A DNA stretch of 64,000 nucleotides from a virus (taxonomy: Duplodnaviria > Caudoviricetes). A model generated the notes under the pieces. That model did not search any database. It saw only the letters and a list, made by a program, of their open reading frames with translations, and was not told the DNA's origin. Where the stretch lies: IMG/VR virus record IMGVR_UViG_3300020388_000011, positions 46,030 to 110,029 of that record, one strand, 5' to 3'. Each line of letters opens with the position of its first letter. The first letter of the stretch is position 1. A program made the position numbers and the translations under genes. Positions 1-64,000 of the stretch are shown one piece after another.

Positions 1-966
1 GAATTTGAAGATGTAATTATCAACGATACTCTTACCATTGATGGTATTGTTTCTATTAGCACTGATGTCTTCATTACTAATGGTAATCTTATTATTACTA
101 ATGGCAATCTTATCGCGGAAGATATCACCGCCACTAGAAACTTATTCGTAAGTGGGATTGGTACAATTCTTGCCATTGAATCCTCTAACGTTGAGGTTTC
201 TGGATTCCTAAATGTTAATGGTATTACTACTAGCACCCAGATATATTCCTCGCTATTATATGCCAATACAGGTATTGTAACAACACTTATTGGTGATACC
301 TTAACTTACAATACGGGCATTATAACCTCTCTAACGGTGCTGGATAGTGCGGTTATAGCTAACGATCTTCAAGTTATTGGTATAACTACTACTAATAATT
401 TAAATGTCACCAACGACGCAGAGATAACAAACTTAAATGTGGTCGGCGTTTCTACATTAGCTAGCGCAGATATCAACCTCGCTAATATAGTAAATCTAAC
501 TTACAATTCTGGATTTGGAACTAGCCTCACACTTGAGTTTGGAGATATTACCGATGCAAGTATCGGTATTGCCACCATCACCTATGCTGATGTAACCAAT
601 TCACAAGTCGGAATTGAAACAGTTACTGTTAATCTAGATATCAAAGATATAACTAGACATTCGGCATTCAGATTGAGTACCGCATCACAGTTCCCAACTC
701 CTATGGTCATAGCAGATGATCTAACATATGATACATATGACATTACATTACAGGGAGTTGAAGCTGGAAACGTACATACAACTAAAATCTTGGCAATTCA
801 AGATGGCACAAGTCCATTCTTCAATGAATACTCCACGGTATTTAATAATGTTGAAGTTGGTACTTATGAAGTTATCATCAGCGCAGGAACTGTAGCAATT
901 CAAATTACCCCAACATCTTCCAATCCATCTACGTTTACAGCAACAGTTGTCGCCACAAAGACATAA
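1..966 (+). CDS. Tail fibre / virion structural protein, 5'-truncated by the window edge
   Basis: Frame 1 is open from base 1 (EFEDVIIND...) to the stop at 966; Val/Thr/Ile/Gly-rich beta repeats (VxGIxT) like the downstream fibres. Confidence 0.7.
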   Translation, partial: EFEDVIINDTLTIDGIVSISTDVFITNGNLIITNGNLIAEDITATRNLFVSGIGTILAIESSNVEVSGFLNVNGITTSTQIYSSLLYANTGIVTTLIGDTLTYNTGIITSLTVLDSAVIANDLQVIGITTTNNLNVTNDAEITNLNVVGVSTLASADINLANIVNLTYNSGFGTSLTLEFGDITDASIGIATITYADVTNSQVGIETVTVNLDIKDITRHSAFRLSTASQFPTPMVIADDLTYDTYDITLQGVEAGNVHTTKILAIQDGTSPFFNEYSTVFNNVEVGTYEVIISAGTVAIQITPTSSNPSTFTATVVATKT

Positions 967-975
967 TTTATACAG

Positions 976-983
976 TATAAATA
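976..983 (+). promoter_or_regulatory. T4-type late promoter (TATAAATA)
   Basis: Exact gp55 consensus upstream of a fibre gene; exact copies also at 6909, 7344, 41670, 51369, 54765; TAAATA cores precede most structural genes. Confidence 0.75.
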
Positions 984-1027
984 CATTCATACAATATAAT
1001 TTTTAATTATAGGGGGAATGTGAACCC

Positions 1028-4000
1028 GTGGCGAATCAGAATTTCCGCGTCAAGAAAGGTTTAGAAGTAGGAGTAGGTGGAACGTCTCTATTCGCAGACG
1101 ACACCGGAGTTGGTATTAATAGTACAACACCTAGAGGTGCCCTTGATGTAAGGGGAGATGCTTACATTGAAGATCTTAGGGTAGGACCTTCAACGGCAGG
1201 GATAGGGTCAACTTCCCTCTTTGTAGATGGTGGTACATATATTGATGGGGATGTATTTATTACTGGTGATCTCATCTTTGATGATGCGATCCTAGATGAT
1301 CTAGTCGTCACTGGAATCTCATCACTTAATGAGCTAACATTTAATGTTGGCATTGGATCTACTCTCACTCTGCAATACCTCAATGTTACAGAGAGCGCAA
1401 AAATTAATGGCGCAGGTATTGCTACTATAGGTGGCGATCCAATATTCGAGACTATTGAAGTAACTGACTACTCCATATTCGGTGGGCTGAATACAACTGG
1501 TTTCTCAACATTCTACCAGAACCTAGACATAAAAGAAGACCTATCAGTTGGTGGCAACATCGTACTGGAGGATCTAGATGCTGGTAATATTACTGTTGGT
1601 GGTACAGTATTCACTAATGGCTTAGATTTTAATGTAGGTATTGGAACCACACTCACTCTTCAGTTTCTTAAAGTTACAGACAGTGCGGAAATTAATGGCG
1701 CAGGTATTGCTACCCTTGGTGGTGATCCAGTATTTAATTCATTATCAGTCACAGGATTCTCAACTTTCGGTGGACTGAATACAACTGGTTTCTCTACATT
1801 CTATCAGAACTTAAGAGTAGATAAAAATTTACAAGTTGGTGGAGATATTTCACTTGACGACCTAACCTCAGGTAATATTACTGTTGGTGGAACTGTAACT
1901 ACCAACGGATTAGTATTTAATGTAGGTATCGGCACTACAGCTCAGTTTGAAGACTTAATTGTAACTGGAATCTCTAGTCTTCAAACTATCACTGGTTTTG
2001 GCTCGGACCTCCAGTACTTGCCAGCAGGATCCATAAGTACAGCTATAGGTATTGGGTCAACGATTCCCCCCACTCTGCGACCGACAGGGGAACCAATCCA
2101 AGCTGGCGATCTATGGTTTGACGCCCAAGGTTTAAGACAATACACATACTATATTGATCCTAATGGTGACGCACAGTGGGTAGATTCTAATCCACCCCCA
2201 ACTGAACCAGCATTACGATTTAGTGGTGATGATGGTGAAATTGGTGAAGTTGATCTTCAACTAGCAGTATTTAATATTGTAGGTAAAAAGAACCAAGTAC
2301 TTACTGATGCTGTAGGAGCAGGAACATCTCTTATTGTTGGTCTATCCACAAACGTTTCCATCGATGGAAGCCTTTCTGTAGGAACAACTGCTAGTTTTGG
2401 TGGTTCTGTTTCTATTGGAGATACATTATTTGTTACGGATAATGTTGTTATTGGTGGTGGTATTACCTTCCAGGGTGATGTTACTATTGAGATTGATGTA
2501 GAAGTAGAAGGTAATATTAATCAGAGTCCATCTGGTATTGCAACCTTTGGTGAATTAAACTTCAATGTCGGCTTTGGAAACTCACTTACTGTAGATGATC
2601 TATTTGTAACTGGTACTATTGAAGCAGATGGTGCGGGTATCGCTACTATTGGTGGCTCACCTGTCTTTGAGAACCTAACTGTCACTGGGATTACTACACT
2701 AGGTTTCACTACAGTTCAAGGTAACTTGAATGTTACTGGTGACTTAATTGTCGGTGACGATATTGTATTTGATGAAGCCACTCTAAGGAATATTAATGTT
2801 TCTGGTCTAGCATCACTCAACCAACTAACTTACAATGTTGGTACAGCACAGACTCTAACTATACAGCAGAGACTATTTGTAGACAACGCTCCCACAGATC
2901 TAAATGGAGATTTGCGTGTTGGTGGAGCATCTACATTTATTGGTATCGCCACCTTTAATGATAGAGCATTTTTTGGCGGTACTGTTGACATAAACGGAGA
3001 TCTTATAGCTGATGATGCTAGTTTTGTAGATCTCACAGTAAGTCAATCACTGATTTCTTCTGAGATATTTACATATAATGTGGGAACTGGTGATACATTC
3101 ACTGCCACTACAGATCTTAGAGCTCCTGGAAACTTAACTGCCACCGTAGCAGGCATCTCAACTGTAAATGTTGCTACTGAGCTTGAAGTCTCTGGGGTTA
3201 GTTCCTTTATTGGTGACATTGACTTCACTAAGGCAACTGGGTTTGACCTAACAATAAAGAACCTCACAGTACCTGCTGGTGGTAGCGCTAATATTCCTGG
3301 CATCGCACTCACCACTAGTGATGCTGTATTCCCTAACCTATTAGTAACTGGAGTATCTACATTCCAGGGTGAGGTAGAAGCAGATGCCAATGTATCTATA
3401 GCAGGTACGATATTTGTAGGAGCAGATGGAAGTCCTGTTATTACTTTAGATCCAAGCCAAAAGCTTGTTCAGGTAGGTGATTCTTTCATTCAAGGATCTA
3501 ACTTCGCCACATTAACCCCTGCCAAAATTAAATCGGGTGAAGCAGAGTTTACTCAACTCAATGTAACAGGTTCTACAAATTCCGTATTTGCTGGTGATGT
3601 TGAAGTACAGGGTAATCTCATAGTAAGTGGAGACATTGACTATGATGAAGTAACCGGTCGTAATCTAAACATTACTGGCATCGGCACAATTGAAGATCTA
3701 TTTAGCACCAACTTGACTGTAGCAGAACTTACAGAACTAAAGGATCTAAATGTTAGTGGTACTGCTAATATTTCTGGTGTTGGTATTGTTACTCTAGGTG
3801 GTGACGTAACATTCAATTCAGTAGTAGTAACTGGTTTCTCCACTTTCAGTGGAATAGGTACATTCCAAAATGACCTATTCGTTTCCGATAATCTATTCGT
3901 TTCTGAGCTAACATCAACTACAAACTTAATTGCTAGTGGAGTTTCTACCTTAAGTATAGTTGGAGCCGACACTATTGGGTTTGGAACTGCTACGGGTAAT

Positions 4001-5020
4001 GAGATAACAATAAACAGTCTTACTGTACCACCTGGTGGCTTTGTAAGTCTTCCAAACATTCCAGTCAGCGGAGGAAGTGCGACATTCGCTGAACTAGAAG
4101 TTACTGGCGTATCTACATTCGCTGGTATCGCAACATTCTCTGCTGATATATATGTAAATGGTGACCTAGTAGTTGAAGGTAATCAAGTATTTTCTGGCAT
4201 TAGTGGTATAAACATTGATGTCACGGGAATCCTCACAACTAATCAGTTTAGGGCTACTGGACTATCAACATTCACTAGTGATCTATTTGTAGAAGATGAT
4301 CTATTCGTAAAGCGTAATCTTCTAGTTGGTGGCATAGCAACTGTAGGCACTCTAACCGCAACAGATGCTCGTGTCCTAAATCTAATTATTGATGGCAACC
4401 TTACAGGTGGTTCCGATGGACAAGCAATTATTATTGATGGTGACTCTATCATCAGTGGTATTGTAACTATTGGTCCAGCTTCAATTACATTGAACGGTCT
4501 TCCCGGTCAAGAGAAGATTGAAATTGGAACTGGTAGTGGAAATGTTATTGCTGGTCTCAATACCTTTACAAATGACCCATCCCACGTCCAGGTTGATGAA
4601 GGAAGATTCAACACATTCATTAGCGTAGCTGGTGTGGGTTCAACCTCAACCTTCAGTGGTGATGTAGTTGTTGGAGGTCAGATACGAGCAGACAGTGCAA
4701 GTATAACGGGCACTATTAGTGCTGGGGACTTTAATTCCCTCTCGGATATTAGAGTCAAGGATAATGTGAAGCCCATTGAGGGAGCCCTTGATAAAATTTG
4801 TAAATTAAATGGTATTACCTTTGAATTTATAAATAGCGGGAAACAATCTGCTGGTGTCATAGCACAAGAAGTTCGGGAAGTTTTCCCAACAATGGTTGTT
4901 GGAGATTTCCCCAAGTCTGTTAATTACAACGGATTGATTGGTGCTTTGATTGAATCCGTGAAGGAACTCAAAGAAGAAAATAATGAGTTAAGATCTAGGA
5001 TAGAGAGGCTAGAAAGTTAA
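1028..5020 (+). CDS. Long tail fibre with C-terminal intramolecular chaperone (peptidase S74) domain
   Basis: Repeated VTG(I/V)STF-type motifs; C-terminal SDIRVKDNV...GVIAQEV...YNGLIG plus coiled coil; internal 288-nt (96-aa) repeat starting at 1340, 1628, 1916. Confidence 0.85.
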   Translation: MANQNFRVKKGLEVGVGGTSLFADDTGVGINSTTPRGALDVRGDAYIEDLRVGPSTAGIGSTSLFVDGGTYIDGDVFITGDLIFDDAILDDLVVTGISSLNELTFNVGIGSTLTLQYLNVTESAKINGAGIATIGGDPIFETIEVTDYSIFGGLNTTGFSTFYQNLDIKEDLSVGGNIVLEDLDAGNITVGGTVFTNGLDFNVGIGTTLTLQFLKVTDSAEINGAGIATLGGDPVFNSLSVTGFSTFGGLNTTGFSTFYQNLRVDKNLQVGGDISLDDLTSGNITVGGTVTTNGLVFNVGIGTTAQFEDLIVTGISSLQTITGFGSDLQYLPAGSISTAIGIGSTIPPTLRPTGEPIQAGDLWFDAQGLRQYTYYIDPNGDAQWVDSNPPPTEPALRFSGDDGEIGEVDLQLAVFNIVGKKNQVLTDAVGAGTSLIVGLSTNVSIDGSLSVGTTASFGGSVSIGDTLFVTDNVVIGGGITFQGDVTIEIDVEVEGNINQSPSGIATFGELNFNVGFGNSLTVDDLFVTGTIEADGAGIATIGGSPVFENLTVTGITTLGFTTVQGNLNVTGDLIVGDDIVFDEATLRNINVSGLASLNQLTYNVGTAQTLTIQQRLFVDNAPTDLNGDLRVGGASTFIGIATFNDRAFFGGTVDINGDLIADDASFVDLTVSQSLISSEIFTYNVGTGDTFTATTDLRAPGNLTATVAGISTVNVATELEVSGVSSFIGDIDFTKATGFDLTIKNLTVPAGGSANIPGIALTTSDAVFPNLLVTGVSTFQGEVEADANVSIAGTIFVGADGSPVITLDPSQKLVQVGDSFIQGSNFATLTPAKIKSGEAEFTQLNVTGSTNSVFAGDVEVQGNLIVSGDIDYDEVTGRNLNITGIGTIEDLFSTNLTVAELTELKDLNVSGTANISGVGIVTLGGDVTFNSVVVTGFSTFSGIGTFQNDLFVSDNLFVSELTSTTNLIASGVSTLSIVGADTIGFGTATGNEITINSLTVPPGGFVSLPNIPVSGGSATFAELEVTGVSTFAGIATFSADIYVNGDLVVEGNQVFSGISGINIDVTGILTTNQFRATGLSTFTSDLFVEDDLFVKRNLLVGGIATVGTLTATDARVLNLIIDGNLTGGSDGQAIIIDGDSIISGIVTIGPASITLNGLPGQEKIEIGTGSGNVIAGLNTFTNDPSHVQVDEGRFNTFISVAGVGSTSTFSGDVVVGGQIRADSASITGTISAGDFNSLSDIRVKDNVKPIEGALDKICKLNGITFEFINSGKQSAGVIAQEVREVFPTMVVGDFPKSVNYNGLIGALIESVKELKEENNELRSRIERLES

Positions 5021-5092
5021 AGTTACATAAATATAAAGAGGCTTATTTAGCCTTTTTGTACGTACACAAAGACTTTAAGGAGAAAAATTTTA

Positions 5093-6772
5093 ATGGCATA
5101 CCAAATACAAGGTGATGTTATTATTAATGATACAAGAGATCTTATTGGGATTAATACCGCTGGTATTGATGCCGCTCTCTTTGTAGGTGATCAGATTCAG
5201 CTAGATGCTGGTTCTGGAATCGTAACTGCGGTTGAGTACCGTGGTGATGGTTCACAACTAACTGGTATCATCACCGCTGGTGGTGGTGGCGGAACAGTTA
5301 TTGATTTAAATGTCACTGGCATCGCTACAATTGGCGAACTAAACGTCACTGGTGTAGCTACATTTAATGGAGATATTGATCTCAATAATAATGATATTCT
5401 AAATGGTGGTGTAGGCAACTTCACCTCATTGGAGGTTGCTGGTCATATTGAAGGTGACACACTACAAATCAGTGGTCTATCCACATTTGCAGGTGCTGCC
5501 GAGTTCACCCAGATTAGTTTCACTGGCGGAGACGCTGCTGAATTCGCATCTGGAATCACAACAGACCTAAATGAGTCTGCTGGCGCTAACGAGCTAGCAA
5601 CTGCCGAAGGTACAAAGGATTATGTTGACTCCAAGATTGGTGGTGGTTCACTACTAGAGATTGTTGGTGATAATGGTGTTCAAGGTGAGATTGACCTAGC
5701 AAATGACGAAGTATTTGAACTCTCAGGTACTTCTAATCAGATTGATACTGATATTGCTGGTGTTGGTTTCAACACCGTCACATTCTCACTCTCATCCACA
5801 CTAGAGCTTCCTGGCTCTATGGCGTTTGCTGGTGGTGATGCTGACGAGAACTTCACTGGAATCACAACAGACCTAAATGAGTCTTCTGGCGATACTGAAG
5901 CAGTTACTGCTGCAGGAGTTGTCAACTATGTTGCTGGTCAAGTTGGTGGAAACTCCAATCTAACTATTGTTGACGATGCTGCTGGCATTGGAACAATTGC
6001 TCTAGGTACAGAGAGTTTTGTAATCAATGGGACTCCTAATGAAGTCACAGCTGTTGTCTCTGGCGTTCCTGGAGTTCTTACTCTTGGCTTGGCTGAAGAT
6101 GTAACAATTACTGGTAGCCTAACCGTTACTAACGACTTCAGTTTTGCTGGTGGTCAAATAGTTAACGTTATTGGTATTGAGACCTCATTGGTCGATACTG
6201 TAACCGGAATTGCTACTAACAGCAGCATTCCTACTCAACTAGCTGTTAAGACTTACGTCGATGCTGCTATTACCGAGACTGGTGGCACTCTAAACTTTGG
6301 AGGTGGTACTGGAACTGGTTCTGTTGACTTAAGCAGCCAGACCTTCAGCATCGTAGGTACTAATCTAGAAGTAGAAACAGTTGGTGCTGGTCAATCTATC
6401 ACGATTGGTCTACCTGACAGTGTATCTATTACTAGCTTGCTAACCACAGGTGCTGGCGCTGTTATTACTGGTGTCTGTACCGCTACTGACTTCAACTCAA
6501 CTTCTGATATCCGTAAAAAGGATAACATCGTTGAGATTGACGAAGCTGTAGCTAAAGTTCAAGCACTACGCGGTGTAACTTTCGATTGGAAAGATGGTTC
6601 AGGTTCTTCAGCTGGTGTTATCGCACAGGAAGTTGAAGCTGTTCTTCCTACTCTAGTCAAGGAAGGTGCTGATCACAAGACTGTTGTTTATAACGGTCTA
6701 ATTGGTCTACTCGTTCAGGCTGTTAAAGAACAGGCTGATCAAATTGCTGCTCTTCAAGAGAAGCTTGGTTGA
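5093..6772 (+). CDS. Tail fibre with C-terminal S74 chaperone domain
   Basis: SDIRKKDNI...GVIAQEVE...YNGLIG; strong RBS (AAGGAG). Confidence 0.85.
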   Translation: MAYQIQGDVIINDTRDLIGINTAGIDAALFVGDQIQLDAGSGIVTAVEYRGDGSQLTGIITAGGGGGTVIDLNVTGIATIGELNVTGVATFNGDIDLNNNDILNGGVGNFTSLEVAGHIEGDTLQISGLSTFAGAAEFTQISFTGGDAAEFASGITTDLNESAGANELATAEGTKDYVDSKIGGGSLLEIVGDNGVQGEIDLANDEVFELSGTSNQIDTDIAGVGFNTVTFSLSSTLELPGSMAFAGGDADENFTGITTDLNESSGDTEAVTAAGVVNYVAGQVGGNSNLTIVDDAAGIGTIALGTESFVINGTPNEVTAVVSGVPGVLTLGLAEDVTITGSLTVTNDFSFAGGQIVNVIGIETSLVDTVTGIATNSSIPTQLAVKTYVDAAITETGGTLNFGGGTGTGSVDLSSQTFSIVGTNLEVETVGAGQSITIGLPDSVSITSLLTTGAGAVITGVCTATDFNSTSDIRKKDNIVEIDEAVAKVQALRGVTFDWKDGSGSSAGVIAQEVEAVLPTLVKEGADHKTVVYNGLIGLLVQAVKEQADQIAALQEKLG

Positions 6773-6800
6773 TCTATCTATTATAACATAGATATGGGGC

Positions 6801-6829
6801 TTGACAAAGCCTCTTAAATCAACTACAAT
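6801..6829 (+). promoter_or_regulatory. Sigma70-type promoter
   Basis: TTGACA-17 bp-TACAAT. Confidence 0.8.
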
Positions 6830-6833
6830 CAGC

Positions 6834-6903
6834 CTTGTCGGGGTTGATAAGTCACTCTAAGTACTTAGAGAATCATAGAAGGACTTTAAAGTCCTTCTTT
6901 TTT
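6834..6903 (+). ncRNA. Candidate ~70-nt non-coding transcript (three hairpins, the last a terminator)
   Basis: Lies between the promoter above and a U-tract; contains perfect palindromes at 6855-6870 and 6877-6898; no ORF. Confidence 0.45.
6877..6903 (+). terminator. Intrinsic terminator
   Basis: AGAAGGACTTT/AAAGTCCTTCT followed by a T-run. Confidence 0.75.
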
Positions 6904-6937
6904 ATGTCTATAAATAATTATAGTCATTAATATGTAA

Positions 6938-7069
6938 ATGGGATTTTCTATTAGAGGAAAAGAAATTATTTCAAGTGGTGATGAAGAGCTAAAGTCAAGT
7001 AGCACTGAAGAGTCTACTGAAGAAGTGGTATTACCTATCCCCACCCCTACTGAGGAAGAAGCACAATAA
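6938..7069 (+). CDS. Small acidic hypothetical protein (43 aa), not in ORF track
   Basis: MGFSIRGKEIISSGDEELKSSSTEESTEEVVLPIPTPTEEEAQ; late promoter at 6909. Confidence 0.55.
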   Translation: MGFSIRGKEIISSGDEELKSSSTEESTEEVVLPIPTPTEEEAQ

Positions 7070-7111
7070 GCTTATTGTATGTTATAATAGTACCTTGGTG
7101 AATCATATCAA

Positions 7112-7348
7112 ATGTTAACAGTATATTCTAAAACTAAATGCCAATACTGTGAAGCTATAACTAAGCTTCTTAAGTTAAAAAATATTGAGTATAAAAAATT
7201 ACTATTAGCTGTTGATTTTACTAGAGAAGAATTTATTGAGAAATTTGGATCTAACACCACGTTTCCAAAAGTTTTAAAAGAAGATGGTACCATCATCGGA
7301 GGTGCTACTGACACAGTTAATTATTTAAAGCTTGAGGGACTATTATAA
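7112..7348 (+). CDS. Glutaredoxin (NrdC-like)
   Basis: CQYC active site, TFP cis-Pro motif, IGG. Confidence 0.9.
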   Translation: MLTVYSKTKCQYCEAITKLLKLKNIEYKKLLLAVDFTREEFIEKFGSNTTFPKVLKEDGTIIGGATDTVNYLKLEGLL

Positions 7349-7376
7349 ATAACTAAAAGACCTTGGGGGAGAGCAA

Positions 7377-7607
7377 ATGCTTACTCTATCGATTGTATTT
7401 GGCGTCATAATGCTCCAAATGTTTCTTCTGTTAGGGGGTGTCATAGGCTATCTAACTTATGGTTACATTTCAGCTCAAGCTTCAGCATTACCAAACCACC
7501 CAGAGTTTTACGATGAAGAAGGTAACGTATTACCAGATGAGATTCTTGCTATTCGTTTTGAGAATAGCTACGATAACCTGGGTGATTGGGAAGAAGAAGA
7601 CCTTTAA
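7377..7607 (+). CDS. Hypothetical membrane protein
   Basis: N-terminal TM segment, acidic tail (HPEFYDEEG); late promoter at 7344. Confidence 0.7.
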   Translation: MLTLSIVFGVIMLQMFLLLGGVIGYLTYGYISAQASALPNHPEFYDEEGNVLPDEILAIRFENSYDNLGDWEEEDL

Positions 7608-7627
7608 AACATTATTTTTTAATTATC

Positions 7628-8239
7628 ATGGCAGAAGCGACAACGAAAACAAGGAAGCCTTCCGCTTCCAAAGCAACTACTTCACCTAAAAAGAAGCCAC
7701 TTTCGATGGACCTACCAAATAGTCCATTGATGTTTGAAATTTTAGATCTAGCCTCTCGTCAAAGGAGTAAGGCTAAAAAAGTGGAAGTTCTTAAAAAATA
7801 TGAATGTATGACTCTTAAGTCTTTATTCATTTGGAACTTTGATGACACTGTAATCAGTGTATTGCCTGAAGGTGAAGTACCTTACGGTGATCCTGAAGAT
7901 CAGCTAAAATATAACGGTACATTGTCTGAAAATCTAGCGGATAAGTCTCGTAAAATGTATACTGACGGAAACTTTTCACTAGGTAGTTCTGACACTAACG
8001 GTAGAACTACTCTTCGTGCCCAGACTCGCAACTTCTATCATTTCGTTAAGGGTGGTAATGATGACCTATCTGGTATGCGTCGTGAGTCTATGTTTATTAA
8101 CCTTCTACAGTCAGTTCATCCTCTTGAAGCAGAGATTATGGTCCTTGTAAAGGATGGTCTTTTAGAAAATACTTATAAAATTTCTAGAGAAATAGTTGAG
8201 CAGGCTTATCCCGACATCAGTTGGGGTGGAAGGGGTTGA
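7628..8239 (+). CDS. Conserved T4-like hypothetical protein
   Basis: LPEGEVPY and RRESMFINLL...HPLEAE motifs; start moved to ATG 7628 to avoid overlap with the upstream gene. Confidence 0.7.
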   Translation: MAEATTKTRKPSASKATTSPKKKPLSMDLPNSPLMFEILDLASRQRSKAKKVEVLKKYECMTLKSLFIWNFDDTVISVLPEGEVPYGDPEDQLKYNGTLSENLADKSRKMYTDGNFSLGSSDTNGRTTLRAQTRNFYHFVKGGNDDLSGMRRESMFINLLQSVHPLEAEIMVLVKDGLLENTYKISREIVEQAYPDISWGGRG

Positions 8240-8322
8240 TTTTCTCCACCCAAAATCTTCCATAAACCTTAAGAAATTATAAAGCTTCCTAAATATGTGG
8301 AGAGTATGCTATACTCTTTATA

Positions 8323-8427
8323 CGTTCATCACACAGAAGGCTGTGTGACGCAAGTAGGATGACGCGGAACGGATTATCGTTCATCTTCTGCGAGAGTGGG
8401 AGACGCAAACGCCACCCGAAGGAACGG
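8323..8427 (+). ncRNA. Tandem glutamine riboswitch (glnA / Downstream-peptide class)
   Basis: Two copies of CGTTCATC-[hairpin]-GACGCAA...GGAACG (8323-8371, 8378-8426); P1 CGTTC/GAACG; directly upstream of a YRG-motif peptide. Confidence 0.8.
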
Positions 8428-8462
8428 GGTTTTTATTAACCTTATTTCTTAGGAGCAAACAA

Positions 8463-8597
8463 ATGCTAGCAGTATACCGTGGTGTCGCTTATGACACCGA
8501 CCGTAACTTAACGAAAGAATCAGATTACAAAAAAGTAACTGAAACTTATCGTGGTATTGAGCACACCGAAACCGTTAAGGTAGAGGTAGCAAAATGA
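8463..8597 (+). CDS. DUF4278-like small peptide (44 aa), not in ORF track
   Basis: MLAVYRGVAYDT...TYRGIEH with two YRG motifs; AGGAG RBS; follows the riboswitch. Confidence 0.8.
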   Translation: MLAVYRGVAYDTDRNLTKESDYKKVTETYRGIEHTETVKVEVAK

Positions 8598-8698
8598 ATA
8601 CCCTAGACATCATCCGTCAAAAAGAGCTAAAAGCAAGAAAGCTTCACGAAGCTCGGTTGCTTATGGCAAGACTAAACAACAAAGCGAATATCGCTTGA
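8594..8698 (+). CDS. Small basic hypothetical peptide (34 aa)
   Basis: MNTLDIIRQKELKARKLHEARLLMARLNNKANIA; ATGA overlap with the previous ORF; followed by a terminator. Confidence 0.65.
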   Translation: MNTLDIIRQKELKARKLHEARLLMARLNNKANIA

Positions 8699-8703
8699 TT
8701 TTG

Positions 8704-8726
8704 GGAGCCGCAAGGCTCCTTTTTTT
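8704..8726 (+). terminator. Intrinsic terminator
   Basis: GGAGCC-GCAA-GGCTCC then T7. Confidence 0.85.
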
Positions 8727-8727
8727 A

Positions 8728-8736
8728 TGCTATAAT
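8728..8736 (+). promoter_or_regulatory. Extended -10 promoter (TGnTATAAT), pre-late class
   Basis: TGCTATAAT; the same motif recurs near 7080, 10814, 32552, 44097, 44955, 48646, 55256, 61880. Confidence 0.6.
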
Positions 8737-8756
8737 ATCCTTGAATACATAATACT

Positions 8757-8948
8757 ATGGACCGAGAAAAGGTAAAGTTTCTGATACAATCTATTGAAGT
8801 TCTCATTGACGAACTTAAAGCAGAGGTTTACACCGACTCTGAGACCCATAAGGTTTCTGAGACTGCTTATAGCGACGAGGAGGAAGCAATTTCCACCGAT
8901 AATCTAATCCAAACAATGTTCACCCAAGTGATTGACGATACACTATGA
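8757..8948 (+). CDS. Hypothetical protein
   Basis: 63-aa ORF with MDREKVK...ELKAEVY start; ATGA-coupled to thyX. Confidence 0.65.
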   Translation: MDREKVKFLIQSIEVLIDELKAEVYTDSETHKVSETAYSDEEEAISTDNLIQTMFTQVIDDTL

Positions 8949-9697
8949 AACCAGTAAAAGCCGCAGACCTACTTCGCCTTGATCCATATCAGAAGGTAGA
9001 GATGATCAGGTGTACGCCTAATCCACAACAACTTGTGTATATGGGTGGTAAAAATGATTACAGTGAACTTCCCATTGAAGACACCAATATCCCTCATGAG
9101 AAGGATGCTGGTGAGTGGGTAATCAATCAGCTTTTAGCAAACGAACGCGGTCATTGGGGACCACTAGAGCACCCAGCAATCTCATTCAGTTGTTCTGGTT
9201 TCGTTCACAACGTAATCGTACAGGCACGTACTCACCGTGTCGGAGTGAGCTTTGACGTTCAGTCACAACGCTACACCTGCAAGCGCGTCCTTAAAGTAGC
9301 AGATGGTGAACTATTACCACAGAAGGTCTTCTATGTGCGTCCTCCTGGCTTCTACACCAACCGTAAAGGTAAGAAGTATGAATGGACCCCTGATGACTAT
9401 GAGACCCAGCTAGGGCTCTGTCAGGCTGCCTCACAGCGCTTTGCTATACAGTTTGAGAATGGTGTATCAGAAGAGCATTCTAGGGACTACCTTCCCCAGA
9501 ACATTCGTCAGAACTTCGTGGTTACATTCAGTCTCCGCGCATTACTTCACTTCCTTGATCTACGAGCCAAGCTTGACGCACAGCTAGAAATCCAGGCACT
9601 ATGTGAAGCAATGGTTAAGCCAACAAAGGTATGGGTTCCCCAGATCTTTGAGTATTATGAAGAGAAGCGTCTCCACAGAGCGCGTCTTGCCCCCTAA
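8945..9697 (+). CDS. thyX: FAD-dependent thymidylate synthase
   Basis: HWGPLEH, RTHRVGVSFDVQSQRY (ThyX motif), AQLEI. Confidence 0.92.
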   Translation: MKPVKAADLLRLDPYQKVEMIRCTPNPQQLVYMGGKNDYSELPIEDTNIPHEKDAGEWVINQLLANERGHWGPLEHPAISFSCSGFVHNVIVQARTHRVGVSFDVQSQRYTCKRVLKVADGELLPQKVFYVRPPGFYTNRKGKKYEWTPDDYETQLGLCQAASQRFAIQFENGVSEEHSRDYLPQNIRQNFVVTFSLRALLHFLDLRAKLDAQLEIQALCEAMVKPTKVWVPQIFEYYEEKRLHRARLAP

Positions 9698-9726
9698 ATA
9701 ACATTAAGACATGGAGTTTAAAATCT

Positions 9727-9972
9727 ATGGCGACATATCATGTAGTCCAAAAAGAGACTAAAGAAACCCAAGTAATTGAGTGTAGCGTACACGAAATTAT
9801 GGATTGGTACGCGGAAAACCCCTTATGGGAACGCGATTGGTCTTATGGATGCGCAACTACCACATCGGAAGTTGGTGAATGGAAAGAGAAACTAGTTAAC
9901 AGGAATCCAGGATGGAACGATGTTCTTGATCTGGCTTCTCGTGCTCCGGGGTCAAGGGTCAAAAAGATCTAG
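9727..9972 (+). CDS. Conserved hypothetical protein
   Basis: 81-aa ORF between thyX and phoH; GW-D-L...PGS motif. Confidence 0.7.
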   Translation: MATYHVVQKETKETQVIECSVHEIMDWYAENPLWERDWSYGCATTTSEVGEWKEKLVNRNPGWNDVLDLASRAPGSRVKKI

Positions 9973-10020
9973 GTGCCCCTTTTTTGTGCCTTTTTCAATG
10001 TTGTTACCTTTATTAAAAAA

Positions 10021-10809
10021 ATGCCTACAAGAAAGAATCGTAAGTCTGCTAACCCCATTGGGGTCGGTCTCACCGCAAAGCAGATGAAGAGAAGAAAGCC
10101 TATTGATCAGAGCCTTTTAGCTAAAATTGATGCCATCACAGAAAATCAACAAATACTGTTTGATGAGTATGATAAAGGACAGAACATTGTAGCTTATGGG
10201 TGCGCTGGAACAGGAAAAACTTTCGTTACTCTTTATAAAGCACTACAGGAAGTTCTAGATGAAAAAACTCCATATGAAAAAGTTTATCTTGTCAGATCTT
10301 TGGTAGCAACTAGGGAAATTGGTTTCCTACCAGGAGACCACGATGATAAATCAGCACTATATCAAATTCCATATAAGAATATGGTCAAATATATGTTTGA
10401 TTTAGATCTACAGACTATTAATTCTACAGGTCAAACATCTCCATTCGAGATGCTTTATGGAAATTTGATGGCTCAAGAGACATTAAAGTTCTGGTCTACT
10501 TCATTCTTACGTGGAACTACACTTGATGGAGCAATAATCATTGTAGATGAGTTCCAAAACTTAAACGCACACGAATTAGATTCTATTATGACTCGTGTTG
10601 GTGAAGATTCTAAAATTCATTTCTGTGGAGATGCTACGCAATCTGACCTAACAAAAGCTTCAGAACGCAGTGGTATTATGGACTTTATGTCTATCCTAGA
10701 GCGTATGCCTTCTGTTAGTAAGATTGAGTTTGGTTTAGATGATATTGTTCGTTCTGGTCTATGTAAGGAATATTTGGTAGCCAAACACGAATCTGGCATA
10801 GAAATATAA
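10021..10809 (+). CDS. phoH: PhoH family ATPase
   Basis: GCAGTGKT Walker A, IGFLPG, FLRGTT, DEFQN, GDATQSD, DIVRS. Confidence 0.93.
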   Translation: MPTRKNRKSANPIGVGLTAKQMKRRKPIDQSLLAKIDAITENQQILFDEYDKGQNIVAYGCAGTGKTFVTLYKALQEVLDEKTPYEKVYLVRSLVATREIGFLPGDHDDKSALYQIPYKNMVKYMFDLDLQTINSTGQTSPFEMLYGNLMAQETLKFWSTSFLRGTTLDGAIIIVDEFQNLNAHELDSIMTRVGEDSKIHFCGDATQSDLTKASERSGIMDFMSILERMPSVSKIEFGLDDIVRSGLCKEYLVAKHESGIEI

Positions 10810-10844
10810 TTTATGCTATAATAAGAGTATCTTATTATTGTTAG

Positions 10845-11525
10845 ATGCCTTTTACTCATAATCCAGTTGAGATACCAAGCTTAACTAGAGAAACCATTGA
10901 TGGAGTCAGATATTATACTGCTCCTAATTATGATGGTGAACTAGTTAAGCTTATTTCTATTACCTCTATTACTTCTCATTGGAGTAGAGAAGGTATCATG
11001 AAGTGGAGAGCCCGTGTTGGTGATGAAGAAGCCAATCGTGTATCTAAACGAGCGACCACTAGGGGTACGGATATGCACCTCTTAGCGGAACATTACTTAC
11101 AGAATGAACCGTTGCCCAAAGCGAAGGTTCCTATATCACAGATCTTATTTAATACTGCAAAGCCAGCCCTTAATAAGATCGATAATATTATTGTCCAAGA
11201 ACGAGCAATGTATAGCTTGCGTCTTGGCATTGCAGGAACACCTGATTGTGTCGGTGATTATGATGGAGAACTTTCCATTATTGACTTTAAGACTTCTAAG
11301 TCTCCCAAGCCATTAAAGTGGGTTGAAGGATACTTTGTTCAAGCATCTGCGTATGCGTGTATGCTATATGAACTAACAGGAGTCAAAGCTAAAAAACTTG
11401 TTATTATTATGGCTTGTGAAGATGGTGAGCTTAAAGTATATGAGGAAAAGGATGTATACAAGTGGGTTAAGAAACTTGATACATACATTCGCAAATTTGT
11501 AAACGACAAACTGGAAGTCTTATGA
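10845..11525 (+). CDS. PD-(D/E)XK exonuclease
   Basis: RGTDMH, AGTPD...IIDFKTS, YFVQ..AY. Confidence 0.85.
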   Translation: MPFTHNPVEIPSLTRETIDGVRYYTAPNYDGELVKLISITSITSHWSREGIMKWRARVGDEEANRVSKRATTRGTDMHLLAEHYLQNEPLPKAKVPISQILFNTAKPALNKIDNIIVQERAMYSLRLGIAGTPDCVGDYDGELSIIDFKTSKSPKPLKWVEGYFVQASAYACMLYELTGVKAKKLVIIMACEDGELKVYEEKDVYKWVKKLDTYIRKFVNDKLEVL

Positions 11526-11788
11526 GTATCAAAAATGAATTAGAAGAAGCCTTACAGCAAAAATTTCTAACACCGATTAAATTTTCTTATATTATTGAAA
11601 AAATTGTTCTGAATGAAAAAATAAATTACATAGAGGCAATTATTCACTATTGCGAAAAGGAGAATCTTGAGGTAGAATCAGTATCCAAGCTTATGACAAA
11701 GCCACTAAAAGAGAAACTTAAAGTTGATGCAACCAATTTAAACTTTATGAAAAATGTTGGTGCTAGCAAAGCTAAACTACCCATATAA
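11522..11788 (+). CDS. 33: Late promoter co-activator gp33
   Basis: YIEAIIHYCE...LKEKLK..A..LNF; position before gp59. Confidence 0.85.
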   Translation: MSIKNELEEALQQKFLTPIKFSYIIEKIVLNEKINYIEAIIHYCEKENLEVESVSKLMTKPLKEKLKVDATNLNFMKNVGASKAKLPI

Positions 11789-11823
11789 CCTACAGAATGA
11801 ATAGCAGACTACGCCGAGGAATT

Positions 11824-12414
11824 ATGTCACCGTATGACGTCTACACAACATACCTTGCAATGAAAAAGCATTTTACAGATGCTAAATTTGATTTCTTTAG
11901 ATACAACGGCAAGACAAGAGCCTCGGTAACTGCTTTCAATAAAAGAAGAGACAAATACTTCTTTGAACGTATGAGTCGCAAACTATCAGACGATGAAGTC
12001 AAAATGTACTTCATCGCAAACTTTGTAGCCACCGAGAATCCTTCTGCGGTCTGGGTTGGTGAAATTATGCAGAGTGGTGAACGAAACTACACCGCACTAA
12101 GTAAGAAGTATCAAAGTCTTACATATACATTCAGTCAAGAGTGCTCTACATTATTTGACGAATACACATTACCTCAACTATTTGATATAAGCAAGGGGCA
12201 CCCACCAATACTAAAAAGATATTTGGGCGGAGACATATCAATCGAAACTTTAACAATACTGGATATAATTTTTGGTTTTTGTGCTAAAATAGACACAAAG
12301 TTAACTGATCCTGTTTGGGAAACTGTGAGCTTTAAAGTGAAAAAGTATCGTCCGTTTATTAACATTGACATTACTAAATGCAAAATTATTTTGAGAAACC
12401 TTATCAATGCCTGA
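11824..12414 (+). CDS. 59: Helicase loader gp59
   Basis: YLAMKKHFT, FNKRRDKYFF, ISIETL. Confidence 0.88.
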   Translation: MSPYDVYTTYLAMKKHFTDAKFDFFRYNGKTRASVTAFNKRRDKYFFERMSRKLSDDEVKMYFIANFVATENPSAVWVGEIMQSGERNYTALSKKYQSLTYTFSQECSTLFDEYTLPQLFDISKGHPPILKRYLGGDISIETLTILDIIFGFCAKIDTKLTDPVWETVSFKVKKYRPFINIDITKCKIILRNLINA

Positions 12415-12814
12415 AGACAATTTTTTTGAATCGGAAATAGTAGCGGATTCTATTAGGGAGATACTTAAGTTGCAAGACTCCGTATTGGTTTTTGCTCAGT
12501 ATAGTAATGGTGCTACTATCCAAGAGCAGCAAAATAATCTTGACATTCTCCGTAAGCTAATGTCTAAACAGAGAAATATGTGCTTTCGTTGTCAATTAAC
12601 AGATTCTCCAGACGCTAAAGCTTTATTGAATGAAATATTAAAACATTTTGAGGAGTATGGTCATACTGTTGATAAAGAGAACCCAATGGGAGTGTTTGAT
12701 GAAATTGCCTCTAATCTAGATGAAATTGAATTTGAACTAGATTATTTTAGTAAGTATGGGCGATATCCAGATGATGAAGAGCCTGGTGGAGAAACACCGC
12801 CCACTATGTTCTAA
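12407..12814 (+). CDS. Conserved cyanophage hypothetical protein (DUF1825-like)
   Basis: FFESEIV start, R..L.D.PDAK; lies between gp59 and gp32. Confidence 0.6.
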   Translation: MPEDNFFESEIVADSIREILKLQDSVLVFAQYSNGATIQEQQNNLDILRKLMSKQRNMCFRCQLTDSPDAKALLNEILKHFEEYGHTVDKENPMGVFDEIASNLDEIEFELDYFSKYGRYPDDEEPGGETPPTMF

Positions 12815-12906
12815 TCAACAAAGTGTCTAAATGGGCTTGGCATCCCACCTATTATGCTCTATAATAAACAAGTTCAGCCAGTTATCCAATCAATCCGAAC
12901 AAATCT

Positions 12907-13848
12907 ATGTCATTCAAAGATCTCAAGAAGCAATCATCTCTCGGCGCACTTACTCAGAAGCTCGTCAAGGAAGTAGAGAAGATGAATACAGCTGGCTCAA
13001 GCGGTGATGACCGCTACTGGAAGCTAGAATGTGATAAAGCCCAAAACGGTTATGCTGTGATCCGTTTCCTTCCACAGCCCGAAGGTGAAGATATGCCTTT
13101 CGTCAAGATGTACTCCCACGCCTTCCAAGGTAAAGGTGGCTGGTACATTGAGAACAGCTTGACTACACTAGGTCAGAAAGACCCATTGTCTGAGTTCAAC
13201 TCTGAGCTTTGGAACAACGGTACTGATGCTGGTAAAGAGCAAGCACGTAAGCAAAAGCGTAAGCTCACATATATTGCTAACATTATGGTCGTCAAAGACC
13301 CAGCAAACCCCCAGAACGAAGGTGGAGTATTCCTCTACAAGTTTGGTAAGAAAATCTTTGATAAGCTTATGTCTGCTATGCAGCCTGAGTTTGAAGATGA
13401 AGAAGCAATCAACCCATTTGACTTCTGGGAAGGCGCTAACTTCAAGCTCAAGGCTAAGAACGTTGCTGGTTACCGCAACTATGACTCCTCTGAGTTTGCT
13501 AAGGTAGAGCCCCTCCTAGGAGGCGATGATGAAGCACTTGAAGGACTATACAATAAGTTGAACTCACTATCTGAGCTTGTTGCTCCAGATCAGTTCAAAG
13601 AGTATGAAGTTCTTAAGAAGCGTCTTAATCAAGTCCTAGGCTTAGGTGCTCCTAGCAGCCGTCCAGCTCCACAAGAGGATTCTGGTGACGAAGACATTGA
13701 AGAGCAGTTAAGGTCCGCTAGACCTGCCTTTAAGAAGGAAGTAGCTGCTTATTCCGAACCCGAGCTACCATCAACAGCAACGCCAGAGCCTGCCTCTAGC
13801 GAAGACGATGATGCCCTTAGCTGGTTCCAAAGCCTAGGGGAAGAGTGA
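12907..13848 (+). CDS. 32: Single-stranded DNA-binding protein gp32
   Basis: GYAVIRFLP, WYIENSLTTL, FGKKIFDK, NYD.S.F; acidic C-terminal tail. Confidence 0.95.
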   Translation: MSFKDLKKQSSLGALTQKLVKEVEKMNTAGSSGDDRYWKLECDKAQNGYAVIRFLPQPEGEDMPFVKMYSHAFQGKGGWYIENSLTTLGQKDPLSEFNSELWNNGTDAGKEQARKQKRKLTYIANIMVVKDPANPQNEGGVFLYKFGKKIFDKLMSAMQPEFEDEEAINPFDFWEGANFKLKAKNVAGYRNYDSSEFAKVEPLLGGDDEALEGLYNKLNSLSELVAPDQFKEYEVLKKRLNQVLGLGAPSSRPAPQEDSGDEDIEEQLRSARPAFKKEVAAYSEPELPSTATPEPASSEDDDALSWFQSLGEE

Positions 13849-14280
13849 TTACACTCCGAGTTCTTTCTCGGTCATAATTTTAAATTCCCAACCTTGATCT
13901 AAACAGAATTCTCTAGCAGCATTCCATTTAGCCTGGTTCTGAGAATACATAGCCTCTGCAATAAGAACGTTCTTTGTACGACGTTTGTATTGTGGGGGCT
14001 TTGTTTCTCTTAGGGGTTTTACTTCAATCAGTATCTTTTTTAAGTTGCCTTGTTTGTCTATGGATTCAATGTAGAAGTCTGGATAATACCTGGCACGTCT
14101 TTTCTTTACTGGATTATAATATGGTATATTAATTTCCTCTGATGCCCAACGCTTTATAGCCTCTTTGGTGTCACAATATACGCAAAACTTTCTTTCCCAT
14201 AGGGATCTATATATAATTTGATTTGGATTGCCAATATACTTTTTTGGGTTTTGTGGTTTATAGATTCCTTTATAGGACAT
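13849..14280 (-). CDS. 4: Head completion nuclease gp4
   Basis: YKPQNPKKY, YRSLWE, YYPDF, IEVKP, NQAKW; start placed at MSYKG (14280). Confidence 0.9.
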   Translation of the reverse strand: MSYKGIYKPQNPKKYIGNPNQIIYRSLWERKFCVYCDTKEAIKRWASEEINIPYYNPVKKRRARYYPDFYIESIDKQGNLKKILIEVKPLRETKPPQYKRRTKNVLIAEAMYSQNQAKWNAAREFCLDQGWEFKIMTEKELGV

Positions 14281-14311
14281 AAATAGAGTAGGTAGTTTAT
14301 CAGTATTTAGC

Positions 14312-15073
14312 GTGCCTAGACAGCTAAACATAGAAGATGTCAAACCCCTGATAGGTAATTTGTCAAGATCAAATTACTATCAAGTACAGTTTGGTGGGTT
14401 ATCCCCAAGACTCAGGGGATATCTTGGGTCTCGTGGAGTAGATAGTGCATTTATATCCGAAGATTCTGGTTTGTTGTGCTACAGCGCTCAACTTCCTGGT
14501 TCATCTTTGGCAGGAACTGAGTCTACTAATTTTACGGGAATTACAGAGACAATGGCGCATAGAAGGGTATTTACATCCCTTTCATTGGAATTTTATTGTG
14601 ACAGTAACTACAGGTCTTTAAAATTTTTAGAGCACTGGATGGAATATGTTGCTAGTGGAAACGGATTCCTAGACTATGCTGATAGAAACTATACATATAG
14701 GATGAATTATCCAAATGATCCTGTCAGTGGATACAAATGTGATTCCACAAAAATCTATAAGTTTGAATCTGATGTTCAAAGAGTGATGGAATATTCATTC
14801 CTTGGGCTATTTCCAATCAATCTATCATCAACTCCAGTTAGGTATGGTCCTACCAGTGAGCTAACCAGAGTTACTTGTGAGTTTAGATATGATAGATATA
14901 TTGCAGGCTCTATCCTATCATATGATACGGTTAGAGGATTTGGAAATAATTTAGAATCAGGTCTGACTAATGCATTCTCTGATTTAAATTTCAATGGATT
15001 TGGCAACACACTTAACACAATTAACCGAATAGCTGGACCTGTTTCAGATATTTTAAACTTATTCACCAACTAA
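14312..15073 (+). CDS. Tail-tube-like baseplate protein (gp54/gp19 family)
   Basis: A.LPG, LEFY.D..Y....F.E.W, FP..L motifs; divergent from gp4. Confidence 0.7.
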   Translation: MPRQLNIEDVKPLIGNLSRSNYYQVQFGGLSPRLRGYLGSRGVDSAFISEDSGLLCYSAQLPGSSLAGTESTNFTGITETMAHRRVFTSLSLEFYCDSNYRSLKFLEHWMEYVASGNGFLDYADRNYTYRMNYPNDPVSGYKCDSTKIYKFESDVQRVMEYSFLGLFPINLSSTPVRYGPTSELTRVTCEFRYDRYIAGSILSYDTVRGFGNNLESGLTNAFSDLNFNGFGNTLNTINRIAGPVSDILNLFTN

Positions 15074-15094
15074 ATATAAAAAAGCTGAAGAACT

Positions 15095-16018
15095 ATGGCA
15101 TTAAGTAAAACACTTCAGTATCCCACCAATATTGCTTCGGGCAATAATGATTATTTTATGGTGGGTGTTTTTAATTATGAACCACCTAATAGTGGGGAGC
15201 AGAATAATGGGAGAAGGACTCTTTCCCAAATTTTTGCTGGTGGAGGAAGTAAAGGTACTAGAAATTTAAAAAAATCATTATCAAATATTATTTTGCCAAT
15301 GCCTGATAATATTTCAGACTCAAATGCTGTTACTTGGGATACTGATACTTTAAATTCCCTTCAACTTGCAGGTGTAAAAGCTTTAGATGATATTTTAACT
15401 AGCGTAAAAAAGAATAACGCAGATAAGAAGCGGCAACTAACAGGTGCGGTTGATACGTTCATTAATGGTGCTGGGGCAGCAGCTCTAGATCCTGCAGTAC
15501 GTGAAGCTGTTAAAAAGGCATTAATTGGTGAGGCAGTTAATATTTTTGGTGGTAATATTGATTCACAGTCTTTGGTTAGTAGGACTACTGGGCAGGTATT
15601 AAATCCAAACCTAGAGCTCTTATTTAAAGGTGTTATCTTGAGAGAATTTAATTATTCATTTACTCTGACACCAAGAGACGCTAGCGAATCGAATGAGATT
15701 CGGCAAATTATTTCTACCTTAAAACAGTCTATGGCTGCCAAAAGTACTGCTTCTAGTGGGGGTGGTAGAGGTATATTTATCAAAGCACCAGATGTTTTTC
15801 AGCCTGTTTTTATGCAAGGTCCTAGAGCACATCCGTTTTTATATTCTATAAAACAGTCTGCTCTAGTTGGGATGAATGTTAATTATGTTGGAACGGGATC
15901 ATATGCTACTTATAGTGATGGCACACCAGTAAAAATGCAAATGCAACTAAGATTTAGAGAGTTGAGTCCTGTATATAATGAAGATTATAGATCTATTGAT
16001 AGTGGAGTTGGATTCTAA
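15095..16018 (+). CDS. 48: Baseplate tail tube cap gp48
   Basis: ILPMP, NPNLELLFKG..LREF.YSF, L.F.EL.P.Y. Confidence 0.85.
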   Translation: MALSKTLQYPTNIASGNNDYFMVGVFNYEPPNSGEQNNGRRTLSQIFAGGGSKGTRNLKKSLSNIILPMPDNISDSNAVTWDTDTLNSLQLAGVKALDDILTSVKKNNADKKRQLTGAVDTFINGAGAAALDPAVREAVKKALIGEAVNIFGGNIDSQSLVSRTTGQVLNPNLELLFKGVILREFNYSFTLTPRDASESNEIRQIISTLKQSMAAKSTASSGGGRGIFIKAPDVFQPVFMQGPRAHPFLYSIKQSALVGMNVNYVGTGSYATYSDGTPVKMQMQLRFRELSPVYNEDYRSIDSGVGF

Positions 16019-16665
16019 TGTCATATTTTAGACAGTTACCAAATATTGAGTATCAAAACTTTTTAACTTCTAGTACTGGATCGCAGGATTACTTATTACT
16101 GAAAAATATTTTTCTCAGGGGTAAGTTAAGAGACGACCTGCAGAGTAATTTTACTGTTTTTCAGAAATATAATATTCGTGGAGATGAGAGACCAGATCAA
16201 ATAGCATATAATGTATATGGGGCTTCTGAATATGACTGGGTTGTTTTAGTGACAGCCAATATCATAAATTATCAAAACGATTATCCTATTACCGTTCAGC
16301 AACTCTATGATTATGTTATTGATAAGTACGGTACTGCCGCAAATAATATTAATCACTATGTGAGTACAGAGGTTAGGGATAGTAGTGGGAGATTGATTTA
16401 CCCTGCGGGAGTTGTTGTTGCTCCTAATTTTACAATACAAAATCCAGACAATCCCTTTCAAACAATTTCACCTATAGTGGGTATTACAAATTTTGAGTAT
16501 GAAACTAATAAAAACGATAAGAAGCGAGAAATTTTTATATTAAGACCATCTTACTTAAATCAATTCCTCAACGATATGCGAGACATTTCCAAGTATGGAT
16601 TTAACTCCGAATATGTAAATGCAGATACCATTAGGGCAGCCAATACTAAAAATACGAGTCCCTGA
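16018..16665 (+). CDS. 53: Baseplate wedge protein gp53
   Basis: MSYFRQLP, ERPDQIAY.VYG...DWVVL, N..KREI.IL. Confidence 0.88.
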   Translation: MSYFRQLPNIEYQNFLTSSTGSQDYLLLKNIFLRGKLRDDLQSNFTVFQKYNIRGDERPDQIAYNVYGASEYDWVVLVTANIINYQNDYPITVQQLYDYVIDKYGTAANNINHYVSTEVRDSSGRLIYPAGVVVAPNFTIQNPDNPFQTISPIVGITNFEYETNKNDKKREIFILRPSYLNQFLNDMRDISKYGFNSEYVNADTIRAANTKNTSP

Positions 16666-17036
16666 TGGCTAAAAAGAAGAAAAAATCTCCTGATAGGATT
16701 CGCCCATTATTGGATGAAATAGATGGTACGGAATATGCTGAAGATATAATGGATGATTTAATTCCATTATTGAGTGATACTCAAACAAATATGCCTATAC
16801 CAGGAAAAGTATATGTATATGTTTATTTTGCCTTTACTCCGAACATATTAAGTGATAGGTACCCAATCGTTCAAATTACGGGGGTTTATGATTGGGGTTG
16901 GTCAGGTGTAAATCTTCATATAGGAAAACCGAGGAATTATAATTTTAACGGTAATACAACTCCATTCTATATGCTTAAGCCAATGGAAGTTCAATCTGCT
17001 TTAGCTCTACCTTTGATGAGATTATATCAAAATTAA
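16665..17036 (+). CDS. Hypothetical protein, possibly gp2 (DNA end protector)-related
   Basis: PGK.Y.Y.Y, D.YP.V, G.NLH motifs. Confidence 0.5.
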   Translation: MAKKKKKSPDRIRPLLDEIDGTEYAEDIMDDLIPLLSDTQTNMPIPGKVYVYVYFAFTPNILSDRYPIVQITGVYDWGWSGVNLHIGKPRNYNFNGNTTPFYMLKPMEVQSALALPLMRLYQN

Positions 17037-17072
17037 CCTCCTAAATAACTATAGCATTCCTTTTACTATATT

Positions 17073-17783
17073 ATGGCTCTTCCAAAGATCGCCAAGGTGA
17101 CCCATGAAGCCATTGTGCCTTCTACGGGTAATAAAATTAAGTTCCGTCCTTTCCTTGTTAAGGAAGAAAAAGTTCTTATTTTAGCTCGTGAGTCTAATGA
17201 TCAAGCTGAAATGGTTAGGGGAATTAAAGATGTTATTGAGGCTTGTGTACTTACTAAAGGATTTTCTACAGAAAATCTAGCAACTTTTGACATTGAATAC
17301 TTATTCCTATCTATCCGTGGCAAGTCTATTGGAGAAGATGTTGAAGTTATTATTACTTGTCCAGATGATGGTGTTACTCAAGTAACCCAGACAATTTACT
17401 TGGATGAGGTCAAAGTTGTTTTTGATGATGAGCATTCAGACAAAGTTAAAATTGATGATACGTACTCTATCCAGATGAAGTATCCTAATATTGAAACTGT
17501 TATGGGTGCAGATCAAGAAGACATCAGTATTACGGATAGCCTGGAACTAATCGCATCCTGCATTAGTATGATTTTCTCTGAAGAAGAGTCCTGGGCAGCA
17601 ACCGAATCATCAAAGGAAGAGTTGATTGAGTGGATAGAAGATTTAGAGCCAAAGCAGTTTGAAGGAATTGAAAAGTTCTTTACAACAATGCCCAAACTAA
17701 GTCATACCATTCAGGTTACTAATCCAGAAACTAAGGTGACTAGTGATGTTGTACTTGAGGGGCTAGGATCTTTTTTCGCATAA
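17073..17783 (+). CDS. 26: Baseplate hub assembly protein (annotated gp26 in cyanophages)
   Basis: MALPK, RPFLVKEEK, DIEYLFL.IRGKS.GE, C-terminal LEGL.SFF. Confidence 0.85.
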   Translation: MALPKIAKVTHEAIVPSTGNKIKFRPFLVKEEKVLILARESNDQAEMVRGIKDVIEACVLTKGFSTENLATFDIEYLFLSIRGKSIGEDVEVIITCPDDGVTQVTQTIYLDEVKVVFDDEHSDKVKIDDTYSIQMKYPNIETVMGADQEDISITDSLELIASCISMIFSEEESWAATESSKEELIEWIEDLEPKQFEGIEKFFTTMPKLSHTIQVTNPETKVTSDVVLEGLGSFFA

Positions 17784-17785
17784 GT

Positions 17786-17956
17786 ATGGCTCATGAAGAT
17801 CTTGAGTCATACTATAAAACAAACTTTGCACTTATTCAACACCATAAATACAGTCTTAGAGATATTGAAAATCTAATCCCATGGGAAAGAGATATTTATG
17901 TCACTCTACTAAAGAACTGGATTGAGGAAGAAGAACAGCGCATAGCACAACAGTAA
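17786..17956 (+). CDS. 51: Baseplate hub assembly catalyst gp51-like (56 aa), not in ORF track
   Basis: YYKTNFALIQHHKYSLRDIENLIPWERDIYV; lies in the -1 frame relative to gp26. Confidence 0.8.
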   Translation: MAHEDLESYYKTNFALIQHHKYSLRDIENLIPWERDIYVTLLKNWIEEEEQRIAQQ

Positions 17957-17964
17957 TACTACAA

Positions 17965-19881
17965 ATGAGTTTATTTGGAGCTGCTAATTCAGGTGTTGAT
18001 CCTCAATCGGGGGCATACCTGACAAAACAACAAAGAATCGCTATGTTCCGCGCTTCACGTGGGATGGGTGGTGGAAATAGTGGTGGATCCAATAAAGACG
18101 GTGGCGTACAGCCAAAATCGGCTATTGTTGTTGCTAATAAATTTGCAACTATAACGCAGACATTAAATAATAATTTTCAACAATCAGCAACTAATATTTC
18201 TGATCAGGCTCAGAGTAATAAAAAGTCTATTGAAAATCTTTATAGAATTATCTCTGACAAGAGAGATCAAGAATTAAAAACTGAAAAGCAAGAGACTAGA
18301 CAAGCTTCATTACAACTTGAAAAGAATAAAAGAACAGCAAGAGAGAATTTTGTTGAGGGATTGTCCAAGGCTGCTGCCGCAGCACTAGTACCACTACAGA
18401 AAACTGCCAATGCCGTAACCGGAAAGGTTATGAGTTTTTGGGATAAACTGAAAAGATTATTATTACTATTAGGTGGTGCTTGGCTGGTTGATAATCTACC
18501 AGAAATACTCGATAGTATTAAGTCATTTGATTTAAGTATTGATAGTTTTAGTACCGCTGTTGCTGGCATATTGCCAAATGTTCGTGGTATTTTTAATATA
18601 TTTGATGGGATTGTAAGGGGAATATTAAGAGGTGTTAGGAGGGTTGGATCTACTGCTTTTAGAATTGCTGCTAAAATCGGTGGTACAGCATTTAGAATTG
18701 CTAGAAAAGTATTTGACTCAATAATTGATGTAACATCTAGAGTCACTGGTGCAATATTTAATGGGATAAAAAAATTAGGAAGTAAGTTATTTGATTTATA
18801 CAAGAGTGCCAAAAATACTCTTAGTGGTGGTCTTAAATCTGCCCAAGCTGCTAAAAATGCCAAGGTAACTAAACCAAAGGGATTATTTGGGAATATTGTT
18901 GATAAGTTGAGGCAGGGTGGGAGTAAAGTTAAATCTTTTGCTAGTAATGTTGGTGGTAAACTTGGCTTTGATAAGATGCGCGAGGGTGCTGGTAACTTTA
19001 TGCGTGGATTTACAGATTTCACAGACAAGGCAATGGAGAAATTAAATCCATTAAAAAGTTATGCGGTAAAGGAAGGTATTGCGGAAGGTAATCCCACAGG
19101 TAGACTAAAAGGAATAAAGAATCTCCTAACGAAGGTCTTTAATGCAGCTGGTATCGCTAGTACGGCAGGTAACAAGTTACTAACAGGTATTGCAAAAATA
19201 GCAAGACCTCTTTTGAGACTTCCTGGAGTTGGTATTGCGGTTGATATAGCACTCAATAAAGCAGGTGGTCAAGGTAATCAAGAGGCTCTTATTAGAGGAC
19301 TTGCTTCTGGTATTTCCGGTATGGTGGGAATGAAAGCTGGTGCTGCTATTGGTGCTGGTATTGGAACCGTAGCAATCCCAATTCCCGGTCTTGGAACTGG
19401 TATTGGTGGCATTTTAGGTGGTCTTATTGGTAGTATTCTTGCCGCAAATACAGCTGATGCTTTGGCTAAAGCTGGGATGACGATGGCTGGAATGGAAACC
19501 ACGTCTGATGAGACGATGGCTGCTAATTATGGTAATATTATTGAAAATATTACTAACAATAATAATACAGCTACGGTTACTCCTGCCTCAGATAATAAAA
19601 CAACTCACCCCGACAAGTCTATTAAAATTACTCCAGGAGATCGTATCGATGCTGGTAGCTTTAGTACACCAGATGGAATGCAATTGTCTGGTGGTCTTCC
19701 AGCTAGTACGTTTAACTTGCAGGAGCTTCCTCCAATTATGACCCGTATGCAAAAAGAGCAGCCAGAAGAAATTCTTCCACAGCAGGAAGTTAAACCAATT
19801 AATACTAGAGATCCCCAGACTGATATTTACAGACACCTTGCTGGTAAGATATATCAGTTAACTGAGGTAGGTGCTAACTAA
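17965..19881 (+). CDS. Tape-measure / hub-like protein (gp29-like)
   Basis: Long helical Ala/Gly/Lys-rich sequence with a glycine zipper (GAAIGAGIG...GGILGGLIG); position after gp51. Confidence 0.55.
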   Translation: MSLFGAANSGVDPQSGAYLTKQQRIAMFRASRGMGGGNSGGSNKDGGVQPKSAIVVANKFATITQTLNNNFQQSATNISDQAQSNKKSIENLYRIISDKRDQELKTEKQETRQASLQLEKNKRTARENFVEGLSKAAAAALVPLQKTANAVTGKVMSFWDKLKRLLLLLGGAWLVDNLPEILDSIKSFDLSIDSFSTAVAGILPNVRGIFNIFDGIVRGILRGVRRVGSTAFRIAAKIGGTAFRIARKVFDSIIDVTSRVTGAIFNGIKKLGSKLFDLYKSAKNTLSGGLKSAQAAKNAKVTKPKGLFGNIVDKLRQGGSKVKSFASNVGGKLGFDKMREGAGNFMRGFTDFTDKAMEKLNPLKSYAVKEGIAEGNPTGRLKGIKNLLTKVFNAAGIASTAGNKLLTGIAKIARPLLRLPGVGIAVDIALNKAGGQGNQEALIRGLASGISGMVGMKAGAAIGAGIGTVAIPIPGLGTGIGGILGGLIGSILAANTADALAKAGMTMAGMETTSDETMAANYGNIIENITNNNNTATVTPASDNKTTHPDKSIKITPGDRIDAGSFSTPDGMQLSGGLPASTFNLQELPPIMTRMQKEQPEEILPQQEVKPINTRDPQTDIYRHLAGKIYQLTEVGAN

Positions 19882-21833
19882 TGGCTAATCCCGCTGTCGC
19901 AACAAAAGCAATAGGAATTGCTAAAACTTTAGTAAGAGGTTCAAAATCTTTTCTTAAAGGAGTAGCTTCTACTTCCAATTCTGTCATATCATCTACTGGA
20001 GATAAAATTAAAGCTACAAGTTTAAAAATTAAAAATGAAAATCTAAGTCAGAGGAGAAAGGAGAGAGATACTGAGGAGCTTGAAAGAAGAGAAAGTAGGG
20101 AAAAGAAGAGAGAGAAAGGAATTGCACCTGCAGCAACTAAACTTGTAGATGTAGTTGTTAAAAAACCATTAGCTTCTTTATGGAAGCTTATAGCTGCTTG
20201 GGTTGTTGATAACTTACCTAAGATAATTAAGGAGGTTGAAATTTTTATTAAGAAGGTAAAAGTATTTACTGGATTTGTGAAAAGAGCTATTACTTCAGTA
20301 GGATCCACATTTAAGTCTCTTGGTAAAATTTTGAGTGCCTTTGTAAAAAATATAAAGGAGTTTGATTTTACGGATAAATCAGGCAGGATTGAAACTGCTA
20401 AAAAAGAATTGGATGAAAATCTTGAGGATATATCTACATCCGTCAGTGAAATGGGAGCAGTCTGGGGAAGAGAGGAGGAGGAGCTAGATTATATTCTAGA
20501 GAAATTTAAAAGTGAGGATAATGTAAAAAAAATACGTGCTGAACTTGATAAAGAATTTAAAGATGAGGAGCCAGCTGCCGAACCACAAACACCTGCTGTT
20601 GGCAAAGACTCTAAATCTGGCAAAACATCAAATCGTCAGGCACTTTTAGATACAATTTCTTGGGCTGAGGGAACTTCAGGTCCTAAAGGATATAATACTT
20701 GGTTTGGTGGTAGAACTGACTTGGATTTAGCTAAGCTGACCATTAATCAGGTTGTTGCAGAGCAGAAAAAAAGGCAAAGGAATAAAGATCCCCGAGCAAG
20801 GTTCTGGGATGGTACAAAGTATGACTACAGCTTTGCTGTGGGTAAGTATCAAATGTTGGAACCAGGACCTGCCGCAGTAAAAGCTGGATTGGACCCATCA
20901 AAGGCTAAGTTTACTCCTGAAAACCAGGATAAAATGGCTATTGCTCAGTATATAAAAGGACAAGCTGGAATGAAGGATTCCGAAATTGATTCCCCTCTTA
21001 CTAGAGAAGGTATTGATAAATTAGCTCCTGTTTTTGCTTCTTTCCCGAATCTTATGGGTCCCGATAAATTCGGTAAAGTTGGAACAAATAGTAGTTTCTA
21101 TGGGCAAGGTGGAAAGAAGGAAAGTGAAATTATGGATTTTTATTCAAAAGCTCAAGGGGCATCATCAAATAGACCTGAAACTAAACCTAAACCAGCAGTT
21201 CAGGCACCACAGCCAGCATCAGCTCCCACTGGAACATCTAAAGTTCAAGATGAGTTTATGGGTGGAACTTCTGGTAAAATTATAACTACTAGTAAATTCG
21301 GTATGAGAGAGCATCCTATACTTGGTGGTTACAAAATGCATAATGGTATTGATCTAGCTCCTCCTGGAGCTGGTTATAGGGTAGCATTGAAAGCTTCTGG
21401 TGAAGTTACTAGAGTAGATTTTGATGGGAGTGGATATGGTTACTTTGTAATTATCACTTCAAAGGAAACTGGGAAGAGTTATATGTTTGCCCACCTCAAA
21501 TCCATTTATGTAAAGAAAGGTGATTCCTATACTGGGCAAGCTATTGGTGAGATTGGCAGTACAGGTACAAGTACTGGTATTCACCTCCATTATGAGGTTT
21601 ATATTGGTGGTAAGGATGGTCGTGCCATTAATCCAGAACCATATCTTAATATGATAAGCATTGGCAAGAAACTTTCAAAGAAAGAAACGGCTGCTCCAAG
21701 TAATGTAAATAGTAACTTATCGGGAGCAAAAAACGTTTTGTTGGATGGATTAGCTTCTATCAAGACTGGAGGAGCAAAGATTATTAATAATACAATATTA
21801 ATGACCCAGAAAGAATATATTTCTAGCGAATAA
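19881..21833 (+). CDS. Virion-associated lysin: lysozyme/transglycosylase plus M23 peptidase domains
   Basis: ALLDTISWAEGT...GYN..FGG...GKYQ; HNGID, FAHL, STGIHLHYE. Confidence 0.8.
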   Translation: MANPAVATKAIGIAKTLVRGSKSFLKGVASTSNSVISSTGDKIKATSLKIKNENLSQRRKERDTEELERRESREKKREKGIAPAATKLVDVVVKKPLASLWKLIAAWVVDNLPKIIKEVEIFIKKVKVFTGFVKRAITSVGSTFKSLGKILSAFVKNIKEFDFTDKSGRIETAKKELDENLEDISTSVSEMGAVWGREEEELDYILEKFKSEDNVKKIRAELDKEFKDEEPAAEPQTPAVGKDSKSGKTSNRQALLDTISWAEGTSGPKGYNTWFGGRTDLDLAKLTINQVVAEQKKRQRNKDPRARFWDGTKYDYSFAVGKYQMLEPGPAAVKAGLDPSKAKFTPENQDKMAIAQYIKGQAGMKDSEIDSPLTREGIDKLAPVFASFPNLMGPDKFGKVGTNSSFYGQGGKKESEIMDFYSKAQGASSNRPETKPKPAVQAPQPASAPTGTSKVQDEFMGGTSGKIITTSKFGMREHPILGGYKMHNGIDLAPPGAGYRVALKASGEVTRVDFDGSGYGYFVIITSKETGKSYMFAHLKSIYVKKGDSYTGQAIGEIGSTGTSTGIHLHYEVYIGGKDGRAINPEPYLNMISIGKKLSKKETAAPSNVNSNLSGAKNVLLDGLASIKTGGAKIINNTILMTQKEYISSE

Positions 21834-21858
21834 ATAATGTAGGCGAATCTGTGTTGTA

Positions 21859-23190
21859 ATGTCAATTAGACCATCTCTCTATAGAGTACTTACAATTAGA
21901 AAGGAAGATAGGACTGCAGATTTTAGACTAGCTGCGACGACTATTGATTTCTTTGAGGATGTCTTGTGCCCTACTGTTTCTTGTACTATTCAGATTGCTA
22001 ATTCTGGTGGAGTAATTAAGAGTGATTCAACTGGTAAATATGTTTCTTTATACGAGGGAATGAAGATTCGTAAAGGTGAGGAAGTAGAACTTTTTATTCA
22101 GAGTAACTCAGCAACAAATCAAGATTTGGATTATGCGACCAGAAGATCACTATATGTTAATGATATTACTGAGTTAATTAGAGACGATAGGGCTGAATTC
22201 TTCAAGCTTCATTTATTTTCTAAAGAAGCTTACATGAATGAGATGGTATTTCTTGAGAAAAAATATGGTGAGTCAACTAGAATTAGTGATCACGTAGAGA
22301 ATATAATTTCTGAAAGTTTTCAGTCTTCAATTGAGAGTGATATTGATCCAACCTCAGTAAATTATGGTTTCTGGGGAAGTCAGATGAAGCCATTTGAGGC
22401 GATAATGAAATTAGCAAGTAAAGCTAATTCGGAGGGTAGTATAACTTCAGAAACAGGAAATTCATCAGCAGGATTCTTTTTTTACCAGACCAGGAGAGGA
22501 TTTGCTTTTAAGTCTATAGATAATCTGGTAGCCCAGTCAGTTGATGTACCCAAATATGTTTATACTGAATATAATGGATCCCCTGTTGATTTCAAGCCAA
22601 GAGGAGATCTAACTTCACTGGACTATAAAATAAATCATTTTGTCATAAATCAAGCTGGAAGTTTAGCTGAAGATCTGCGCAAAGGAGTTATCTCTTCCTC
22701 TAGAAGGTTTTTTGATCCAGTTTCATTTAATGTTACTGTTGATAATATCTTTAGTCAAGATAATTATGGAATTATTCCAACTCTAGGTGAGCCACTTAAT
22801 GAGGAAACACCAAAATTAGGTAATATTGACTTATCCAAATTCCCAACTAAAATTATCACAGAAACTTTTGATAAGGGTACTGCTAATCCAAAAGTAAGTA
22901 CTAAAAATAATCTTGATCCAACATTATATTCATCTCAAAGAAAAATGAGATATAATTCTCTGTTTGCTCAATCGGTTAGTATTCAGGTTCCCCTAAATAC
23001 AAATTTACACGCAGGGGATTTAATAGAGTGTGTATTCGCTAGTATTGGTGATAGTGAACTAACGGAGCCAGATAGAACCCAAATTAGCGGTATATATATG
23101 ATAAAGGAATTGTGTCATCATTATGATCCAAGAACTTCTTATACATCTATGATGTTGACCAGAGACACTTACGGCGAAAGACAGAAGTAA
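21859..23190 (+). CDS. Baseplate hub protein (gp27-like)
   Basis: GFFFYQT..GF.FKSID, L.AGD.I, SG.Y.I..L.H, L.RD. Confidence 0.6.
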   Translation: MSIRPSLYRVLTIRKEDRTADFRLAATTIDFFEDVLCPTVSCTIQIANSGGVIKSDSTGKYVSLYEGMKIRKGEEVELFIQSNSATNQDLDYATRRSLYVNDITELIRDDRAEFFKLHLFSKEAYMNEMVFLEKKYGESTRISDHVENIISESFQSSIESDIDPTSVNYGFWGSQMKPFEAIMKLASKANSEGSITSETGNSSAGFFFYQTRRGFAFKSIDNLVAQSVDVPKYVYTEYNGSPVDFKPRGDLTSLDYKINHFVINQAGSLAEDLRKGVISSSRRFFDPVSFNVTVDNIFSQDNYGIIPTLGEPLNEETPKLGNIDLSKFPTKIITETFDKGTANPKVSTKNNLDPTLYSSQRKMRYNSLFAQSVSIQVPLNTNLHAGDLIECVFASIGDSELTEPDRTQISGIYMIKELCHHYDPRTSYTSMMLTRDTYGERQK

Positions 23191-23192
23191 TC

Positions 23193-25301
23193 ATGAGACT
23201 TTATTTCGGCAGAATTGCTCCAACAGAACCCCAGCAATCACAATTAGCTGGTGGTGGATGGTCTTGGAGATATAAAGTTCGTATTTTTGATAAACATCCT
23301 CCAGATAAGAATGTATTATCCGATGATGACTTACCGTGGGCTCAAGTATTGCTGCCTGTTACCGCAGGCTCTGGTGCCGCCAATTATGCGCAGACCCCAT
23401 CATTAAATCAGGGGGATACTGTTAGTATTGCCTACTATGATGAAGATGAACAGCAACCAGTCATTACTGGAATTCTTCCAAGAACTGATATAGTATCTAA
23501 TGGTGATCCATCAGAAAACGGAAAAACGGGATATCTACCACATAGTGGATTTACAGAAAATAAAAATAAAAATAGTAAAGTTCCTGATGATGAATCCAAT
23601 CAAAATAATTTAAATAGCCAACCATCAAAGAGAACTGACAAATTAGCATCGGCTGTTGGTAGTAAAATTGCGTTGGCAGATACTTGTGATCCCAATGGAT
23701 ATAAAGCTTCTGCTGTAACCAATGAGATTAATAACTTACTGGCAGAAATTCAAAAATTTACTGACAATGTGGCTCGTGTTGAGTCTATGATTGCCGGTAC
23801 AATTGATAGAGTACATGCTCTAGTGAATCCATATGTTGGAGAAATGATATTCAACTTATTTGATGGGTTAGTTCCTTTATTGAATGCTGGATTGAGTGCG
23901 TTATACAAAAAAACATTTGCCGCAGTTCTAGCAGCAACTCAAAATCCTGCTAAAGCTAAATTAGCAGCGGAAGCTGTTCTAATTGCTTTACAGCCACCAA
24001 TTTTAATACTACAAGAAGCTATTCAATTGATAGCAAATGAAGTAGTCTCTGGTATGCTAACAAAAATTGAAGACCTAGTTAGAGATACTATCGAAAACAA
24101 TGATAATTTCAGTAGCTGTGCTGGTGCTCAATTTAATTCTGCTCTAGTTAATTCAATTATTAATGATATTGATGATGGTATTTCTCCATTACTAAGAGCT
24201 GTGGCGACTATTTTGAGTGGTGGATTTAGTACTGAAGATGCCCTACGATCCACTATAGATATTGTTAGAGATTTTGCTGGGGGACTTTTGGCATTGAATC
24301 AGAGTGGTAATAAATGTAGTGGACTTGTGAAAGAATATATTGTTGGTCTTGGTGCTGCTGACAGTATTGGTGATATTTTGGACGATATACTTAAAGCAGC
24401 TAACGTTGCTAATGGGGCTATAGAAGAAATTACTGGTTCTGCTGATAGTTTGACCAGGCAATTTGGTGATTTCCCATTCTTGAGTGAATATTCTGGCAAT
24501 ACTAGTGCGATCTCTAATTGTACAACAGATCTCCCTACAACTTGTTTTGGACCACAAGTTCAAATTTTTGGGGGAAGGGGTGAAGGTGCTACAGCAGAGG
24601 CACTTGTTGGTAGGTATGTTGATACTGTAGATGAAAGAACTATCACCGATAAGCAAGGTGGTGTTGTTTCTATCGAAGTGACTAATGGTGGGGAAGGTTA
24701 TATATATCCACCATTTGTGGAAATTACAGACAACTGTGGGCTTGGGATTGGTGCTGTAGCAAGATCGGTTATCAATAGGGAGGGTAAAGTAATTAGAATT
24801 TATATTGTAACTCCTGGAGAGGGCTATCCATCATCTGGTGAGGAGTTATTTGTTGTGAATGATGTACAGATAATCACTGGCGGCTTTGGTTATTCTCCTG
24901 GTATCGTACAGGATCAGTATGGTGGAAGATATGAAGTACTTCCTAATGAAAGAGGAACGGTAATTAATATATTACCAATTAATATCGTTCAAATCCCTAA
25001 TGATGTTGATAGTAATGAACTTATCATCAATATACCTTCCGTAGATCCCCCAATTCCTCCTGGGGGAACTCTTGTTAACGACAGTCCAATTGCTTCTGAA
25101 CCAATAAATACAGGTAAAATATATGATGCTAATGGTAAATTTGTAGCTAATGCCATTATTGGTAGTGGACTGACCTATACACCAGTCCTAGTGAGACTAC
25201 CTACGGCAGAGCAAATTGCTGCTGGTGAGATTTCTGATAGTCTCACTCCAAGACTTCTACAGACAGAAGTTGTTCAAGTTATTGATTGTGTTGAGAGCTA
25301 A
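23193..25301 (+). CDS. Baseplate central spike gp5-like protein (N-terminal OB part)
   Basis: RYKVRI...DDLPWA, GD.V...D...QQPVI.G; GEGY..PP repeats. Confidence 0.75.
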   Translation: MRLYFGRIAPTEPQQSQLAGGGWSWRYKVRIFDKHPPDKNVLSDDDLPWAQVLLPVTAGSGAANYAQTPSLNQGDTVSIAYYDEDEQQPVITGILPRTDIVSNGDPSENGKTGYLPHSGFTENKNKNSKVPDDESNQNNLNSQPSKRTDKLASAVGSKIALADTCDPNGYKASAVTNEINNLLAEIQKFTDNVARVESMIAGTIDRVHALVNPYVGEMIFNLFDGLVPLLNAGLSALYKKTFAAVLAATQNPAKAKLAAEAVLIALQPPILILQEAIQLIANEVVSGMLTKIEDLVRDTIENNDNFSSCAGAQFNSALVNSIINDIDDGISPLLRAVATILSGGFSTEDALRSTIDIVRDFAGGLLALNQSGNKCSGLVKEYIVGLGAADSIGDILDDILKAANVANGAIEEITGSADSLTRQFGDFPFLSEYSGNTSAISNCTTDLPTTCFGPQVQIFGGRGEGATAEALVGRYVDTVDERTITDKQGGVVSIEVTNGGEGYIYPPFVEITDNCGLGIGAVARSVINREGKVIRIYIVTPGEGYPSSGEELFVVNDVQIITGGFGYSPGIVQDQYGGRYEVLPNERGTVINILPINIVQIPNDVDSNELIINIPSVDPPIPPGGTLVNDSPIASEPINTGKIYDANGKFVANAIIGSGLTYTPVLVRLPTAEQIAAGEISDSLTPRLLQTEVVQVIDCVES

Positions 25302-25303
25302 CT

Positions 25304-26368
25304 ATGACTGCTAATTGGGAAAAAAGATCATTACATAGTTTTGGTTCTAATTTTAGAATAGATGTATGTAATCCACAAACTACTACTGCTGGTAGTCAAA
25401 TATATGAAATATATGGGGTAACCGATAAGGAAGAAGATGTAAACCTTGTGGGTTTGGGTGAGAATGGAAACTTTCACATCTACAATGACAGAACTATTGA
25501 AATTGTTGGTGGACAAAAAGCAACATCTTCTGGGGTTGATATTTTAATCCAAGGCAAGAATGGAGATGTATGTATTAATGCCGATAGAAATGGTAGAGTT
25601 CGTATTCGCGCCAAAGATATTACCCTACAAGCTGATGAGGATATTGATATAGTTGCTGGTAGAAATGTCAGTATTAAATCTGGATCTGGTCGTACTCTTA
25701 TAGCAGGTAATGTTTTAGAGAAGAGTGGTCTTAAGGGAAACTTATTAGACGACGCTGCGCAGTGGGCTACTAGAGTATTTGAGGATACTGGTCTTCCTGC
25801 TGGTGCTTTTGGGGCATTACTCTCACCATTTTCAGGTCTTACTGATCTAGCTGGTGGTTTAATATCATCTCCTAGTTTGTTTTCTGGATTAGTTGATGGG
25901 GCTATTGGTGGAGCACTAACTGGAATTACTGGAGGTATTGGTGGTATTGCTAGTGGTGCTTTGGGAAGTCTTACTGGCGGTCTTGGTGATCTTGCTGGTG
26001 GTGCTTTAGGAAGTCTTACTGGCGGTCTTGGTGATCTTGCTGGCGGTCTTGTAGGTGACACTCTCGGTGGTGTGGTTGATGGTGCCCTTGGTGGAATTAC
26101 TGGAGGTCTTGGTGGAATTGCTGATGGAGCCATTGGTGGGCTTACAGGTGGTCTTAATGATGTTGTAGGTGGTCTTACAGATGGTCTTACTTCTACTGTT
26201 AGTAGTTTAAGTGGTGGTCTCACTGAAACTGTGGGTGATTTTATGGGATTTGATCTCAATCAGACTGTTGGTGGGCTTGCCAATACTGCTACGAATACTC
26301 TTTTAAATGATCTCACATCAGGTCTAACTGACAATATTGGTAATTCTATTAATTTTGAAGAAGAATAG
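25304..26368 (+). CDS. gp5 C-terminal beta-helix-like protein with a Gly/Leu-rich tail
   Basis: Beta-repeat segment (I.A..GRV.I.A.DI.L.A), then ~15-aa GGL repeats. Confidence 0.55.
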   Translation: MTANWEKRSLHSFGSNFRIDVCNPQTTTAGSQIYEIYGVTDKEEDVNLVGLGENGNFHIYNDRTIEIVGGQKATSSGVDILIQGKNGDVCINADRNGRVRIRAKDITLQADEDIDIVAGRNVSIKSGSGRTLIAGNVLEKSGLKGNLLDDAAQWATRVFEDTGLPAGAFGALLSPFSGLTDLAGGLISSPSLFSGLVDGAIGGALTGITGGIGGIASGALGSLTGGLGDLAGGALGSLTGGLGDLAGGLVGDTLGGVVDGALGGITGGLGGIADGAIGGLTGGLNDVVGGLTDGLTSTVSSLSGGLTETVGDFMGFDLNQTVGGLANTATNTLLNDLTSGLTDNIGNSINFEEE

Positions 26369-26423
26369 CCCTCTGCTTCAACCCACCTAAATACACCAGC
26401 ACCCGTTTTATTATTGACTAGTA

Positions 26424-29399
26424 ATGGCTATTCAATTTCCAGCAAATCCAAACATTGGCGATCTGTTTACAGACGTTTCTACAAATATCACTTACTTTTG
26501 GAGTGGTAAATATTGGTCTGCCCAAGGTCCAGGAACTGGCATAGGAGCCACAGGCGCTACTGGTTCCGTTGGATCTACTGGATTTGGTGCAACAGGCGCT
26601 ACTGGTTTTAAGGGACAAAAAGGAAAAACTGGTTCTACTGGGGTCACAGGACCGACAGGACCTAAAGGTTTTATTGGCTTAACAGGAGCTACTGGTCCTG
26701 ATGGATCACCTGGTGGTGCCACTGGACCCCAAGGTCCTCTAGGTGCTACTGGAAGTACAGGTCCTTTAGGAAGTACAGGTCCTTTAGGTTCTACTGGTGC
26801 CACAGGTCCTCAAGGTTCTCCTGGTGGAGCTACTGGTGCTACTGGTATTGCTGGTCTTACGGGAAATCCTGGTGCTACTGGCAGTGAAGGTCCTTCTGGA
26901 TCCCCTGGTGGTGCTACTGGTGCTACTGGTTTACAAGGTCCTCGTGGTGCGACTGGTTCTGGTGCCACGGGTATTACTGGTGCTACAGGCTCACTTGGTC
27001 CTGTTGGTCCTCAAGGTTCACCCGGTGGTGCTACTGGTAGTACTGGTCCTTTAGGTTCTACTGGTGTTGGTTCTACAGGGGCTACTGGAATTAAGGGCGA
27101 CATTGGATCCACTGGAATAAATGGTCCACAAGGTGCTACTGGTATAAGTATTACTGGTGCTACTGGTCCTTTCGGTCCTGGTGGTCTTCCTGGTTCTACT
27201 GGTTTGACTGGAACTACAGGAGCCACTGGTGAACTTGGTCCTGTTGGAACAACTGGATCTACGGGTCCTCAAGGTGATCCTGGTGGTGCTACAGGAGCTA
27301 CTGGTATTATTGGTACTACTGGAGCCACGGGTATAACTGGTTCTACTGGTGCTAATGGTGCTACTGGTCCTCAAGGTCAAGCGTCTCTAGTCCCAGGTCC
27401 TGATGGTTCAACTGGTTCTACTGGACCATTGGGTTCTACTGGTGCCACAGGAATTACTGGTGCCACTGGTAATGATGGTCCTACAGGTCCTTTAGGTCCT
27501 AGAGGTTTCGTTGGTTCTACTGGTGCGACGGGTATAGTAGGTCCTTCTGGTGGTATTACGAACCAGTGGGAAACTAGCGTATCAGTTCTAACTGCTAACA
27601 ACGCAGCTTTAATCGCAGATTCCACGGGCTCTAATCTAAAAATATTTAAAGTATCAAAATTTGATCAAAGCTTTAATGATCAAACGGCATTCTTAAGTGG
27701 ATTGGTACGGGGTAATACGATCACACTAGCTTCTGGTACTGGATCTTATATCTTTGAAGTTAAGGTTAACGGTGGTCTCGTCAATTCTGCTGGTGTTGAA
27801 TGTTTCACTATCCTAGTTGAGTCAACAGGGGGTAGTGGAGTTCTTGATGCGGGTACAATTACATTAACCAAGGCAGCAACTAACGCAACATTTGTATTCT
27901 CTACAGTAAATATTTCGTATCCTAGTGCTGATGGAGACCTAACTATTGACTATAACTTTGAGTTCAATGGATATCCAAAGTATTTGGCATTCTCTCCAAC
28001 TGATGTTTTGGGTGAAGATGTAACACAGTTCTTCTTTGATCCTTTGGCTAATAGTGGAGCCTTTACTGAATTCTATTTCCAAGCACAAATTACGGGCTCA
28101 ATAAACGATTTTAGGTTTAATGTAGCAGGTGGTCATTATTACGCAGACATTAACTCTTGGCTATATGTTGGTCAAGTAGATACTTTATACGAAGTCCCTG
28201 TAGGTAGTGCTGATAATATCGCACAAGTTTGGAATGTTCAGGTTGCTGGTATATCCAAAGGTGCTACTGGTGTTGCTGGTTCTCCTGGTGGTGCTACTGG
28301 TGCCACTGGTATTGCAGGTCCTGCAGGATCTCCTGGTGGTGCTACGGGTGCTACGGGTATTCCTGGTACTCCTGGTCTAGCAGGTCTGGCTGGAGCAACT
28401 GGACCTAGTGGTGCTGCTGGTCTTCCTGGTATTCAAGGTGATCCAGGCGGTGCCACAGGTGCTACTGGATTTACTGGTGCTGTTGGTGCTACTGGTATTG
28501 ATGGAATAATTGGAACAACAGGTGCCACAGGTCCTCAAGGTTCCCCTGGTGGAGCTACTGGTGCTACTGGTCTCCAAGGTTCTACTGGTTTAGGTTCTAC
28601 TGGTGCCACAGGTCCTCAAGGTTCCCCTGGTGGAGCTACAGGTCCCGCAGGTTTACAGGGAAATCCTGGTACAAATGGTATTCCTGGTAATCCTGGTACA
28701 AATGGTACTGGTGGTTCTACAGGTGCTACTGGTCCTCAAGGTACATTTGGATCAACTGGTGCCACTGGATTGACTGGTCCTACAGGTCTTGGTGAGCTTG
28801 GTGGTACAGGTGCTACGGGGGCTACGGGTCTTCCTGGTGCTGGTGGAACACCTGGTTCTGCTGGAATTGAAGGTGCCACAGGTCTTCAGGGTAATCAAGG
28901 CATATCAGGATTACAAGGTGTTGAAGGATTGGTCGGCGCTACAGGTCCTGTGGGTCCACAGGGTCCCACAAGCGGTGGTACAGGTGCTACTGGCTCTATT
29001 GGTCCACGGGGTTCTACTGGCGATAAGGGCGAGCCTGGTCCTCCTGGTCCTTTCGGCGGTCCTGCTGGTCCTCCTGGTCCTCCTGGTCCTGGTGGCGGTC
29101 CTACAGGGGCTACTGGTGCTACAGGTGTTCCTGGTGCTACTGGTGTGCAGGGCGAGAAAGGGGATGGTGGTTCACTCGGCGCTCCTGGTCCTACTGGTGT
29201 TGAAGGTCCCAAGGGTGATGGTGGAGCTACTGGTCCACAAGGTATTCAGGGAGTCCAAGGAAATAATGGTGGATTGGGTGCTACTGGTGCCACTGGACCT
29301 GATGTAAGGGCAGTTGGTGTTAACGCAATCTTTACCACAGCAGATGGTAAAACTATAACTGTTACTGATGGAATTGTTACCAATGTAGTTGACGCTTAA
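26424..29399 (+). CDS. Collagen-like fibre protein
   Basis: Two long G-X-Y blocks ([12 protein letters not shown]) separated by a non-collagen domain; FP.NP...W.G..W N-terminus. Confidence 0.85.
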
Positions 29400-29414
29400 C
29401 TTACACCTCTTATC

Positions 29415-32400
29415 ATGACTTATATTAATAAAAAAGTACCAGCAAATGGATCTCTACGTGTTGTCCGAAACGGTCAGTTAGAGTATGCGGGACTTCCATT
29501 AAAGAGTGACAAAAACCAAATAGTCACATTCGATGTAAAGAATGATGAATTTGAGTCTACTAACTTAAAAGACTTATTGGCTTTAGGTGGGGGTGGTACT
29601 GGTACTGCTTTGACTGTGCGAGAATCGCAGGGCTTTGGTGGTACTATTGGTGAAAGTCTATCTAATATTAATACAATAACGTTTGATGAAAATACTGGCT
29701 TTAATGTAGAAGATGCTGGTAATGGTGAAGCATTTATTAGATTGGGCTCAGCATTTGCTCCTTGGTTTGTTGCGGATCAAGGAACATTAATACCAGATGG
29801 TGAAGAAGCTATCACCTTTGTTGCTGGTGTTGGTATTGCTATATCAACAAAAACTACAAGAACTGGTATTGGTACTACATTATCTAAAGCAATTATCTTT
29901 ACGAGTACTGGTGTTCCTGGTCCTCCTGGTCCTGGTGGTGGTGCCACTGGTCCGCAAGGTGCAACTGGTCTTCAAGGATCCACTGGAGCTAGTGGATTTA
30001 CAGGTGCCACGGGTTCTACTGGTCCTACTGGTGCCACTGGATTACCCTCTATTATTCCTGGTCCTCCTGGTCCTGGTGGTCAACAGGGCGCTACTGGTCC
30101 CACCGGTCCCCAAGGTTCTACTGGCGTACCAGGCGCTACAGGACCTAGAGGATTTATTGGTGCTAGTGGTGCCACAGGTCCTCAAGGTAGTACTGGTGTT
30201 CAAGGTGCTACTGGTACTACTGGTCCCCAAGGAACTACTGGAGCCACTGGATTTTTTGGTTCAACAGGTGCTACTGGTCTTAGTGTAATTGGATCTACTG
30301 GTGCCACGGGTCCCCAAGGTTCTACAGGCTCAACTGGTGCTACTGGAGTTTTTGGTTCTACAGGGGCTACTGGTACTGCTGGTCCCACTGGTGCTACAGG
30401 GGTAGGTCTTACTGGTGCTACAGGACCTACTGGGTCTACTGGAATTCAAGGCGCAACTGGTCCCCAAGGAACTACTGGAGCAACTGGAATTGGCGCTACA
30501 GGTGCTACAGGTCCTACCGGTTCTACTGGTGCAACTGGTCCCCAAGGTACAACTGGAGCCACTGGATTTGGAGCAACAGGACCTACTGGGTCTACTGGGA
30601 TTCAAGGCGCTACTGGTCCCAGAGGCACTACTGGTGCTACTGGGTCAGGTGGAACAGGTGCTACAGGATCTACTGGAATTGACGGCGCTACTGGTCCCCA
30701 AGGAACTACTGGAGCTACGGGATTTGGTGCCACAGGACCTACAGGATCTACTGGAATTGAAGGTGCCACGGGTCCCCAAGGAACTACTGGAGCCACTGGG
30801 TTTGGAGCAACAGGACCTACTGGGTCTACGGGAATTCAAGGCGCAACTGGTCCCCGAGGAACTACAGGAGCAACTGGAATTGGTGCTACTGGGTCTACGG
30901 GAATTCGTGGCGCCACAGGATCCACTGGTCTTCAAGGTACCACTGGAGCCACTGGAATTGGTGCTACTGGGGCTACTGGAATTAGGGGTGCTACGGGAGA
31001 GGGTGGATCTTCAGGTGCAACTGGCGTCACAGGAGCAACTGGTGTAGGTGCTACGGGTGCTACTGGTCTTGCAGGTGCTACAGGTCTCGCAGGTTCTACT
31101 GGTCCATTGGGCTCTACTGGAGCTACTGGTGCCCCTGGAACTGGGGGATCTACTGGAATTGGAGGGGCTACGGGTGCTACCGGATTTGGTGCTACTGGCG
31201 CTACAGGTATATCTGGATCTACGGGAGCGACTGGTTCTCTAGGTTCTACTGGAGCTACTGGTTCTTTGGGTGCTACTGGTACTCAAGGTGCTACTGGATT
31301 GTTGGGTTCTACTGGAGCTACTGGTCCATTGGGTGCTACAGGTGCTACAGGATTAGGTGCTACAGGTCTAATAGGAGCTACTGGTCCGTTGGGTGCTACA
31401 GGTGCTACAGGATTAGGTGCTACAGGTCTCAGAGGATCTACTGGTCCTACTGGAGCTACTGGTTCTTTTGGTGCTACAGGTCTTGAGGGTCCTCTGGGAT
31501 CTACTGGAGCAACAGGATTAGGTGCAACTGGTATTCGGGGTGCTACGGGTCCACTAGGCTCTACAGGTGCTACGGGCGCTCCAGGAACAAGTATCAATGT
31601 AAAGGGAACAGTACCAACCTTTGCTGATCTACCAACAGTTGGTAATCAGGTAAATGATTTATATTTGGTTGCTGATGAGGGGGGTGAAGGTTATGTTTGG
31701 GATGGTACAGCATGGAATGCTGTTGGTAAAATTCAAGGTCCCACTGGTCCTCAAGGGGCTACTGGCGCAGGTGCTACAGGTGCTACAGGTCCATTAGGTG
31801 CTACAGGTGCTACTGGTCCACTGGGTTCTACAGGTGCAACTGGTGTATTTGATAATACTAGTGATATCACTACTACTGGTAATATTGAAGCCTCAATTAT
31901 TACAGCAACTGTAAAATTTATAGGTGATTTTGATGGTAATGCGTCAAGCGCAGATCAAGCAGACTTATCCCTTGAATCACAAGTATCAACAGCAGGTGGA
32001 ACTGATGATGACCATAGAGTTATAATTGTTGATGGTGTTAATGGACCACTCCCACTAGAAAGTGATAATGGATTATTTTACAGACCATTGTCAAATACCT
32101 TATTTGCTGGTAGATTTATTGGTGAAGGTGTTATTTCCTCTTTTGCTGACGATACTAGTGGCACCCAAGCTATATCTAATAGCACAACTTGGATCAATTC
32201 AACGTTGTCAGTTTCTATCACAAAGCAATTATCAACTAGTTCTATCCTTGTTCTTGTAAGTCAATCATATTTGGCTAGTTCTGCGGTTGGGGGGATCAGA
32301 ATACAGAGGGGAGCCACTACAATTTTGAGTGCTGATGCTGATATTGGAGTATTAAGTGTCACTACTGGTACACCATTGACTACCACATCTCTATTGAATA

Positions 32401-32546
32401 GGTGGTCTGCTTCCTACTTGGATTCAACTACATCTACTGGAAATATTACATATTCTACGCAGTTTAGGAGAAGCTCTGGTAGTGGTTTCTTTGCGACTCA
32501 ACCATCGGGTAATGTTAGTACTATCCAAGTATTTGAGATTGGCTGA
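29415..32546 (+). CDS. Collagen-like fibre protein
   Basis: About 600 aa of Thr-rich G-X-T repeats; C-terminal beta domain (SYLDS...ITY..Q). Confidence 0.85.
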
Positions 32547-32585
32547 TCCTATGGTATAATACATAGGATACACTCAATATACATT

Positions 32586-33659
32586 ATGAGATTTCATATT
32601 CTAGGTTTGCCTCATACGGTGTCTAGTAAGGAATATGTTGCTTGTGCTTATACCCAAAAGGTAGTGAAGTTCGGCAAGATGATGAAAGAACGTGGTCACG
32701 AGATCATTCACTACGGTCACGAAGATAGTGATCTAGTATGTGATGAGCACGTTACCGTGACTACCAATGCCGACCTAGAGAAAGCATATGGATCCTATGA
32801 CTGGAGAAAGAACTTCTTTAAGTTCAATACGGGTGATTACGCATACCAAACATTCTATAAGAATGCCATTGAAGAAGTTGGAAAGAGGAAACAACAACAT
32901 GATTTCATTTTACCTTTTTGGGGATCAGGTACTCGCCCTATTTGTGATGCTCATCCTGACCTTATCACTGTAGAACCTGGTATTGGCTACGCAGGAGGTC
33001 ATTGGGCTAACTGGAAGATCTTTGAGAGCTATGCTATTATGCATGCCTATCAAGGCTTGGCGGCTGTTGGCACTTGTCAGCAAAGCTGGTATGATGTAGT
33101 CATTCCAAACTATTTCGATTTAGAGGACTTTGAGTATGCGCCAGAGAATAAAGAGGATTATTTTCTATTTTTGGGTCGTGTATATTCGGGTAAGGGTATT
33201 GACATTGCCGTCCAAGTAACTGAGAAGATTGGAGCCAAGCTAGTAGTAGCTGGTCAGAACCCAGAGAACAGAACATTCCCAGACCACGTTGAGTTTGTTG
33301 GCTATGCTGACGTAGAGACTCGTAAGCGCCTTATGAGCCGCGCTAAGGCGTCTTTTGTAGCTTCCACATACTTGGAGCCATTTGGTGGCGTACAGGTGGA
33401 GAACTTGCTCTCAGGCACCCCTACGATCACTACTGACTGGGGTGCATTCGTTGAGAACAACCCACATGGAGTAACGGGATTCCGTTGCCGCACATTCGCT
33501 GATTTTGTAGATGCCGCTAAAAACATTGATAGCATTGATCCTAGCGTATGCCGTTCTTTTGGTGAACAGTTCTCATTAGAAAATGTAGCACCACGATATG
33601 AGAAGTTCTTCCAGGATGTTCTCAATGTATATACTGGGGAAGGTTGGTATAAACTATGA
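32586..33659 (+). CDS. Glycosyltransferase, GT4/GT-B fold
   Basis: FLGR...[19 protein letters not shown]. Confidence 0.9.
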
Positions 33660-34558
33660 AGAGAATAGCATTCTTTACATATAGTGAATGGGCTTTCGGG
33701 TCTATTCATAAGGCTTTAATAAAAGAACTTTATAAAAAAGGTATTGATGCAAATATTATTGATTGGAATATTACATACAGCAGAGAAGAGTTTGATGCTT
33801 TTATGGATATCTATGATGTATTTGTTACAGTACCAGGAAACGCAGTAACTGCTCTACGATCCTATGGAGTTCCTTATAGTAGTATCATTGCTATTGCCCA
33901 CGGTAGATATGATATACAATTTGGTTTAGCGGAAGGTAATGAGTTTGATGCCTTCCGTGCTTATGGTGGAGTTAGTTTAGATTTAGGAGAATATTCATAT
34001 AACCTTGGTATTACTAAGGACTTCTATGTGGTTCGTAATGGTATTAACTTTGATGAGTTCTACCGCCCAGTAGCAGAACAGCTAAATGTTATTGGGTATT
34101 CGGGTGCTATTGAAAAAGATAATCCCCACTCTGATATTAAGGACTGGAAGCGTGGTTATCTAGTCAAAGAAATCGCATCTAGAACCAATACAAAGATACT
34201 TCTACCGTCACAAAGAAGTCATCTAGCAATGTCTGCTTACTATAAAGATGTAGATTGCCTTATGGTATCTTCCACAGAACAAGAATCTTGTGGTCTTCCT
34301 TTGTTAGAAGCAGCCGCAGCAGGTAGGTTACCTATATCAACTCTCACTGGTATCAATAGAGATTTTGAAGTTCCTACTGGCGTTATATTGCCTATGGAAG
34401 AAGATCGCTATATATTTTCTGGCATGAATGCCATCAATACACTTAAAGAAAATCCCAGCTTTTTTAAACAGCTATGTACAAATGCCCAAGATTTTGCTAG
34501 AATACATTACGATTGGTCAGTTGTTATAGACGGCTGGATTACCTTACTTACTTTATAA
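33656..34558 (+). CDS. Glycosyltransferase, GT4-like
   Basis: [17 protein letters not shown] (E-x7-E), YDW; ATGA-coupled. Confidence 0.85.
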
Positions 34559-34562
34559 TATT

Positions 34563-35159
34563 ATGCTTACCGACTTAATACAAATTGTAGACTGCCTTAC
34601 TCCCGAAGAGACTAAAAGGTGTCTTGAACTATTAGAAAATGAAGAATGGTCACCTACTACCGTATTTGGTATGAGTGGTAGCGAGGTAAATCCTGGTATT
34701 CGCCTTAATGATAGAGTGTGCTTAAATGATGCATCAGAATGTGCTAATATTATGCATGAGGGTATGAATGCCGCTCTATTAAAATATAAAGATACTGTGG
34801 CTGGAATTAACCAAGAGTTTCAAAAGTTTCCTATCCCAGGTACATTTAGAACAAATTGTTTCCGAGAATCTATTCAGGTTCTCCGATATACTGAAGGTCA
34901 GTATTACAAGTGGCATACTGATGAGGCTACTGATAAGACCCTTAATGAAGTCAATAGAACCATCTCTATGGTTTTATATCTAACAGACGATTTTGAGGGT
35001 GGAAGAACTCACTTTATCCACCGTTACTATAAGCCAAAAGCTGGTCAGGTATTAGTATTCCCATCTAACTGGTGTTTCCCACATGAATGCGAAGTAATCA
35101 CCAAAGGAACTAAAATCGCAGCAGTTACTTGGTATCACTCACATTATAATTTTGACTAA
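34563..35159 (+). CDS. 2OG-Fe(II) oxygenase, prolyl-4-hydroxylase-like
   Basis: HTD, YL.DDFEGG.T.F, PKAG.VLVF, HECEVITKGTK (HxD...H with a Lys 2OG ligand). Confidence 0.85.
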   Translation: MLTDLIQIVDCLTPEETKRCLELLENEEWSPTTVFGMSGSEVNPGIRLNDRVCLNDASECANIMHEGMNAALLKYKDTVAGINQEFQKFPIPGTFRTNCFRESIQVLRYTEGQYYKWHTDEATDKTLNEVNRTISMVLYLTDDFEGGRTHFIHRYYKPKAGQVLVFPSNWCFPHECEVITKGTKIAAVTWYHSHYNFD

Positions 35160-35350
35160 TGAGTAAAACTACACCACAGACAGTCCATGAAGCACATCTA
35201 GCATCATTTAGTGGAAAATTAAATATGGTAGCTGCCGCAGCACATTGTGGTCTAACATTGAGGGAGTTTAAGATGACCTTTAGAGAGTTTCTTAAATATA
35301 ATCCAGTCTCATATACAACAGAAACAGCTACTCAGCTTAAATTATTTTAA
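35159..35350 (+). CDS. Small hypothetical protein, possible HTH
   Basis: GKLNMVAAAAHCGLTLREF. Confidence 0.6.
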   Translation: MSKTTPQTVHEAHLASFSGKLNMVAAAAHCGLTLREFKMTFREFLKYNPVSYTTETATQLKLF

Positions 35351-35397
35351 GTGGCTAAATAAGGTACGAATACATTATTTGTTATTGGTTGATTATT

Positions 35398-38300
35398 ATG
35401 CCCTTAAACAAGTTAGAAAACTTTATTAAGAATACTGATGGTCGCACCATATATGTCAACCCGAATGACATCAATGCGACTGACGCTATTTCAAATCAAG
35501 GAACATCCTTAACAGAACCTTTTCGTACTGTACAACGAGCTTTAATTGAATCCGCTAGATTTTCGTATGTTCGTGGAAATGACAACGATCTTATTGAGAA
35601 GACTACCATTGTTCTTTATCCTGGAAATCATACTATTGATAATAGACCAGGATACGGAATCAAGACTAATAATATTGGGGCTGCTGTAGCTGTTTCTCCA
35701 ACTGGTGAGGAAGTCGCTCCTGCCACAGTATTTAACTTAAAAAGCGATACTAACTTTGACATTGAGTCAACTAATAATATTCTATGGCATTTTAATTCAA
35801 TCTATGGTGGTGTTGTAGTACCTCGTGGCACATCTATCGTAGGTATGGATCTACGTAAGACAAAGATTCGCCCCAAGTATGTACCAAATCCAACCGACCC
35901 ATCAGTGGATGGATCAGCCATTTTCCGCATAACTGGATCATGTTACTTCTGGCAGTTTACTATTTTTGATGGACCCGAGAATGGTCTTGTATATACTGAC
36001 CCCAAAGACTTTTCGTTAAATAATCAGTCACGCCCATCATTCTCTCACCACAAACTAACAGGCTTTGAATATGCTGATGGTGTCAACCCAATTGAACGTT
36101 TTGGTGAATTAACTGATCTACAGATGTATTATGATAAGCTATCAAATGCTTATAATGAAGCATCTGGTCGTAATATTGATGAGAAATTCCCACAAGATCC
36201 AGAGGGATTCGCGCCAATGCTTCCCGAGTATCAGATTGTGGGTGCATTTGCTACTGATCCTATTCGTATTGCTTCACTAATTTCCGGTGATGGATTTACT
36301 CCCGATTCTGTTATTACAGTAGAGACTGTGATTCCTCATGGATTGTCAACTGGAACTCCAATTAAAATTCGTGGGGTTGCTGTATCTGATTATAATATCT
36401 CAACTAAAGTTGCGGTTATTATTAGCCCCACTAGTTTTACATATCCTCTTGCATTCGTAAGACCTGAACTCCCAGCACGTCCATCAGTATCCTCTGCAAC
36501 TGTAACCGTTGAGACTGATACTGTTACTGGTGCATCTCCCTACATTTTTAACGTATCGATGAGATCCGTTTGGGGGATTAATGGGATGCTGGCTGATGGT
36601 GCCAAAGCGACCGGATTCCGTAGCATGGTCGTTGCGCAGTTCACCGCGATCAGCCTTCAAAAAGATGACCGTGCGTTTGTTAAGTATAACGATCAGTCAC
36701 GTAGATATAATGGTATTAATGTTAGTACAACTGTTCGTGGCGCTGAACTGTCAGCGGAATCTTCATCAACAAATAGTGCTACTGTTTATCACTTGGATCC
36801 TAGGGCAGTTTATCGCCCAGAATGGGAGACTACTCACATTAAAATGAGCAACGACGCTGTTATTCAGATCGTTTCTGTGTTTGCTATTGGCTTTAATCAA
36901 CATTTTGCTGCTGTTAATGGTGCGGACGCATCCATTACCAACTCAAACTCCAACTTTGGACAATTTGCTCTTCTATCCATTGGATTTAAGAATGATGCAT
37001 TTGCAAAAGATGATACTGGATTTGTTACACAAGTCATTACACCCAAAACCGCATATAATCCATCAGAAGATGAAATTTCTCGTATTGGTTGGGTTAATAT
37101 TGACTTTGATATAACACGTACTCAAGCTATTCCCGCTCAACTATATCTACTCGGATATACTAATAAAGAGGATAGACCTCCTTTCATTAATCAGGGCTTC
37201 CGTTTAGGTGCAAATAACGAAGAAGTTTTATATCAGGAGACCGCAGCCTCTGGAGACAAGCAAGCAAGCATCTTCATGGTAGATAATCTTATTAGTGGTG
37301 CTAATAGGGCAGCTTTTGGAACTAATATTGCTGTTAAATCTTATCCGGTATTGGCTGGTCCAGGTCAAGGACCCACATCAGGTTCAACATTGACCCTACC
37401 ACCACATGGATTATTGAATGGGGAGACTATTAGAGTATTTTCAGCTAATGCTGATCTACCAGAAAATATGGAAGAAGGTCAGCTATATTATGCTAACGTT
37501 GTTGACACTGAAAATATTAGAATCTCAACATCAGAGTCAAACGCACTAAATGATATCTTCCTAGAAATATTTGGTGGTACAGAACTACGTGTTGAGTCTC
37601 GTGTAAATGATAAGTCTGCGGGTGAGCCAGGTCACCCAATGCAGTTTGATGACATTGTAGGTAATTGGTTTGTTCATACTAATAGCAACAGTGAGTTGTA
37701 TCAATACATTATCTTAAATCCAACTTCACAAGAAGGATTTGACTTTGTTTCATACTATCTTAGAGCAAGTGACAATAGAAGTCTAGATGATAAATTGTAT
37801 CGTTTGCGTTATGTTATTCCCAAAGAAACTTCTAATGCCAAGCCACCAACTCCTGGATATGTTATTCAGTCATCATCAACTACTGGAGCTAGAAATAATG
37901 ATGATTTTGATTTAACAACTCTAACGTTTAGGGATTATGAGTATGATAGAAATCCAAGATATATTGTAGATTGTAATTATATTCCCATTACAGCAGAAAT
38001 TGAGGTTAGGAGTCAAATTCCACACCAACTATCTGTTGGGGATAAAATTAATACGCTAAATATTACATCTACAAAAAATCCAGACGCAGTAGATGGTAGA
38101 GGTTATGACGGAGAGTTCCTCGTAACTCGTGTTGATAATGCGAGGGTATTTAGATATTCTTCTACGGACATTAAGGGATTCACTAGGGATTTGATTGGTG
38201 ACTTATTTACCAATGATACAAACGATAGAAATATTCTATTGCCCCGTTTCCAACGTAAAGATAATCAGACTGATGTATTCGTATATCGTATTGAGGAGAT

Positions 38301-41300
38301 TGTTGCATTCACTGAAGGTGTTCGTGATGGCATCTATCACTTGTTCTGCGTTAATGGTTCTAACGCTGTAACAGAGACATTTACTAAAAGAAATTATAAT
38401 CAACCAATTGAGGATTTGTACCCCCAGTTAGATACTGATAATATTAATAATAATCCAGCTTCTTCTGTTACCTTTGCTGCTAGAGCACCTCTTGGTAAAG
38501 TTTCAATTGATAATAAGCAGACATCTATTACTAGAGAAACTATTGACAAATTGACCAAGAGTCAAAATGAAAATGTCATTGAACTAGTTACTGAAGGGGC
38601 ATCAGAAACTGTAATTGAATTTCAGCGTGAGCACCAATATAATGGAGTATATAACTACACAACTTTAAATGGTGGTAGTGGATATACTGATGGCACTTAC
38701 TATAATGTAAAGCTTCTAACGGATGGTATTTTTTGGGATGGTGCTAGTGCTGAAGTTACTGTTATCGCAGGCTCAGTAACTGAGTTGGTAATTATGGATC
38801 CAGGTTCTGGATATAAGGCTGGGGACACACTATTTCTTGACCCCTCAGGTTTAGGTCCTGGGGGTGGTGCAACTGTTTCTATTAGTGCTAGTGACATTGA
38901 AAGTTCTATTGGATTCATCGCCCAATTTACTGGTGGTGGAGTACTAAATCCAGATTCTTTTGCTCCTATTATTGATGTACCTTCGGCATCATCCATTACG
39001 GTTCATAATGAGTCTATCGCTGGTGTTACTACATCAATGTATGTTCTAACAACCGACAGTGGTACAGATATTACATCTACACAATTTGATGCCGCAAGTG
39101 GAATAACTACATTTACGACCAATTCAACAACTGGATTTGGTTTACAAAGGGGTAATAGTTTTGTTGTTTTTGACGTAGATGGTAAAAACCTAGGTAAGTA
39201 TTATGTCTCTGCCGTACCTGTACCATCTACAGTTACCGCTGTAACAAATGCCGATGTCAGTAGTGCTGTTACATTGGGTAAATGTGGTTATGATGATAAC
39301 GATGCAAATACTGGACCAGGGGGAGAAAATATTGGAGTACGTGGTGTCGCAGCATTTGATCTTGGTATCTTCTACTTAGTAGATGGTTCAGGAACAGACA
39401 ATCAACTAACATTATCTGCCAATGATGGTGGAGTCACTGGTAGTGTTGCCCAAAAACTTCCTCTAGGAAGATATTTACAACTTGGTTCAGAAATTGTGCG
39501 TATTGCTAGCACAAGCTTTGATGGACTAAATCTCAATATAGTTACTGTTATTCGTGGTGCTCTTGGAACTAGCGTTATTAATCATCCAGTAGGTACAAAG
39601 GTACGTGCCATCAAACCTCTAGCTATTGAGCTTCGCCGCCCATCTATCCTACGTGCTTCAGGTCATACTTTTGAGTATCTAGGATATGGTCCTGGTAACT
39701 ACTCTACAGCACTACCACAGCTACAGGTTCGTCAGTTACCTGATGACGAAGTATATCTAGTGCAGGCGCAGGAGTTATCTTGTGGTCAGGTTGTATATAC
39801 TGGTATGTCTGATAATGGAGATTTCTATATCGGTAATACCAAGTATTCTGCAACTTCTGGGACACAGATTACATTTGACGTTCCTATTCCCACTATTGCT
39901 GGGCAAAACGCATCCAACAACAACGTTGTGTTTGATGAAGTTATCATCAACCGCCGCTTATTCGTTGCTGGTGGAGATGCTAATGAGGTTCTATCACAAT
40001 TTGATGGTCCTGTTAAATTTACAGAAACAGTCAATCTAGAGTCATCATTAGGAGTTACTGGCAATAGTTCATTAAATACTCTAAGTATTCTTTCAACATT
40101 AAACTCAGTATCACTTGATAATGGTGGAGCTCTAACTGTTCGCGGTGGTGCTGCTATTGCTAAAGACTTATATGTTGGTGGGGATGTTGAACTAACTGAT
40201 CTCACAGTAAATGGCAACCTAGATGTGTTAGGGGACGCAGAATTTGGTCAGGATGTTGATATTGTCGGAGCTGTTGATATTGGTGAAACATTAACAGTGG
40301 GTGGTAATTTTACTGGCAATGGCGCCACCAATCAATTCAATGGTACTCTAGGTGTAACGGGTGATGCTGATTTTGACAGTGATGTCAATATTGATGGGTC
40401 TGTTGACATTGGTAATGATCTAGATGTAGATGGAAACTTGGTTGTTAATGGATCTACTAACGCTATTAATGGTAATTTAACCGTAACAGGTAATATTACA
40501 ATGACCAGGACAGACAGAGATCTCTACACTAATGGGATTATTGCTGTTAGTGGTAGTTCTCAAATGGACCTTTGGAGAAACCAGGTTAATAATTCTGCTG
40601 ATATCAGTATTGGTGGTTCTGGTAATCAAGCTAAAGTAATTTTTAATACTACTAAGCTTGGTACAGGTGAGGGTGGTAGTGATGGTATCGCTTCATCCGA
40701 TGGTGGTGTTGACATCAAAGGCTCTTTAGTTGTCCGCGATAAGGTTATTGCTAAAGAGTTTGTTGGTGATGGATTAGGTAAGCCTGGTTCAATTATTATG
40801 TGGGGTGGAAACGCAACTGAAAATAATGAGCAAACTCCTGGTAGTATTCCAAAAGGATATCTACTATGTAATGGTAGATCATTGTCCAAAAATGCGTATC
40901 CTAAATTATATAGAGCTATCAGAGGTACTCATGGAGAAACTTCTACCACGTTCAGAATCCCTGATTTGCGTGAAAGATTTATTGTTGGTGCTGGGGGAAA
41001 TAATCCCAATGTAACTCAGGTAAATGGATATAACATTGCTGGTACTGGTGGTGGAAATTTTGTCCAATTAACAACAGCTCAAATTCCTGCTCATAACCAT
41101 AGTATCAATCAACGATCTGTTGCCCACACCCACGATGTTAGTGGCACCACTAGTCAATATAATTGGAGACACTCTCATTCAGGAACTGCTAATACACAAG
41201 GTGCCCATGGTCACACTCTCCAGAGTCAGGGAGATCATACTCACCCGCAGGATTTCCAACCCGCTGGTGGTCACTCTCACGGTTATACCCGAACTAGCGG

Positions 41301-41631
41301 TTCAAGCGGCGGGAGAGAAAATGGAGACAATAATGTTGTTGCAGAGCTAAACAACTTTAACTCTGGAACCAATAACAATGGTACTCACGCTCACCCCCTT
41401 ACGCTTTTTCCAAACGGCAGACATAGGCATAGTGTGGAGGGTGGCTCTGGAAACCACCAACACCCAGTTAGCACGGATTCGAGAGGAGAACAGCACAGTC
41501 ATCAATGGAGTGGTACAAGTACTTCTAACCCGATTACACATAATCATACTGCTAATGATACTGGGGGCGGTCAGACACACGAGAATCGCCCCCCTTATAT
41601 GGCTCTCTGCTATATTATCCAATACAAGTGA
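35398..41631 (+). CDS. Large tail fibre/structural protein with tail-collar domain and His-x-His needle tip
   Basis: MPLNKLENF N-terminus; PGSIIMW...GYLLCNG...F.IPDLR.RF collar; 11 HxH motifs; HENRPPY.AL.YII end. Confidence 0.85.
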   Translation: MPLNKLENFIKNTDGRTIYVNPNDINATDAISNQGTSLTEPFRTVQRALIESARFSYVRGNDNDLIEKTTIVLYPGNHTIDNRPGYGIKTNNIGAAVAVSPTGEEVAPATVFNLKSDTNFDIESTNNILWHFNSIYGGVVVPRGTSIVGMDLRKTKIRPKYVPNPTDPSVDGSAIFRITGSCYFWQFTIFDGPENGLVYTDPKDFSLNNQSRPSFSHHKLTGFEYADGVNPIERFGELTDLQMYYDKLSNAYNEASGRNIDEKFPQDPEGFAPMLPEYQIVGAFATDPIRIASLISGDGFTPDSVITVETVIPHGLSTGTPIKIRGVAVSDYNISTKVAVIISPTSFTYPLAFVRPELPARPSVSSATVTVETDTVTGASPYIFNVSMRSVWGINGMLADGAKATGFRSMVVAQFTAISLQKDDRAFVKYNDQSRRYNGINVSTTVRGAELSAESSSTNSATVYHLDPRAVYRPEWETTHIKMSNDAVIQIVSVFAIGFNQHFAAVNGADASITNSNSNFGQFALLSIGFKNDAFAKDDTGFVTQVITPKTAYNPSEDEISRIGWVNIDFDITRTQAIPAQLYLLGYTNKEDRPPFINQGFRLGANNEEVLYQETAASGDKQASIFMVDNLISGANRAAFGTNIAVKSYPVLAGPGQGPTSGSTLTLPPHGLLNGETIRVFSANADLPENMEEGQLYYANVVDTENIRISTSESNALNDIFLEIFGGTELRVESRVNDKSAGEPGHPMQFDDIVGNWFVHTNSNSELYQYIILNPTSQEGFDFVSYYLRASDNRSLDDKLYRLRYVIPKETSNAKPPTPGYVIQSSSTTGARNNDDFDLTTLTFRDYEYDRNPRYIVDCNYIPITAEIEVRSQIPHQLSVGDKINTLNITSTKNPDAVDGRGYDGEFLVTRVDNARVFRYSSTDIKGFTRDLIGDLFTNDTNDRNILLPRFQRKDNQTDVFVYRIEEIVAFTEGVRDGIYHLFCVNGSNAVTETFTKRNYNQPIEDLYPQLDTDNINNNPASSVTFAARAPLGKVSIDNKQTSITRETIDKLTKSQNENVIELVTEGASETVIEFQREHQYNGVYNYTTLNGGSGYTDGTYYNVKLLTDGIFWDGASAEVTVIAGSVTELVIMDPGSGYKAGDTLFLDPSGLGPGGGATVSISASDIESSIGFIAQFTGGGVLNPDSFAPIIDVPSASSITVHNESIAGVTTSMYVLTTDSGTDITSTQFDAASGITTFTTNSTTGFGLQRGNSFVVFDVDGKNLGKYYVSAVPVPSTVTAVTNADVSSAVTLGKCGYDDNDANTGPGGENIGVRGVAAFDLGIFYLVDGSGTDNQLTLSANDGGVTGSVAQKLPLGRYLQLGSEIVRIASTSFDGLNLNIVTVIRGALGTSVINHPVGTKVRAIKPLAIELRRPSILRASGHTFEYLGYGPGNYSTALPQLQVRQLPDDEVYLVQAQELSCGQVVYTGMSDNGDFYIGNTKYSATSGTQITFDVPIPTIAGQNASNNNVVFDEVIINRRLFVAGGDANEVLSQFDGPVKFTETVNLESSLGVTGNSSLNTLSILSTLNSVSLDNGGALTVRGGAAIAKDLYVGGDVELTDLTVNGNLDVLGDAEFGQDVDIVGAVDIGETLTVGGNFTGNGATNQFNGTLGVTGDADFDSDVNIDGSVDIGNDLDVDGNLVVNGSTNAINGNLTVTGNITMTRTDRDLYTNGIIAVSGSSQMDLWRNQVNNSADISIGGSGNQAKVIFNTTKLGTGEGGSDGIASSDGGVDIKGSLVVRDKVIAKEFVGDGLGKPGSIIMWGGNATENNEQTPGSIPKGYLLCNGRSLSKNAYPKLYRAIRGTHGETSTTFRIPDLRERFIVGAGGNNPNVTQVNGYNIAGTGGGNFVQLTTAQIPAHNHSINQRSVAHTHDVSGTTSQYNWRHSHSGTANTQGAHGHTLQSQGDHTHPQDFQPAGGHSHGYTRTSGSSGGRENGDNNVVAELNNFNSGTNNNGTHAHPLTLFPNGRHRHSVEGGSGNHQHPVSTDSRGEQHSHQWSGTSTSNPITHNHTANDTGGGQTHENRPPYMALCYIIQYK

Positions 41632-41637
41632 TACTTT

Positions 41638-41666
41638 AGTCCCCTTAAAAAAGGGGGCTTTTTTTT
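41638..41666 (+). terminator. Intrinsic terminator
   Basis: AGTCCCCTT...AAGGGGGCT plus T-run. Confidence 0.75.
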
Positions 41667-41708
41667 GTATATAAATAATACCAAGGCATTCTAACCATCT
41701 TATAAGTA

Positions 41709-44084
41709 ATGGCGAATTTTAATAAGGCATTTAACTTCCGTGGGGGGTTTCAGGTTGATACTGACGTTTTTATTGTAAGAGGTCAGAACGTTGGTATTGG
41801 GTCAACTATTCCAAATGATCGCCTGGTTGTTGATGGTACTATTAAAGCCAAATCAGTTGGTGTAGATAGTATTTCTGTAGAGAGATCTAATGTTGGCATC
41901 CTTACCGTAACGGATACTTTAGATATTGGTGTTGAGACTGGTAGTAATGAGCCGTTTCCATTAGGTTCTCCGCAAGTAAGAATAACTACGGGTATTATTA
42001 CCGCAGCAAATCCTGCTATTGGATTTGTTACTTATTACGGTGATGGTGGTAATCTATTGAACCTACCTACATCACAGTGGGTTGATACTGATGTTGGTCT
42101 TGGTTTTACTAGCATTTACGCTGCAGGAAATGTTGGGGTGGGCACCACAGACCCAAGATTTACCTTCCAGGTCGGTTCTACACCGATAACTGGATTGTCT
42201 GGATTTAATAGTGCTCCTGGGGTTGGCATTGATAGTGGGAGTATTTGGGCAACAAATGATATAAGAATTGGTGGTGATGTTGAGATTGGTGGGGATGTTG
42301 AGATTGATGGTAATATTGAGATTGATGGTGGAATTACTATTGGTGGAACCTTCCCATCATCAATTGATGGAAATTTAAATATTGGTGGTTTTGTTTCTGT
42401 TGGCAGTACTCTTTTTGTCTCTGGTATTGTCACAGCACAGGAATTGGCTGGTATTGGTAGCCTAATTACATTGATCAATGCGGATAATATTGCTATTGGA
42501 TCTATTGGTTCAATGCGATATGGTGATATAATTACTACAAAGGAAGTATATGCTGATAGGTTTATTGGAACAGCAACATCAGCAGAAAGCTTAGTTCCAG
42601 GGGCACAGATTACAATTGATACTCTAGTAGCTAATACTGTTACTGCTAATAGGTTTATTGGAACAGCAACATCAGCAGAAGACTTAACTCCAGACGCACA
42701 AATCTCTATTGATAGTATAGAAGCTAATACTATTGATGCTGTAGACCGATTCACTACTATTGATGGTAATATTGCTGTTGGACACACCGATACTGGAACA
42801 ATTGGTGATATTGATGTTCGTAAAACGTCTAGTGACTCCACAATATACTCACTAACTTCAACCGATTCCACTGGTAGAATGTTTGTAGGTCATGAAAGGG
42901 AAGTAGCATCTAATAATGGCTTTGGTGGTCTTAGATTCGGTGGCAATATTTCTGGATCACCACTTAGTGGTTTGAATGATTTAGATCTTGTCAACTATGA
43001 TGTGGGCAATTTAAATTATTATCTACATGATGGCAGTTCAGCTGGAGGAACTTTAGGTAACTTTAGATGGATTAATGGGCAATTAGATATTGTCTTAATG
43101 GAATTAACTAGTAATGGGGGGCTTGTATTACCTGGAAATGGAGATGTAACTCAACCATCACTAGAAGTAACAACTGGCTTCTCAACATTCAAAGGTGCTG
43201 CCACTTTTGATAGTACAGTGGATATTCTCGGCAATACCTCAGTTAGTAGTGATCTTTCTGTAGCAGGTGAAATAAGTTTTGGAAGTATTTTAATTACTGG
43301 TCCTATTGAAGTACCATCTTTACTAGCTTCTACTGAAGTTCTTGTTGGTTCTGACCCCTCACTTGGTGGAACGGGTGTTAAGCTTGAATCTGGTGGAGGT
43401 ATTACTGCATCTAACTCTCTCAATATTGGCTCTAGTGTAATTACTAGTTCTGGAGTGAACGCAACAACTTTAAATGCAACTACATCAACCATTACTGGAG
43501 CTCTATCTGCTAATGCTATAAGTGCAGATAGCCTCAGCACTCCTGGCTGTAGTATTAATTCTGCTGGCGATGCTGGGTTTAATGTCTTAACTGCAAATTC
43601 TCTTACCGTAGGTAGTTTTAATATTACGACTGGATCTATTGATAACTTAACCACACAATCTATCAGTGCAACCAATGGTAATATTACTAATTTAGTCAGC
43701 ACTACCATAGGCGTTAGCACTTTAACCAGTGATACTATGATCACAACCAACGGGGAAATTACGCAACTAGAAGTTGGCGGTATTTCTCCTCTTGCTCCTG
43801 GATCACCAATCACAATAAACAATCTTAGTTCTACTACTGCCAGTCTTGATACTATCACTTCAAATAACATCAATGTCTCTAGTACTGTTGCTACTAATAT
43901 TTTAACTGCTTCTACTTCTGTTACTGCTGGTACAATTATTTCTAGTCTTTTGAGCGGTGATGATGGTCAGAGTTTCATAGACTTTGTTGTTGATGGGGTG
44001 AATGAGGAACTAGTTATTACTGTGTACACTTCTGGTCCATCTCTTCGTGGTTCTATAACATTACCATATGTGCCTGTCCCATAG
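41709..44084 (+). CDS. Tail fibre / structural protein
   Basis: NVGIGST.P, VTYYGDG.NL.NLPTSQW.D; Thr/Ser-rich; late promoter at 41670. Confidence 0.8.
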   Translation: MANFNKAFNFRGGFQVDTDVFIVRGQNVGIGSTIPNDRLVVDGTIKAKSVGVDSISVERSNVGILTVTDTLDIGVETGSNEPFPLGSPQVRITTGIITAANPAIGFVTYYGDGGNLLNLPTSQWVDTDVGLGFTSIYAAGNVGVGTTDPRFTFQVGSTPITGLSGFNSAPGVGIDSGSIWATNDIRIGGDVEIGGDVEIDGNIEIDGGITIGGTFPSSIDGNLNIGGFVSVGSTLFVSGIVTAQELAGIGSLITLINADNIAIGSIGSMRYGDIITTKEVYADRFIGTATSAESLVPGAQITIDTLVANTVTANRFIGTATSAEDLTPDAQISIDSIEANTIDAVDRFTTIDGNIAVGHTDTGTIGDIDVRKTSSDSTIYSLTSTDSTGRMFVGHEREVASNNGFGGLRFGGNISGSPLSGLNDLDLVNYDVGNLNYYLHDGSSAGGTLGNFRWINGQLDIVLMELTSNGGLVLPGNGDVTQPSLEVTTGFSTFKGAATFDSTVDILGNTSVSSDLSVAGEISFGSILITGPIEVPSLLASTEVLVGSDPSLGGTGVKLESGGGITASNSLNIGSSVITSSGVNATTLNATTSTITGALSANAISADSLSTPGCSINSAGDAGFNVLTANSLTVGSFNITTGSIDNLTTQSISATNGNITNLVSTTIGVSTLTSDTMITTNGEITQLEVGGISPLAPGSPITINNLSSTTASLDTITSNNINVSSTVATNILTASTSVTAGTIISSLLSGDDGQSFIDFVVDGVNEELVITVYTSGPSLRGSITLPYVPVP

Positions 44085-44127
44085 CTAGAACTTTTATGCT
44101 ATAATATCCTTATATAATGCCAGATCA

Positions 44128-44523
44128 ATGCTAAAACCTATTCTCGCAGCAATTATATTCTCTCTTACACCAGTTGCCACACTGGCACAGGAGCAAGAGC
44201 CATATGACTATACTGGTTCTACACTTAGACAGCAGCAGTATCAGATCTATGAGCTAAACCGTCGCCTTCAGGTTCAAGGGAACCAGAGGGAGATTCAAAT
44301 GCTCCAAGATCGTGTAGCGAATGGAGGTCAGCCACCCAAACAAGTTATAGTTGAACAAAGAACTAACCCACTAGTGCCTATCCTAGGTGCTGCTATATTG
44401 GGTGGTGCTATTATCTACGGTGCTAATCAGAACAACCGTAGCTATCATCATCACCACGAATATTACCGAGATGGTAGAAGATACCGTATCTGTAGAGACC
44501 GCCACCGTCGTTATTATTGTTAA
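44128..44523 (+). CDS. Hypothetical exported protein
   Basis: Signal peptide, glycine zipper (GAAILGGAI), His/Arg-rich C-terminus. Confidence 0.65.
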   Translation: MLKPILAAIIFSLTPVATLAQEQEPYDYTGSTLRQQQYQIYELNRRLQVQGNQREIQMLQDRVANGGQPPKQVIVEQRTNPLVPILGAAILGGAIIYGANQNNRSYHHHHEYYRDGRRYRICRDRHRRYYC

Positions 44524-44525
44524 TT

Positions 44526-44735
44526 ATGGATTCTGTAGCACTATTTCTTTCTAGGGACTACACATTAAGTATTATTCAAGCATTACGTGAAGCAAAGGAG
44601 AGGTGTGAAGGAGATGGGCGTAGGATTATGGCTAAACAATATGAAGAAGTTGAGACCATTATGCGTTCTCAACACGATATTGCCCAAAGTATTAGGGAGA
44701 ATATGGATCGGAACGGCGGCGACTATTCACTATGA
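44526..44735 (+). CDS. Hypothetical protein
   Basis: ORF tiling between neighbours. Confidence 0.55.
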   Translation: MDSVALFLSRDYTLSIIQALREAKERCEGDGRRIMAKQYEEVETIMRSQHDIAQSIRENMDRNGGDYSL

Positions 44736-44950
44736 AAAGTTATGTCATCTTTTCGGCAGCCAGACACTTTAGTAACGTTGAGTATGAAAAATATCTTAGG
44801 ATTGCTACTCCAGATGAGATGGAGAAAGATCAGGTGAATATCAATACTTTCCAGCAGATTGCTGGTGTTCCAACACACCTTGATCATAGGGATATTATTA
44901 TCAATGCTATAAAATCTGACAATCTTGTTTATATTAAAGTTATTGACTAA
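44732..44950 (+). CDS. Hypothetical protein
   Basis: ATGA-coupled ORF. Confidence 0.55.
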   Translation: MKSYVIFSAARHFSNVEYEKYLRIATPDEMEKDQVNINTFQQIAGVPTHLDHRDIIINAIKSDNLVYIKVID

Positions 44951-44984
44951 TATGTGTTATAATGGAATCAACTAAATCTTTGCT

Positions 44985-45710
44985 ATGAATCATAATCTTA
45001 TCTTAGGTGAGTGCTTAGAGGAGATGTCTAAGCTAGATGATGATTGTGTTGACATGATCCTAACGGATTTACCATATGGAACAACTGCATGTAAGTGGGA
45101 CAGTATCATTCCCCTAGAAGAGATGTGGGAACAATTCAATAGAATCTGCAAGCAAGATGGGGCTATGGTATTTACAGCACAGCAGCCATTCACCACCACA
45201 TTAGCAGCATCAAACCTGAAGAACTTTAGGTATGAGTGGATATGGGAGAAGCCGCAAGGTACTAACCCAATGAATGCTAAGGTAATGCCTTTGAAGTCAC
45301 ATGAGAATATTCTAGTCTTCTATCGTAAGAAGCCAGTATATAATCCACAGATGGAGAAGGGTACACCTTATGGTGGGTTTAGCTCTGATACTGCTAAGAT
45401 TGGTGAGGTCTATGGTAGCGCCAAGAGTAAGCATAGAGACAACCCAGAAGGCACAAGATACCCAAAGACAGTGCTCAGGCATAAGCAAGAGAAGGGCTTA
45501 CATCCAACACAGAAGCCAACTACATTGATGGAGTATCTAATAAGAACATACACCAACGAAGGTGATACTGTATTAGATGCAACTATGGGTTCTGGTACTA
45601 CCGGTGTTGCTTGTAATAACACAGATAGAAACTTTATTGGTATTGAACAGGATGAGGAGTATTATAAGATCTGTCAGGAACGCATTCAGGTGGCTAGGCT
45701 CCCCTTCTGA
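44985..45710 (+). CDS. DNA methyltransferase, N4-C/N6-A beta class (orphan)
   Basis: DLPYG (motif IV), HPTQKP, D..MGSGTT (motif I). Confidence 0.9.
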   Translation: MNHNLILGECLEEMSKLDDDCVDMILTDLPYGTTACKWDSIIPLEEMWEQFNRICKQDGAMVFTAQQPFTTTLAASNLKNFRYEWIWEKPQGTNPMNAKVMPLKSHENILVFYRKKPVYNPQMEKGTPYGGFSSDTAKIGEVYGSAKSKHRDNPEGTRYPKTVLRHKQEKGLHPTQKPTTLMEYLIRTYTNEGDTVLDATMGSGTTGVACNNTDRNFIGIEQDEEYYKICQERIQVARLPF

Positions 45711-45765
45711 CCAATCTACAAAGTGTCACACCAAGCCTCTCACGGATCCCGTGGGGGGCTATACT
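45711..45765 (+). promoter_or_regulatory. Dyad-hairpin-(-10) element, diverged copy
   Basis: CCAATC-tac-AAAGTGTCAC; 11-bp hairpin with G-T pairs ending at TATACT. Confidence 0.65.
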
Positions 45766-45792
45766 AGTTGTATCAACAGAGCAGAGAACCAC

Positions 45793-47046
45793 GTGATTCA
45801 GCTTCGTCCCCACCAACAGCAAGGCACCGATGCTATGGACGTAGCTTCCCGTGGAATCATCTTGGTTCCTACTGGTGGTGGTAAGACCTTGATGGGCATT
45901 ATGGACGCCTGTAAGCGCTTTGAGAGCGCTTCTGAGCCCATCTCCATCATTGTTGTGGCTCCACGTCTCCTGCTCGCCAACCAGCTCTGTGAAGAGTATA
46001 TGGAGGTCATCAAAGATCAAGTCTCTACTCAAGTTGTTCCCGCTCATATTCATTCTGGGGACACCTCACATTTCTCTACCACCAAAGCCAGTGAGATCCG
46101 TAACTTCATCTCTATGACCCAGGCAGCGGGTCTTCACAGCATCTTCTTTACCACCTATCACAGCCTTCATAGACTCGCTGAGAGTAGTGTTCATGCTGAC
46201 ACCATTTACTTTGACGAGGCACACAACAGCGTCCAAAGGGGCTTCTATCCAGCTGTAAAGTTCTTCTCAGAGACCACGCAACGCGCATTCTTCTTCACCG
46301 CCACACCTAAGCACAGTGTGACCCCAAAGAAGCCTGGTATGAACGACAGCAGTGTCTATGGAAACGTCATCGTCAACGTAGAGGCTTCTAAGCTTGTCCA
46401 AGGGGGCTTCATTGTTCGTCCACAGGTCGTAGCACGTGAGCTACGTATGCTTCAGCGGGACGAATTGACTTCTGAGCGTGACTCTGAGCACATCATCCAG
46501 AGCATTGACGAGAGTCGCGTTAGTAAGGTTCTGGTCTGCGCCAAGAGTGTAAAACAGATCACTCGTATGGTTGCTGAGTCTACCTTTGTGAATGACTTGA
46601 AGGCACGTGGCTTCTCCTATATGTACATCTCTGCAAAGACTGGTGCAGTCATCGATGGACGCAAAGTAACACGCGAAACATTCTTTAAGACACTCAATGC
46701 TTGGGGCGCTGACAACACGAAGCAGTTTGTAGTTCTTCACCACTCTATCCTCTCTGAAGGTATCAATGTTTCTGGTCTTGAAGCTGTTATTATGCTGAGA
46801 GCTATGGATGCTATCGGTATTTCTCAGACCATCGGTCGTGTGATCCGTTTACACAAAGATGATGCTGCTGGTCTCCGTGCGGGAACCATCACTCCTGGTG
46901 ATACTGACGCTTACACTAAGTCTTTTGGTTTGGTGATTGTACCTGTATTCAACAGGGCTCAACAGGGCGTAGCACGTTCTATTGATAAGATTGTGGACCT
47001 TGTATTTGAGCAAGGTGGTGCTGCTACTTCTGTCATTCGGAGATAA
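45793..47046 (+). CDS. SF2 DEAD/DEAH-like helicase
   Basis: LRPHQ, PTGGGKT, DEAH, TATP, LSEGINV, QTIGRVIR; start moved to GTG 45793, downstream of the promoter element. Confidence 0.88.
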   Translation: MIQLRPHQQQGTDAMDVASRGIILVPTGGGKTLMGIMDACKRFESASEPISIIVVAPRLLLANQLCEEYMEVIKDQVSTQVVPAHIHSGDTSHFSTTKASEIRNFISMTQAAGLHSIFFTTYHSLHRLAESSVHADTIYFDEAHNSVQRGFYPAVKFFSETTQRAFFFTATPKHSVTPKKPGMNDSSVYGNVIVNVEASKLVQGGFIVRPQVVARELRMLQRDELTSERDSEHIIQSIDESRVSKVLVCAKSVKQITRMVAESTFVNDLKARGFSYMYISAKTGAVIDGRKVTRETFFKTLNAWGADNTKQFVVLHHSILSEGINVSGLEAVIMLRAMDAIGISQTIGRVIRLHKDDAAGLRAGTITPGDTDAYTKSFGLVIVPVFNRAQQGVARSIDKIVDLVFEQGGAATSVIRR

Positions 47047-47073
47047 ATAAACATATAAGGTTAAAATAAAATA

Positions 47074-47895
47074 ATGTCAGCTATCATTTTTCCAGAAAAT
47101 CCCACACTAAATGAACAGTTTCTAGCGGGTGATTATGCGTTTCAATGGAATGGAACTGCTTGGATTGGAATATCAGTATCACCAGAGGGATTAGAAGGTG
47201 CTACTGGACCCCAAGGACCTAATGGTCCCACTGGTCCTGATGGTCCTTCTGGTCCTGACGGTCCTGATGGTCCCACTGGTCCTGATGGTCCTTCTGGTCC
47301 TCCTGGTCCAAGCGTCACTGGTCCTCCTGGTCCCGATGGTCCTGACGGTCCCGATGGTCCTCCTGGTCCAAGCGTCACTGGTCCTCCTGGTCCCGATGGT
47401 CCTCCTGGTCCTTCAGTAACTGGTCCTCCTGGTCCTCCTGGTCCTGTTGGTCCTGTTCCTAGTTTTGCTTTTGTGTCTCATCAACAACCAAGTGGAACAA
47501 ATGGTGGGGCGTTAATTGCTGGATATCAAACGCAACCATTGAATACTGAATTTGATCCCGATGGTATAGTTACTCTGAGTAATAACCAATTCACTCTTGG
47601 TGTTGGTACTTACGTAATTGAGTGGGCAGCTCCTGCGCGGGATAATAGTGGGCAAAGATCAAAACTGACAAATGTTACATCTAATTCGGTTCAAGCATTA
47701 GGTAGCTCCGTTATCAGTTCGAGTAGTGGTAAGTTTTCAAATGGTACAACGAAAGTAGTGATTTCATCTAATACAACATTTAAAATTGAAACTTATTCTG
47801 TACAAGGATCTTTTGGTAATACTGAAGGTCTAGGGGGTGCTGTCAGTTCTGGTGACAACGAAGTTTATGCTTCAGTCTCTATTTTTAAATATTGA
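47074..47895 (+). CDS. Short collagen-like fibre protein (GPD/GPP repeats) with a C1q-like beta head
   Basis: FPENP...WNG.AW N-terminus, G-P-X block, ...NNQFTL..GTY.I. Confidence 0.8.
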
Positions 47896-47944
47896 CACTG
47901 TAGTCATTCGGAGATAAATACACCTATAATGTTAAAATAACATA

Positions 47945-48640
47945 ATGGCAGCCATCACTTTCCCAGAAAATCCAGTACTAAACCAGCAGTTTCTAGCGGG
48001 TGATTATGCTTTCCAGTGGAACGGGGCAGCTTGGATTGGAATATCAGTATCACCAGAAGGGCTTGAAGGTGCTACTGGTCCAGAAGGACCTAGTGGTGCC
48101 GATGGTTCTACTGGAGCCACTGGCGATGATGGTCCTAGTGGTCCCCAAGGTACGACTGGCGCTACTGGCGCTAATGCTATTGGTCAGGTAGTATCAACAA
48201 CTAAGACTGATACTTATTATGCCGCAACTAGTAACTGGATTGATATTCCTAGTTTTAGTATTACTCTAACTCCATCATCAGCTTCTAGTAAGTTTATGGT
48301 GTTTGTTAATATCAAAGCATCAGTGACCCCCAACCAAGTTGGGGCATTCAGACTTGTTAGGAATGGTACTCTAGTCGGTAACGGTGTTGCAGCTGGTCAA
48401 CGTCCAGCAGCATTTTCTAGGATTGTAAATGTTGATAATGCTTTCGCTCAGATGTTTGACGTAGCACATTCATACTTGGATTCGCCAGCAACAACATCAG
48501 CCGTTACTTATACAGTACAGATGAAAAATCTCACTGGCTTTGGCGATGAAATTTTAACAATTAACCGTGTCGTTTCTGATAATGATATTGGATTAAATGC
48601 AAGGTTGGCATCAACTATCTCAGCCATTGAAGTTGTATAG
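47945..48640 (+). CDS. Short collagen-like fibre protein, paralogue with a different head
   Basis: First ~46 aa nearly identical to 47074; head resembles the C-terminus of 29415 (SYLDSP.T...TY..Q). Confidence 0.8.
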   Translation: MAAITFPENPVLNQQFLAGDYAFQWNGAAWIGISVSPEGLEGATGPEGPSGADGSTGATGDDGPSGPQGTTGATGANAIGQVVSTTKTDTYYAATSNWIDIPSFSITLTPSSASSKFMVFVNIKASVTPNQVGAFRLVRNGTLVGNGVAAGQRPAAFSRIVNVDNAFAQMFDVAHSYLDSPATTSAVTYTVQMKNLTGFGDEILTINRVVSDNDIGLNARLASTISAIEVV

Positions 48641-48674
48641 GTATATGCTATAATATCAGGAGTAAATATCATAG

Positions 48675-48800
48675 ATGACTATGAAGACATTTTTAAACTA
48701 TGCTATAGTGGCTTGTCTTGCTGTTATTACTTGGGAGTATGGACATCCATACATTCCCGGTCTAGTCGTTGATCATCCAGTTCACGAACATACACACTAA
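48675..48800 (+). CDS. Small membrane peptide (41 aa)
   Basis: MTMKTFLNYAIVACLAVITWEYGHPY...; follows TGCTATAAT and AGGAG. Confidence 0.5.
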   Translation: MTMKTFLNYAIVACLAVITWEYGHPYIPGLVVDHPVHEHTH

Positions 48801-48801
48801 A

Positions 48802-48963
48802 ATGGAACCAGTAACCTTAACTCTTACTATGCTAGTAGGATTAGTTCAAATATCACCTAATACTTGTGAATTTGAACTACTTCATCCTAATGGTCAGATT
48901 GACACGCATCAGGTAGAATGTAGATTAATATACAGAGAAGATTTACTACAGATCAAATCGTAA
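48802..48963 (+). CDS. Hypothetical protein
   Basis: MEPVTLTLTMLVGLVQISPNTC... Confidence 0.55.
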   Translation: MEPVTLTLTMLVGLVQISPNTCEFELLHPNGQIDTHQVECRLIYREDLLQIKS

Positions 48964-49014
48964 ACTGTCCACTACAATTTGCCATATTATACACAGTGAT
49001 GTATAATATGTTCA

Positions 49015-49097
49015 TCACTCAATGATAGTCCTGAATAAGACTTTAAAAGATTTCAAGCTCCCACAAAGGATCCTGAAAGATCATTTGACTTGAGTGA
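49015..49097 (+). ncRNA. Candidate structured RNA
   Basis: TCACTCAA/TTGAGTGA closing stem enclosing two hairpins with CTGAA loops; begins at the predicted TSS of TATAAT 49002-49007. Confidence 0.4.
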
Positions 49098-49113
49098 GTG
49101 CTTGTGCTACAAT
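49085..49113 (+). promoter_or_regulatory. Sigma70-type promoter
   Basis: TTGACT-17 bp-TACAAT with TG extension. Confidence 0.7.
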
Positions 49114-49168
49114 TCATCGGTAATCAATTGCGATTACTTAGTTCTTTATTATTTTACAAATATAAAAA

Positions 49169-49738
49169 ATGTTCAACAAATCAATTCTAGCCGCTGCTCT
49201 TCTTACAGTCGGCGCAATCGCTGGCGGATCTGCTGTATCTGCCGCTGAAATTGGTGTCCGCAACACCACTGGCTTCTCTACTCGTAACGTTACTGGTGGT
49301 CAGAGTTCCTACGTTCGTAGCGTAACTGGTCAGTTTACTGAGAATTCTTCTGGTAGCGTACTTGAAGTCAACGCCAACAACTATTCAGTTCTTGACGTAT
49401 CAGAATCTACTGGTGCTGTCTCCACAGGTACCTTTGAAGGTGGTTTTGGTGGAAGGGCAGCAGGTCTTGTTTCGGGTAACCGATCTATCGTTGGCTTTAG
49501 CAATGGTCGCGCACGTGCCGACCTAGGTCTACAAGGCGGTCTCTCGGGCGATATCATTCTAAATGAGGGTGATAGTTCTTCATCTACTGGAACTGTTAGA
49601 GATGGTGACTTCCGTCGCGCTTCCAGCGAGTATACTCGTAATGAAAGTGGTGATATCCGTGAAGTAACTCGTGAGAGCTTCAACTTTAGTGGTCGCTCAC
49701 GTTCAGACTTCTCTGAGCTAAGCACCTTCTCACGCTGA
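49169..49738 (+). CDS. Exported hypothetical protein (Ser/Gly/Thr-rich beta)
   Basis: Sec signal peptide ending ...SAVSA/AE. Confidence 0.75.
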   Translation: MFNKSILAAALLTVGAIAGGSAVSAAEIGVRNTTGFSTRNVTGGQSSYVRSVTGQFTENSSGSVLEVNANNYSVLDVSESTGAVSTGTFEGGFGGRAAGLVSGNRSIVGFSNGRARADLGLQGGLSGDIILNEGDSSSSTGTVRDGDFRRASSEYTRNESGDIREVTRESFNFSGRSRSDFSELSTFSR

Positions 49739-49798
49739 TAGAATATAAGGGGGAGTGGTTCCCCCATCACCCCTTTTTATTATTCCTCTTTGATAACA

Positions 49799-50449
49799 AT
49801 GTTTAAGAATATTTCAAAATTTGCTGCTTTTGCTGCTGTTGTTCTATCTTCTGCCCCTGTTATGGCACAAGATGCTAGATTCAACGCAAATGCAAATAAC
49901 AGCGCACAAAACACCCAGACTAACTCTGGTGCAGTCAACCTAGCCCCTATGGGTGGTTCAAACGCCAACTATCAGATCAACTCAGTATCTAATAGTCAGT
50001 TCGGTTTTGCTCCTGGTATTCAATGTCCAACTCCAGAGCTTGCATTTGGTGGATTCGGTGGACAAACCAATGGTTGGGGCAACACAGGTTACAACACCGC
50101 TGGTAACAACCTAGGTGGTACAGTAATGTTCACAATGCCTATCGGTGGTGATACTGCCGAGTATTGTAAGGAGCTTGCGCGTGAAATCGCAAAGCAACGT
50201 CGTTTAGATACTGAAGTCAATATGATTCGTCAGTGTGCTCAACTTGCCAACTCAGGCATCACCATTGATGTGGAGCAGTTCCCTGACTTTGCTCTATGTG
50301 CTGGTGTACGTGGTGTAAATGGCAACACAGCCCTCCTAGCGGAGCCTGAGCGTGTATTCAGTCCTGCTGATACAGCTATTCCTGTTGTACCCGTGAGCAA
50401 GACTCTTACTAGTCTAGAGCAGCAACTTAATGCGGTTACCGCAAACTGA
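49799..50449 (+). CDS. Exported hypothetical protein
   Basis: Signal peptide ending ...APVMA/Q; Asn/Gln-rich N-terminus, GIQCPTP, four Cys. Confidence 0.75.
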   Translation: MFKNISKFAAFAAVVLSSAPVMAQDARFNANANNSAQNTQTNSGAVNLAPMGGSNANYQINSVSNSQFGFAPGIQCPTPELAFGGFGGQTNGWGNTGYNTAGNNLGGTVMFTMPIGGDTAEYCKELAREIAKQRRLDTEVNMIRQCAQLANSGITIDVEQFPDFALCAGVRGVNGNTALLAEPERVFSPADTAIPVVPVSKTLTSLEQQLNAVTAN

Positions 50450-50533
50450 TCCAATTCTAAAACTGGAACATAAGCCCCCACAAGGGGTTTTTTAATGCTA
50501 TAATTTATTCATACCAACCAAGGTCACTCACAA

Positions 50534-50728
50534 ATGTCAGAAAACATGAGCTACGCATCCGTTCTTTATGAAATGCAAGAAATTAAGGATGAATGGCGTC
50601 GTAATGACTATACATATCTAGAAGGTCAGAAAGAACGTTATGCTCTTCTTCTTGAAGTTCGTCGAGTTCGTGTTGCTCAAATGTACGCAGACGGACGAGT
50701 ACACGATGGATCAATGCAGTCAGGCTGA
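50534..50728 (+). CDS. Hypothetical protein
   Basis: ORF directly after promoter element 50451-50504. Confidence 0.6.
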   Translation: MSENMSYASVLYEMQEIKDEWRRNDYTYLEGQKERYALLLEVRRVRVAQMYADGRVHDGSMQSG

Positions 50729-50762
50729 TACGCAGCAACTTGAACTAAACAACGCAATTATT

Positions 50763-51005
50763 ATGGAAAATCAACCCCTAGATCAGTACTGGACAACCCC
50801 ATATGGCGATTTTGCCATCCGAAAGACACGATTTGGGGTTTATACTTCATATGACCGTGAATTAGTTCAACTAGTAACAGGTGGTACATATGAAGCTGTC
50901 TTTAAAATGACCCCATCACACCTACAATGGGCACGAGAAGGATATATTGTACCTAAAGGACAAGAAGTAGGTTCCTATTCATCATCCGTTGGAGTAAAAC
51001 TATGA
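50763..51005 (+). CDS. Hypothetical protein
   Basis: MENQPLDQYW...Y...VG.KL; start moved to 50763. Confidence 0.6.
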   Translation: MENQPLDQYWTTPYGDFAIRKTRFGVYTSYDRELVQLVTGGTYEAVFKMTPSHLQWAREGYIVPKGQEVGSYSSSVGVKL

Positions 51006-51373
51006 CACACGACTACAAAGAAACATTGTACATCAATTTGTTCAATGTATTGAGTGAATTGACCGAGCACGAGTCCCCAGAAGCAATCTTTGATCGCATC
51101 GTAGAAGACTTTGCTACAAGTGCAGAGTATCATATGGGTCAAGCAGACACTTTCAAGTCCATGCTAGACACATTTAGGCACGACAATCCAGTAAATACAG
51201 TATCTGATGGAGCTGATAGTCTTGTTCTATCTGACAATGATTTCACTCTAGAAGAGGCTGAATCTATGTTGAGTGGTGTTAATCCATTTGATAGGGAACA
51301 ATTGTTAGAGGACCGTGACCAACTGCTTAAATTTATGTCAAGTGTAAGTTTTCCTGACACATCAGAGCTATAA
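51002..51373 (+). CDS. Acidic hypothetical protein
   Basis: ATGA-coupled ORF. Confidence 0.6.
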   Translation: MTHDYKETLYINLFNVLSELTEHESPEAIFDRIVEDFATSAEYHMGQADTFKSMLDTFRHDNPVNTVSDGADSLVLSDNDFTLEEAESMLSGVNPFDREQLLEDRDQLLKFMSSVSFPDTSEL

Positions 51374-51397
51374 ATATACCATACCAGCGGAATCATT

Positions 51398-51553
51398 ATG
51401 GACAACGATTACATCGAAATTGATCATTGCGCAATGGCACATGAAACCGAAAAATGGTTTAAGGAGCGTGATAAGAACAGCTGGAGATCAAAGTATGAGA
51501 GATTCTGTGAAGAGAATCCATGGGATCTGGAGTGTAAAATCTTCGATACCTAA
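51398..51553 (+). CDS. CP12-like peptide (51 aa, C-terminal motif only), not in ORF track
   Basis: Ends ERFCEENPWDLECKIFDT, matching the CP12 E.(Y/F)C...P...EC..(Y/F)D motif; late promoter at 51369. Confidence 0.7.
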   Translation: MDNDYIEIDHCAMAHETEKWFKERDKNSWRSKYERFCEENPWDLECKIFDT

Positions 51554-51626
51554 AGTCAGTTAGTAAACTGTCACACCTATTAACCATAGTCCCCCTTAAA
51601 TGGACTATATTAAATCTGTTGAGACG

Positions 51627-51818
51627 ATGACCTACCAAATGTTCGTTACTGATCAGTACATCACCTTCACATATGCCATCTCAACTGAAGGAGTTGATTA
51701 TGGTACGGGGTATTATCTCACCCAAGAATATAGTGATGGTGGTATGGACTATTTTGGTCCATATGACTACGAGGAAGACGCACGTAGCATCATATCCAAC
51801 ACACCACGTATTTTTTAA
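51627..51818 (+). CDS. Hypothetical protein
   Basis: GPY..EE.A motif; start after promoter element 51555-51611. Confidence 0.55.
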   Translation: MTYQMFVTDQYITFTYAISTEGVDYGTGYYLTQEYSDGGMDYFGPYDYEEDARSIISNTPRIF

Positions 51819-51820
51819 CT

Positions 51821-51949
51821 ATGAATAACCTTATTGAAGACTTTGATTTATTTGAAGCACTCGGTATTTCTGAAGAATGGGAAGATCAAGAGGTTGCTGA
51901 CGAATATGCAGAACAAGACGCTCGCACACTAAAAGAATATGGCTTTTAA
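51821..51949 (+). CDS. Small acidic peptide (42 aa)
   Basis: MNNLIEDFDLFEALGISEEWEDQEVADEYAEQDARTLKEYGF. Confidence 0.5.
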   Translation: MNNLIEDFDLFEALGISEEWEDQEVADEYAEQDARTLKEYGF

Positions 51950-52241
51950 TTTAGGCTACGCTGGAGAAGCATTCCCCTTCTTCAGGCTAGCCATCGGTGC
52001 TGTACTTGTATGGGCAGGACTAAACATTAGTATTGTTATTATTGAAAACTCGGAGGAGAATTTGTGATTGATTGGAGTCAATATGTATATGCATTCATTA
52101 TTGGATGTATGTTATACATTGCTTATGAATCCATCGTAAATAAAATTAAGCTTCTTGAAAAAAAATTTGAGAAAAGACTAAAACATCATAGAGATCTTTT
52201 TGAGAATGAAATCTCAAAAGTTTACGACAACCTAGAATAAC

Positions 52242-52547
52242 ATGGATTTTATAGTAACAGTTAGGACATACACTGGTGCTGTTAAGTCAGTAGAAGTCAA
52301 GAACATGCCCGATGAGGATGCTGCCCGTGCTGAAGCGGTTAGCTTAACTTTTGGGCGTGTTCTTTCTATTGAGAGAACAGATACCGAGGAAGTTGTAGTA
52401 GTAGATACTACACCAAAGAAGAAAAAGCGGAAACTACCTGAAATTGAAAGAGAACTGATGCCTGGTGAGACTGAAACTATCGTCACTGGATACGATAACA
52501 ATCCACTAGCAGTCTTCTCATACCTAAATGATGATGGGTTAGTGTGA
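52242..52547 (+). CDS. Hypothetical protein
   Basis: 101-aa ORF ending at a repeat element. Confidence 0.6.
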   Translation: MDFIVTVRTYTGAVKSVEVKNMPDEDAARAEAVSLTFGRVLSIERTDTEEVVVVDTTPKKKKRKLPEIERELMPGETETIVTGYDNNPLAVFSYLNDDGLV

Positions 52548-52608
52548 CGGATACTGTAGTGTCCACCTAACCCCCACAGGGTACCCAAATGCCCTATACT
52601 AATTACAT
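52544..52608 (+). repeat. Dyad-hairpin-(-10) promoter repeat, core copy
   Basis: TGTCCACCTAACCCCCACAGGGTACCCAAATGCCCTATACTAATTACAT; 48/49 identical to 52922-52970. Confidence 0.85.
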
Positions 52609-52625
52609 ACCAAAGGAAAATCTTA

Positions 52626-52919
52626 ATGAAGAATAATATCTATGTTCTTAACGGCGTTTTAAGTGATTATAGTTTAGGTATGGCAGTAATCTGTGCCCAA
52701 AATCTCACTCGATGTAGGGAGATATATAGTGATAATTTTATCATTGGGCGTGGTACTGATGTGTATCTAAAACAGTTTGATCGTTCGATTGAAATAGGAA
52801 CATTTAGGGTCATAGAAGATGCTACGGATCAACCTGAAGGTGTTATCTCGTGTGTTTATGCTTATTGTTCTTCTGAAGAGCTTTCTACAGACTATGACAA
52901 AATACATGGCAAGTCCTAA
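52626..52919 (+). CDS. Hypothetical protein (single-gene cassette)
   Basis: Bounded by repeats; stop codon lies inside the next repeat. Confidence 0.6.
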   Translation: MKNNIYVLNGVLSDYSLGMAVICAQNLTRCREIYSDNFIIGRGTDVYLKQFDRSIEIGTFRVIEDATDQPEGVISCVYAYCSSEELSTDYDKIHGKS

Positions 52920-52970
52920 ACTGTCCACCTAACCCCCACAGGGCACCCAAATGCCCTATACTAATTACAT
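52909..52970 (+). repeat. Dyad-hairpin-(-10) promoter repeat, core copy
   Basis: AAACTGTCCAC...CCCCCACAGGGCACCCAAATGCCCTATACT. Confidence 0.85.
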
Positions 52971-52985
52971 CAACACAGGACCCCA

Positions 52986-53174
52986 ATGAACTCCGATCTT
53001 ATTAAACTAATGGAAGCACAGGGATCTGATGGAATCCTAGAAATGATGGTTGATAGGGATGGTTCAACTTTCTTGCTTGAAAAGCTTTTTGCCACAATGG
53101 ATGAAACAGAGGTTGCCGAGTGGGTTGCCTGGTTTAAGTCCAGTGTAGAAACCTACACACGAAACCACCCATAG
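52986..53174 (+). CDS. Hypothetical protein (single-gene cassette)
   Basis: 62-aa ORF between repeats. Confidence 0.6.
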   Translation: MNSDLIKLMEAQGSDGILEMMVDRDGSTFLLEKLFATMDETEVAEWVAWFKSSVETYTRNHP

Positions 53175-53224
53175 GGTCTTCAATGCCCTATACTAATCAC
53201 ATCAACACAAAAGACTTTCTTCCA

Positions 53225-53416
53225 ATGGATTTCGGTGCTCTTCTTCAGGCAATTGGTCATATGGCAGTTTGCCTGTTTTTTACTGGTCTTATTATTGGGT
53301 GGGTTATTTTTACAGAGAGGATGATTAAAAATCGTCTCACATATCTCTTCGTCGCTTTTCTTCCTATTATAACAGTTCTTACCATTTTGAAATATCATAT
53401 GATCGCCAGTTCATAA
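53225..53416 (+). CDS. Small 2-TM membrane protein (cassette)
   Basis: Start at 53225 after diverged repeat 53140-53194. Confidence 0.55.
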   Translation: MDFGALLQAIGHMAVCLFFTGLIIGWVIFTERMIKNRLTYLFVAFLPIITVLTILKYHMIASS

Positions 53417-53475
53417 ACTGACCACTGAACCCCCACAGGGCACCCAAATGCCCTATACTAATTACATCAACACAA
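53406..53475 (+). repeat. Dyad-hairpin-(-10) promoter repeat, most complete copy
   Basis: CCAGTT-cata-AACTGACCAC-TGAACCCCCAC-AGGGCA-cccaaa-TGCCC-TATACT-AATTACATCAACAC. Confidence 0.9.
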
Positions 53476-53486
53476 CACCACTACAA

Positions 53487-53894
53487 ATGGCTGCTACTCG
53501 CTGGACCGCTAAACTGTTCGTCAACTCTGATGTTGGTGAGATTGATGCCGAAGTCTACGCAAGCACCTACCCAGGAGCAAAGCAACAGATCCAAGCAAAG
53601 TATGGTGATGTCCAACAGATCTACAACTTGAGGCAGGCTAGTGGATCTGCTGGCTCTAGCTCTGGTGGTGCTGGTTGCTTGCCCCTGCTCGGTCTAGGTT
53701 TACTCGTTATCATTGGTGGTGTGTTTGGTGGTGGTAGTGATGATAAGACACCCACTGAGACCTATCAGAATGCCCCTGTAGAGCGTGTTCAAGCTGCTCC
53801 TGCTCCCGTTGCTCCTGCTGCTGAACCACAGTTCAGGGACTATGCTAGCCCCCCTCCTTCCTACTGTATCACTGAAAACTTTGAGCCTTGCTGA
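53487..53894 (+). CDS. Hypothetical membrane protein
   Basis: N-terminal domain, Gly/Ser linker, TM helix, Ala/Pro-rich tail. Confidence 0.65.
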   Translation: MAATRWTAKLFVNSDVGEIDAEVYASTYPGAKQQIQAKYGDVQQIYNLRQASGSAGSSSGGAGCLPLLGLGLLVIIGGVFGGGSDDKTPTETYQNAPVERVQAAPAPVAPAAEPQFRDYASPPPSYCITENFEPC

Positions 53895-53895
53895 T

Positions 53896-54069
53896 ATGAT
53901 TGATTTTAGACCACCACACCACATCACCACACAAGAAGAGTGGGATTTTATATTTAACACGCAGATTGAAAACTGTGCTAAACTAAAGAATACCGAGGCA
54001 CAATACTATACTTGTGTTGACCATACTGGTAAAGTTACCCGTAAAGTTGTTATTGAATTTGATGACTGA
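53896..54069 (+). CDS. Hypothetical protein
   Basis: Tiling ORF, D..G...KVVIEFD. Confidence 0.5.
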   Translation: MIDFRPPHHITTQEEWDFIFNTQIENCAKLKNTEAQYYTCVDHTGKVTRKVVIEFDD

Positions 54070-54200
54070 ATCTGAATTAGCCATGCTACTCAACATGGCA
54101 TATCTATTCTTTATTCTTGCATATTTCGTCAATATGAGTGAATGAAGATGACAACGATGATGATGAAGGCACCAATCAACCTGCATACAATAGATTATGA
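54062..54200 (+). pseudogene. Frameshifted small TM + acidic-tail peptide gene
   Basis: MTESEL...YFVNMS stops at 54145; removing one G at ~54140 continues NEDDNDDDEGTNQPAYNRL. Confidence 0.35.
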
Positions 54201-54499
54201 ATGAAAAAGAACTTGAACTAAATTTTGGTAGTGAGTATGAATCTGGTATTGACTACAATACTAGTCAAATCACAGACTATACCGAAGATGTAACCGTCAC
54301 ACTAACTCGTTCTGATTGGAACTGGTTTGTTACACTAATGACTGATTCAGTAAACAAGATGGAGCAGGCAGTATCTGCCGCTGGTCTTGATGCTGAAGGC
54401 TTCCTAGCAATTGACACTCTACGCACTATTCGTAATGAAATCGCCCGACAATCTGGACTTGACCAATTTATTGAAGGAGATGCCAGTGAAAGCCCCTAA
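54197..54499 (+). CDS. Hypothetical protein
   Basis: 100-aa ORF. Confidence 0.6.
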   Translation: MNEKELELNFGSEYESGIDYNTSQITDYTEDVTVTLTRSDWNWFVTLMTDSVNKMEQAVSAAGLDAEGFLAIDTLRTIRNEIARQSGLDQFIEGDASESP

Positions 54500-54752
54500 A
54501 GGCTATCACTATGAAATTACAGAACACAAGCGGAATGTAGCAGCTATTTGGTTGTGTGGTGGTCCCACATATCTATACAACGGCGGCGAAAGTGCCCGTA
54601 CTATACACTCATTCTACAACTATAAGAAGAACGTATGGTACTCTCCTATCAATAGTAAGAAGGCTGGTGAAGAGGTTCATCCCAGTAATATCAGACCTTA
54701 CACATCAATGCCTCTAAATCTTAACCCACTAATGGCAGCATTTCTTGCTTAG
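54480..54752 (+). CDS. Conserved cyanophage hypothetical protein
   Basis: APKGY.YE...AIWL...PINSKK.G...PYT.M.LNLNPL; GAAGGAG RBS. Confidence 0.7.
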   Translation: MPVKAPKGYHYEITEHKRNVAAIWLCGGPTYLYNGGESARTIHSFYNYKKNVWYSPINSKKAGEEVHPSNIRPYTSMPLNLNPLMAAFLA

Positions 54753-54796
54753 AATTTTTATCAGTATAAATAACTATGTAAACATACAAACAAAAT

Positions 54797-54958
54797 ATGA
54801 CTTACGCTCCTAAGCGTTGTCATGAATGTGCTCAAATTATTGTACCAAAGCGACCCTTAGAAATTATTGAGATCATTAAGCAAGCTGATGCTCTCCTGGA
54901 GGCAGAGATTCAAAGAGTCGAACAAGAACTTGTTGACAAGTACGGTCACAAGTGGTAA
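54797..54958 (+). CDS. Small late protein (53 aa)
   Basis: Between TATAAATA (54765) and terminator (54966); CxxC near the N-terminus. Confidence 0.55.
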   Translation: MTYAPKRCHECAQIIVPKRPLEIIEIIKQADALLEAEIQRVEQELVDKYGHKW

Positions 54959-54965
54959 GCTAAAT

Positions 54966-54996
54966 AACCTCGTAGGGCAACCTACGGGGTTTTTTT
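54966..54996 (+). terminator. Intrinsic terminator
   Basis: AACCTCGTAGG-GCAA-CCTACGGGGTT plus T-run. Confidence 0.85.
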
Positions 54997-55010
54997 GTTG
55001 AATTGAAGAT

Positions 55011-55250
55011 ATGTCCTTTAAAAAGAGTAAAGAGCAGCTTAATTCTGAGTTCAAACTAGTTATTGATCGGGCACATGTATGTGGTAAGGGAGCTGCTAGG
55101 GCAGACAACCTACACAAACTAGCCACTCAACTAGGATATATCGATGCTGCCCTCACAGGCGGTAAGCTGACCAATAAGCAGGCAGCACAGCAAGTTAAAG
55201 ATTTGTACAGGGCTTGGAAAGAAACCAACAGAGCCATTGACCTAGAGTGA
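55011..55250 (+). CDS. Hypothetical protein
   Basis: 79-aa ORF, GGKL....A...VK.L. Confidence 0.6.
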   Translation: MSFKKSKEQLNSEFKLVIDRAHVCGKGAARADNLHKLATQLGYIDAALTGGKLTNKQAAQQVKDLYRAWKETNRAIDLE

Positions 55251-55271
55251 TTCTGTGCTATAATTTATAGT

Positions 55272-55658
55272 ATGGAAAGCTTTATGTCCCTAGCCATTGA
55301 AGTCGCTCGTACTTCACCATCACGCAAGCCTGTTGGTGCTGTGCTCCTACGGAAAAACAAGGTGATTGCTACGGCAACCAACCACGACTGTAAGACACAC
55401 CCTATTCAAGCCAAGTGGGCAGAACGTGTCGGATTATCTGAAAAGATCTACCTACACGCCGAAATATCTGCTATGATAAAGGCTAGGGAAGATGCAGACA
55501 AGATCGTTGTGGTCCGTCTAGGCGGTCATTCAGGCAACGAATTGCGCCAAGCTCGTCCCTGTAAAATATGTGAGGCTTACTTGCGTCACACATCTAGTAT
55601 CAAACACGTCTACTATTCAGAGTGGACAAACAAGTTCTCCTATGAGTATTGGGGTTAA
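55272..55658 (+). CDS. Zinc-dependent deaminase (CDA/dCMP/TadA fold)
   Basis: VGAVL, N, HAE, PCKIC, I.HVYY. Confidence 0.85.
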   Translation: MESFMSLAIEVARTSPSRKPVGAVLLRKNKVIATATNHDCKTHPIQAKWAERVGLSEKIYLHAEISAMIKAREDADKIVVVRLGGHSGNELRQARPCKICEAYLRHTSSIKHVYYSEWTNKFSYEYWG

Positions 55659-55673
55659 CCCATCTAATTTATT

Positions 55674-55880
55674 ATGAGTATCCAAACAGGCGACACAGTT
55701 ATTTTCCGTGGTGGTGCTATTCCTGACCGAGTTAAGTACTCTGGTTCAGATTATCCATCCAATCTTATCATTGGTAAGACCTATGTTGTTGAGGGTGTAG
55801 AGCAAACTAGTTCATACTCAAACCTAACATTGGAAGATACACGAGGGAAGTTCAATTCTAATCAATTTCAAGTAGCATGA
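55674..55880 (+). CDS. Hypothetical protein
   Basis: GD.V.F, L.IGK.Y.V, FNS..F. Confidence 0.6.
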   Translation: MSIQTGDTVIFRGGAIPDRVKYSGSDYPSNLIIGKTYVVEGVEQTSSYSNLTLEDTRGKFNSNQFQVA

Positions 55881-56083
55881 GTTCCATTAAAACATTCACA
55901 CAAACAAGCGATGGTTATTATGACCGTCACAACTATAAAGTTGTATTTAAAGGTGGACGTAAAGAGATTTATTGTGAAAGCTGGGAAGCTGTCCAAAAAA
56001 TCTGGTTTCAATGGGCACAAATGAGAGCCATTGATTACATTGAAGTATGTGACATTAAAAAGTACATCCCAAAAGGTTTCTAA
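55877..56083 (+). CDS. Hypothetical protein
   Basis: FTQTS..YDRH.YK...KGF. Confidence 0.65.
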   Translation: MSSIKTFTQTSDGYYDRHNYKVVFKGGRKEIYCESWEAVQKIWFQWAQMRAIDYIEVCDIKKYIPKGF

Positions 56084-56085
56084 TT

Positions 56086-56274
56086 ATGATCCCACTCACG
56101 TTGCTATGTGCTCTTAGTGGGTGCTTAGATGTGCCTATTAGAACTAGTAATGACACTTTACCTGAAATTATTGTCAATGAGTTTCGTAGGCAAAACCCCC
56201 AACAAACAACAAACCCATCCTGTTATGTGATGGGTACATTTTATGTAGAATGTCCAGAGGTTAATTATGACTAA
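56086..56274 (+). CDS. Hypothetical protein
   Basis: N-terminal hydrophobic LSGC; SCYV.G.FY..CP. Confidence 0.55.
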   Translation: MIPLTLLCALSGCLDVPIRTSNDTLPEIIVNEFRRQNPQQTTNPSCYVMGTFYVECPEVNYD

Positions 56275-56431
56275 AAGTATTATTCACCCAGAACTAGAAA
56301 TCCCAGAGTGGGGGACAGAGGAGTATCGTATTTGGTGGGAATCACAATACGATCAATGCGAAACCCATGAACTACAACGGACCCCTCCACTGTCTGTTTT
56401 AGAGTGGGCTGATGGGTTCGTAGGCAAATAA
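56267..56431 (+). CDS. Small hypothetical protein (54 aa)
   Basis: GAGG RBS; ends just before the dyad/terminator element. Confidence 0.45.
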   Translation: MTKSIIHPELEIPEWGTEEYRIWWESQYDQCETHELQRTPPLSVLEWADGFVGK

Positions 56432-56433
56432 TA

Positions 56434-56488
56434 GACAGTTTATATACTGTTCACTAGGGGACGCAAGTCCCCCTTTTTTTGCTATAAT
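56434..56488 (+). promoter_or_regulatory. Dyad + terminator hairpin + extended -10 element
   Basis: GACAGTT-tata-TACTGTTCAC; GGGGAC-GCAA-GTCCCC then T7; TGCTATAAT 33 bp after the dyad. Confidence 0.75.
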
Positions 56489-56512
56489 TTATACATAACA
56501 AGTAAATTACAC

Positions 56513-57220
56513 ATGAGGATCAATCCAGTTAATGACTCCTTGATGGAGTCAGTTGCAGAAACTAAGTCACTACTTGCTAACAGGAGGATAGCAGTTGCTT
56601 GCGGCAATAGGTTCACTCTCACTGCAACAGTTATGACCCCAGCTATTGCACAGTCATTCGTTGGTGGTACATCAACAGAAGAAGAGGCACTAGAGATAAT
56701 AAGCGATAGCAATCCAGATCTGTTGATTGCAACCGAAGACCTTGAAAGGGGATATGGTATCAGACTAGTAGAGAGGGTGAAGAAACTAAATCCAAAGATC
56801 AAAGTACTCATCTTCCTCAAGCGAGAGACCCATGAGGTAGTCAAAGAGGCTATGGATGCGGGAGCTGATGGTGTGATGTTTATATCATCTATAGGCACTG
56901 GTGATGGTGACTTCATCAATGCTTTAAGAACAATCGCCAAAGGAGCTATTTACTATCCCCAACCTGTACTCAATGCGTACTGTAAGCATAATAGACCAGC
57001 ACCAGTACTAGCTGATCCACTATCGAGGAGGGAGCTAGATGTCATTAGTTGTCTTGTTAATGGGATGAAGAATTCAGAGATTTCTGAAGAACTCCGAATA
57101 TCGTCAGAGACAGTAAAGAGTCACGTAAGCTCTACTATATCTAAGCTCGGTGTTAGGGATAGGACTCAAGCTGTTGTGTTTGCCTTGACTCACGGATTGG
57201 TTGAGAGTCAATTGGTGTAG
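56513..57220 (+). CDS. NarL/LuxR-family response regulator with degenerate receiver domain
   Basis: Intact LuxR HTH (LSRRELDV...GMKNSEISEEL.IS.ETVKSHV...KLGVRDRTQAV); REC fold PDLLIAT...A..AGADG. Confidence 0.9.
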   Translation: MRINPVNDSLMESVAETKSLLANRRIAVACGNRFTLTATVMTPAIAQSFVGGTSTEEEALEIISDSNPDLLIATEDLERGYGIRLVERVKKLNPKIKVLIFLKRETHEVVKEAMDAGADGVMFISSIGTGDGDFINALRTIAKGAIYYPQPVLNAYCKHNRPAPVLADPLSRRELDVISCLVNGMKNSEISEELRISSETVKSHVSSTISKLGVRDRTQAVVFALTHGLVESQLV

Positions 57221-57261
57221 TGTCCACTGCCCCTTGCTAGGGGCTTTTTTATTGCTATACT
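57207..57261 (+). promoter_or_regulatory. Dyad + terminator hairpin + -10 element
   Basis: GTCAATT...AGTGTCCAC; GCCCC/GGGGC then T6; TGCTATACT at the same 33-bp spacing. Confidence 0.7.
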
Positions 57262-57266
57262 AAGTT

Positions 57267-57303
57267 CAACCAACCAACCCAACCAACCCAACCAACCCAA
57301 CCA
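57267..57303 (+). repeat. CAACCAACC tandem repeat in 5' UTR
   Basis: Three full 9-mers (57271-57297) plus flanking partial copies running into the ATG. Confidence 0.9.
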
Positions 57304-57651
57304 ATGGCTTCCTTCGCTGACTACGTTGACTCCAAGCCTGCTGCTGATAAAGCTGAGGCTGATGTGCTACGCTACACCGAGGTGCTTATTGAAGCACTGA
57401 CCCAGGATGCCCCTGACGACTACACCTACGCCATTGACGGTGGTCGTAAGTTCCATAAGGTGTGGATGTATCGCTATGGCAAGCGTGACTCCATCCACGC
57501 CTTTGTGGACAAGAAGACTGGTGAGGTTTACAAGCCTGCCAGCACCAAGGCACCAGCCAAGGGTGTTCGCTTCAACCTCCTAGACCCCATCAGCCGCGAG
57601 AAGTGTCTAGCCAAGGCTGGATGGTCGGGAGGATATTTATATATCCGTTAA
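57304..57651 (+). CDS. Conserved T4-like hypothetical protein
   Basis: GRKFHK, SIHAFVDKKTGEVYKPAS.KAPAKGVRF, W.GGYLY. Confidence 0.8.
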   Translation: MASFADYVDSKPAADKAEADVLRYTEVLIEALTQDAPDDYTYAIDGGRKFHKVWMYRYGKRDSIHAFVDKKTGEVYKPASTKAPAKGVRFNLLDPISREKCLAKAGWSGGYLYIR

Positions 57652-57690
57652 CTTGACTTGATCAAAGTAAAGACCTTTAACTAAACTATT

Positions 57691-57921
57691 ATGAAACACC
57701 CACTAACTGACGAAATTTGCTATCAACTGGCTGAGTTGTGGTGTCCCGATTCAGGTGAGAGAGAGAACATGCGAGCCGCTGCTGATTGGCAGTTGAAGCA
57801 GTGCCTTGAGTTTCTACGAACTACCAAATTTCATGAGCGTAGTGATTACTTTGATCTCCGGTATGACAATTATGCAAATTTATTGGAAGACGCAATGCGC
57901 CCCACACAGGAGGACAACTAA
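57691..57921 (+). CDS. Hypothetical protein
   Basis: HPLTDE...MRAAADWQL...AMRP. Confidence 0.6.
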   Translation: MKHPLTDEICYQLAELWCPDSGERENMRAAADWQLKQCLEFLRTTKFHERSDYFDLRYDNYANLLEDAMRPTQEDN

Positions 57922-57925
57922 ACTG

Positions 57926-58090
57926 ATGAAAAAAAAGGAACTACTCAACAAGATTGAAAATTTAGAAGATATAATCATTGTCTTGTGCCGCAAACAAGAT
58001 AGAAAAATAGAAGAACTTATGGAGAGAGTTGTTTGTTTAGAGACTGAGCTTCAGGCTAGAAAATTAATCCACAAAATTCAAAATCAATGA
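57926..58090 (+). CDS. Small coiled-coil protein
   Basis: GGAGG RBS; heptad pattern. Confidence 0.45.
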   Translation: MKKKELLNKIENLEDIIIVLCRKQDRKIEELMERVVCLETELQARKLIHKIQNQ

Positions 58091-58111
58091 AATGTACCCT
58101 GAGGACAACTC

Positions 58112-58345
58112 ATGACTGATGCACTACAACTTGCCGAGAACCTTGCCTTTGATGCCTATATGAGGTATCACCGCAACAGAATGACCCTCTCAACCTCTGA
58201 TGTGGACCAGCTCCGCACCTATGACGTGGTTGACCGTGGTGAGAACTTTGTTATACTGTATAAGAACGGTATGGATGCTGGTAAGTCCTGTATCTACGCC
58301 ACAATCAATAAGGAGACCTGTAAAGTATGTTCGAGCTATATTTAA
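58112..58345 (+). CDS. Hypothetical protein
   Basis: GAGG RBS. Confidence 0.55.
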   Translation: MTDALQLAENLAFDAYMRYHRNRMTLSTSDVDQLRTYDVVDRGENFVILYKNGMDAGKSCIYATINKETCKVCSSYI

Positions 58346-58533
58346 TTGCAGGGCTTGCCCTGAACCCCCTAGATGCCTCTGAGAGGATAAATATGTTTTG
58401 TGCTGAAGTGGTAGGAATCCCCTATGCCTCTGGTGCATTCAGTGAAGAAGAATGGGACAGATTTGCATACTGTAGAGAATCCATAAGAGTACCACATCCT
58501 AAACTGACCACTGAACCCCCACAGGGCACCTAG
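58327..58533 (+). CDS. Hypothetical protein
   Basis: FCA.VVGIPYAS..FS.EEW.RF..C; C-terminus reads into a repeat. Confidence 0.55.
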   Translation: MFELYLIAGLALNPLDASERINMFCAEVVGIPYASGAFSEEEWDRFAYCRESIRVPHPKLTTEPPQGT

Positions 58534-58561
58534 ATGCCCTATACTAATTACATCAACACAA
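58492..58561 (+). repeat. Dyad-hairpin-(-10) promoter repeat, core copy
   Basis: TAAACTGACCACTGAACCCCCACAGGGCACCTAGATGCCCTATACTAATTACATCAACAC. Confidence 0.9.
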
Positions 58562-58575
58562 AGGACTTTCCTCCA

Positions 58576-59244
58576 ATGGCTACAAAAATCAACCTCTTCG
58601 CTGATAAGATGAATGAGAAGGATTTTTATATGACCCGCGCTCAACTCAATAAAGTAATTGAGTGGATGCCCCCTAGTGTAACAAAGATTATCAATTCAGT
58701 TAAGACCAAGCGTGAGATTGATGCCCTAAAGAAACTCTTTAAGGATCCTAACTCTGCTATGTCTAAAGCCACAGCTAAGGGACGTAACTTCCATAAGGCA
58801 TTAGAAACTGGTGTTATTGTTGATACTTTTACTGAAAAGGTAGTATCTCTCTTCAAGAAGGATATTTTAGTTGATATTGATGAAGTATGGGCTCAAGAGA
58901 AGTCTATCTATCACAAAGATCACTTTTATTATGGTAAGTTTGATGGTATTGGCGTCTATAAAGGAAAAGTAACATTATTTGATTATAAGAAAACCAATAA
59001 GGCTAAGAAGAACAACTCGTCAATGAGAAACTATCTTATTCAGCTATGTGCCTACAAGAAAGCTCACGAATCAATGTATCCTGATATTCAAATTGAGCAG
59101 GTAGCTATTTTCAACCTGTTCGGTAAGACTGAAAGTGAATTAGGTACTAACGTAAAGATTCTAAATGATACTGAAGTTGAACAGCATACGAATCTATTCT
59201 ACGGTCATTTGTTTGATTTTCAAATGAATCTAAAAGGCGCTTGA
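58576..59244 (+). CDS. PD-(D/E)XK nuclease (second exonuclease-like gene)
   Basis: PSVT.I, G..FH..LE, E, GKFD...FDYK, Y.IQL.AY. Confidence 0.8.
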   Translation: MATKINLFADKMNEKDFYMTRAQLNKVIEWMPPSVTKIINSVKTKREIDALKKLFKDPNSAMSKATAKGRNFHKALETGVIVDTFTEKVVSLFKKDILVDIDEVWAQEKSIYHKDHFYYGKFDGIGVYKGKVTLFDYKKTNKAKKNNSSMRNYLIQLCAYKKAHESMYPDIQIEQVAIFNLFGKTESELGTNVKILNDTEVEQHTNLFYGHLFDFQMNLKGA

Positions 59245-59275
59245 TTCCAATTTCATTTTCTATTTTTTCCATCTA

Positions 59276-59887
59276 ATGTCACTTCTATCCACACTGAAGA
59301 CGTACCACATTCCATTCGCATCGGGCTACTCTAGCGATATCTATATGCGCTACGGTAAGGTCGTTAAGGTGCTTGAAGATGGATGCTATGAAGACACACT
59401 CAAAGAAGTAGCACTACAACAGACTGCTGCTGATGCTGGACTAGCTCCACAAATCTATAGTGTGTTTGAGGTTCCTGGTGCTGTTATTATTGTTATGGAA
59501 GCCATTGATACTGATAAGTTCAAGCAAGTTGTAGAGAATACTCCCATTGGTTATGACCCCATAAGACTAGGTGGGTTGGATGATAATGCTATGATGCTTG
59601 GCTCTAAACTATACGCCGACCTAATCAAGGCAGGCATCATCCATGCAGATTTCCACGTTCAGAACTGGTTGAGGTGTGGTAGTGAGGCAATTGCGCTTGA
59701 CTTTGGTGTTGCTGACTATATCCAAGACGCGAGCTACCGACACCTTACAGTAGCTGTGACCACGCTCACACCCGCTCTAATGGCTCTCAAAGAGTTTGAG
59801 CTACTCTATGAGATGAGTGAGTGTAGCAGCTCCTGTGAGCTACGTGAGATGATTAGGAAGGCAGCCAATCTCATTAGTGACCACTGA
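59276..59887 (+). CDS. Ser/Thr protein kinase-like protein
   Basis: VVK, E..LQ..A...GLAP, IVME, IIHADFHVQN, LDFG. Confidence 0.8.
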   Translation: MSLLSTLKTYHIPFASGYSSDIYMRYGKVVKVLEDGCYEDTLKEVALQQTAADAGLAPQIYSVFEVPGAVIIVMEAIDTDKFKQVVENTPIGYDPIRLGGLDDNAMMLGSKLYADLIKAGIIHADFHVQNWLRCGSEAIALDFGVADYIQDASYRHLTVAVTTLTPALMALKEFELLYEMSECSSSCELREMIRKAANLISDH

Positions 59888-59918
59888 ACCCCCACAGGGC
59901 ACCCAGCTGCCCTATACT
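59864..59918 (+). repeat. Dyad-hairpin-(-10) promoter repeat, core copy
   Basis: AGTGACCACTGAACCCCCACAGGGCACCCAGCTGCCCTATACT. Confidence 0.85.
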
Positions 59919-59944
59919 AATAGATGACATCCCTTAGAAATCCA

Positions 59945-60130
59945 ATGAAAAACTCAGGACGTCTTATAGCTGCAGTTGCAATTCTCCTTGCAGAACCTTT
60001 GTTCCTTATGGTGGTATGGAATGCTTTCATACCAGGTATTTTTGGATTACCAACTTTGGGATACTGGTCTGCAGTGGGATTGTTGGCAGTTTGTAGTATA
60101 TTATTTAAACCCACTCCCCATAACCACTGA
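59945..60130 (+). CDS. Small 2-TM membrane protein (cassette)
   Basis: WN...P.IFGLP.LGYW; stop inside the next repeat. Confidence 0.6.
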   Translation: MKNSGRLIAAVAILLAEPLFLMVVWNAFIPGIFGLPTLGYWSAVGLLAVCSILFKPTPHNH

Positions 60131-60187
60131 ACCCCCACAGGGCACCCAGATGCCCTATACTATTCACATAAGCAACGGACACCAATG
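60123..60187 (+). repeat. Promoter repeat, 63/65 identical to 60465-60529 including leader and ATG
   Basis: Direct sequence comparison. Confidence 0.9.
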
Positions 60188-60460
60188 GCTAAAAGAAAGT
60201 TCTTCACAACAAAATCCCAACGGATTAATGACATAAACCAACATCACACGTTTTCACTTGATCATGTTGTGTCAATTAAGAGTTACGATAGATATTCCTT
60301 CCACGACCACAACGAGAAAAGCGCCCACATGATCGAGATTACCCTTGAAGCAGGTGGACAAAGAGAGGTCTTAGTAGTTTGGTTTGATCTTGATGGGGAA
60401 AAGGAAAGGGATATGGAATATAAACGATTGAATAAAGCATTAACAAAAAACAATTCCTAA
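60185..60460 (+). CDS. Hypothetical protein (single-gene cassette)
   Basis: Flanked by 65-bp direct repeats. Confidence 0.6.
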   Translation: MAKRKFFTTKSQRINDINQHHTFSLDHVVSIKSYDRYSFHDHNEKSAHMIEITLEAGGQREVLVVWFDLDGEKERDMEYKRLNKALTKNNS

Positions 60461-60529
60461 ACTGACCACTGAACCCCCACAGGGCACCCAGATGCCCTAT
60501 ACTAATTACATAAGCAACGGACACCAATG
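60451..60529 (+). repeat. Dyad-hairpin-(-10) promoter repeat, core copy
   Basis: CAATT-ccta-AACTGACCAC...TGCCCTATACT. Confidence 0.9.
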
Positions 60530-61420
60530 ACCAAGAACCTCCACCTGGAACACCCCGAGGACCAAATCCTATCAGGCGACCTATCAGTGCTTGACTGGTT
60601 TGCTGCAATCTCAGAGACCAGTGTGAAGATGGATGGTTCAGTCGCTATTGTATGGGGCATCAACCCAGAGAATGGTAAGTTTTTCGTAGGTAAAAAAAGT
60701 GTCTTCAATAAGGTCAAGGTTCAGATCTGTTACACACCACAGGACATCACCAAGTTCTATGGTGACCGTGAAGAGCTAGCAGATATTCTCCTCACCTGCC
60801 TTGACTTCCTGCCCCGTACTGGCGGCATCTATCAAGGTGACTTCATTGGGATGGGTGGTCATTCATCATACACACCCAACACAATCACATATGATTTCGG
60901 TGAGCCTGTTGATGAGGTTCTAATCATTGCACCTCATACATATTATGTTGGCGACACCATCAAGGATTGTGTTGCTCACCCACTATCACACGTATTAGAA
61001 TCAACTGGTGAGGTTCTGTTTGTTCAACCTACTGTTGATTGTAAGTATATCTTCCACGATTCAGTCAAGGCAATCCGTAAATCAGTAGAGAAGTCTAAGT
61101 TCCTATCTACCAAGCAAGCCAAAGAGGTTCGTATCATCCTCAACGCATTCATCCGCGAAGGCAAGTCAATCAGCCCACAACTACTAGAACAGATTGTAGG
61201 TGACTGGACGCTTACACAGTCATACTTCCAAGTGCTTGATATCAAAGAGCAGATGATGGAAGCAATGATGGTGTATGATGGTCCCAAGGCATCTATCGGT
61301 GATATGCCCGTAGCTTGTGAAGGCTTTGTCCGTACTAACAAGTTCGGTAGTCTCAAACTTGTAGATAGATACCAGTTCGCACAGGCTAACTTCAACAACA
61401 CCAGGTTCAGGTCAAACTGA
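60527..61420 (+). CDS. Conserved T4-like protein (DUF6267-like)
   Basis: NLHLEHPED, SVK.DG..AIVWG, K.SVFNK, QGDF, PNTITY, EG.V, KLVDR..F..ANF. Confidence 0.75.
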   Translation: MTKNLHLEHPEDQILSGDLSVLDWFAAISETSVKMDGSVAIVWGINPENGKFFVGKKSVFNKVKVQICYTPQDITKFYGDREELADILLTCLDFLPRTGGIYQGDFIGMGGHSSYTPNTITYDFGEPVDEVLIIAPHTYYVGDTIKDCVAHPLSHVLESTGEVLFVQPTVDCKYIFHDSVKAIRKSVEKSKFLSTKQAKEVRIILNAFIREGKSISPQLLEQIVGDWTLTQSYFQVLDIKEQMMEAMMVYDGPKASIGDMPVACEGFVRTNKFGSLKLVDRYQFAQANFNNTRFRSN

Positions 61421-61475
61421 CCCACTTCCCAAACTGATCACTAAACCACCCCAAGGCACACAGATGCCTTATACT
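61421..61475 (+). repeat. Dyad-hairpin-(-10) element with compensatory stem change
   Basis: AAGGCA/TGCCTT replaces AGGGCA/TGCCCT. Confidence 0.8.
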
Positions 61476-61502
61476 ACATACATAGCAAACGAGGCTTACC
61501 AA

Positions 61503-61832
61503 ATGCTTATCAACTGGACAGATGAAGAGAGAGCAGCCGCTACCCGTGGTGATGTAAACATCTTCATTCTCAACACCACTCCACAAGCCATCAGGGAGAT
61601 GGACAAAGAACTTCCCACTGATACGCATATCATTGAGTATGTTATTGATGGTGAGACATCCTATGATGCTGTTAGAGGCTATAAGATGAGCGATATCTTC
61701 AATGTCTACCACGATAAGTTCCGAAGAGACGGTATCACTGCTCAGGTCATTAGCATCAAAAGTGGCTATGGCGTGATTAAACCCAAGCTCTACGGCTACC
61801 AAGCCGTTGAATCATCCAAGAAAACCAAGTAA
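61503..61832 (+). CDS. Conserved hypothetical protein
   Basis: LPTD.H..EY...D.VR...DIF..YHD...GYG.I.P.LYG. Confidence 0.7.
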   Translation: MLINWTDEERAAATRGDVNIFILNTTPQAIREMDKELPTDTHIIEYVIDGETSYDAVRGYKMSDIFNVYHDKFRRDGITAQVISIKSGYGVIKPKLYGYQAVESSKKTK

Positions 61833-61924
61833 CGAATGGTTAAGACAGTCTAAATTGTCTTGGTTAAAGCACAAAAGTCTGTTATAATATGTGTGTAAAT
61901 ACTAACAGAGTAATTCATCTAATT

Positions 61925-62089
61925 ATGAGACATAACCTAGAGGACGCCCTGATAAATGATTGCGAAGACTATTTACTACACAGATATATTCCATTACATT
62001 CATACACAGGAGACGAAATTATAAAGCAAGCCATTAAAGAAGGTTATATGATGGATCTATTCCATCGCAACCACTCTCGGACCACATAG
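61925..62089 (+). CDS. Hypothetical protein
   Basis: Follows TGTTATAAT at ~61880. Confidence 0.5.
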   Translation: MRHNLEDALINDCEDYLLHRYIPLHSYTGDEIIKQAIKEGYMMDLFHRNHSRTT

Positions 62090-62135
62090 TAAAGTGACCA
62101 CTAACTCACCACGGCACTGCCTGGTGGGTTATACT
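62081..62135 (+). repeat. Dyad-hairpin-(-10) element, alternative stem sequence
   Basis: AAAGTGACCAC; ACTCACCA...TGGTGGGT stem abutting TATACT. Confidence 0.75.
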
Positions 62136-62157
62136 ATATTCATACCAAAGGGGACCA

Positions 62158-62235
62158 ATGATCAAGTCACAAGTTCGGCGCATCGTCCAGTATTCGCCTA
62201 TACCAACTTCACACAGGGTAAGTTCAACTGATTAA
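62158..62235 (+). pseudogene. Truncated copy of the 63067 gene start
   Basis: First 31 nt match 63067-63097 (30/31), then diverge and stop after 25 codons. Confidence 0.6.
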
Positions 62236-62286
62236 AGTTACTCACCTCTAAATTACTCCATTGATGTAACCATTACTTCCTTACTC

Positions 62287-62979
62287 ATGTTTAACTTCTT
62301 CTCTAATCAGACCGAATCTAATTCAGTTCCATACCCAGACCCAGTATTTGCAACAGAAAAAAAATTAATTCTGTATGTTATTAAAGAAACTTCAAGTTTT
62401 TCGAAAATTTATAAGGAACATGCTATTCCTGAATGGAAAGCACAGTATCCCCTTAAACAAGATTGTCTCTATCCATATAATGTTTGGCAGAATGATGAGA
62501 GTTTAATTCTTGAATTAGCAAAAACATCTGATGATGAAGAAATCCTTCGTGCCATTTATAATACTCATCGTATTGGTTTTGTGTTAGCGTACACAGCACA
62601 TATAATCTATCCAGAACTATATTTAAATATCAATCTTCCTGATGATCTGATTGATTGTTATCTCAATTCAGATCTCAGAAAACTGATGAGAGAAGATTTC
62701 TTTAAAGAGAGTGTTAGATTAAAGAATATGTTAAAGGTAGGATTTAATTCTACTGTGAATGAAAAGATTCAAAGACGTATTGATGAAATCGATATTATAA
62801 AAAGAAAGGAGAAAGAAGATAAGACAAAGAATAAACTTAAGGCATTTCTGATTACTGCATCTGCAACTAAGAGTGTATTGAAAGGTAACTCTATTGATGA
62901 TGTAGTAGAAGCATCTATCACTGAAGATGTAGATGAAGAAGTACTTGATTATATGAACAAACTATTTCAAAAGTCATAG
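62287..62979 (+). CDS. AT-rich hypothetical protein, probably recently acquired
   Basis: 230 aa; AT-rich codons; flanked by the 11-bp direct repeat AGTTACTCACC. Confidence 0.7.
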   Translation: MFNFFSNQTESNSVPYPDPVFATEKKLILYVIKETSSFSKIYKEHAIPEWKAQYPLKQDCLYPYNVWQNDESLILELAKTSDDEEILRAIYNTHRIGFVLAYTAHIIYPELYLNINLPDDLIDCYLNSDLRKLMREDFFKESVRLKNMLKVGFNSTVNEKIQRRIDEIDIIKRKEKEDKTKNKLKAFLITASATKSVLKGNSIDDVVEASITEDVDEEVLDYMNKLFQKS

Positions 62980-62986
62980 TTACTCA

Positions 62987-63041
62987 CCCAGTTCTTTAAC
63001 TGACCACTAACCCACCACAGGGCACCTAGATGCCCTATACT
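62987..63041 (+). repeat. Dyad-hairpin-(-10) promoter repeat, core copy
   Basis: CCAGTT-cttt-AACTGACCAC...AGGGCACCTAGATGCCCTATACT. Confidence 0.85.
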
Positions 63042-63066
63042 ATATTCATCAGCCAAAGGGAACACG

Positions 63067-63234
63067 ATGATCAAGTCACAAGTTCAGCGCATCGTCCGTG
63101 AAGTAGCCGCTAATCATCCAATGAAACTCACACGTGATGAGAAGTGGTCTGTGTTCAATCAAGTGTGTGATGGTCTCTATCGTGACGGGCGCATCACACT
63201 CAAGCAACACGACAACTGGACATCCCCTTTCTGA
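63067..63234 (+). CDS. Small hypothetical protein (55 aa), not in ORF track
   Basis: MIKSQVQRIV...VCDGLYRDGRITLKQHDNWTSPF. Confidence 0.65.
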   Translation: MIKSQVQRIVREVAANHPMKLTRDEKWSVFNQVCDGLYRDGRITLKQHDNWTSPF

Positions 63235-63239
63235 GCATA

Positions 63240-63458
63240 ATGAATAGTTTTAGAGAACCAACTAAATGGGAAGATTTTCTTGATGGTTTCCACAACATCT
63301 ATCACATTCTTGATTGTTTTAATAATGGTGATGAGTGGGGTTATGGTGAGTTTTGGGAAAGTATGAGTATCGGTTGGTATCGAGAATATATCTTCCCTTA
63401 TGATGATCCATACACAAACTATCCATCGCTAGAACGTAAATTGAGGTTAGCACAATGA
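63240..63458 (+). CDS. Hypothetical protein
   Basis: Trp/Asp-rich 72-aa ORF. Confidence 0.55.
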   Translation: MNSFREPTKWEDFLDGFHNIYHILDCFNNGDEWGYGEFWESMSIGWYREYIFPYDDPYTNYPSLERKLRLAQ

Positions 63459-63601
63459 TCACCCAAGACGACCGCGACTTCGTAAACTTTCTGTTTGGTA
63501 AGTTGCTTACCGAGACAGATACTGATATGATTGATCTACACGATGACGATACTGCTGGTATCGACGCACTTGAATTTGAACAACTCACCCTCTCTATCTA
63601 A
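63455..63601 (+). CDS. Small acidic hypothetical protein (48 aa)
   Basis: ATGA-coupled; MITQDDRDFVNFLFGKL... Confidence 0.5.
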   Translation: MITQDDRDFVNFLFGKLLTETDTDMIDLHDDDTAGIDALEFEQLTLSI

Positions 63602-63603
63602 TC

Positions 63604-63945
63604 ATGGCATTTTCTGACGAGTCTACACAAAAACTAGCAGCTACTATCGCACAAGATGTATTCGCATATATCTCTGAGGATGGTCGCTACCTTGACGGTA
63701 TTATGAATACCATTGAGCCTGCAATCGTATCTGTTATTGGTCAAACAAGTCCCAAGCTAGTTGGTGAGCTTAGTTGTGCTATTATGGGTATGATTTGTGT
63801 CCCCAGTGACCCAAAAGTATACCAAGATGGTCTATGGAGAGCAAGATATGAGCGGCTCTATCGCTATGTCAAGCACACATATGCTGAGAGCTATGTTGAT
63901 GGGGCAGAGTATGGTATTATGAACATACGTTTTGAGGACAATTGA
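63604..63945 (+). CDS. Hypothetical protein
   Basis: MAFSD..T.KLA......VF.YI.ED.RY. Confidence 0.6.
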   Translation: MAFSDESTQKLAATIAQDVFAYISEDGRYLDGIMNTIEPAIVSVIGQTSPKLVGELSCAIMGMICVPSDPKVYQDGLWRARYERLYRYVKHTYAESYVDGAEYGIMNIRFEDN

Positions 63946-64000
63946 TGCCAGCCTTTACCCCTATGAGTGGATACAATCTAACACCTATACAGATTGACCT

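Follow-up and report, generated by a model that had tools for sequence, protein, structure and literature searches.

Between 45.7 and 63.0 kb of the window, the 64,000-nucleotide stretch of DNA analysed here, one short sequence recurs in front of gene after gene, raising the question whether it serves to start these genes, to end the genes before them, or to move them between genomes. The window belongs to a Mazuvirus (S-CAM7-like) cyanomyophage of the T4 type. A sequence-only reading had placed 17 copies here, interpreted as promoters lacking a -35 that double as the recombination units of an integron-like array.

Layout of the repeated unit

All 17 coordinates contain a copy (E1-E17), each on the + strand and before genes, such that units of ~75 bases head 17 small genes or gene groups. 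Each unit comprises an imperfect 22-bp palindrome (trGmCAsTT-N4-AAsTGwCCA), a C, 28 bp within which a GC-rich hairpin lies, TATA(C/A)T and A-N4-CAT; a leader of 20-35 nt, rich in C and A, then runs to the ATG. When copies are aligned on the -10 hexamer, the box (C/G)TG(A/T)(C/T)CAC ends exactly 28 nt 5' of TATA(C/A)T in 14 of 17, and the 33 bp previously counted from AACTG to the -10 are ACCAC plus these 28; exceptions to the layout are E1, E2 and E4 (offset by 1-2 nt), E7 (box degenerate) and E13 (truncated). T-A-T-A-n-T and A-N4-CAT are invariant across the units. The palindrome spans -63 to -42 and the hairpin lies within the -40 to -13 spacer. The proposed dyad is thus real, centred at ~-52 and strongly conserved in its right arm, but it is imperfect and less symmetric than was claimed, the left arm (CA.TT) being weaker and usually formed by the last codons of the upstream gene, whose stop codon often lies inside the palindrome.

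Eight copies are near-identical over 45-65 nt (repeat family D1), as had been noticed, and in core copies CCCCAC occupies the would-be -35 position. The reference is E8 (53406..53467; GCCAGTT-CATA-AACTGACCAC, GGGCA/TGCCC stem, TATACT, CAT), which shares 97% identity with one S-CAM7 copy and 84-88% with copies in other cyanophage genera. The others are E5 (52544..52608; GTGTCCAC, GGGTA/TGCCC stem with one G.U pair, TATACT), E6 (52909..52970; TAA stop of the upstream gene in the palindrome spacer), E11 (58492..58553), E12 (59864..59926; box GTGACCAC), E14 (60451..60511, preceding a DUF6267 gene), E17 (62987..63049; perfect CAGTT-N4-AACTG) and E13 (60123..60169), a truncated copy that has lost the palindrome and keeps ACCAC, spacer and -10. 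Three copies are of terminator type, E3 (50451..50512; box AAACTGGAACA, GCCCCC/GGGG(G) stem and T-run, TGnTATAAT), E9 (56434..56496; GACAGTT-TATA-TACTGTTCAC, GGGGAC/GTCCCC stem and T7, TGnTATAAT) and E10 (57207..57269; GTGTCCAC, GCCCCT/AGGGGC stem and T6, TATACT, (CCAAC)n leader). E1 (45711..45773; box GTGTCAC(AC), offset 1 nt) precedes a DEAD/ResIII helicase gene and has a long stem around CACGG/CCGTG followed by TATACT (dG -18.7, z -4.5). The divergent E2 (48953..49015; box CTGTCCAC, TATAAT) has a 29-nt spacer with a TTGCCA -35-like hexamer and a -10 overlapped by an AT-rich inverted repeat; the shifted E4 (51555..51619) combines a perfect CAGTT-N4-AACTG with box GTCACAC, a GTCC/GGAC stem (4 bp in the fold) and TATATT. 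E7 (53140..53202) is degenerate (box AAACCTACACAC, weak stem, TATACT) and E15 (61421..61483) a variant (box CTGATCAC, stem AGGCA/TGCCT). E16 (62081..62143; repeat family D4) folds into another long stem, CTCACCA/TGGTGGG enclosing GGC/GCC (dG -14.9); downstream of it, 31 nt repeat the beginning of the gene that follows E17 (repeat family D8).

A strict pattern scanned over the 110-kb contig gave 12 matches, all on the + strand within 48.9-63.0 kb, the rest of the contig holding only loose, chance-like matches; in S-CAM7 it gave 16 forward and 0 reverse matches (reversed-pattern control, 0 and 2). A weight matrix trained on S-CAM7 copies only, with hairpin columns masked, recovers 13 window copies at 15-47 bits against a maximum of 11.8 in 20 shuffled genomes (E11 scores 46.8, E13 16.4 and E7 a borderline 10.5). 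Pattern counts, reversed control and matrix together exclude a chance origin of the array. A two-hexamer sigma-70 scan showed no enrichment (57 found, 48 expected) and detected only E2 and E10 among the units, in keeping with promoters that lack a -35.

Promoter, hairpin and distribution among cyanophages

The palindrome-N28-(-10) layout recurs in S-CAM7, Syn9, Syn1 and many uncultured cyanophages, and units are present also in S-SKS1, a non-Kyanoviridae phage. Syn9 carries GTGCCAGT-N6-AAGTGTCCAC-N28-TATTCT units at 43-53 kb, laid out as in the window, often with a TTGA or TTGAC -35-like sequence in the spacer, in the same register, where the window phage has its hairpin. Upstream of orthologous DUF6267 genes in distant uncultured cyanophages, a palindrome of the form GTGnCAGT-N6-ACTGnCAC is retained ~30 nt 5' of a -10, and the arm sequence differs among lineages (GTGGCAC, GTGTCCAC, GTGTAC). 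Given this common layout, the units look like the cyanophage family's own, -35-less promoter type for small early-type genes; their promoter activity, early timing and start site we infer from sequence.

Doron et al. 2016 reportedly described a 'novel regulatory element' of early genes in the T4-like cyanophages Syn9 and P-TIM40, said to be non-host-like, to lie upstream, and to be abundant and conserved among T4-like cyanophages. The present units are probably this element, going by its reported features and by our scan of Syn9; as reported, both are upstream elements of small early-type genes in T4-like cyanophages. To our knowledge a role in cassette shuffling was no part of that report.

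The hairpins are strongly selected: over 38 distinct copies the mean folding z is -2.7, with 30 of the 38 below -1.64, and at least seven unrelated stem sequences occupy the same position. Some are followed by a T-run, as in a classic intrinsic terminator; core-type hairpins have no U-tract, and in most copies the 3' arm abuts the -10. Long non-core stems contain 1-3 G.U pairs, confined to the sense strand, and the E15 stem embodies a two-sided change from GGGCA/TGCCC to AGGCA/TGCCT, the G.U intermediate GGGCA/TGCCT being present in isolate KU686213. Such selection, the sense-strand G.U pairs, and stems without a T-run that almost always end right at TATACT, as a terminator tail requires, are what would be seen if the units acted mainly at the RNA level, as terminators, processing sites or 3'-end stabilisers in read-through transcripts, with TATA(C/A)T as the tail. 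This we regard as very unlikely, since the invariant T-A-T-A-n-T plus A-N4-CAT is a -10/start-site signature and not a U-tract, terminator-type copies with their own T-run retain a separate TGnTATAAT, a terminator would have no use for a palindrome held at 28 bp, and the Syn9 copies add TTGAC in the -35 register. As part of a promoter unit, the hairpin would instead halt transcripts arriving from upstream or stabilise their 3' ends, so that each cassette would be insulated.

A candidate reader of the palindrome

The palindrome has a counterpart in the host. Among five marine Synechococcus, host strain WH7803 included, thirteen yfr2 (Rfam Cyano-1) promoters carry half-sites near -60, either AACTGGCAC-A-GTGCCAGTT or one GTGCCAGTT/GGACAGTT, in agreement with the description of CGRE1, the site of the GntR regulator PlmA (PMM1637) in the promoters of yfr2 small RNAs in marine picocyanobacteria (Lambrecht et al. 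2018, PMC6191309). A matrix built on the host half-sites has its highest scores precisely on the two arms of the phage palindrome, each correctly oriented, with means of ~+0.65 and -0.6 in two right-arm registers and -0.7 in the left arm (background -10.4, sd 4.6). Host and phage thus share the 9-bp half-site (GTGCCAGTT / AACTGGCAC), the variant GGACAGTT and a position near -60. They differ in arrangement: CGRE1 is a 21-nt AACTGGCAC-A-GTGCCAGTT and/or a single half-site, whereas the phage has GnCAGTT-N4-AACTGnCCAC, in which the arms are everted and most right arms have one extra base (CTG-AC-CAC against the host CTG-G-CAC).

Because the phage arms repeat the half-site found in those yfr2 promoters of the host that PlmA binds, PlmA is the best candidate reader of the phage palindrome; its binding has been demonstrated for Prochlorococcus MED4 and the native site alone. 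We envisage that the host's RNA polymerase, carrying its primary sigma factor, would read the -10, and that a dimeric protein on the palindrome, putatively PlmA, would substitute for the -35 contact. There is some chance, though a minor one, that the palindrome is read by a phage-encoded factor, injected or made early, which either activates the early class or represses it to shut it off, the likeness to the yfr2 site being coincidental or serving competition. The arms are, after all, the host half-site with one inserted base and everted; their variation across cyanophage lineages is as expected for co-evolving phage readers, and the box-N28-(-10) layout shows no enrichment in host genomes. 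However, the window's contig encodes no GntR-type protein, the only DNA-binding cassette gene found (LuxR-type, 56513-57220) is missing from S-CAM7, which has the same units, and early promoters must fire before phage protein synthesis unless the factor is injected. PlmA remains the candidate that we favour.

Cassette exchange among related phages

Against three S-CAM7 isolates and IMG/VR contigs, at least eight events insert, delete, replace or move cassettes, with junctions within units and often in the palindrome. The sequence-only reading had foreseen breakpoints at the repeats: of 40 homology-block ends, 13 are no more than 15 bp from a unit, where 3.1 are expected and none of 10,000 randomisations reaches 13, and block ends fall at 12 of 17 gene junctions with a unit and 11 of 33 without (Fisher p 0.017), figures to be read with the caution that BLAST block ends are biased to the edges of any repeat. 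Off-unit indels between S-CAM7 isolates exist too (L001 12388/13546, right edge at 24040). On this comparison, the units mark sites of gene gain, loss and swap among related viruses.

The crossover points vary: some lie at the centre of the palindrome or past the box, others at the -10/start site or within the leader. The cassette of the LuxR-type response regulator (56513-57220, absent from S-CAM7) sits between E9 and E10; S-CAM7 has a single chimeric unit there (L001 19207), whose left arm is that of E9 and which matches E10 from the right arm onward, placing the crossover at the palindrome centre. S-CAM7 homology begins within the palindrome of E1 (at 45719), ends a block at E5, breaks in the leader of E7, stops directly after the left arm of E11, and begins a block at 62982 by E17. 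E6 and its gene (52922-53209), the E6-E7 cassette, are relocated in S-CAM7 (L001 36005-36293), where the hairpin is different, and the E16-E17 slot holds a different gene there. Upstream of E14 and its DUF6267 gene the neighbour differs between the window, S-CAM7 together with L113, and L114, making three in all, with identity starting at AAACTGACCAC. The IMG/VR contig L114 precisely lacks a restriction-modification cassette, with the junction inside a unit, and has two extra cassettes; in MT586120 a dmt cassette lies between two exact copies of the 22-bp palindrome. Hairpin modules, too, are swapped between units, that of E3 being unlike that of the orthologous S-CAM7 unit though both flanks are syntenic.

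A design of this kind is known in the promoter-early stem-loops (PeSLs) of the T4-like phages RB49/phi1, T4/PST and KVP40/nt-1 (Arbiol et al. 2010, PMC2839356; Comeau et al. 2014, PMC4122927), and the precedent drawn from them holds; the units coincide with junctions of cassette gain, loss and swap. In both systems a repeated intergenic stem-loop (terminator) is combined with an early-type promoter, copies face one way in a hyperplastic stretch of small unknown genes, close relatives differ by indels, replacements and moves with junctions at variable points inside the motifs, and no dedicated recombinase is required. PeSL promoters, however, are near-consensus sigma-70 (TTGACA-N17-TATAAT) preceded by AT-rich DNA, and their stem-loop lies upstream, whereas the cyanophage unit lacks a -35 and has its palindrome of 22 bp between -63 and -42 and its hairpin within the spacer. 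Mini-circles, promoter activity and terminator activity have been measured for PeSLs, the cyanophage units being described here from their sequence. No PeSLs have been described for cyanophages, and S-PM2 was judged to be without dense PeSLs (PMC4503421). The unit is probably a compact head to each cassette that ends the preceding gene and starts the following one, and in which the PeSL principle is built on a cyanophage-specific early-type promoter, making the array the cyanophage counterpart of an arrangement established for T4-like phages. With ~20-25 units in direct orientation, recombination between them shuffles cassettes, inserting, deleting, replacing and moving promoter-plus-gene units and exchanging hairpin modules, presumably by the phage's own homologous system; S-CAM7 is annotated with a UvsY-like mediator, an SbcCD-like gp46/47 nuclease and a DprA-like protein.

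The integron analogy is not supported by this comparison. As in attC/IntI arrays, tandem single-gene cassettes lie between imperfect palindromes and content varies among close relatives, and if the palindrome were an att-type site at which a dedicated recombinase excised cassettes as circles, junctions in or at the edge of the 22 bp, of which there are several, and the duplicated palindrome around dmt would follow. We find this highly improbable: neither the window's contig nor the complete S-CAM7 genome encodes a tyrosine or serine recombinase, a lack already noted for the window, other junctions and some S-CAM7-isolate indels lie elsewhere, the cassettes all come with promoters of their own, which those of integrons do not, and the palindrome, unlike attC, is a putative promoter operator at a fixed distance from the -10. 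Moreover, 22 bp of identity suffices for T4-type homologous recombination, for which patches under 50 bp are cited (PMC2839356). Since no such recombinase is present, crossover points vary and each cassette carries a promoter, the mechanism, as read from these genomes, is probably PeSL-like homologous shuffling and not integron-like.

It is extremely improbable that the unit is a selfish miniature mobile element, spread by transposition and promoter-like by chance, as the eight near-identical copies in the window genome, against fewer in S-CAM7, might suggest. The units have no terminal inverted repeats or target duplications, keep a single orientation directly 5' of an ATG at a fixed leader distance, and are retained at orthologous positions across genera; the identity of the copies is accounted for by exchange between units, as in the hairpin-module swaps.

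The array and its occurrence among cyanophages

The window, the final 64 kb of a 110-kb IMG/VR virus contig with an estimated completeness of ~50%, matches three isolates of Synechococcus phage S-CAM7 (Kyanoviridae, Mazuvirus) at 88% identity, in patches that add up to about half of it. Long plus-strand ORFs before 44 kb align with annotated tail-fibre and tail-protein genes of S-CAM7, and ~50 plus-strand ORFs, mostly small, follow from 44 kb on; no Rfam family or tRNA was found in the 44-64 kb part. A copy of the repeated unit is present at each of the 17 positions listed in the sequence-only reading (E1 to E17, numbered by position), all on the plus strand, each before an ORF, intergenic and co-oriented with the genes, spanning 45.7-63.0 kb. 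A repeated composite motif in a hyperplastic region, co-oriented with the genes, is a feature shared with the promoter-early stem-loops (PeSLs) of T4-like phages. When 36 non-redundant copies of the window and S-CAM7 are aligned at the -10 hexamer, their consensus is CA.TT-N4-AA(C/G)TG(A/T)CCAC-T-N27-TATA(C/A)T-A-N4-CAT; the conserved right-arm sequence (the box) lies 28 nt from the hexamer in almost every copy and 27-29 nt from it in a few. The part upstream can be taken as two 9-mer arms of an imperfect 9-4-9 palindrome, trGmCAsTT-N4-AAsTGwCCA; its left arm usually consists of the last codons of the preceding gene, whose stop codon often falls inside the palindrome spacer or right arm (e.g. 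ccTAAACTG). The outlier copies are E1 (45711), E2 (48953) and E4 (51555), which are shifted by 1-2 nt, E7 (53140), which is degenerate, and E13 (60123), which has no palindrome. An 8-6-8 register (GTGGACAG-N6-CTGTCCAC), found in other cyanophages, does not fit the S-CAM7-like lineage, whereas 9-4-9 does. A MITE-like reading of the units was rejected.

The array is real and ordered. A strict pattern has 12 matches in the window, on the plus strand only and all within 48.9-63.0 kb, and the same scan of the rest of the 110-kb contig returned only loose, chance-like matches. In S-CAM7 the pattern matches 16 times forward and never in reverse (0 and 2 for a control pattern), and a weight matrix trained on S-CAM7 only recovers 13 window copies at 15-47 bits, the maximum in shuffles being 11.8.

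The core copy, the near-identical type whose GGGCA/TGCCC-type stem ends at TATACT, recurs at 84-88% identity in Syn1, S-RIM44, S-CAM4, ACG-2014e/i/j and S-SKS1, the last not a member of the Kyanoviridae. Syn9 carries, at 43-53 kb, units of the form GTGCCAGT-N6-AAGTGTCCAC-N28-TATTCT; in some of these the spacer includes a TTGA -35-like sequence. The DUF6267 gene after E14 (60451) has orthologues in 30 IMG/VR contigs, most of which, down to 39% protein identity, are preceded by a GTGnCAGT-N6-ACTGnCAC palindrome ~30 nt before a -10. The palindrome-N28-(-10) layout is common to Syn9, S-CAM7, Syn1 and uncultured relatives, and the units are, as predicted promoters, a family-wide cyanophage type. 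A novel, non-host-like regulatory element upstream of the early genes of Syn9 and P-TIM40, conserved among T4-like cyanophages, was reportedly described by Doron et al. 2016; the units are likely the same element. A text search of the literature for the box sequence gave nothing relevant. In uncultured cyanophages the array can serve as a concrete signal, open to counting, by which to find early-type genes. Cyanomyophages account for the death of a large share of the principal photosynthetic bacteria in the ocean, and their hyperplastic regions of unknown small genes are the seat of host-specific takeover and anti-defence functions.

S-SKS1 (NC_020851, ~152.5 kb), a Llyrvirus outside the Kyanoviridae, has two core-type units, 85% identical, and three further box-N28-(-10) matches. 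Its units suggest that cassette heads, the units at the front of their genes, may be exchanged between unrelated cyanophage families.

Gene exchange at the units

The expectation that breakpoints between relatives would concentrate at the repeats was borne out when the window was compared with the three S-CAM7 isolates: 13 of 40 homology-block ends lie within 15 bp of a unit, where 3.1 are expected, and gene junctions are block ends in 12/17 cases if they bear a unit and in 11/33 if they do not (p 0.017). Among close relatives at least eight insertion, deletion or replacement events have their junctions in units, another feature shared with PeSLs; some indels between S-CAM7 isolates lie away from units.

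The events differ in where the junction falls. The window has E9 (56434), a LuxR-type response-regulator gene and E10 (57207) where S-CAM7 has one unit, which is E9-like up to the left arm and E10-like from the right arm on. In the S-CAM7 isolate MT586120, a dmt methyltransferase cassette lies between exact duplicates of the 22-bp palindrome. E6 (52909) and its gene are found at another location in S-CAM7, with a different hairpin, the hairpin module is the sole difference between E3 (50451) and its S-CAM7 orthologue, and at E7 the junction is in the leader. The slot between E16 (62081) and E17 (62987) holds an unknown gene in the window and an adenine methyltransferase in S-CAM7. Directly before E1, at 44985-45710 (+), is an N6/N4 DNA methyltransferase gene whose nearest S-CAM7 relative (68% nt) occupies this E16-E17 slot, at 27066-27854 of isolate L001, and the E1 slot in MT586120 contains yet another methyltransferase (dmt). 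Across these genomes, putative methyltransferases are traded at the units. The 3.6-kb restriction-modification cassette that S-CAM7 carries is missing from the IMG/VR contig L114, where the junction falls within a unit and two additional cassettes are present; the E14 unit and its gene follow three different upstream genes, one in the window, one in S-CAM7/L113 and one in L114. On this direct comparative evidence, strains trade restriction-modification, methyltransferase, response-regulator and unknown genes at the units, as cassettes that would be self-expressing from their predicted promoters. Such trading extends the PeSL principle to cyanophages, where it was doubted for S-PM2.

The sequence-only reading had likened the array to an integron, and this part of it does not hold. 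An integron has an adjacent tyrosine recombinase (IntI) and promoterless cassettes that share one common promoter and one fixed attC point, whereas here every cassette has its own -10 unit and the junctions fall at several places in it. The accompanying remark that no recombinase is visible was correct and extends beyond the window, as neither the contig nor complete S-CAM7 has a tyrosine or serine recombinase domain (PF00589, PF00239), the control genomes being positive. The S-CAM7 annotation includes a UvsY-like mediator, a gp46/47-like nuclease and a DprA-like protein, and in T4-type recombination short identical patches suffice (PMC2839356). The array would work like PeSLs, but on a palindrome-type cyanophage promoter that itself contains the hairpin.

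Several features of the region are recorded in their own right. The E9-E10 cassette, absent as a whole from all three S-CAM7 isolates, encodes at 56513-57220 (+) a 235-aa LuxR/NarL-type response regulator with Response_reg and GerE domains, a phage-borne two-component regulator that could rewire host transcription. After E16, 62158-62188 repeats with 97% identity the initial 31 nt of the gene that follows E17 (63067-63097) and opens a short ORF only; such a partial duplication resembles a scar left by a cassette insertion in which one crossover would have fallen inside the gene. Two adjacent collagen-repeat genes with GGTCCT-type 9-nt periodicity, at 47074-47895 and 47945-48640 (+), share a 266-nt segment of 79% identity and stand in the cassette region in place of unrelated S-CAM7 genes. 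Among the cassette genes, weak or family-only matches were obtained for an exonuclease-like protein (phrog_298, 58534-59244), a protein whose kinase-fold hits are faint (59276-59887) and the DUF6267 protein (60527-61420), the last widespread in cyanophages.

A -10 element without a -35, and the spacer hairpin

The units had been described as lacking a -35, and this stands: a scan for paired sigma-70 hexamers shows no enrichment and recovers E2 and E10 only, the -10 is present, and the -35 position is occupied by CCCCAC or by a hairpin arm. This sets the units apart from PeSLs, whose strong sigma-70-like promoter combines hexamers spaced by 17 bp (-35 and -10) with AT-rich sequence upstream, whereas upstream of the unit's -10 lies a GC-containing palindrome. 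It also differs from T4 middle (MotA/AsiA) promoters, in which a MotA box centred at -30 replaces the -35; the conserved box of the units ends at -41, and a TGCTT box at -30, looked for in the unit alignment, was not found. T4-like cyanophages are reported to be without motA and asiA (PMC5780444).

Shuffled sequences fold far less well than the 28-nt spacer (mean z of the spacer -2.7, and below -1.64 in 30/38 distinct copies). A terminator-type class has a stem and T-run followed by TGnTATAAT; its only window members, E3, E9 and E10, are predicted to be classic intrinsic terminators. In the larger class the hexamer follows immediately on the 3' arm of the stem. At least seven unrelated stems occupy the spacer (GGGCA/TGCCC, AGGCA/TGCCT, CCCACC/GGTGGG, CCCACTGG/CTAGTGGG, GCGCAG/CTGCGC, a long stem around CACGG/CCGTG, and CTCACCA/TGGTGGG), the stem register differs between copies, and orthologous copies include GGGCA/TGCCC, AGGCA/TGCCT and a G.U intermediate, GGGCA/TGCCT. 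The long stems have G.U pairs on the sense strand only and fold 1-5 kcal/mol better than the complement, whereas for core-type stems the comparison of sense and antisense folding does not discriminate. The hairpin may serve as a terminator or 3'-end stabiliser for transcripts arriving from upstream. In PeSLs a stable stem-loop can serve as terminator or attenuator; the hairpin of the units is significant in those 30/38 copies and, within the window, is accompanied by a T-run in E3, E9 and E10 only.

Two elements without a palindrome lie separately inside the array, a strong terminator with an 11-bp stem (54966-54991) and a canonical TTGACC-N16-TGnTATAAT promoter (55237-55264); the latter indicates that a second, host-like promoter class coexists with the units. 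The leader after E10 is a CCAAC/CCAACC run of ~8 units (57262-57303) that reaches the ATG and is shorter in S-CAM7.

PlmA as a candidate reader of the palindrome

Host yfr2 genes (Rfam Cyano-1) were located in WH7803, from which one S-CAM7 isolate is recorded as host, and in four further marine Synechococcus, Syn9 PsbA serving as bait for the host genomes. The promoters of these genes have CAACTGGCAC-A-GTGCCAGTTG, a single GTGCCAGTT or GGACAGTT, or both, near -60, in line with the published account of CGRE1, to which the GntR regulator PlmA/PMM1637 binds (PMC6191309). When a host half-site matrix was run in both orientations over the phage upstream regions, the best scores fell exactly at the two palindrome arms (means about +0.65, -0.6 and -0.7, against a background of -10.4, sd 4.6). 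The CGRE1 half-site GTGCCAGTT / AACTGGCAC is present in the phage arms, with exact GTGCCAGTT and GGACAGTT in S-CAM7 copies, but the arrangement differs: in the host it is a 21-22 nt palindrome with CAAC...GTTG flanks, whereas the phage has everted arms (9-4-9), the right one being a base longer in most copies. The box-N26-30-(-10) pattern is not enriched in the five marine Synechococcus genomes, and the phage layout as such is therefore not in use in the host; no GntR protein is encoded on the contig. Given arms that match near -60 but are everted and carry an extra base, a layout unenriched in hosts and a contig without GntR, PlmA is a reasonable candidate reader of the phage palindrome and nothing more, and a rather doubtful one. 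It is nonetheless a named, testable candidate host factor for early transcription start without a -35 and without MotA/AsiA.

We consider it quite improbable that the palindrome has two jobs, as docking site of the host stress regulator PlmA and as a preferred, perhaps protein-guided, crossover point. If it did, the phage would hijack the switch of the yfr2 regulon to fire its early genes, and crossovers precisely at the operator would move each gene together with its hairpin, promoter and leader, making up an integrase-free, targeted cassette system.

In many of the marine Synechococcus yfr2 promoters (L100-L112) there are three PlmA-type half-sites: one is near -60, and the others make up a palindrome from about -40 to -20 beside the -10, a layout more complex than the single 21-nt motif described (PMC6191309).
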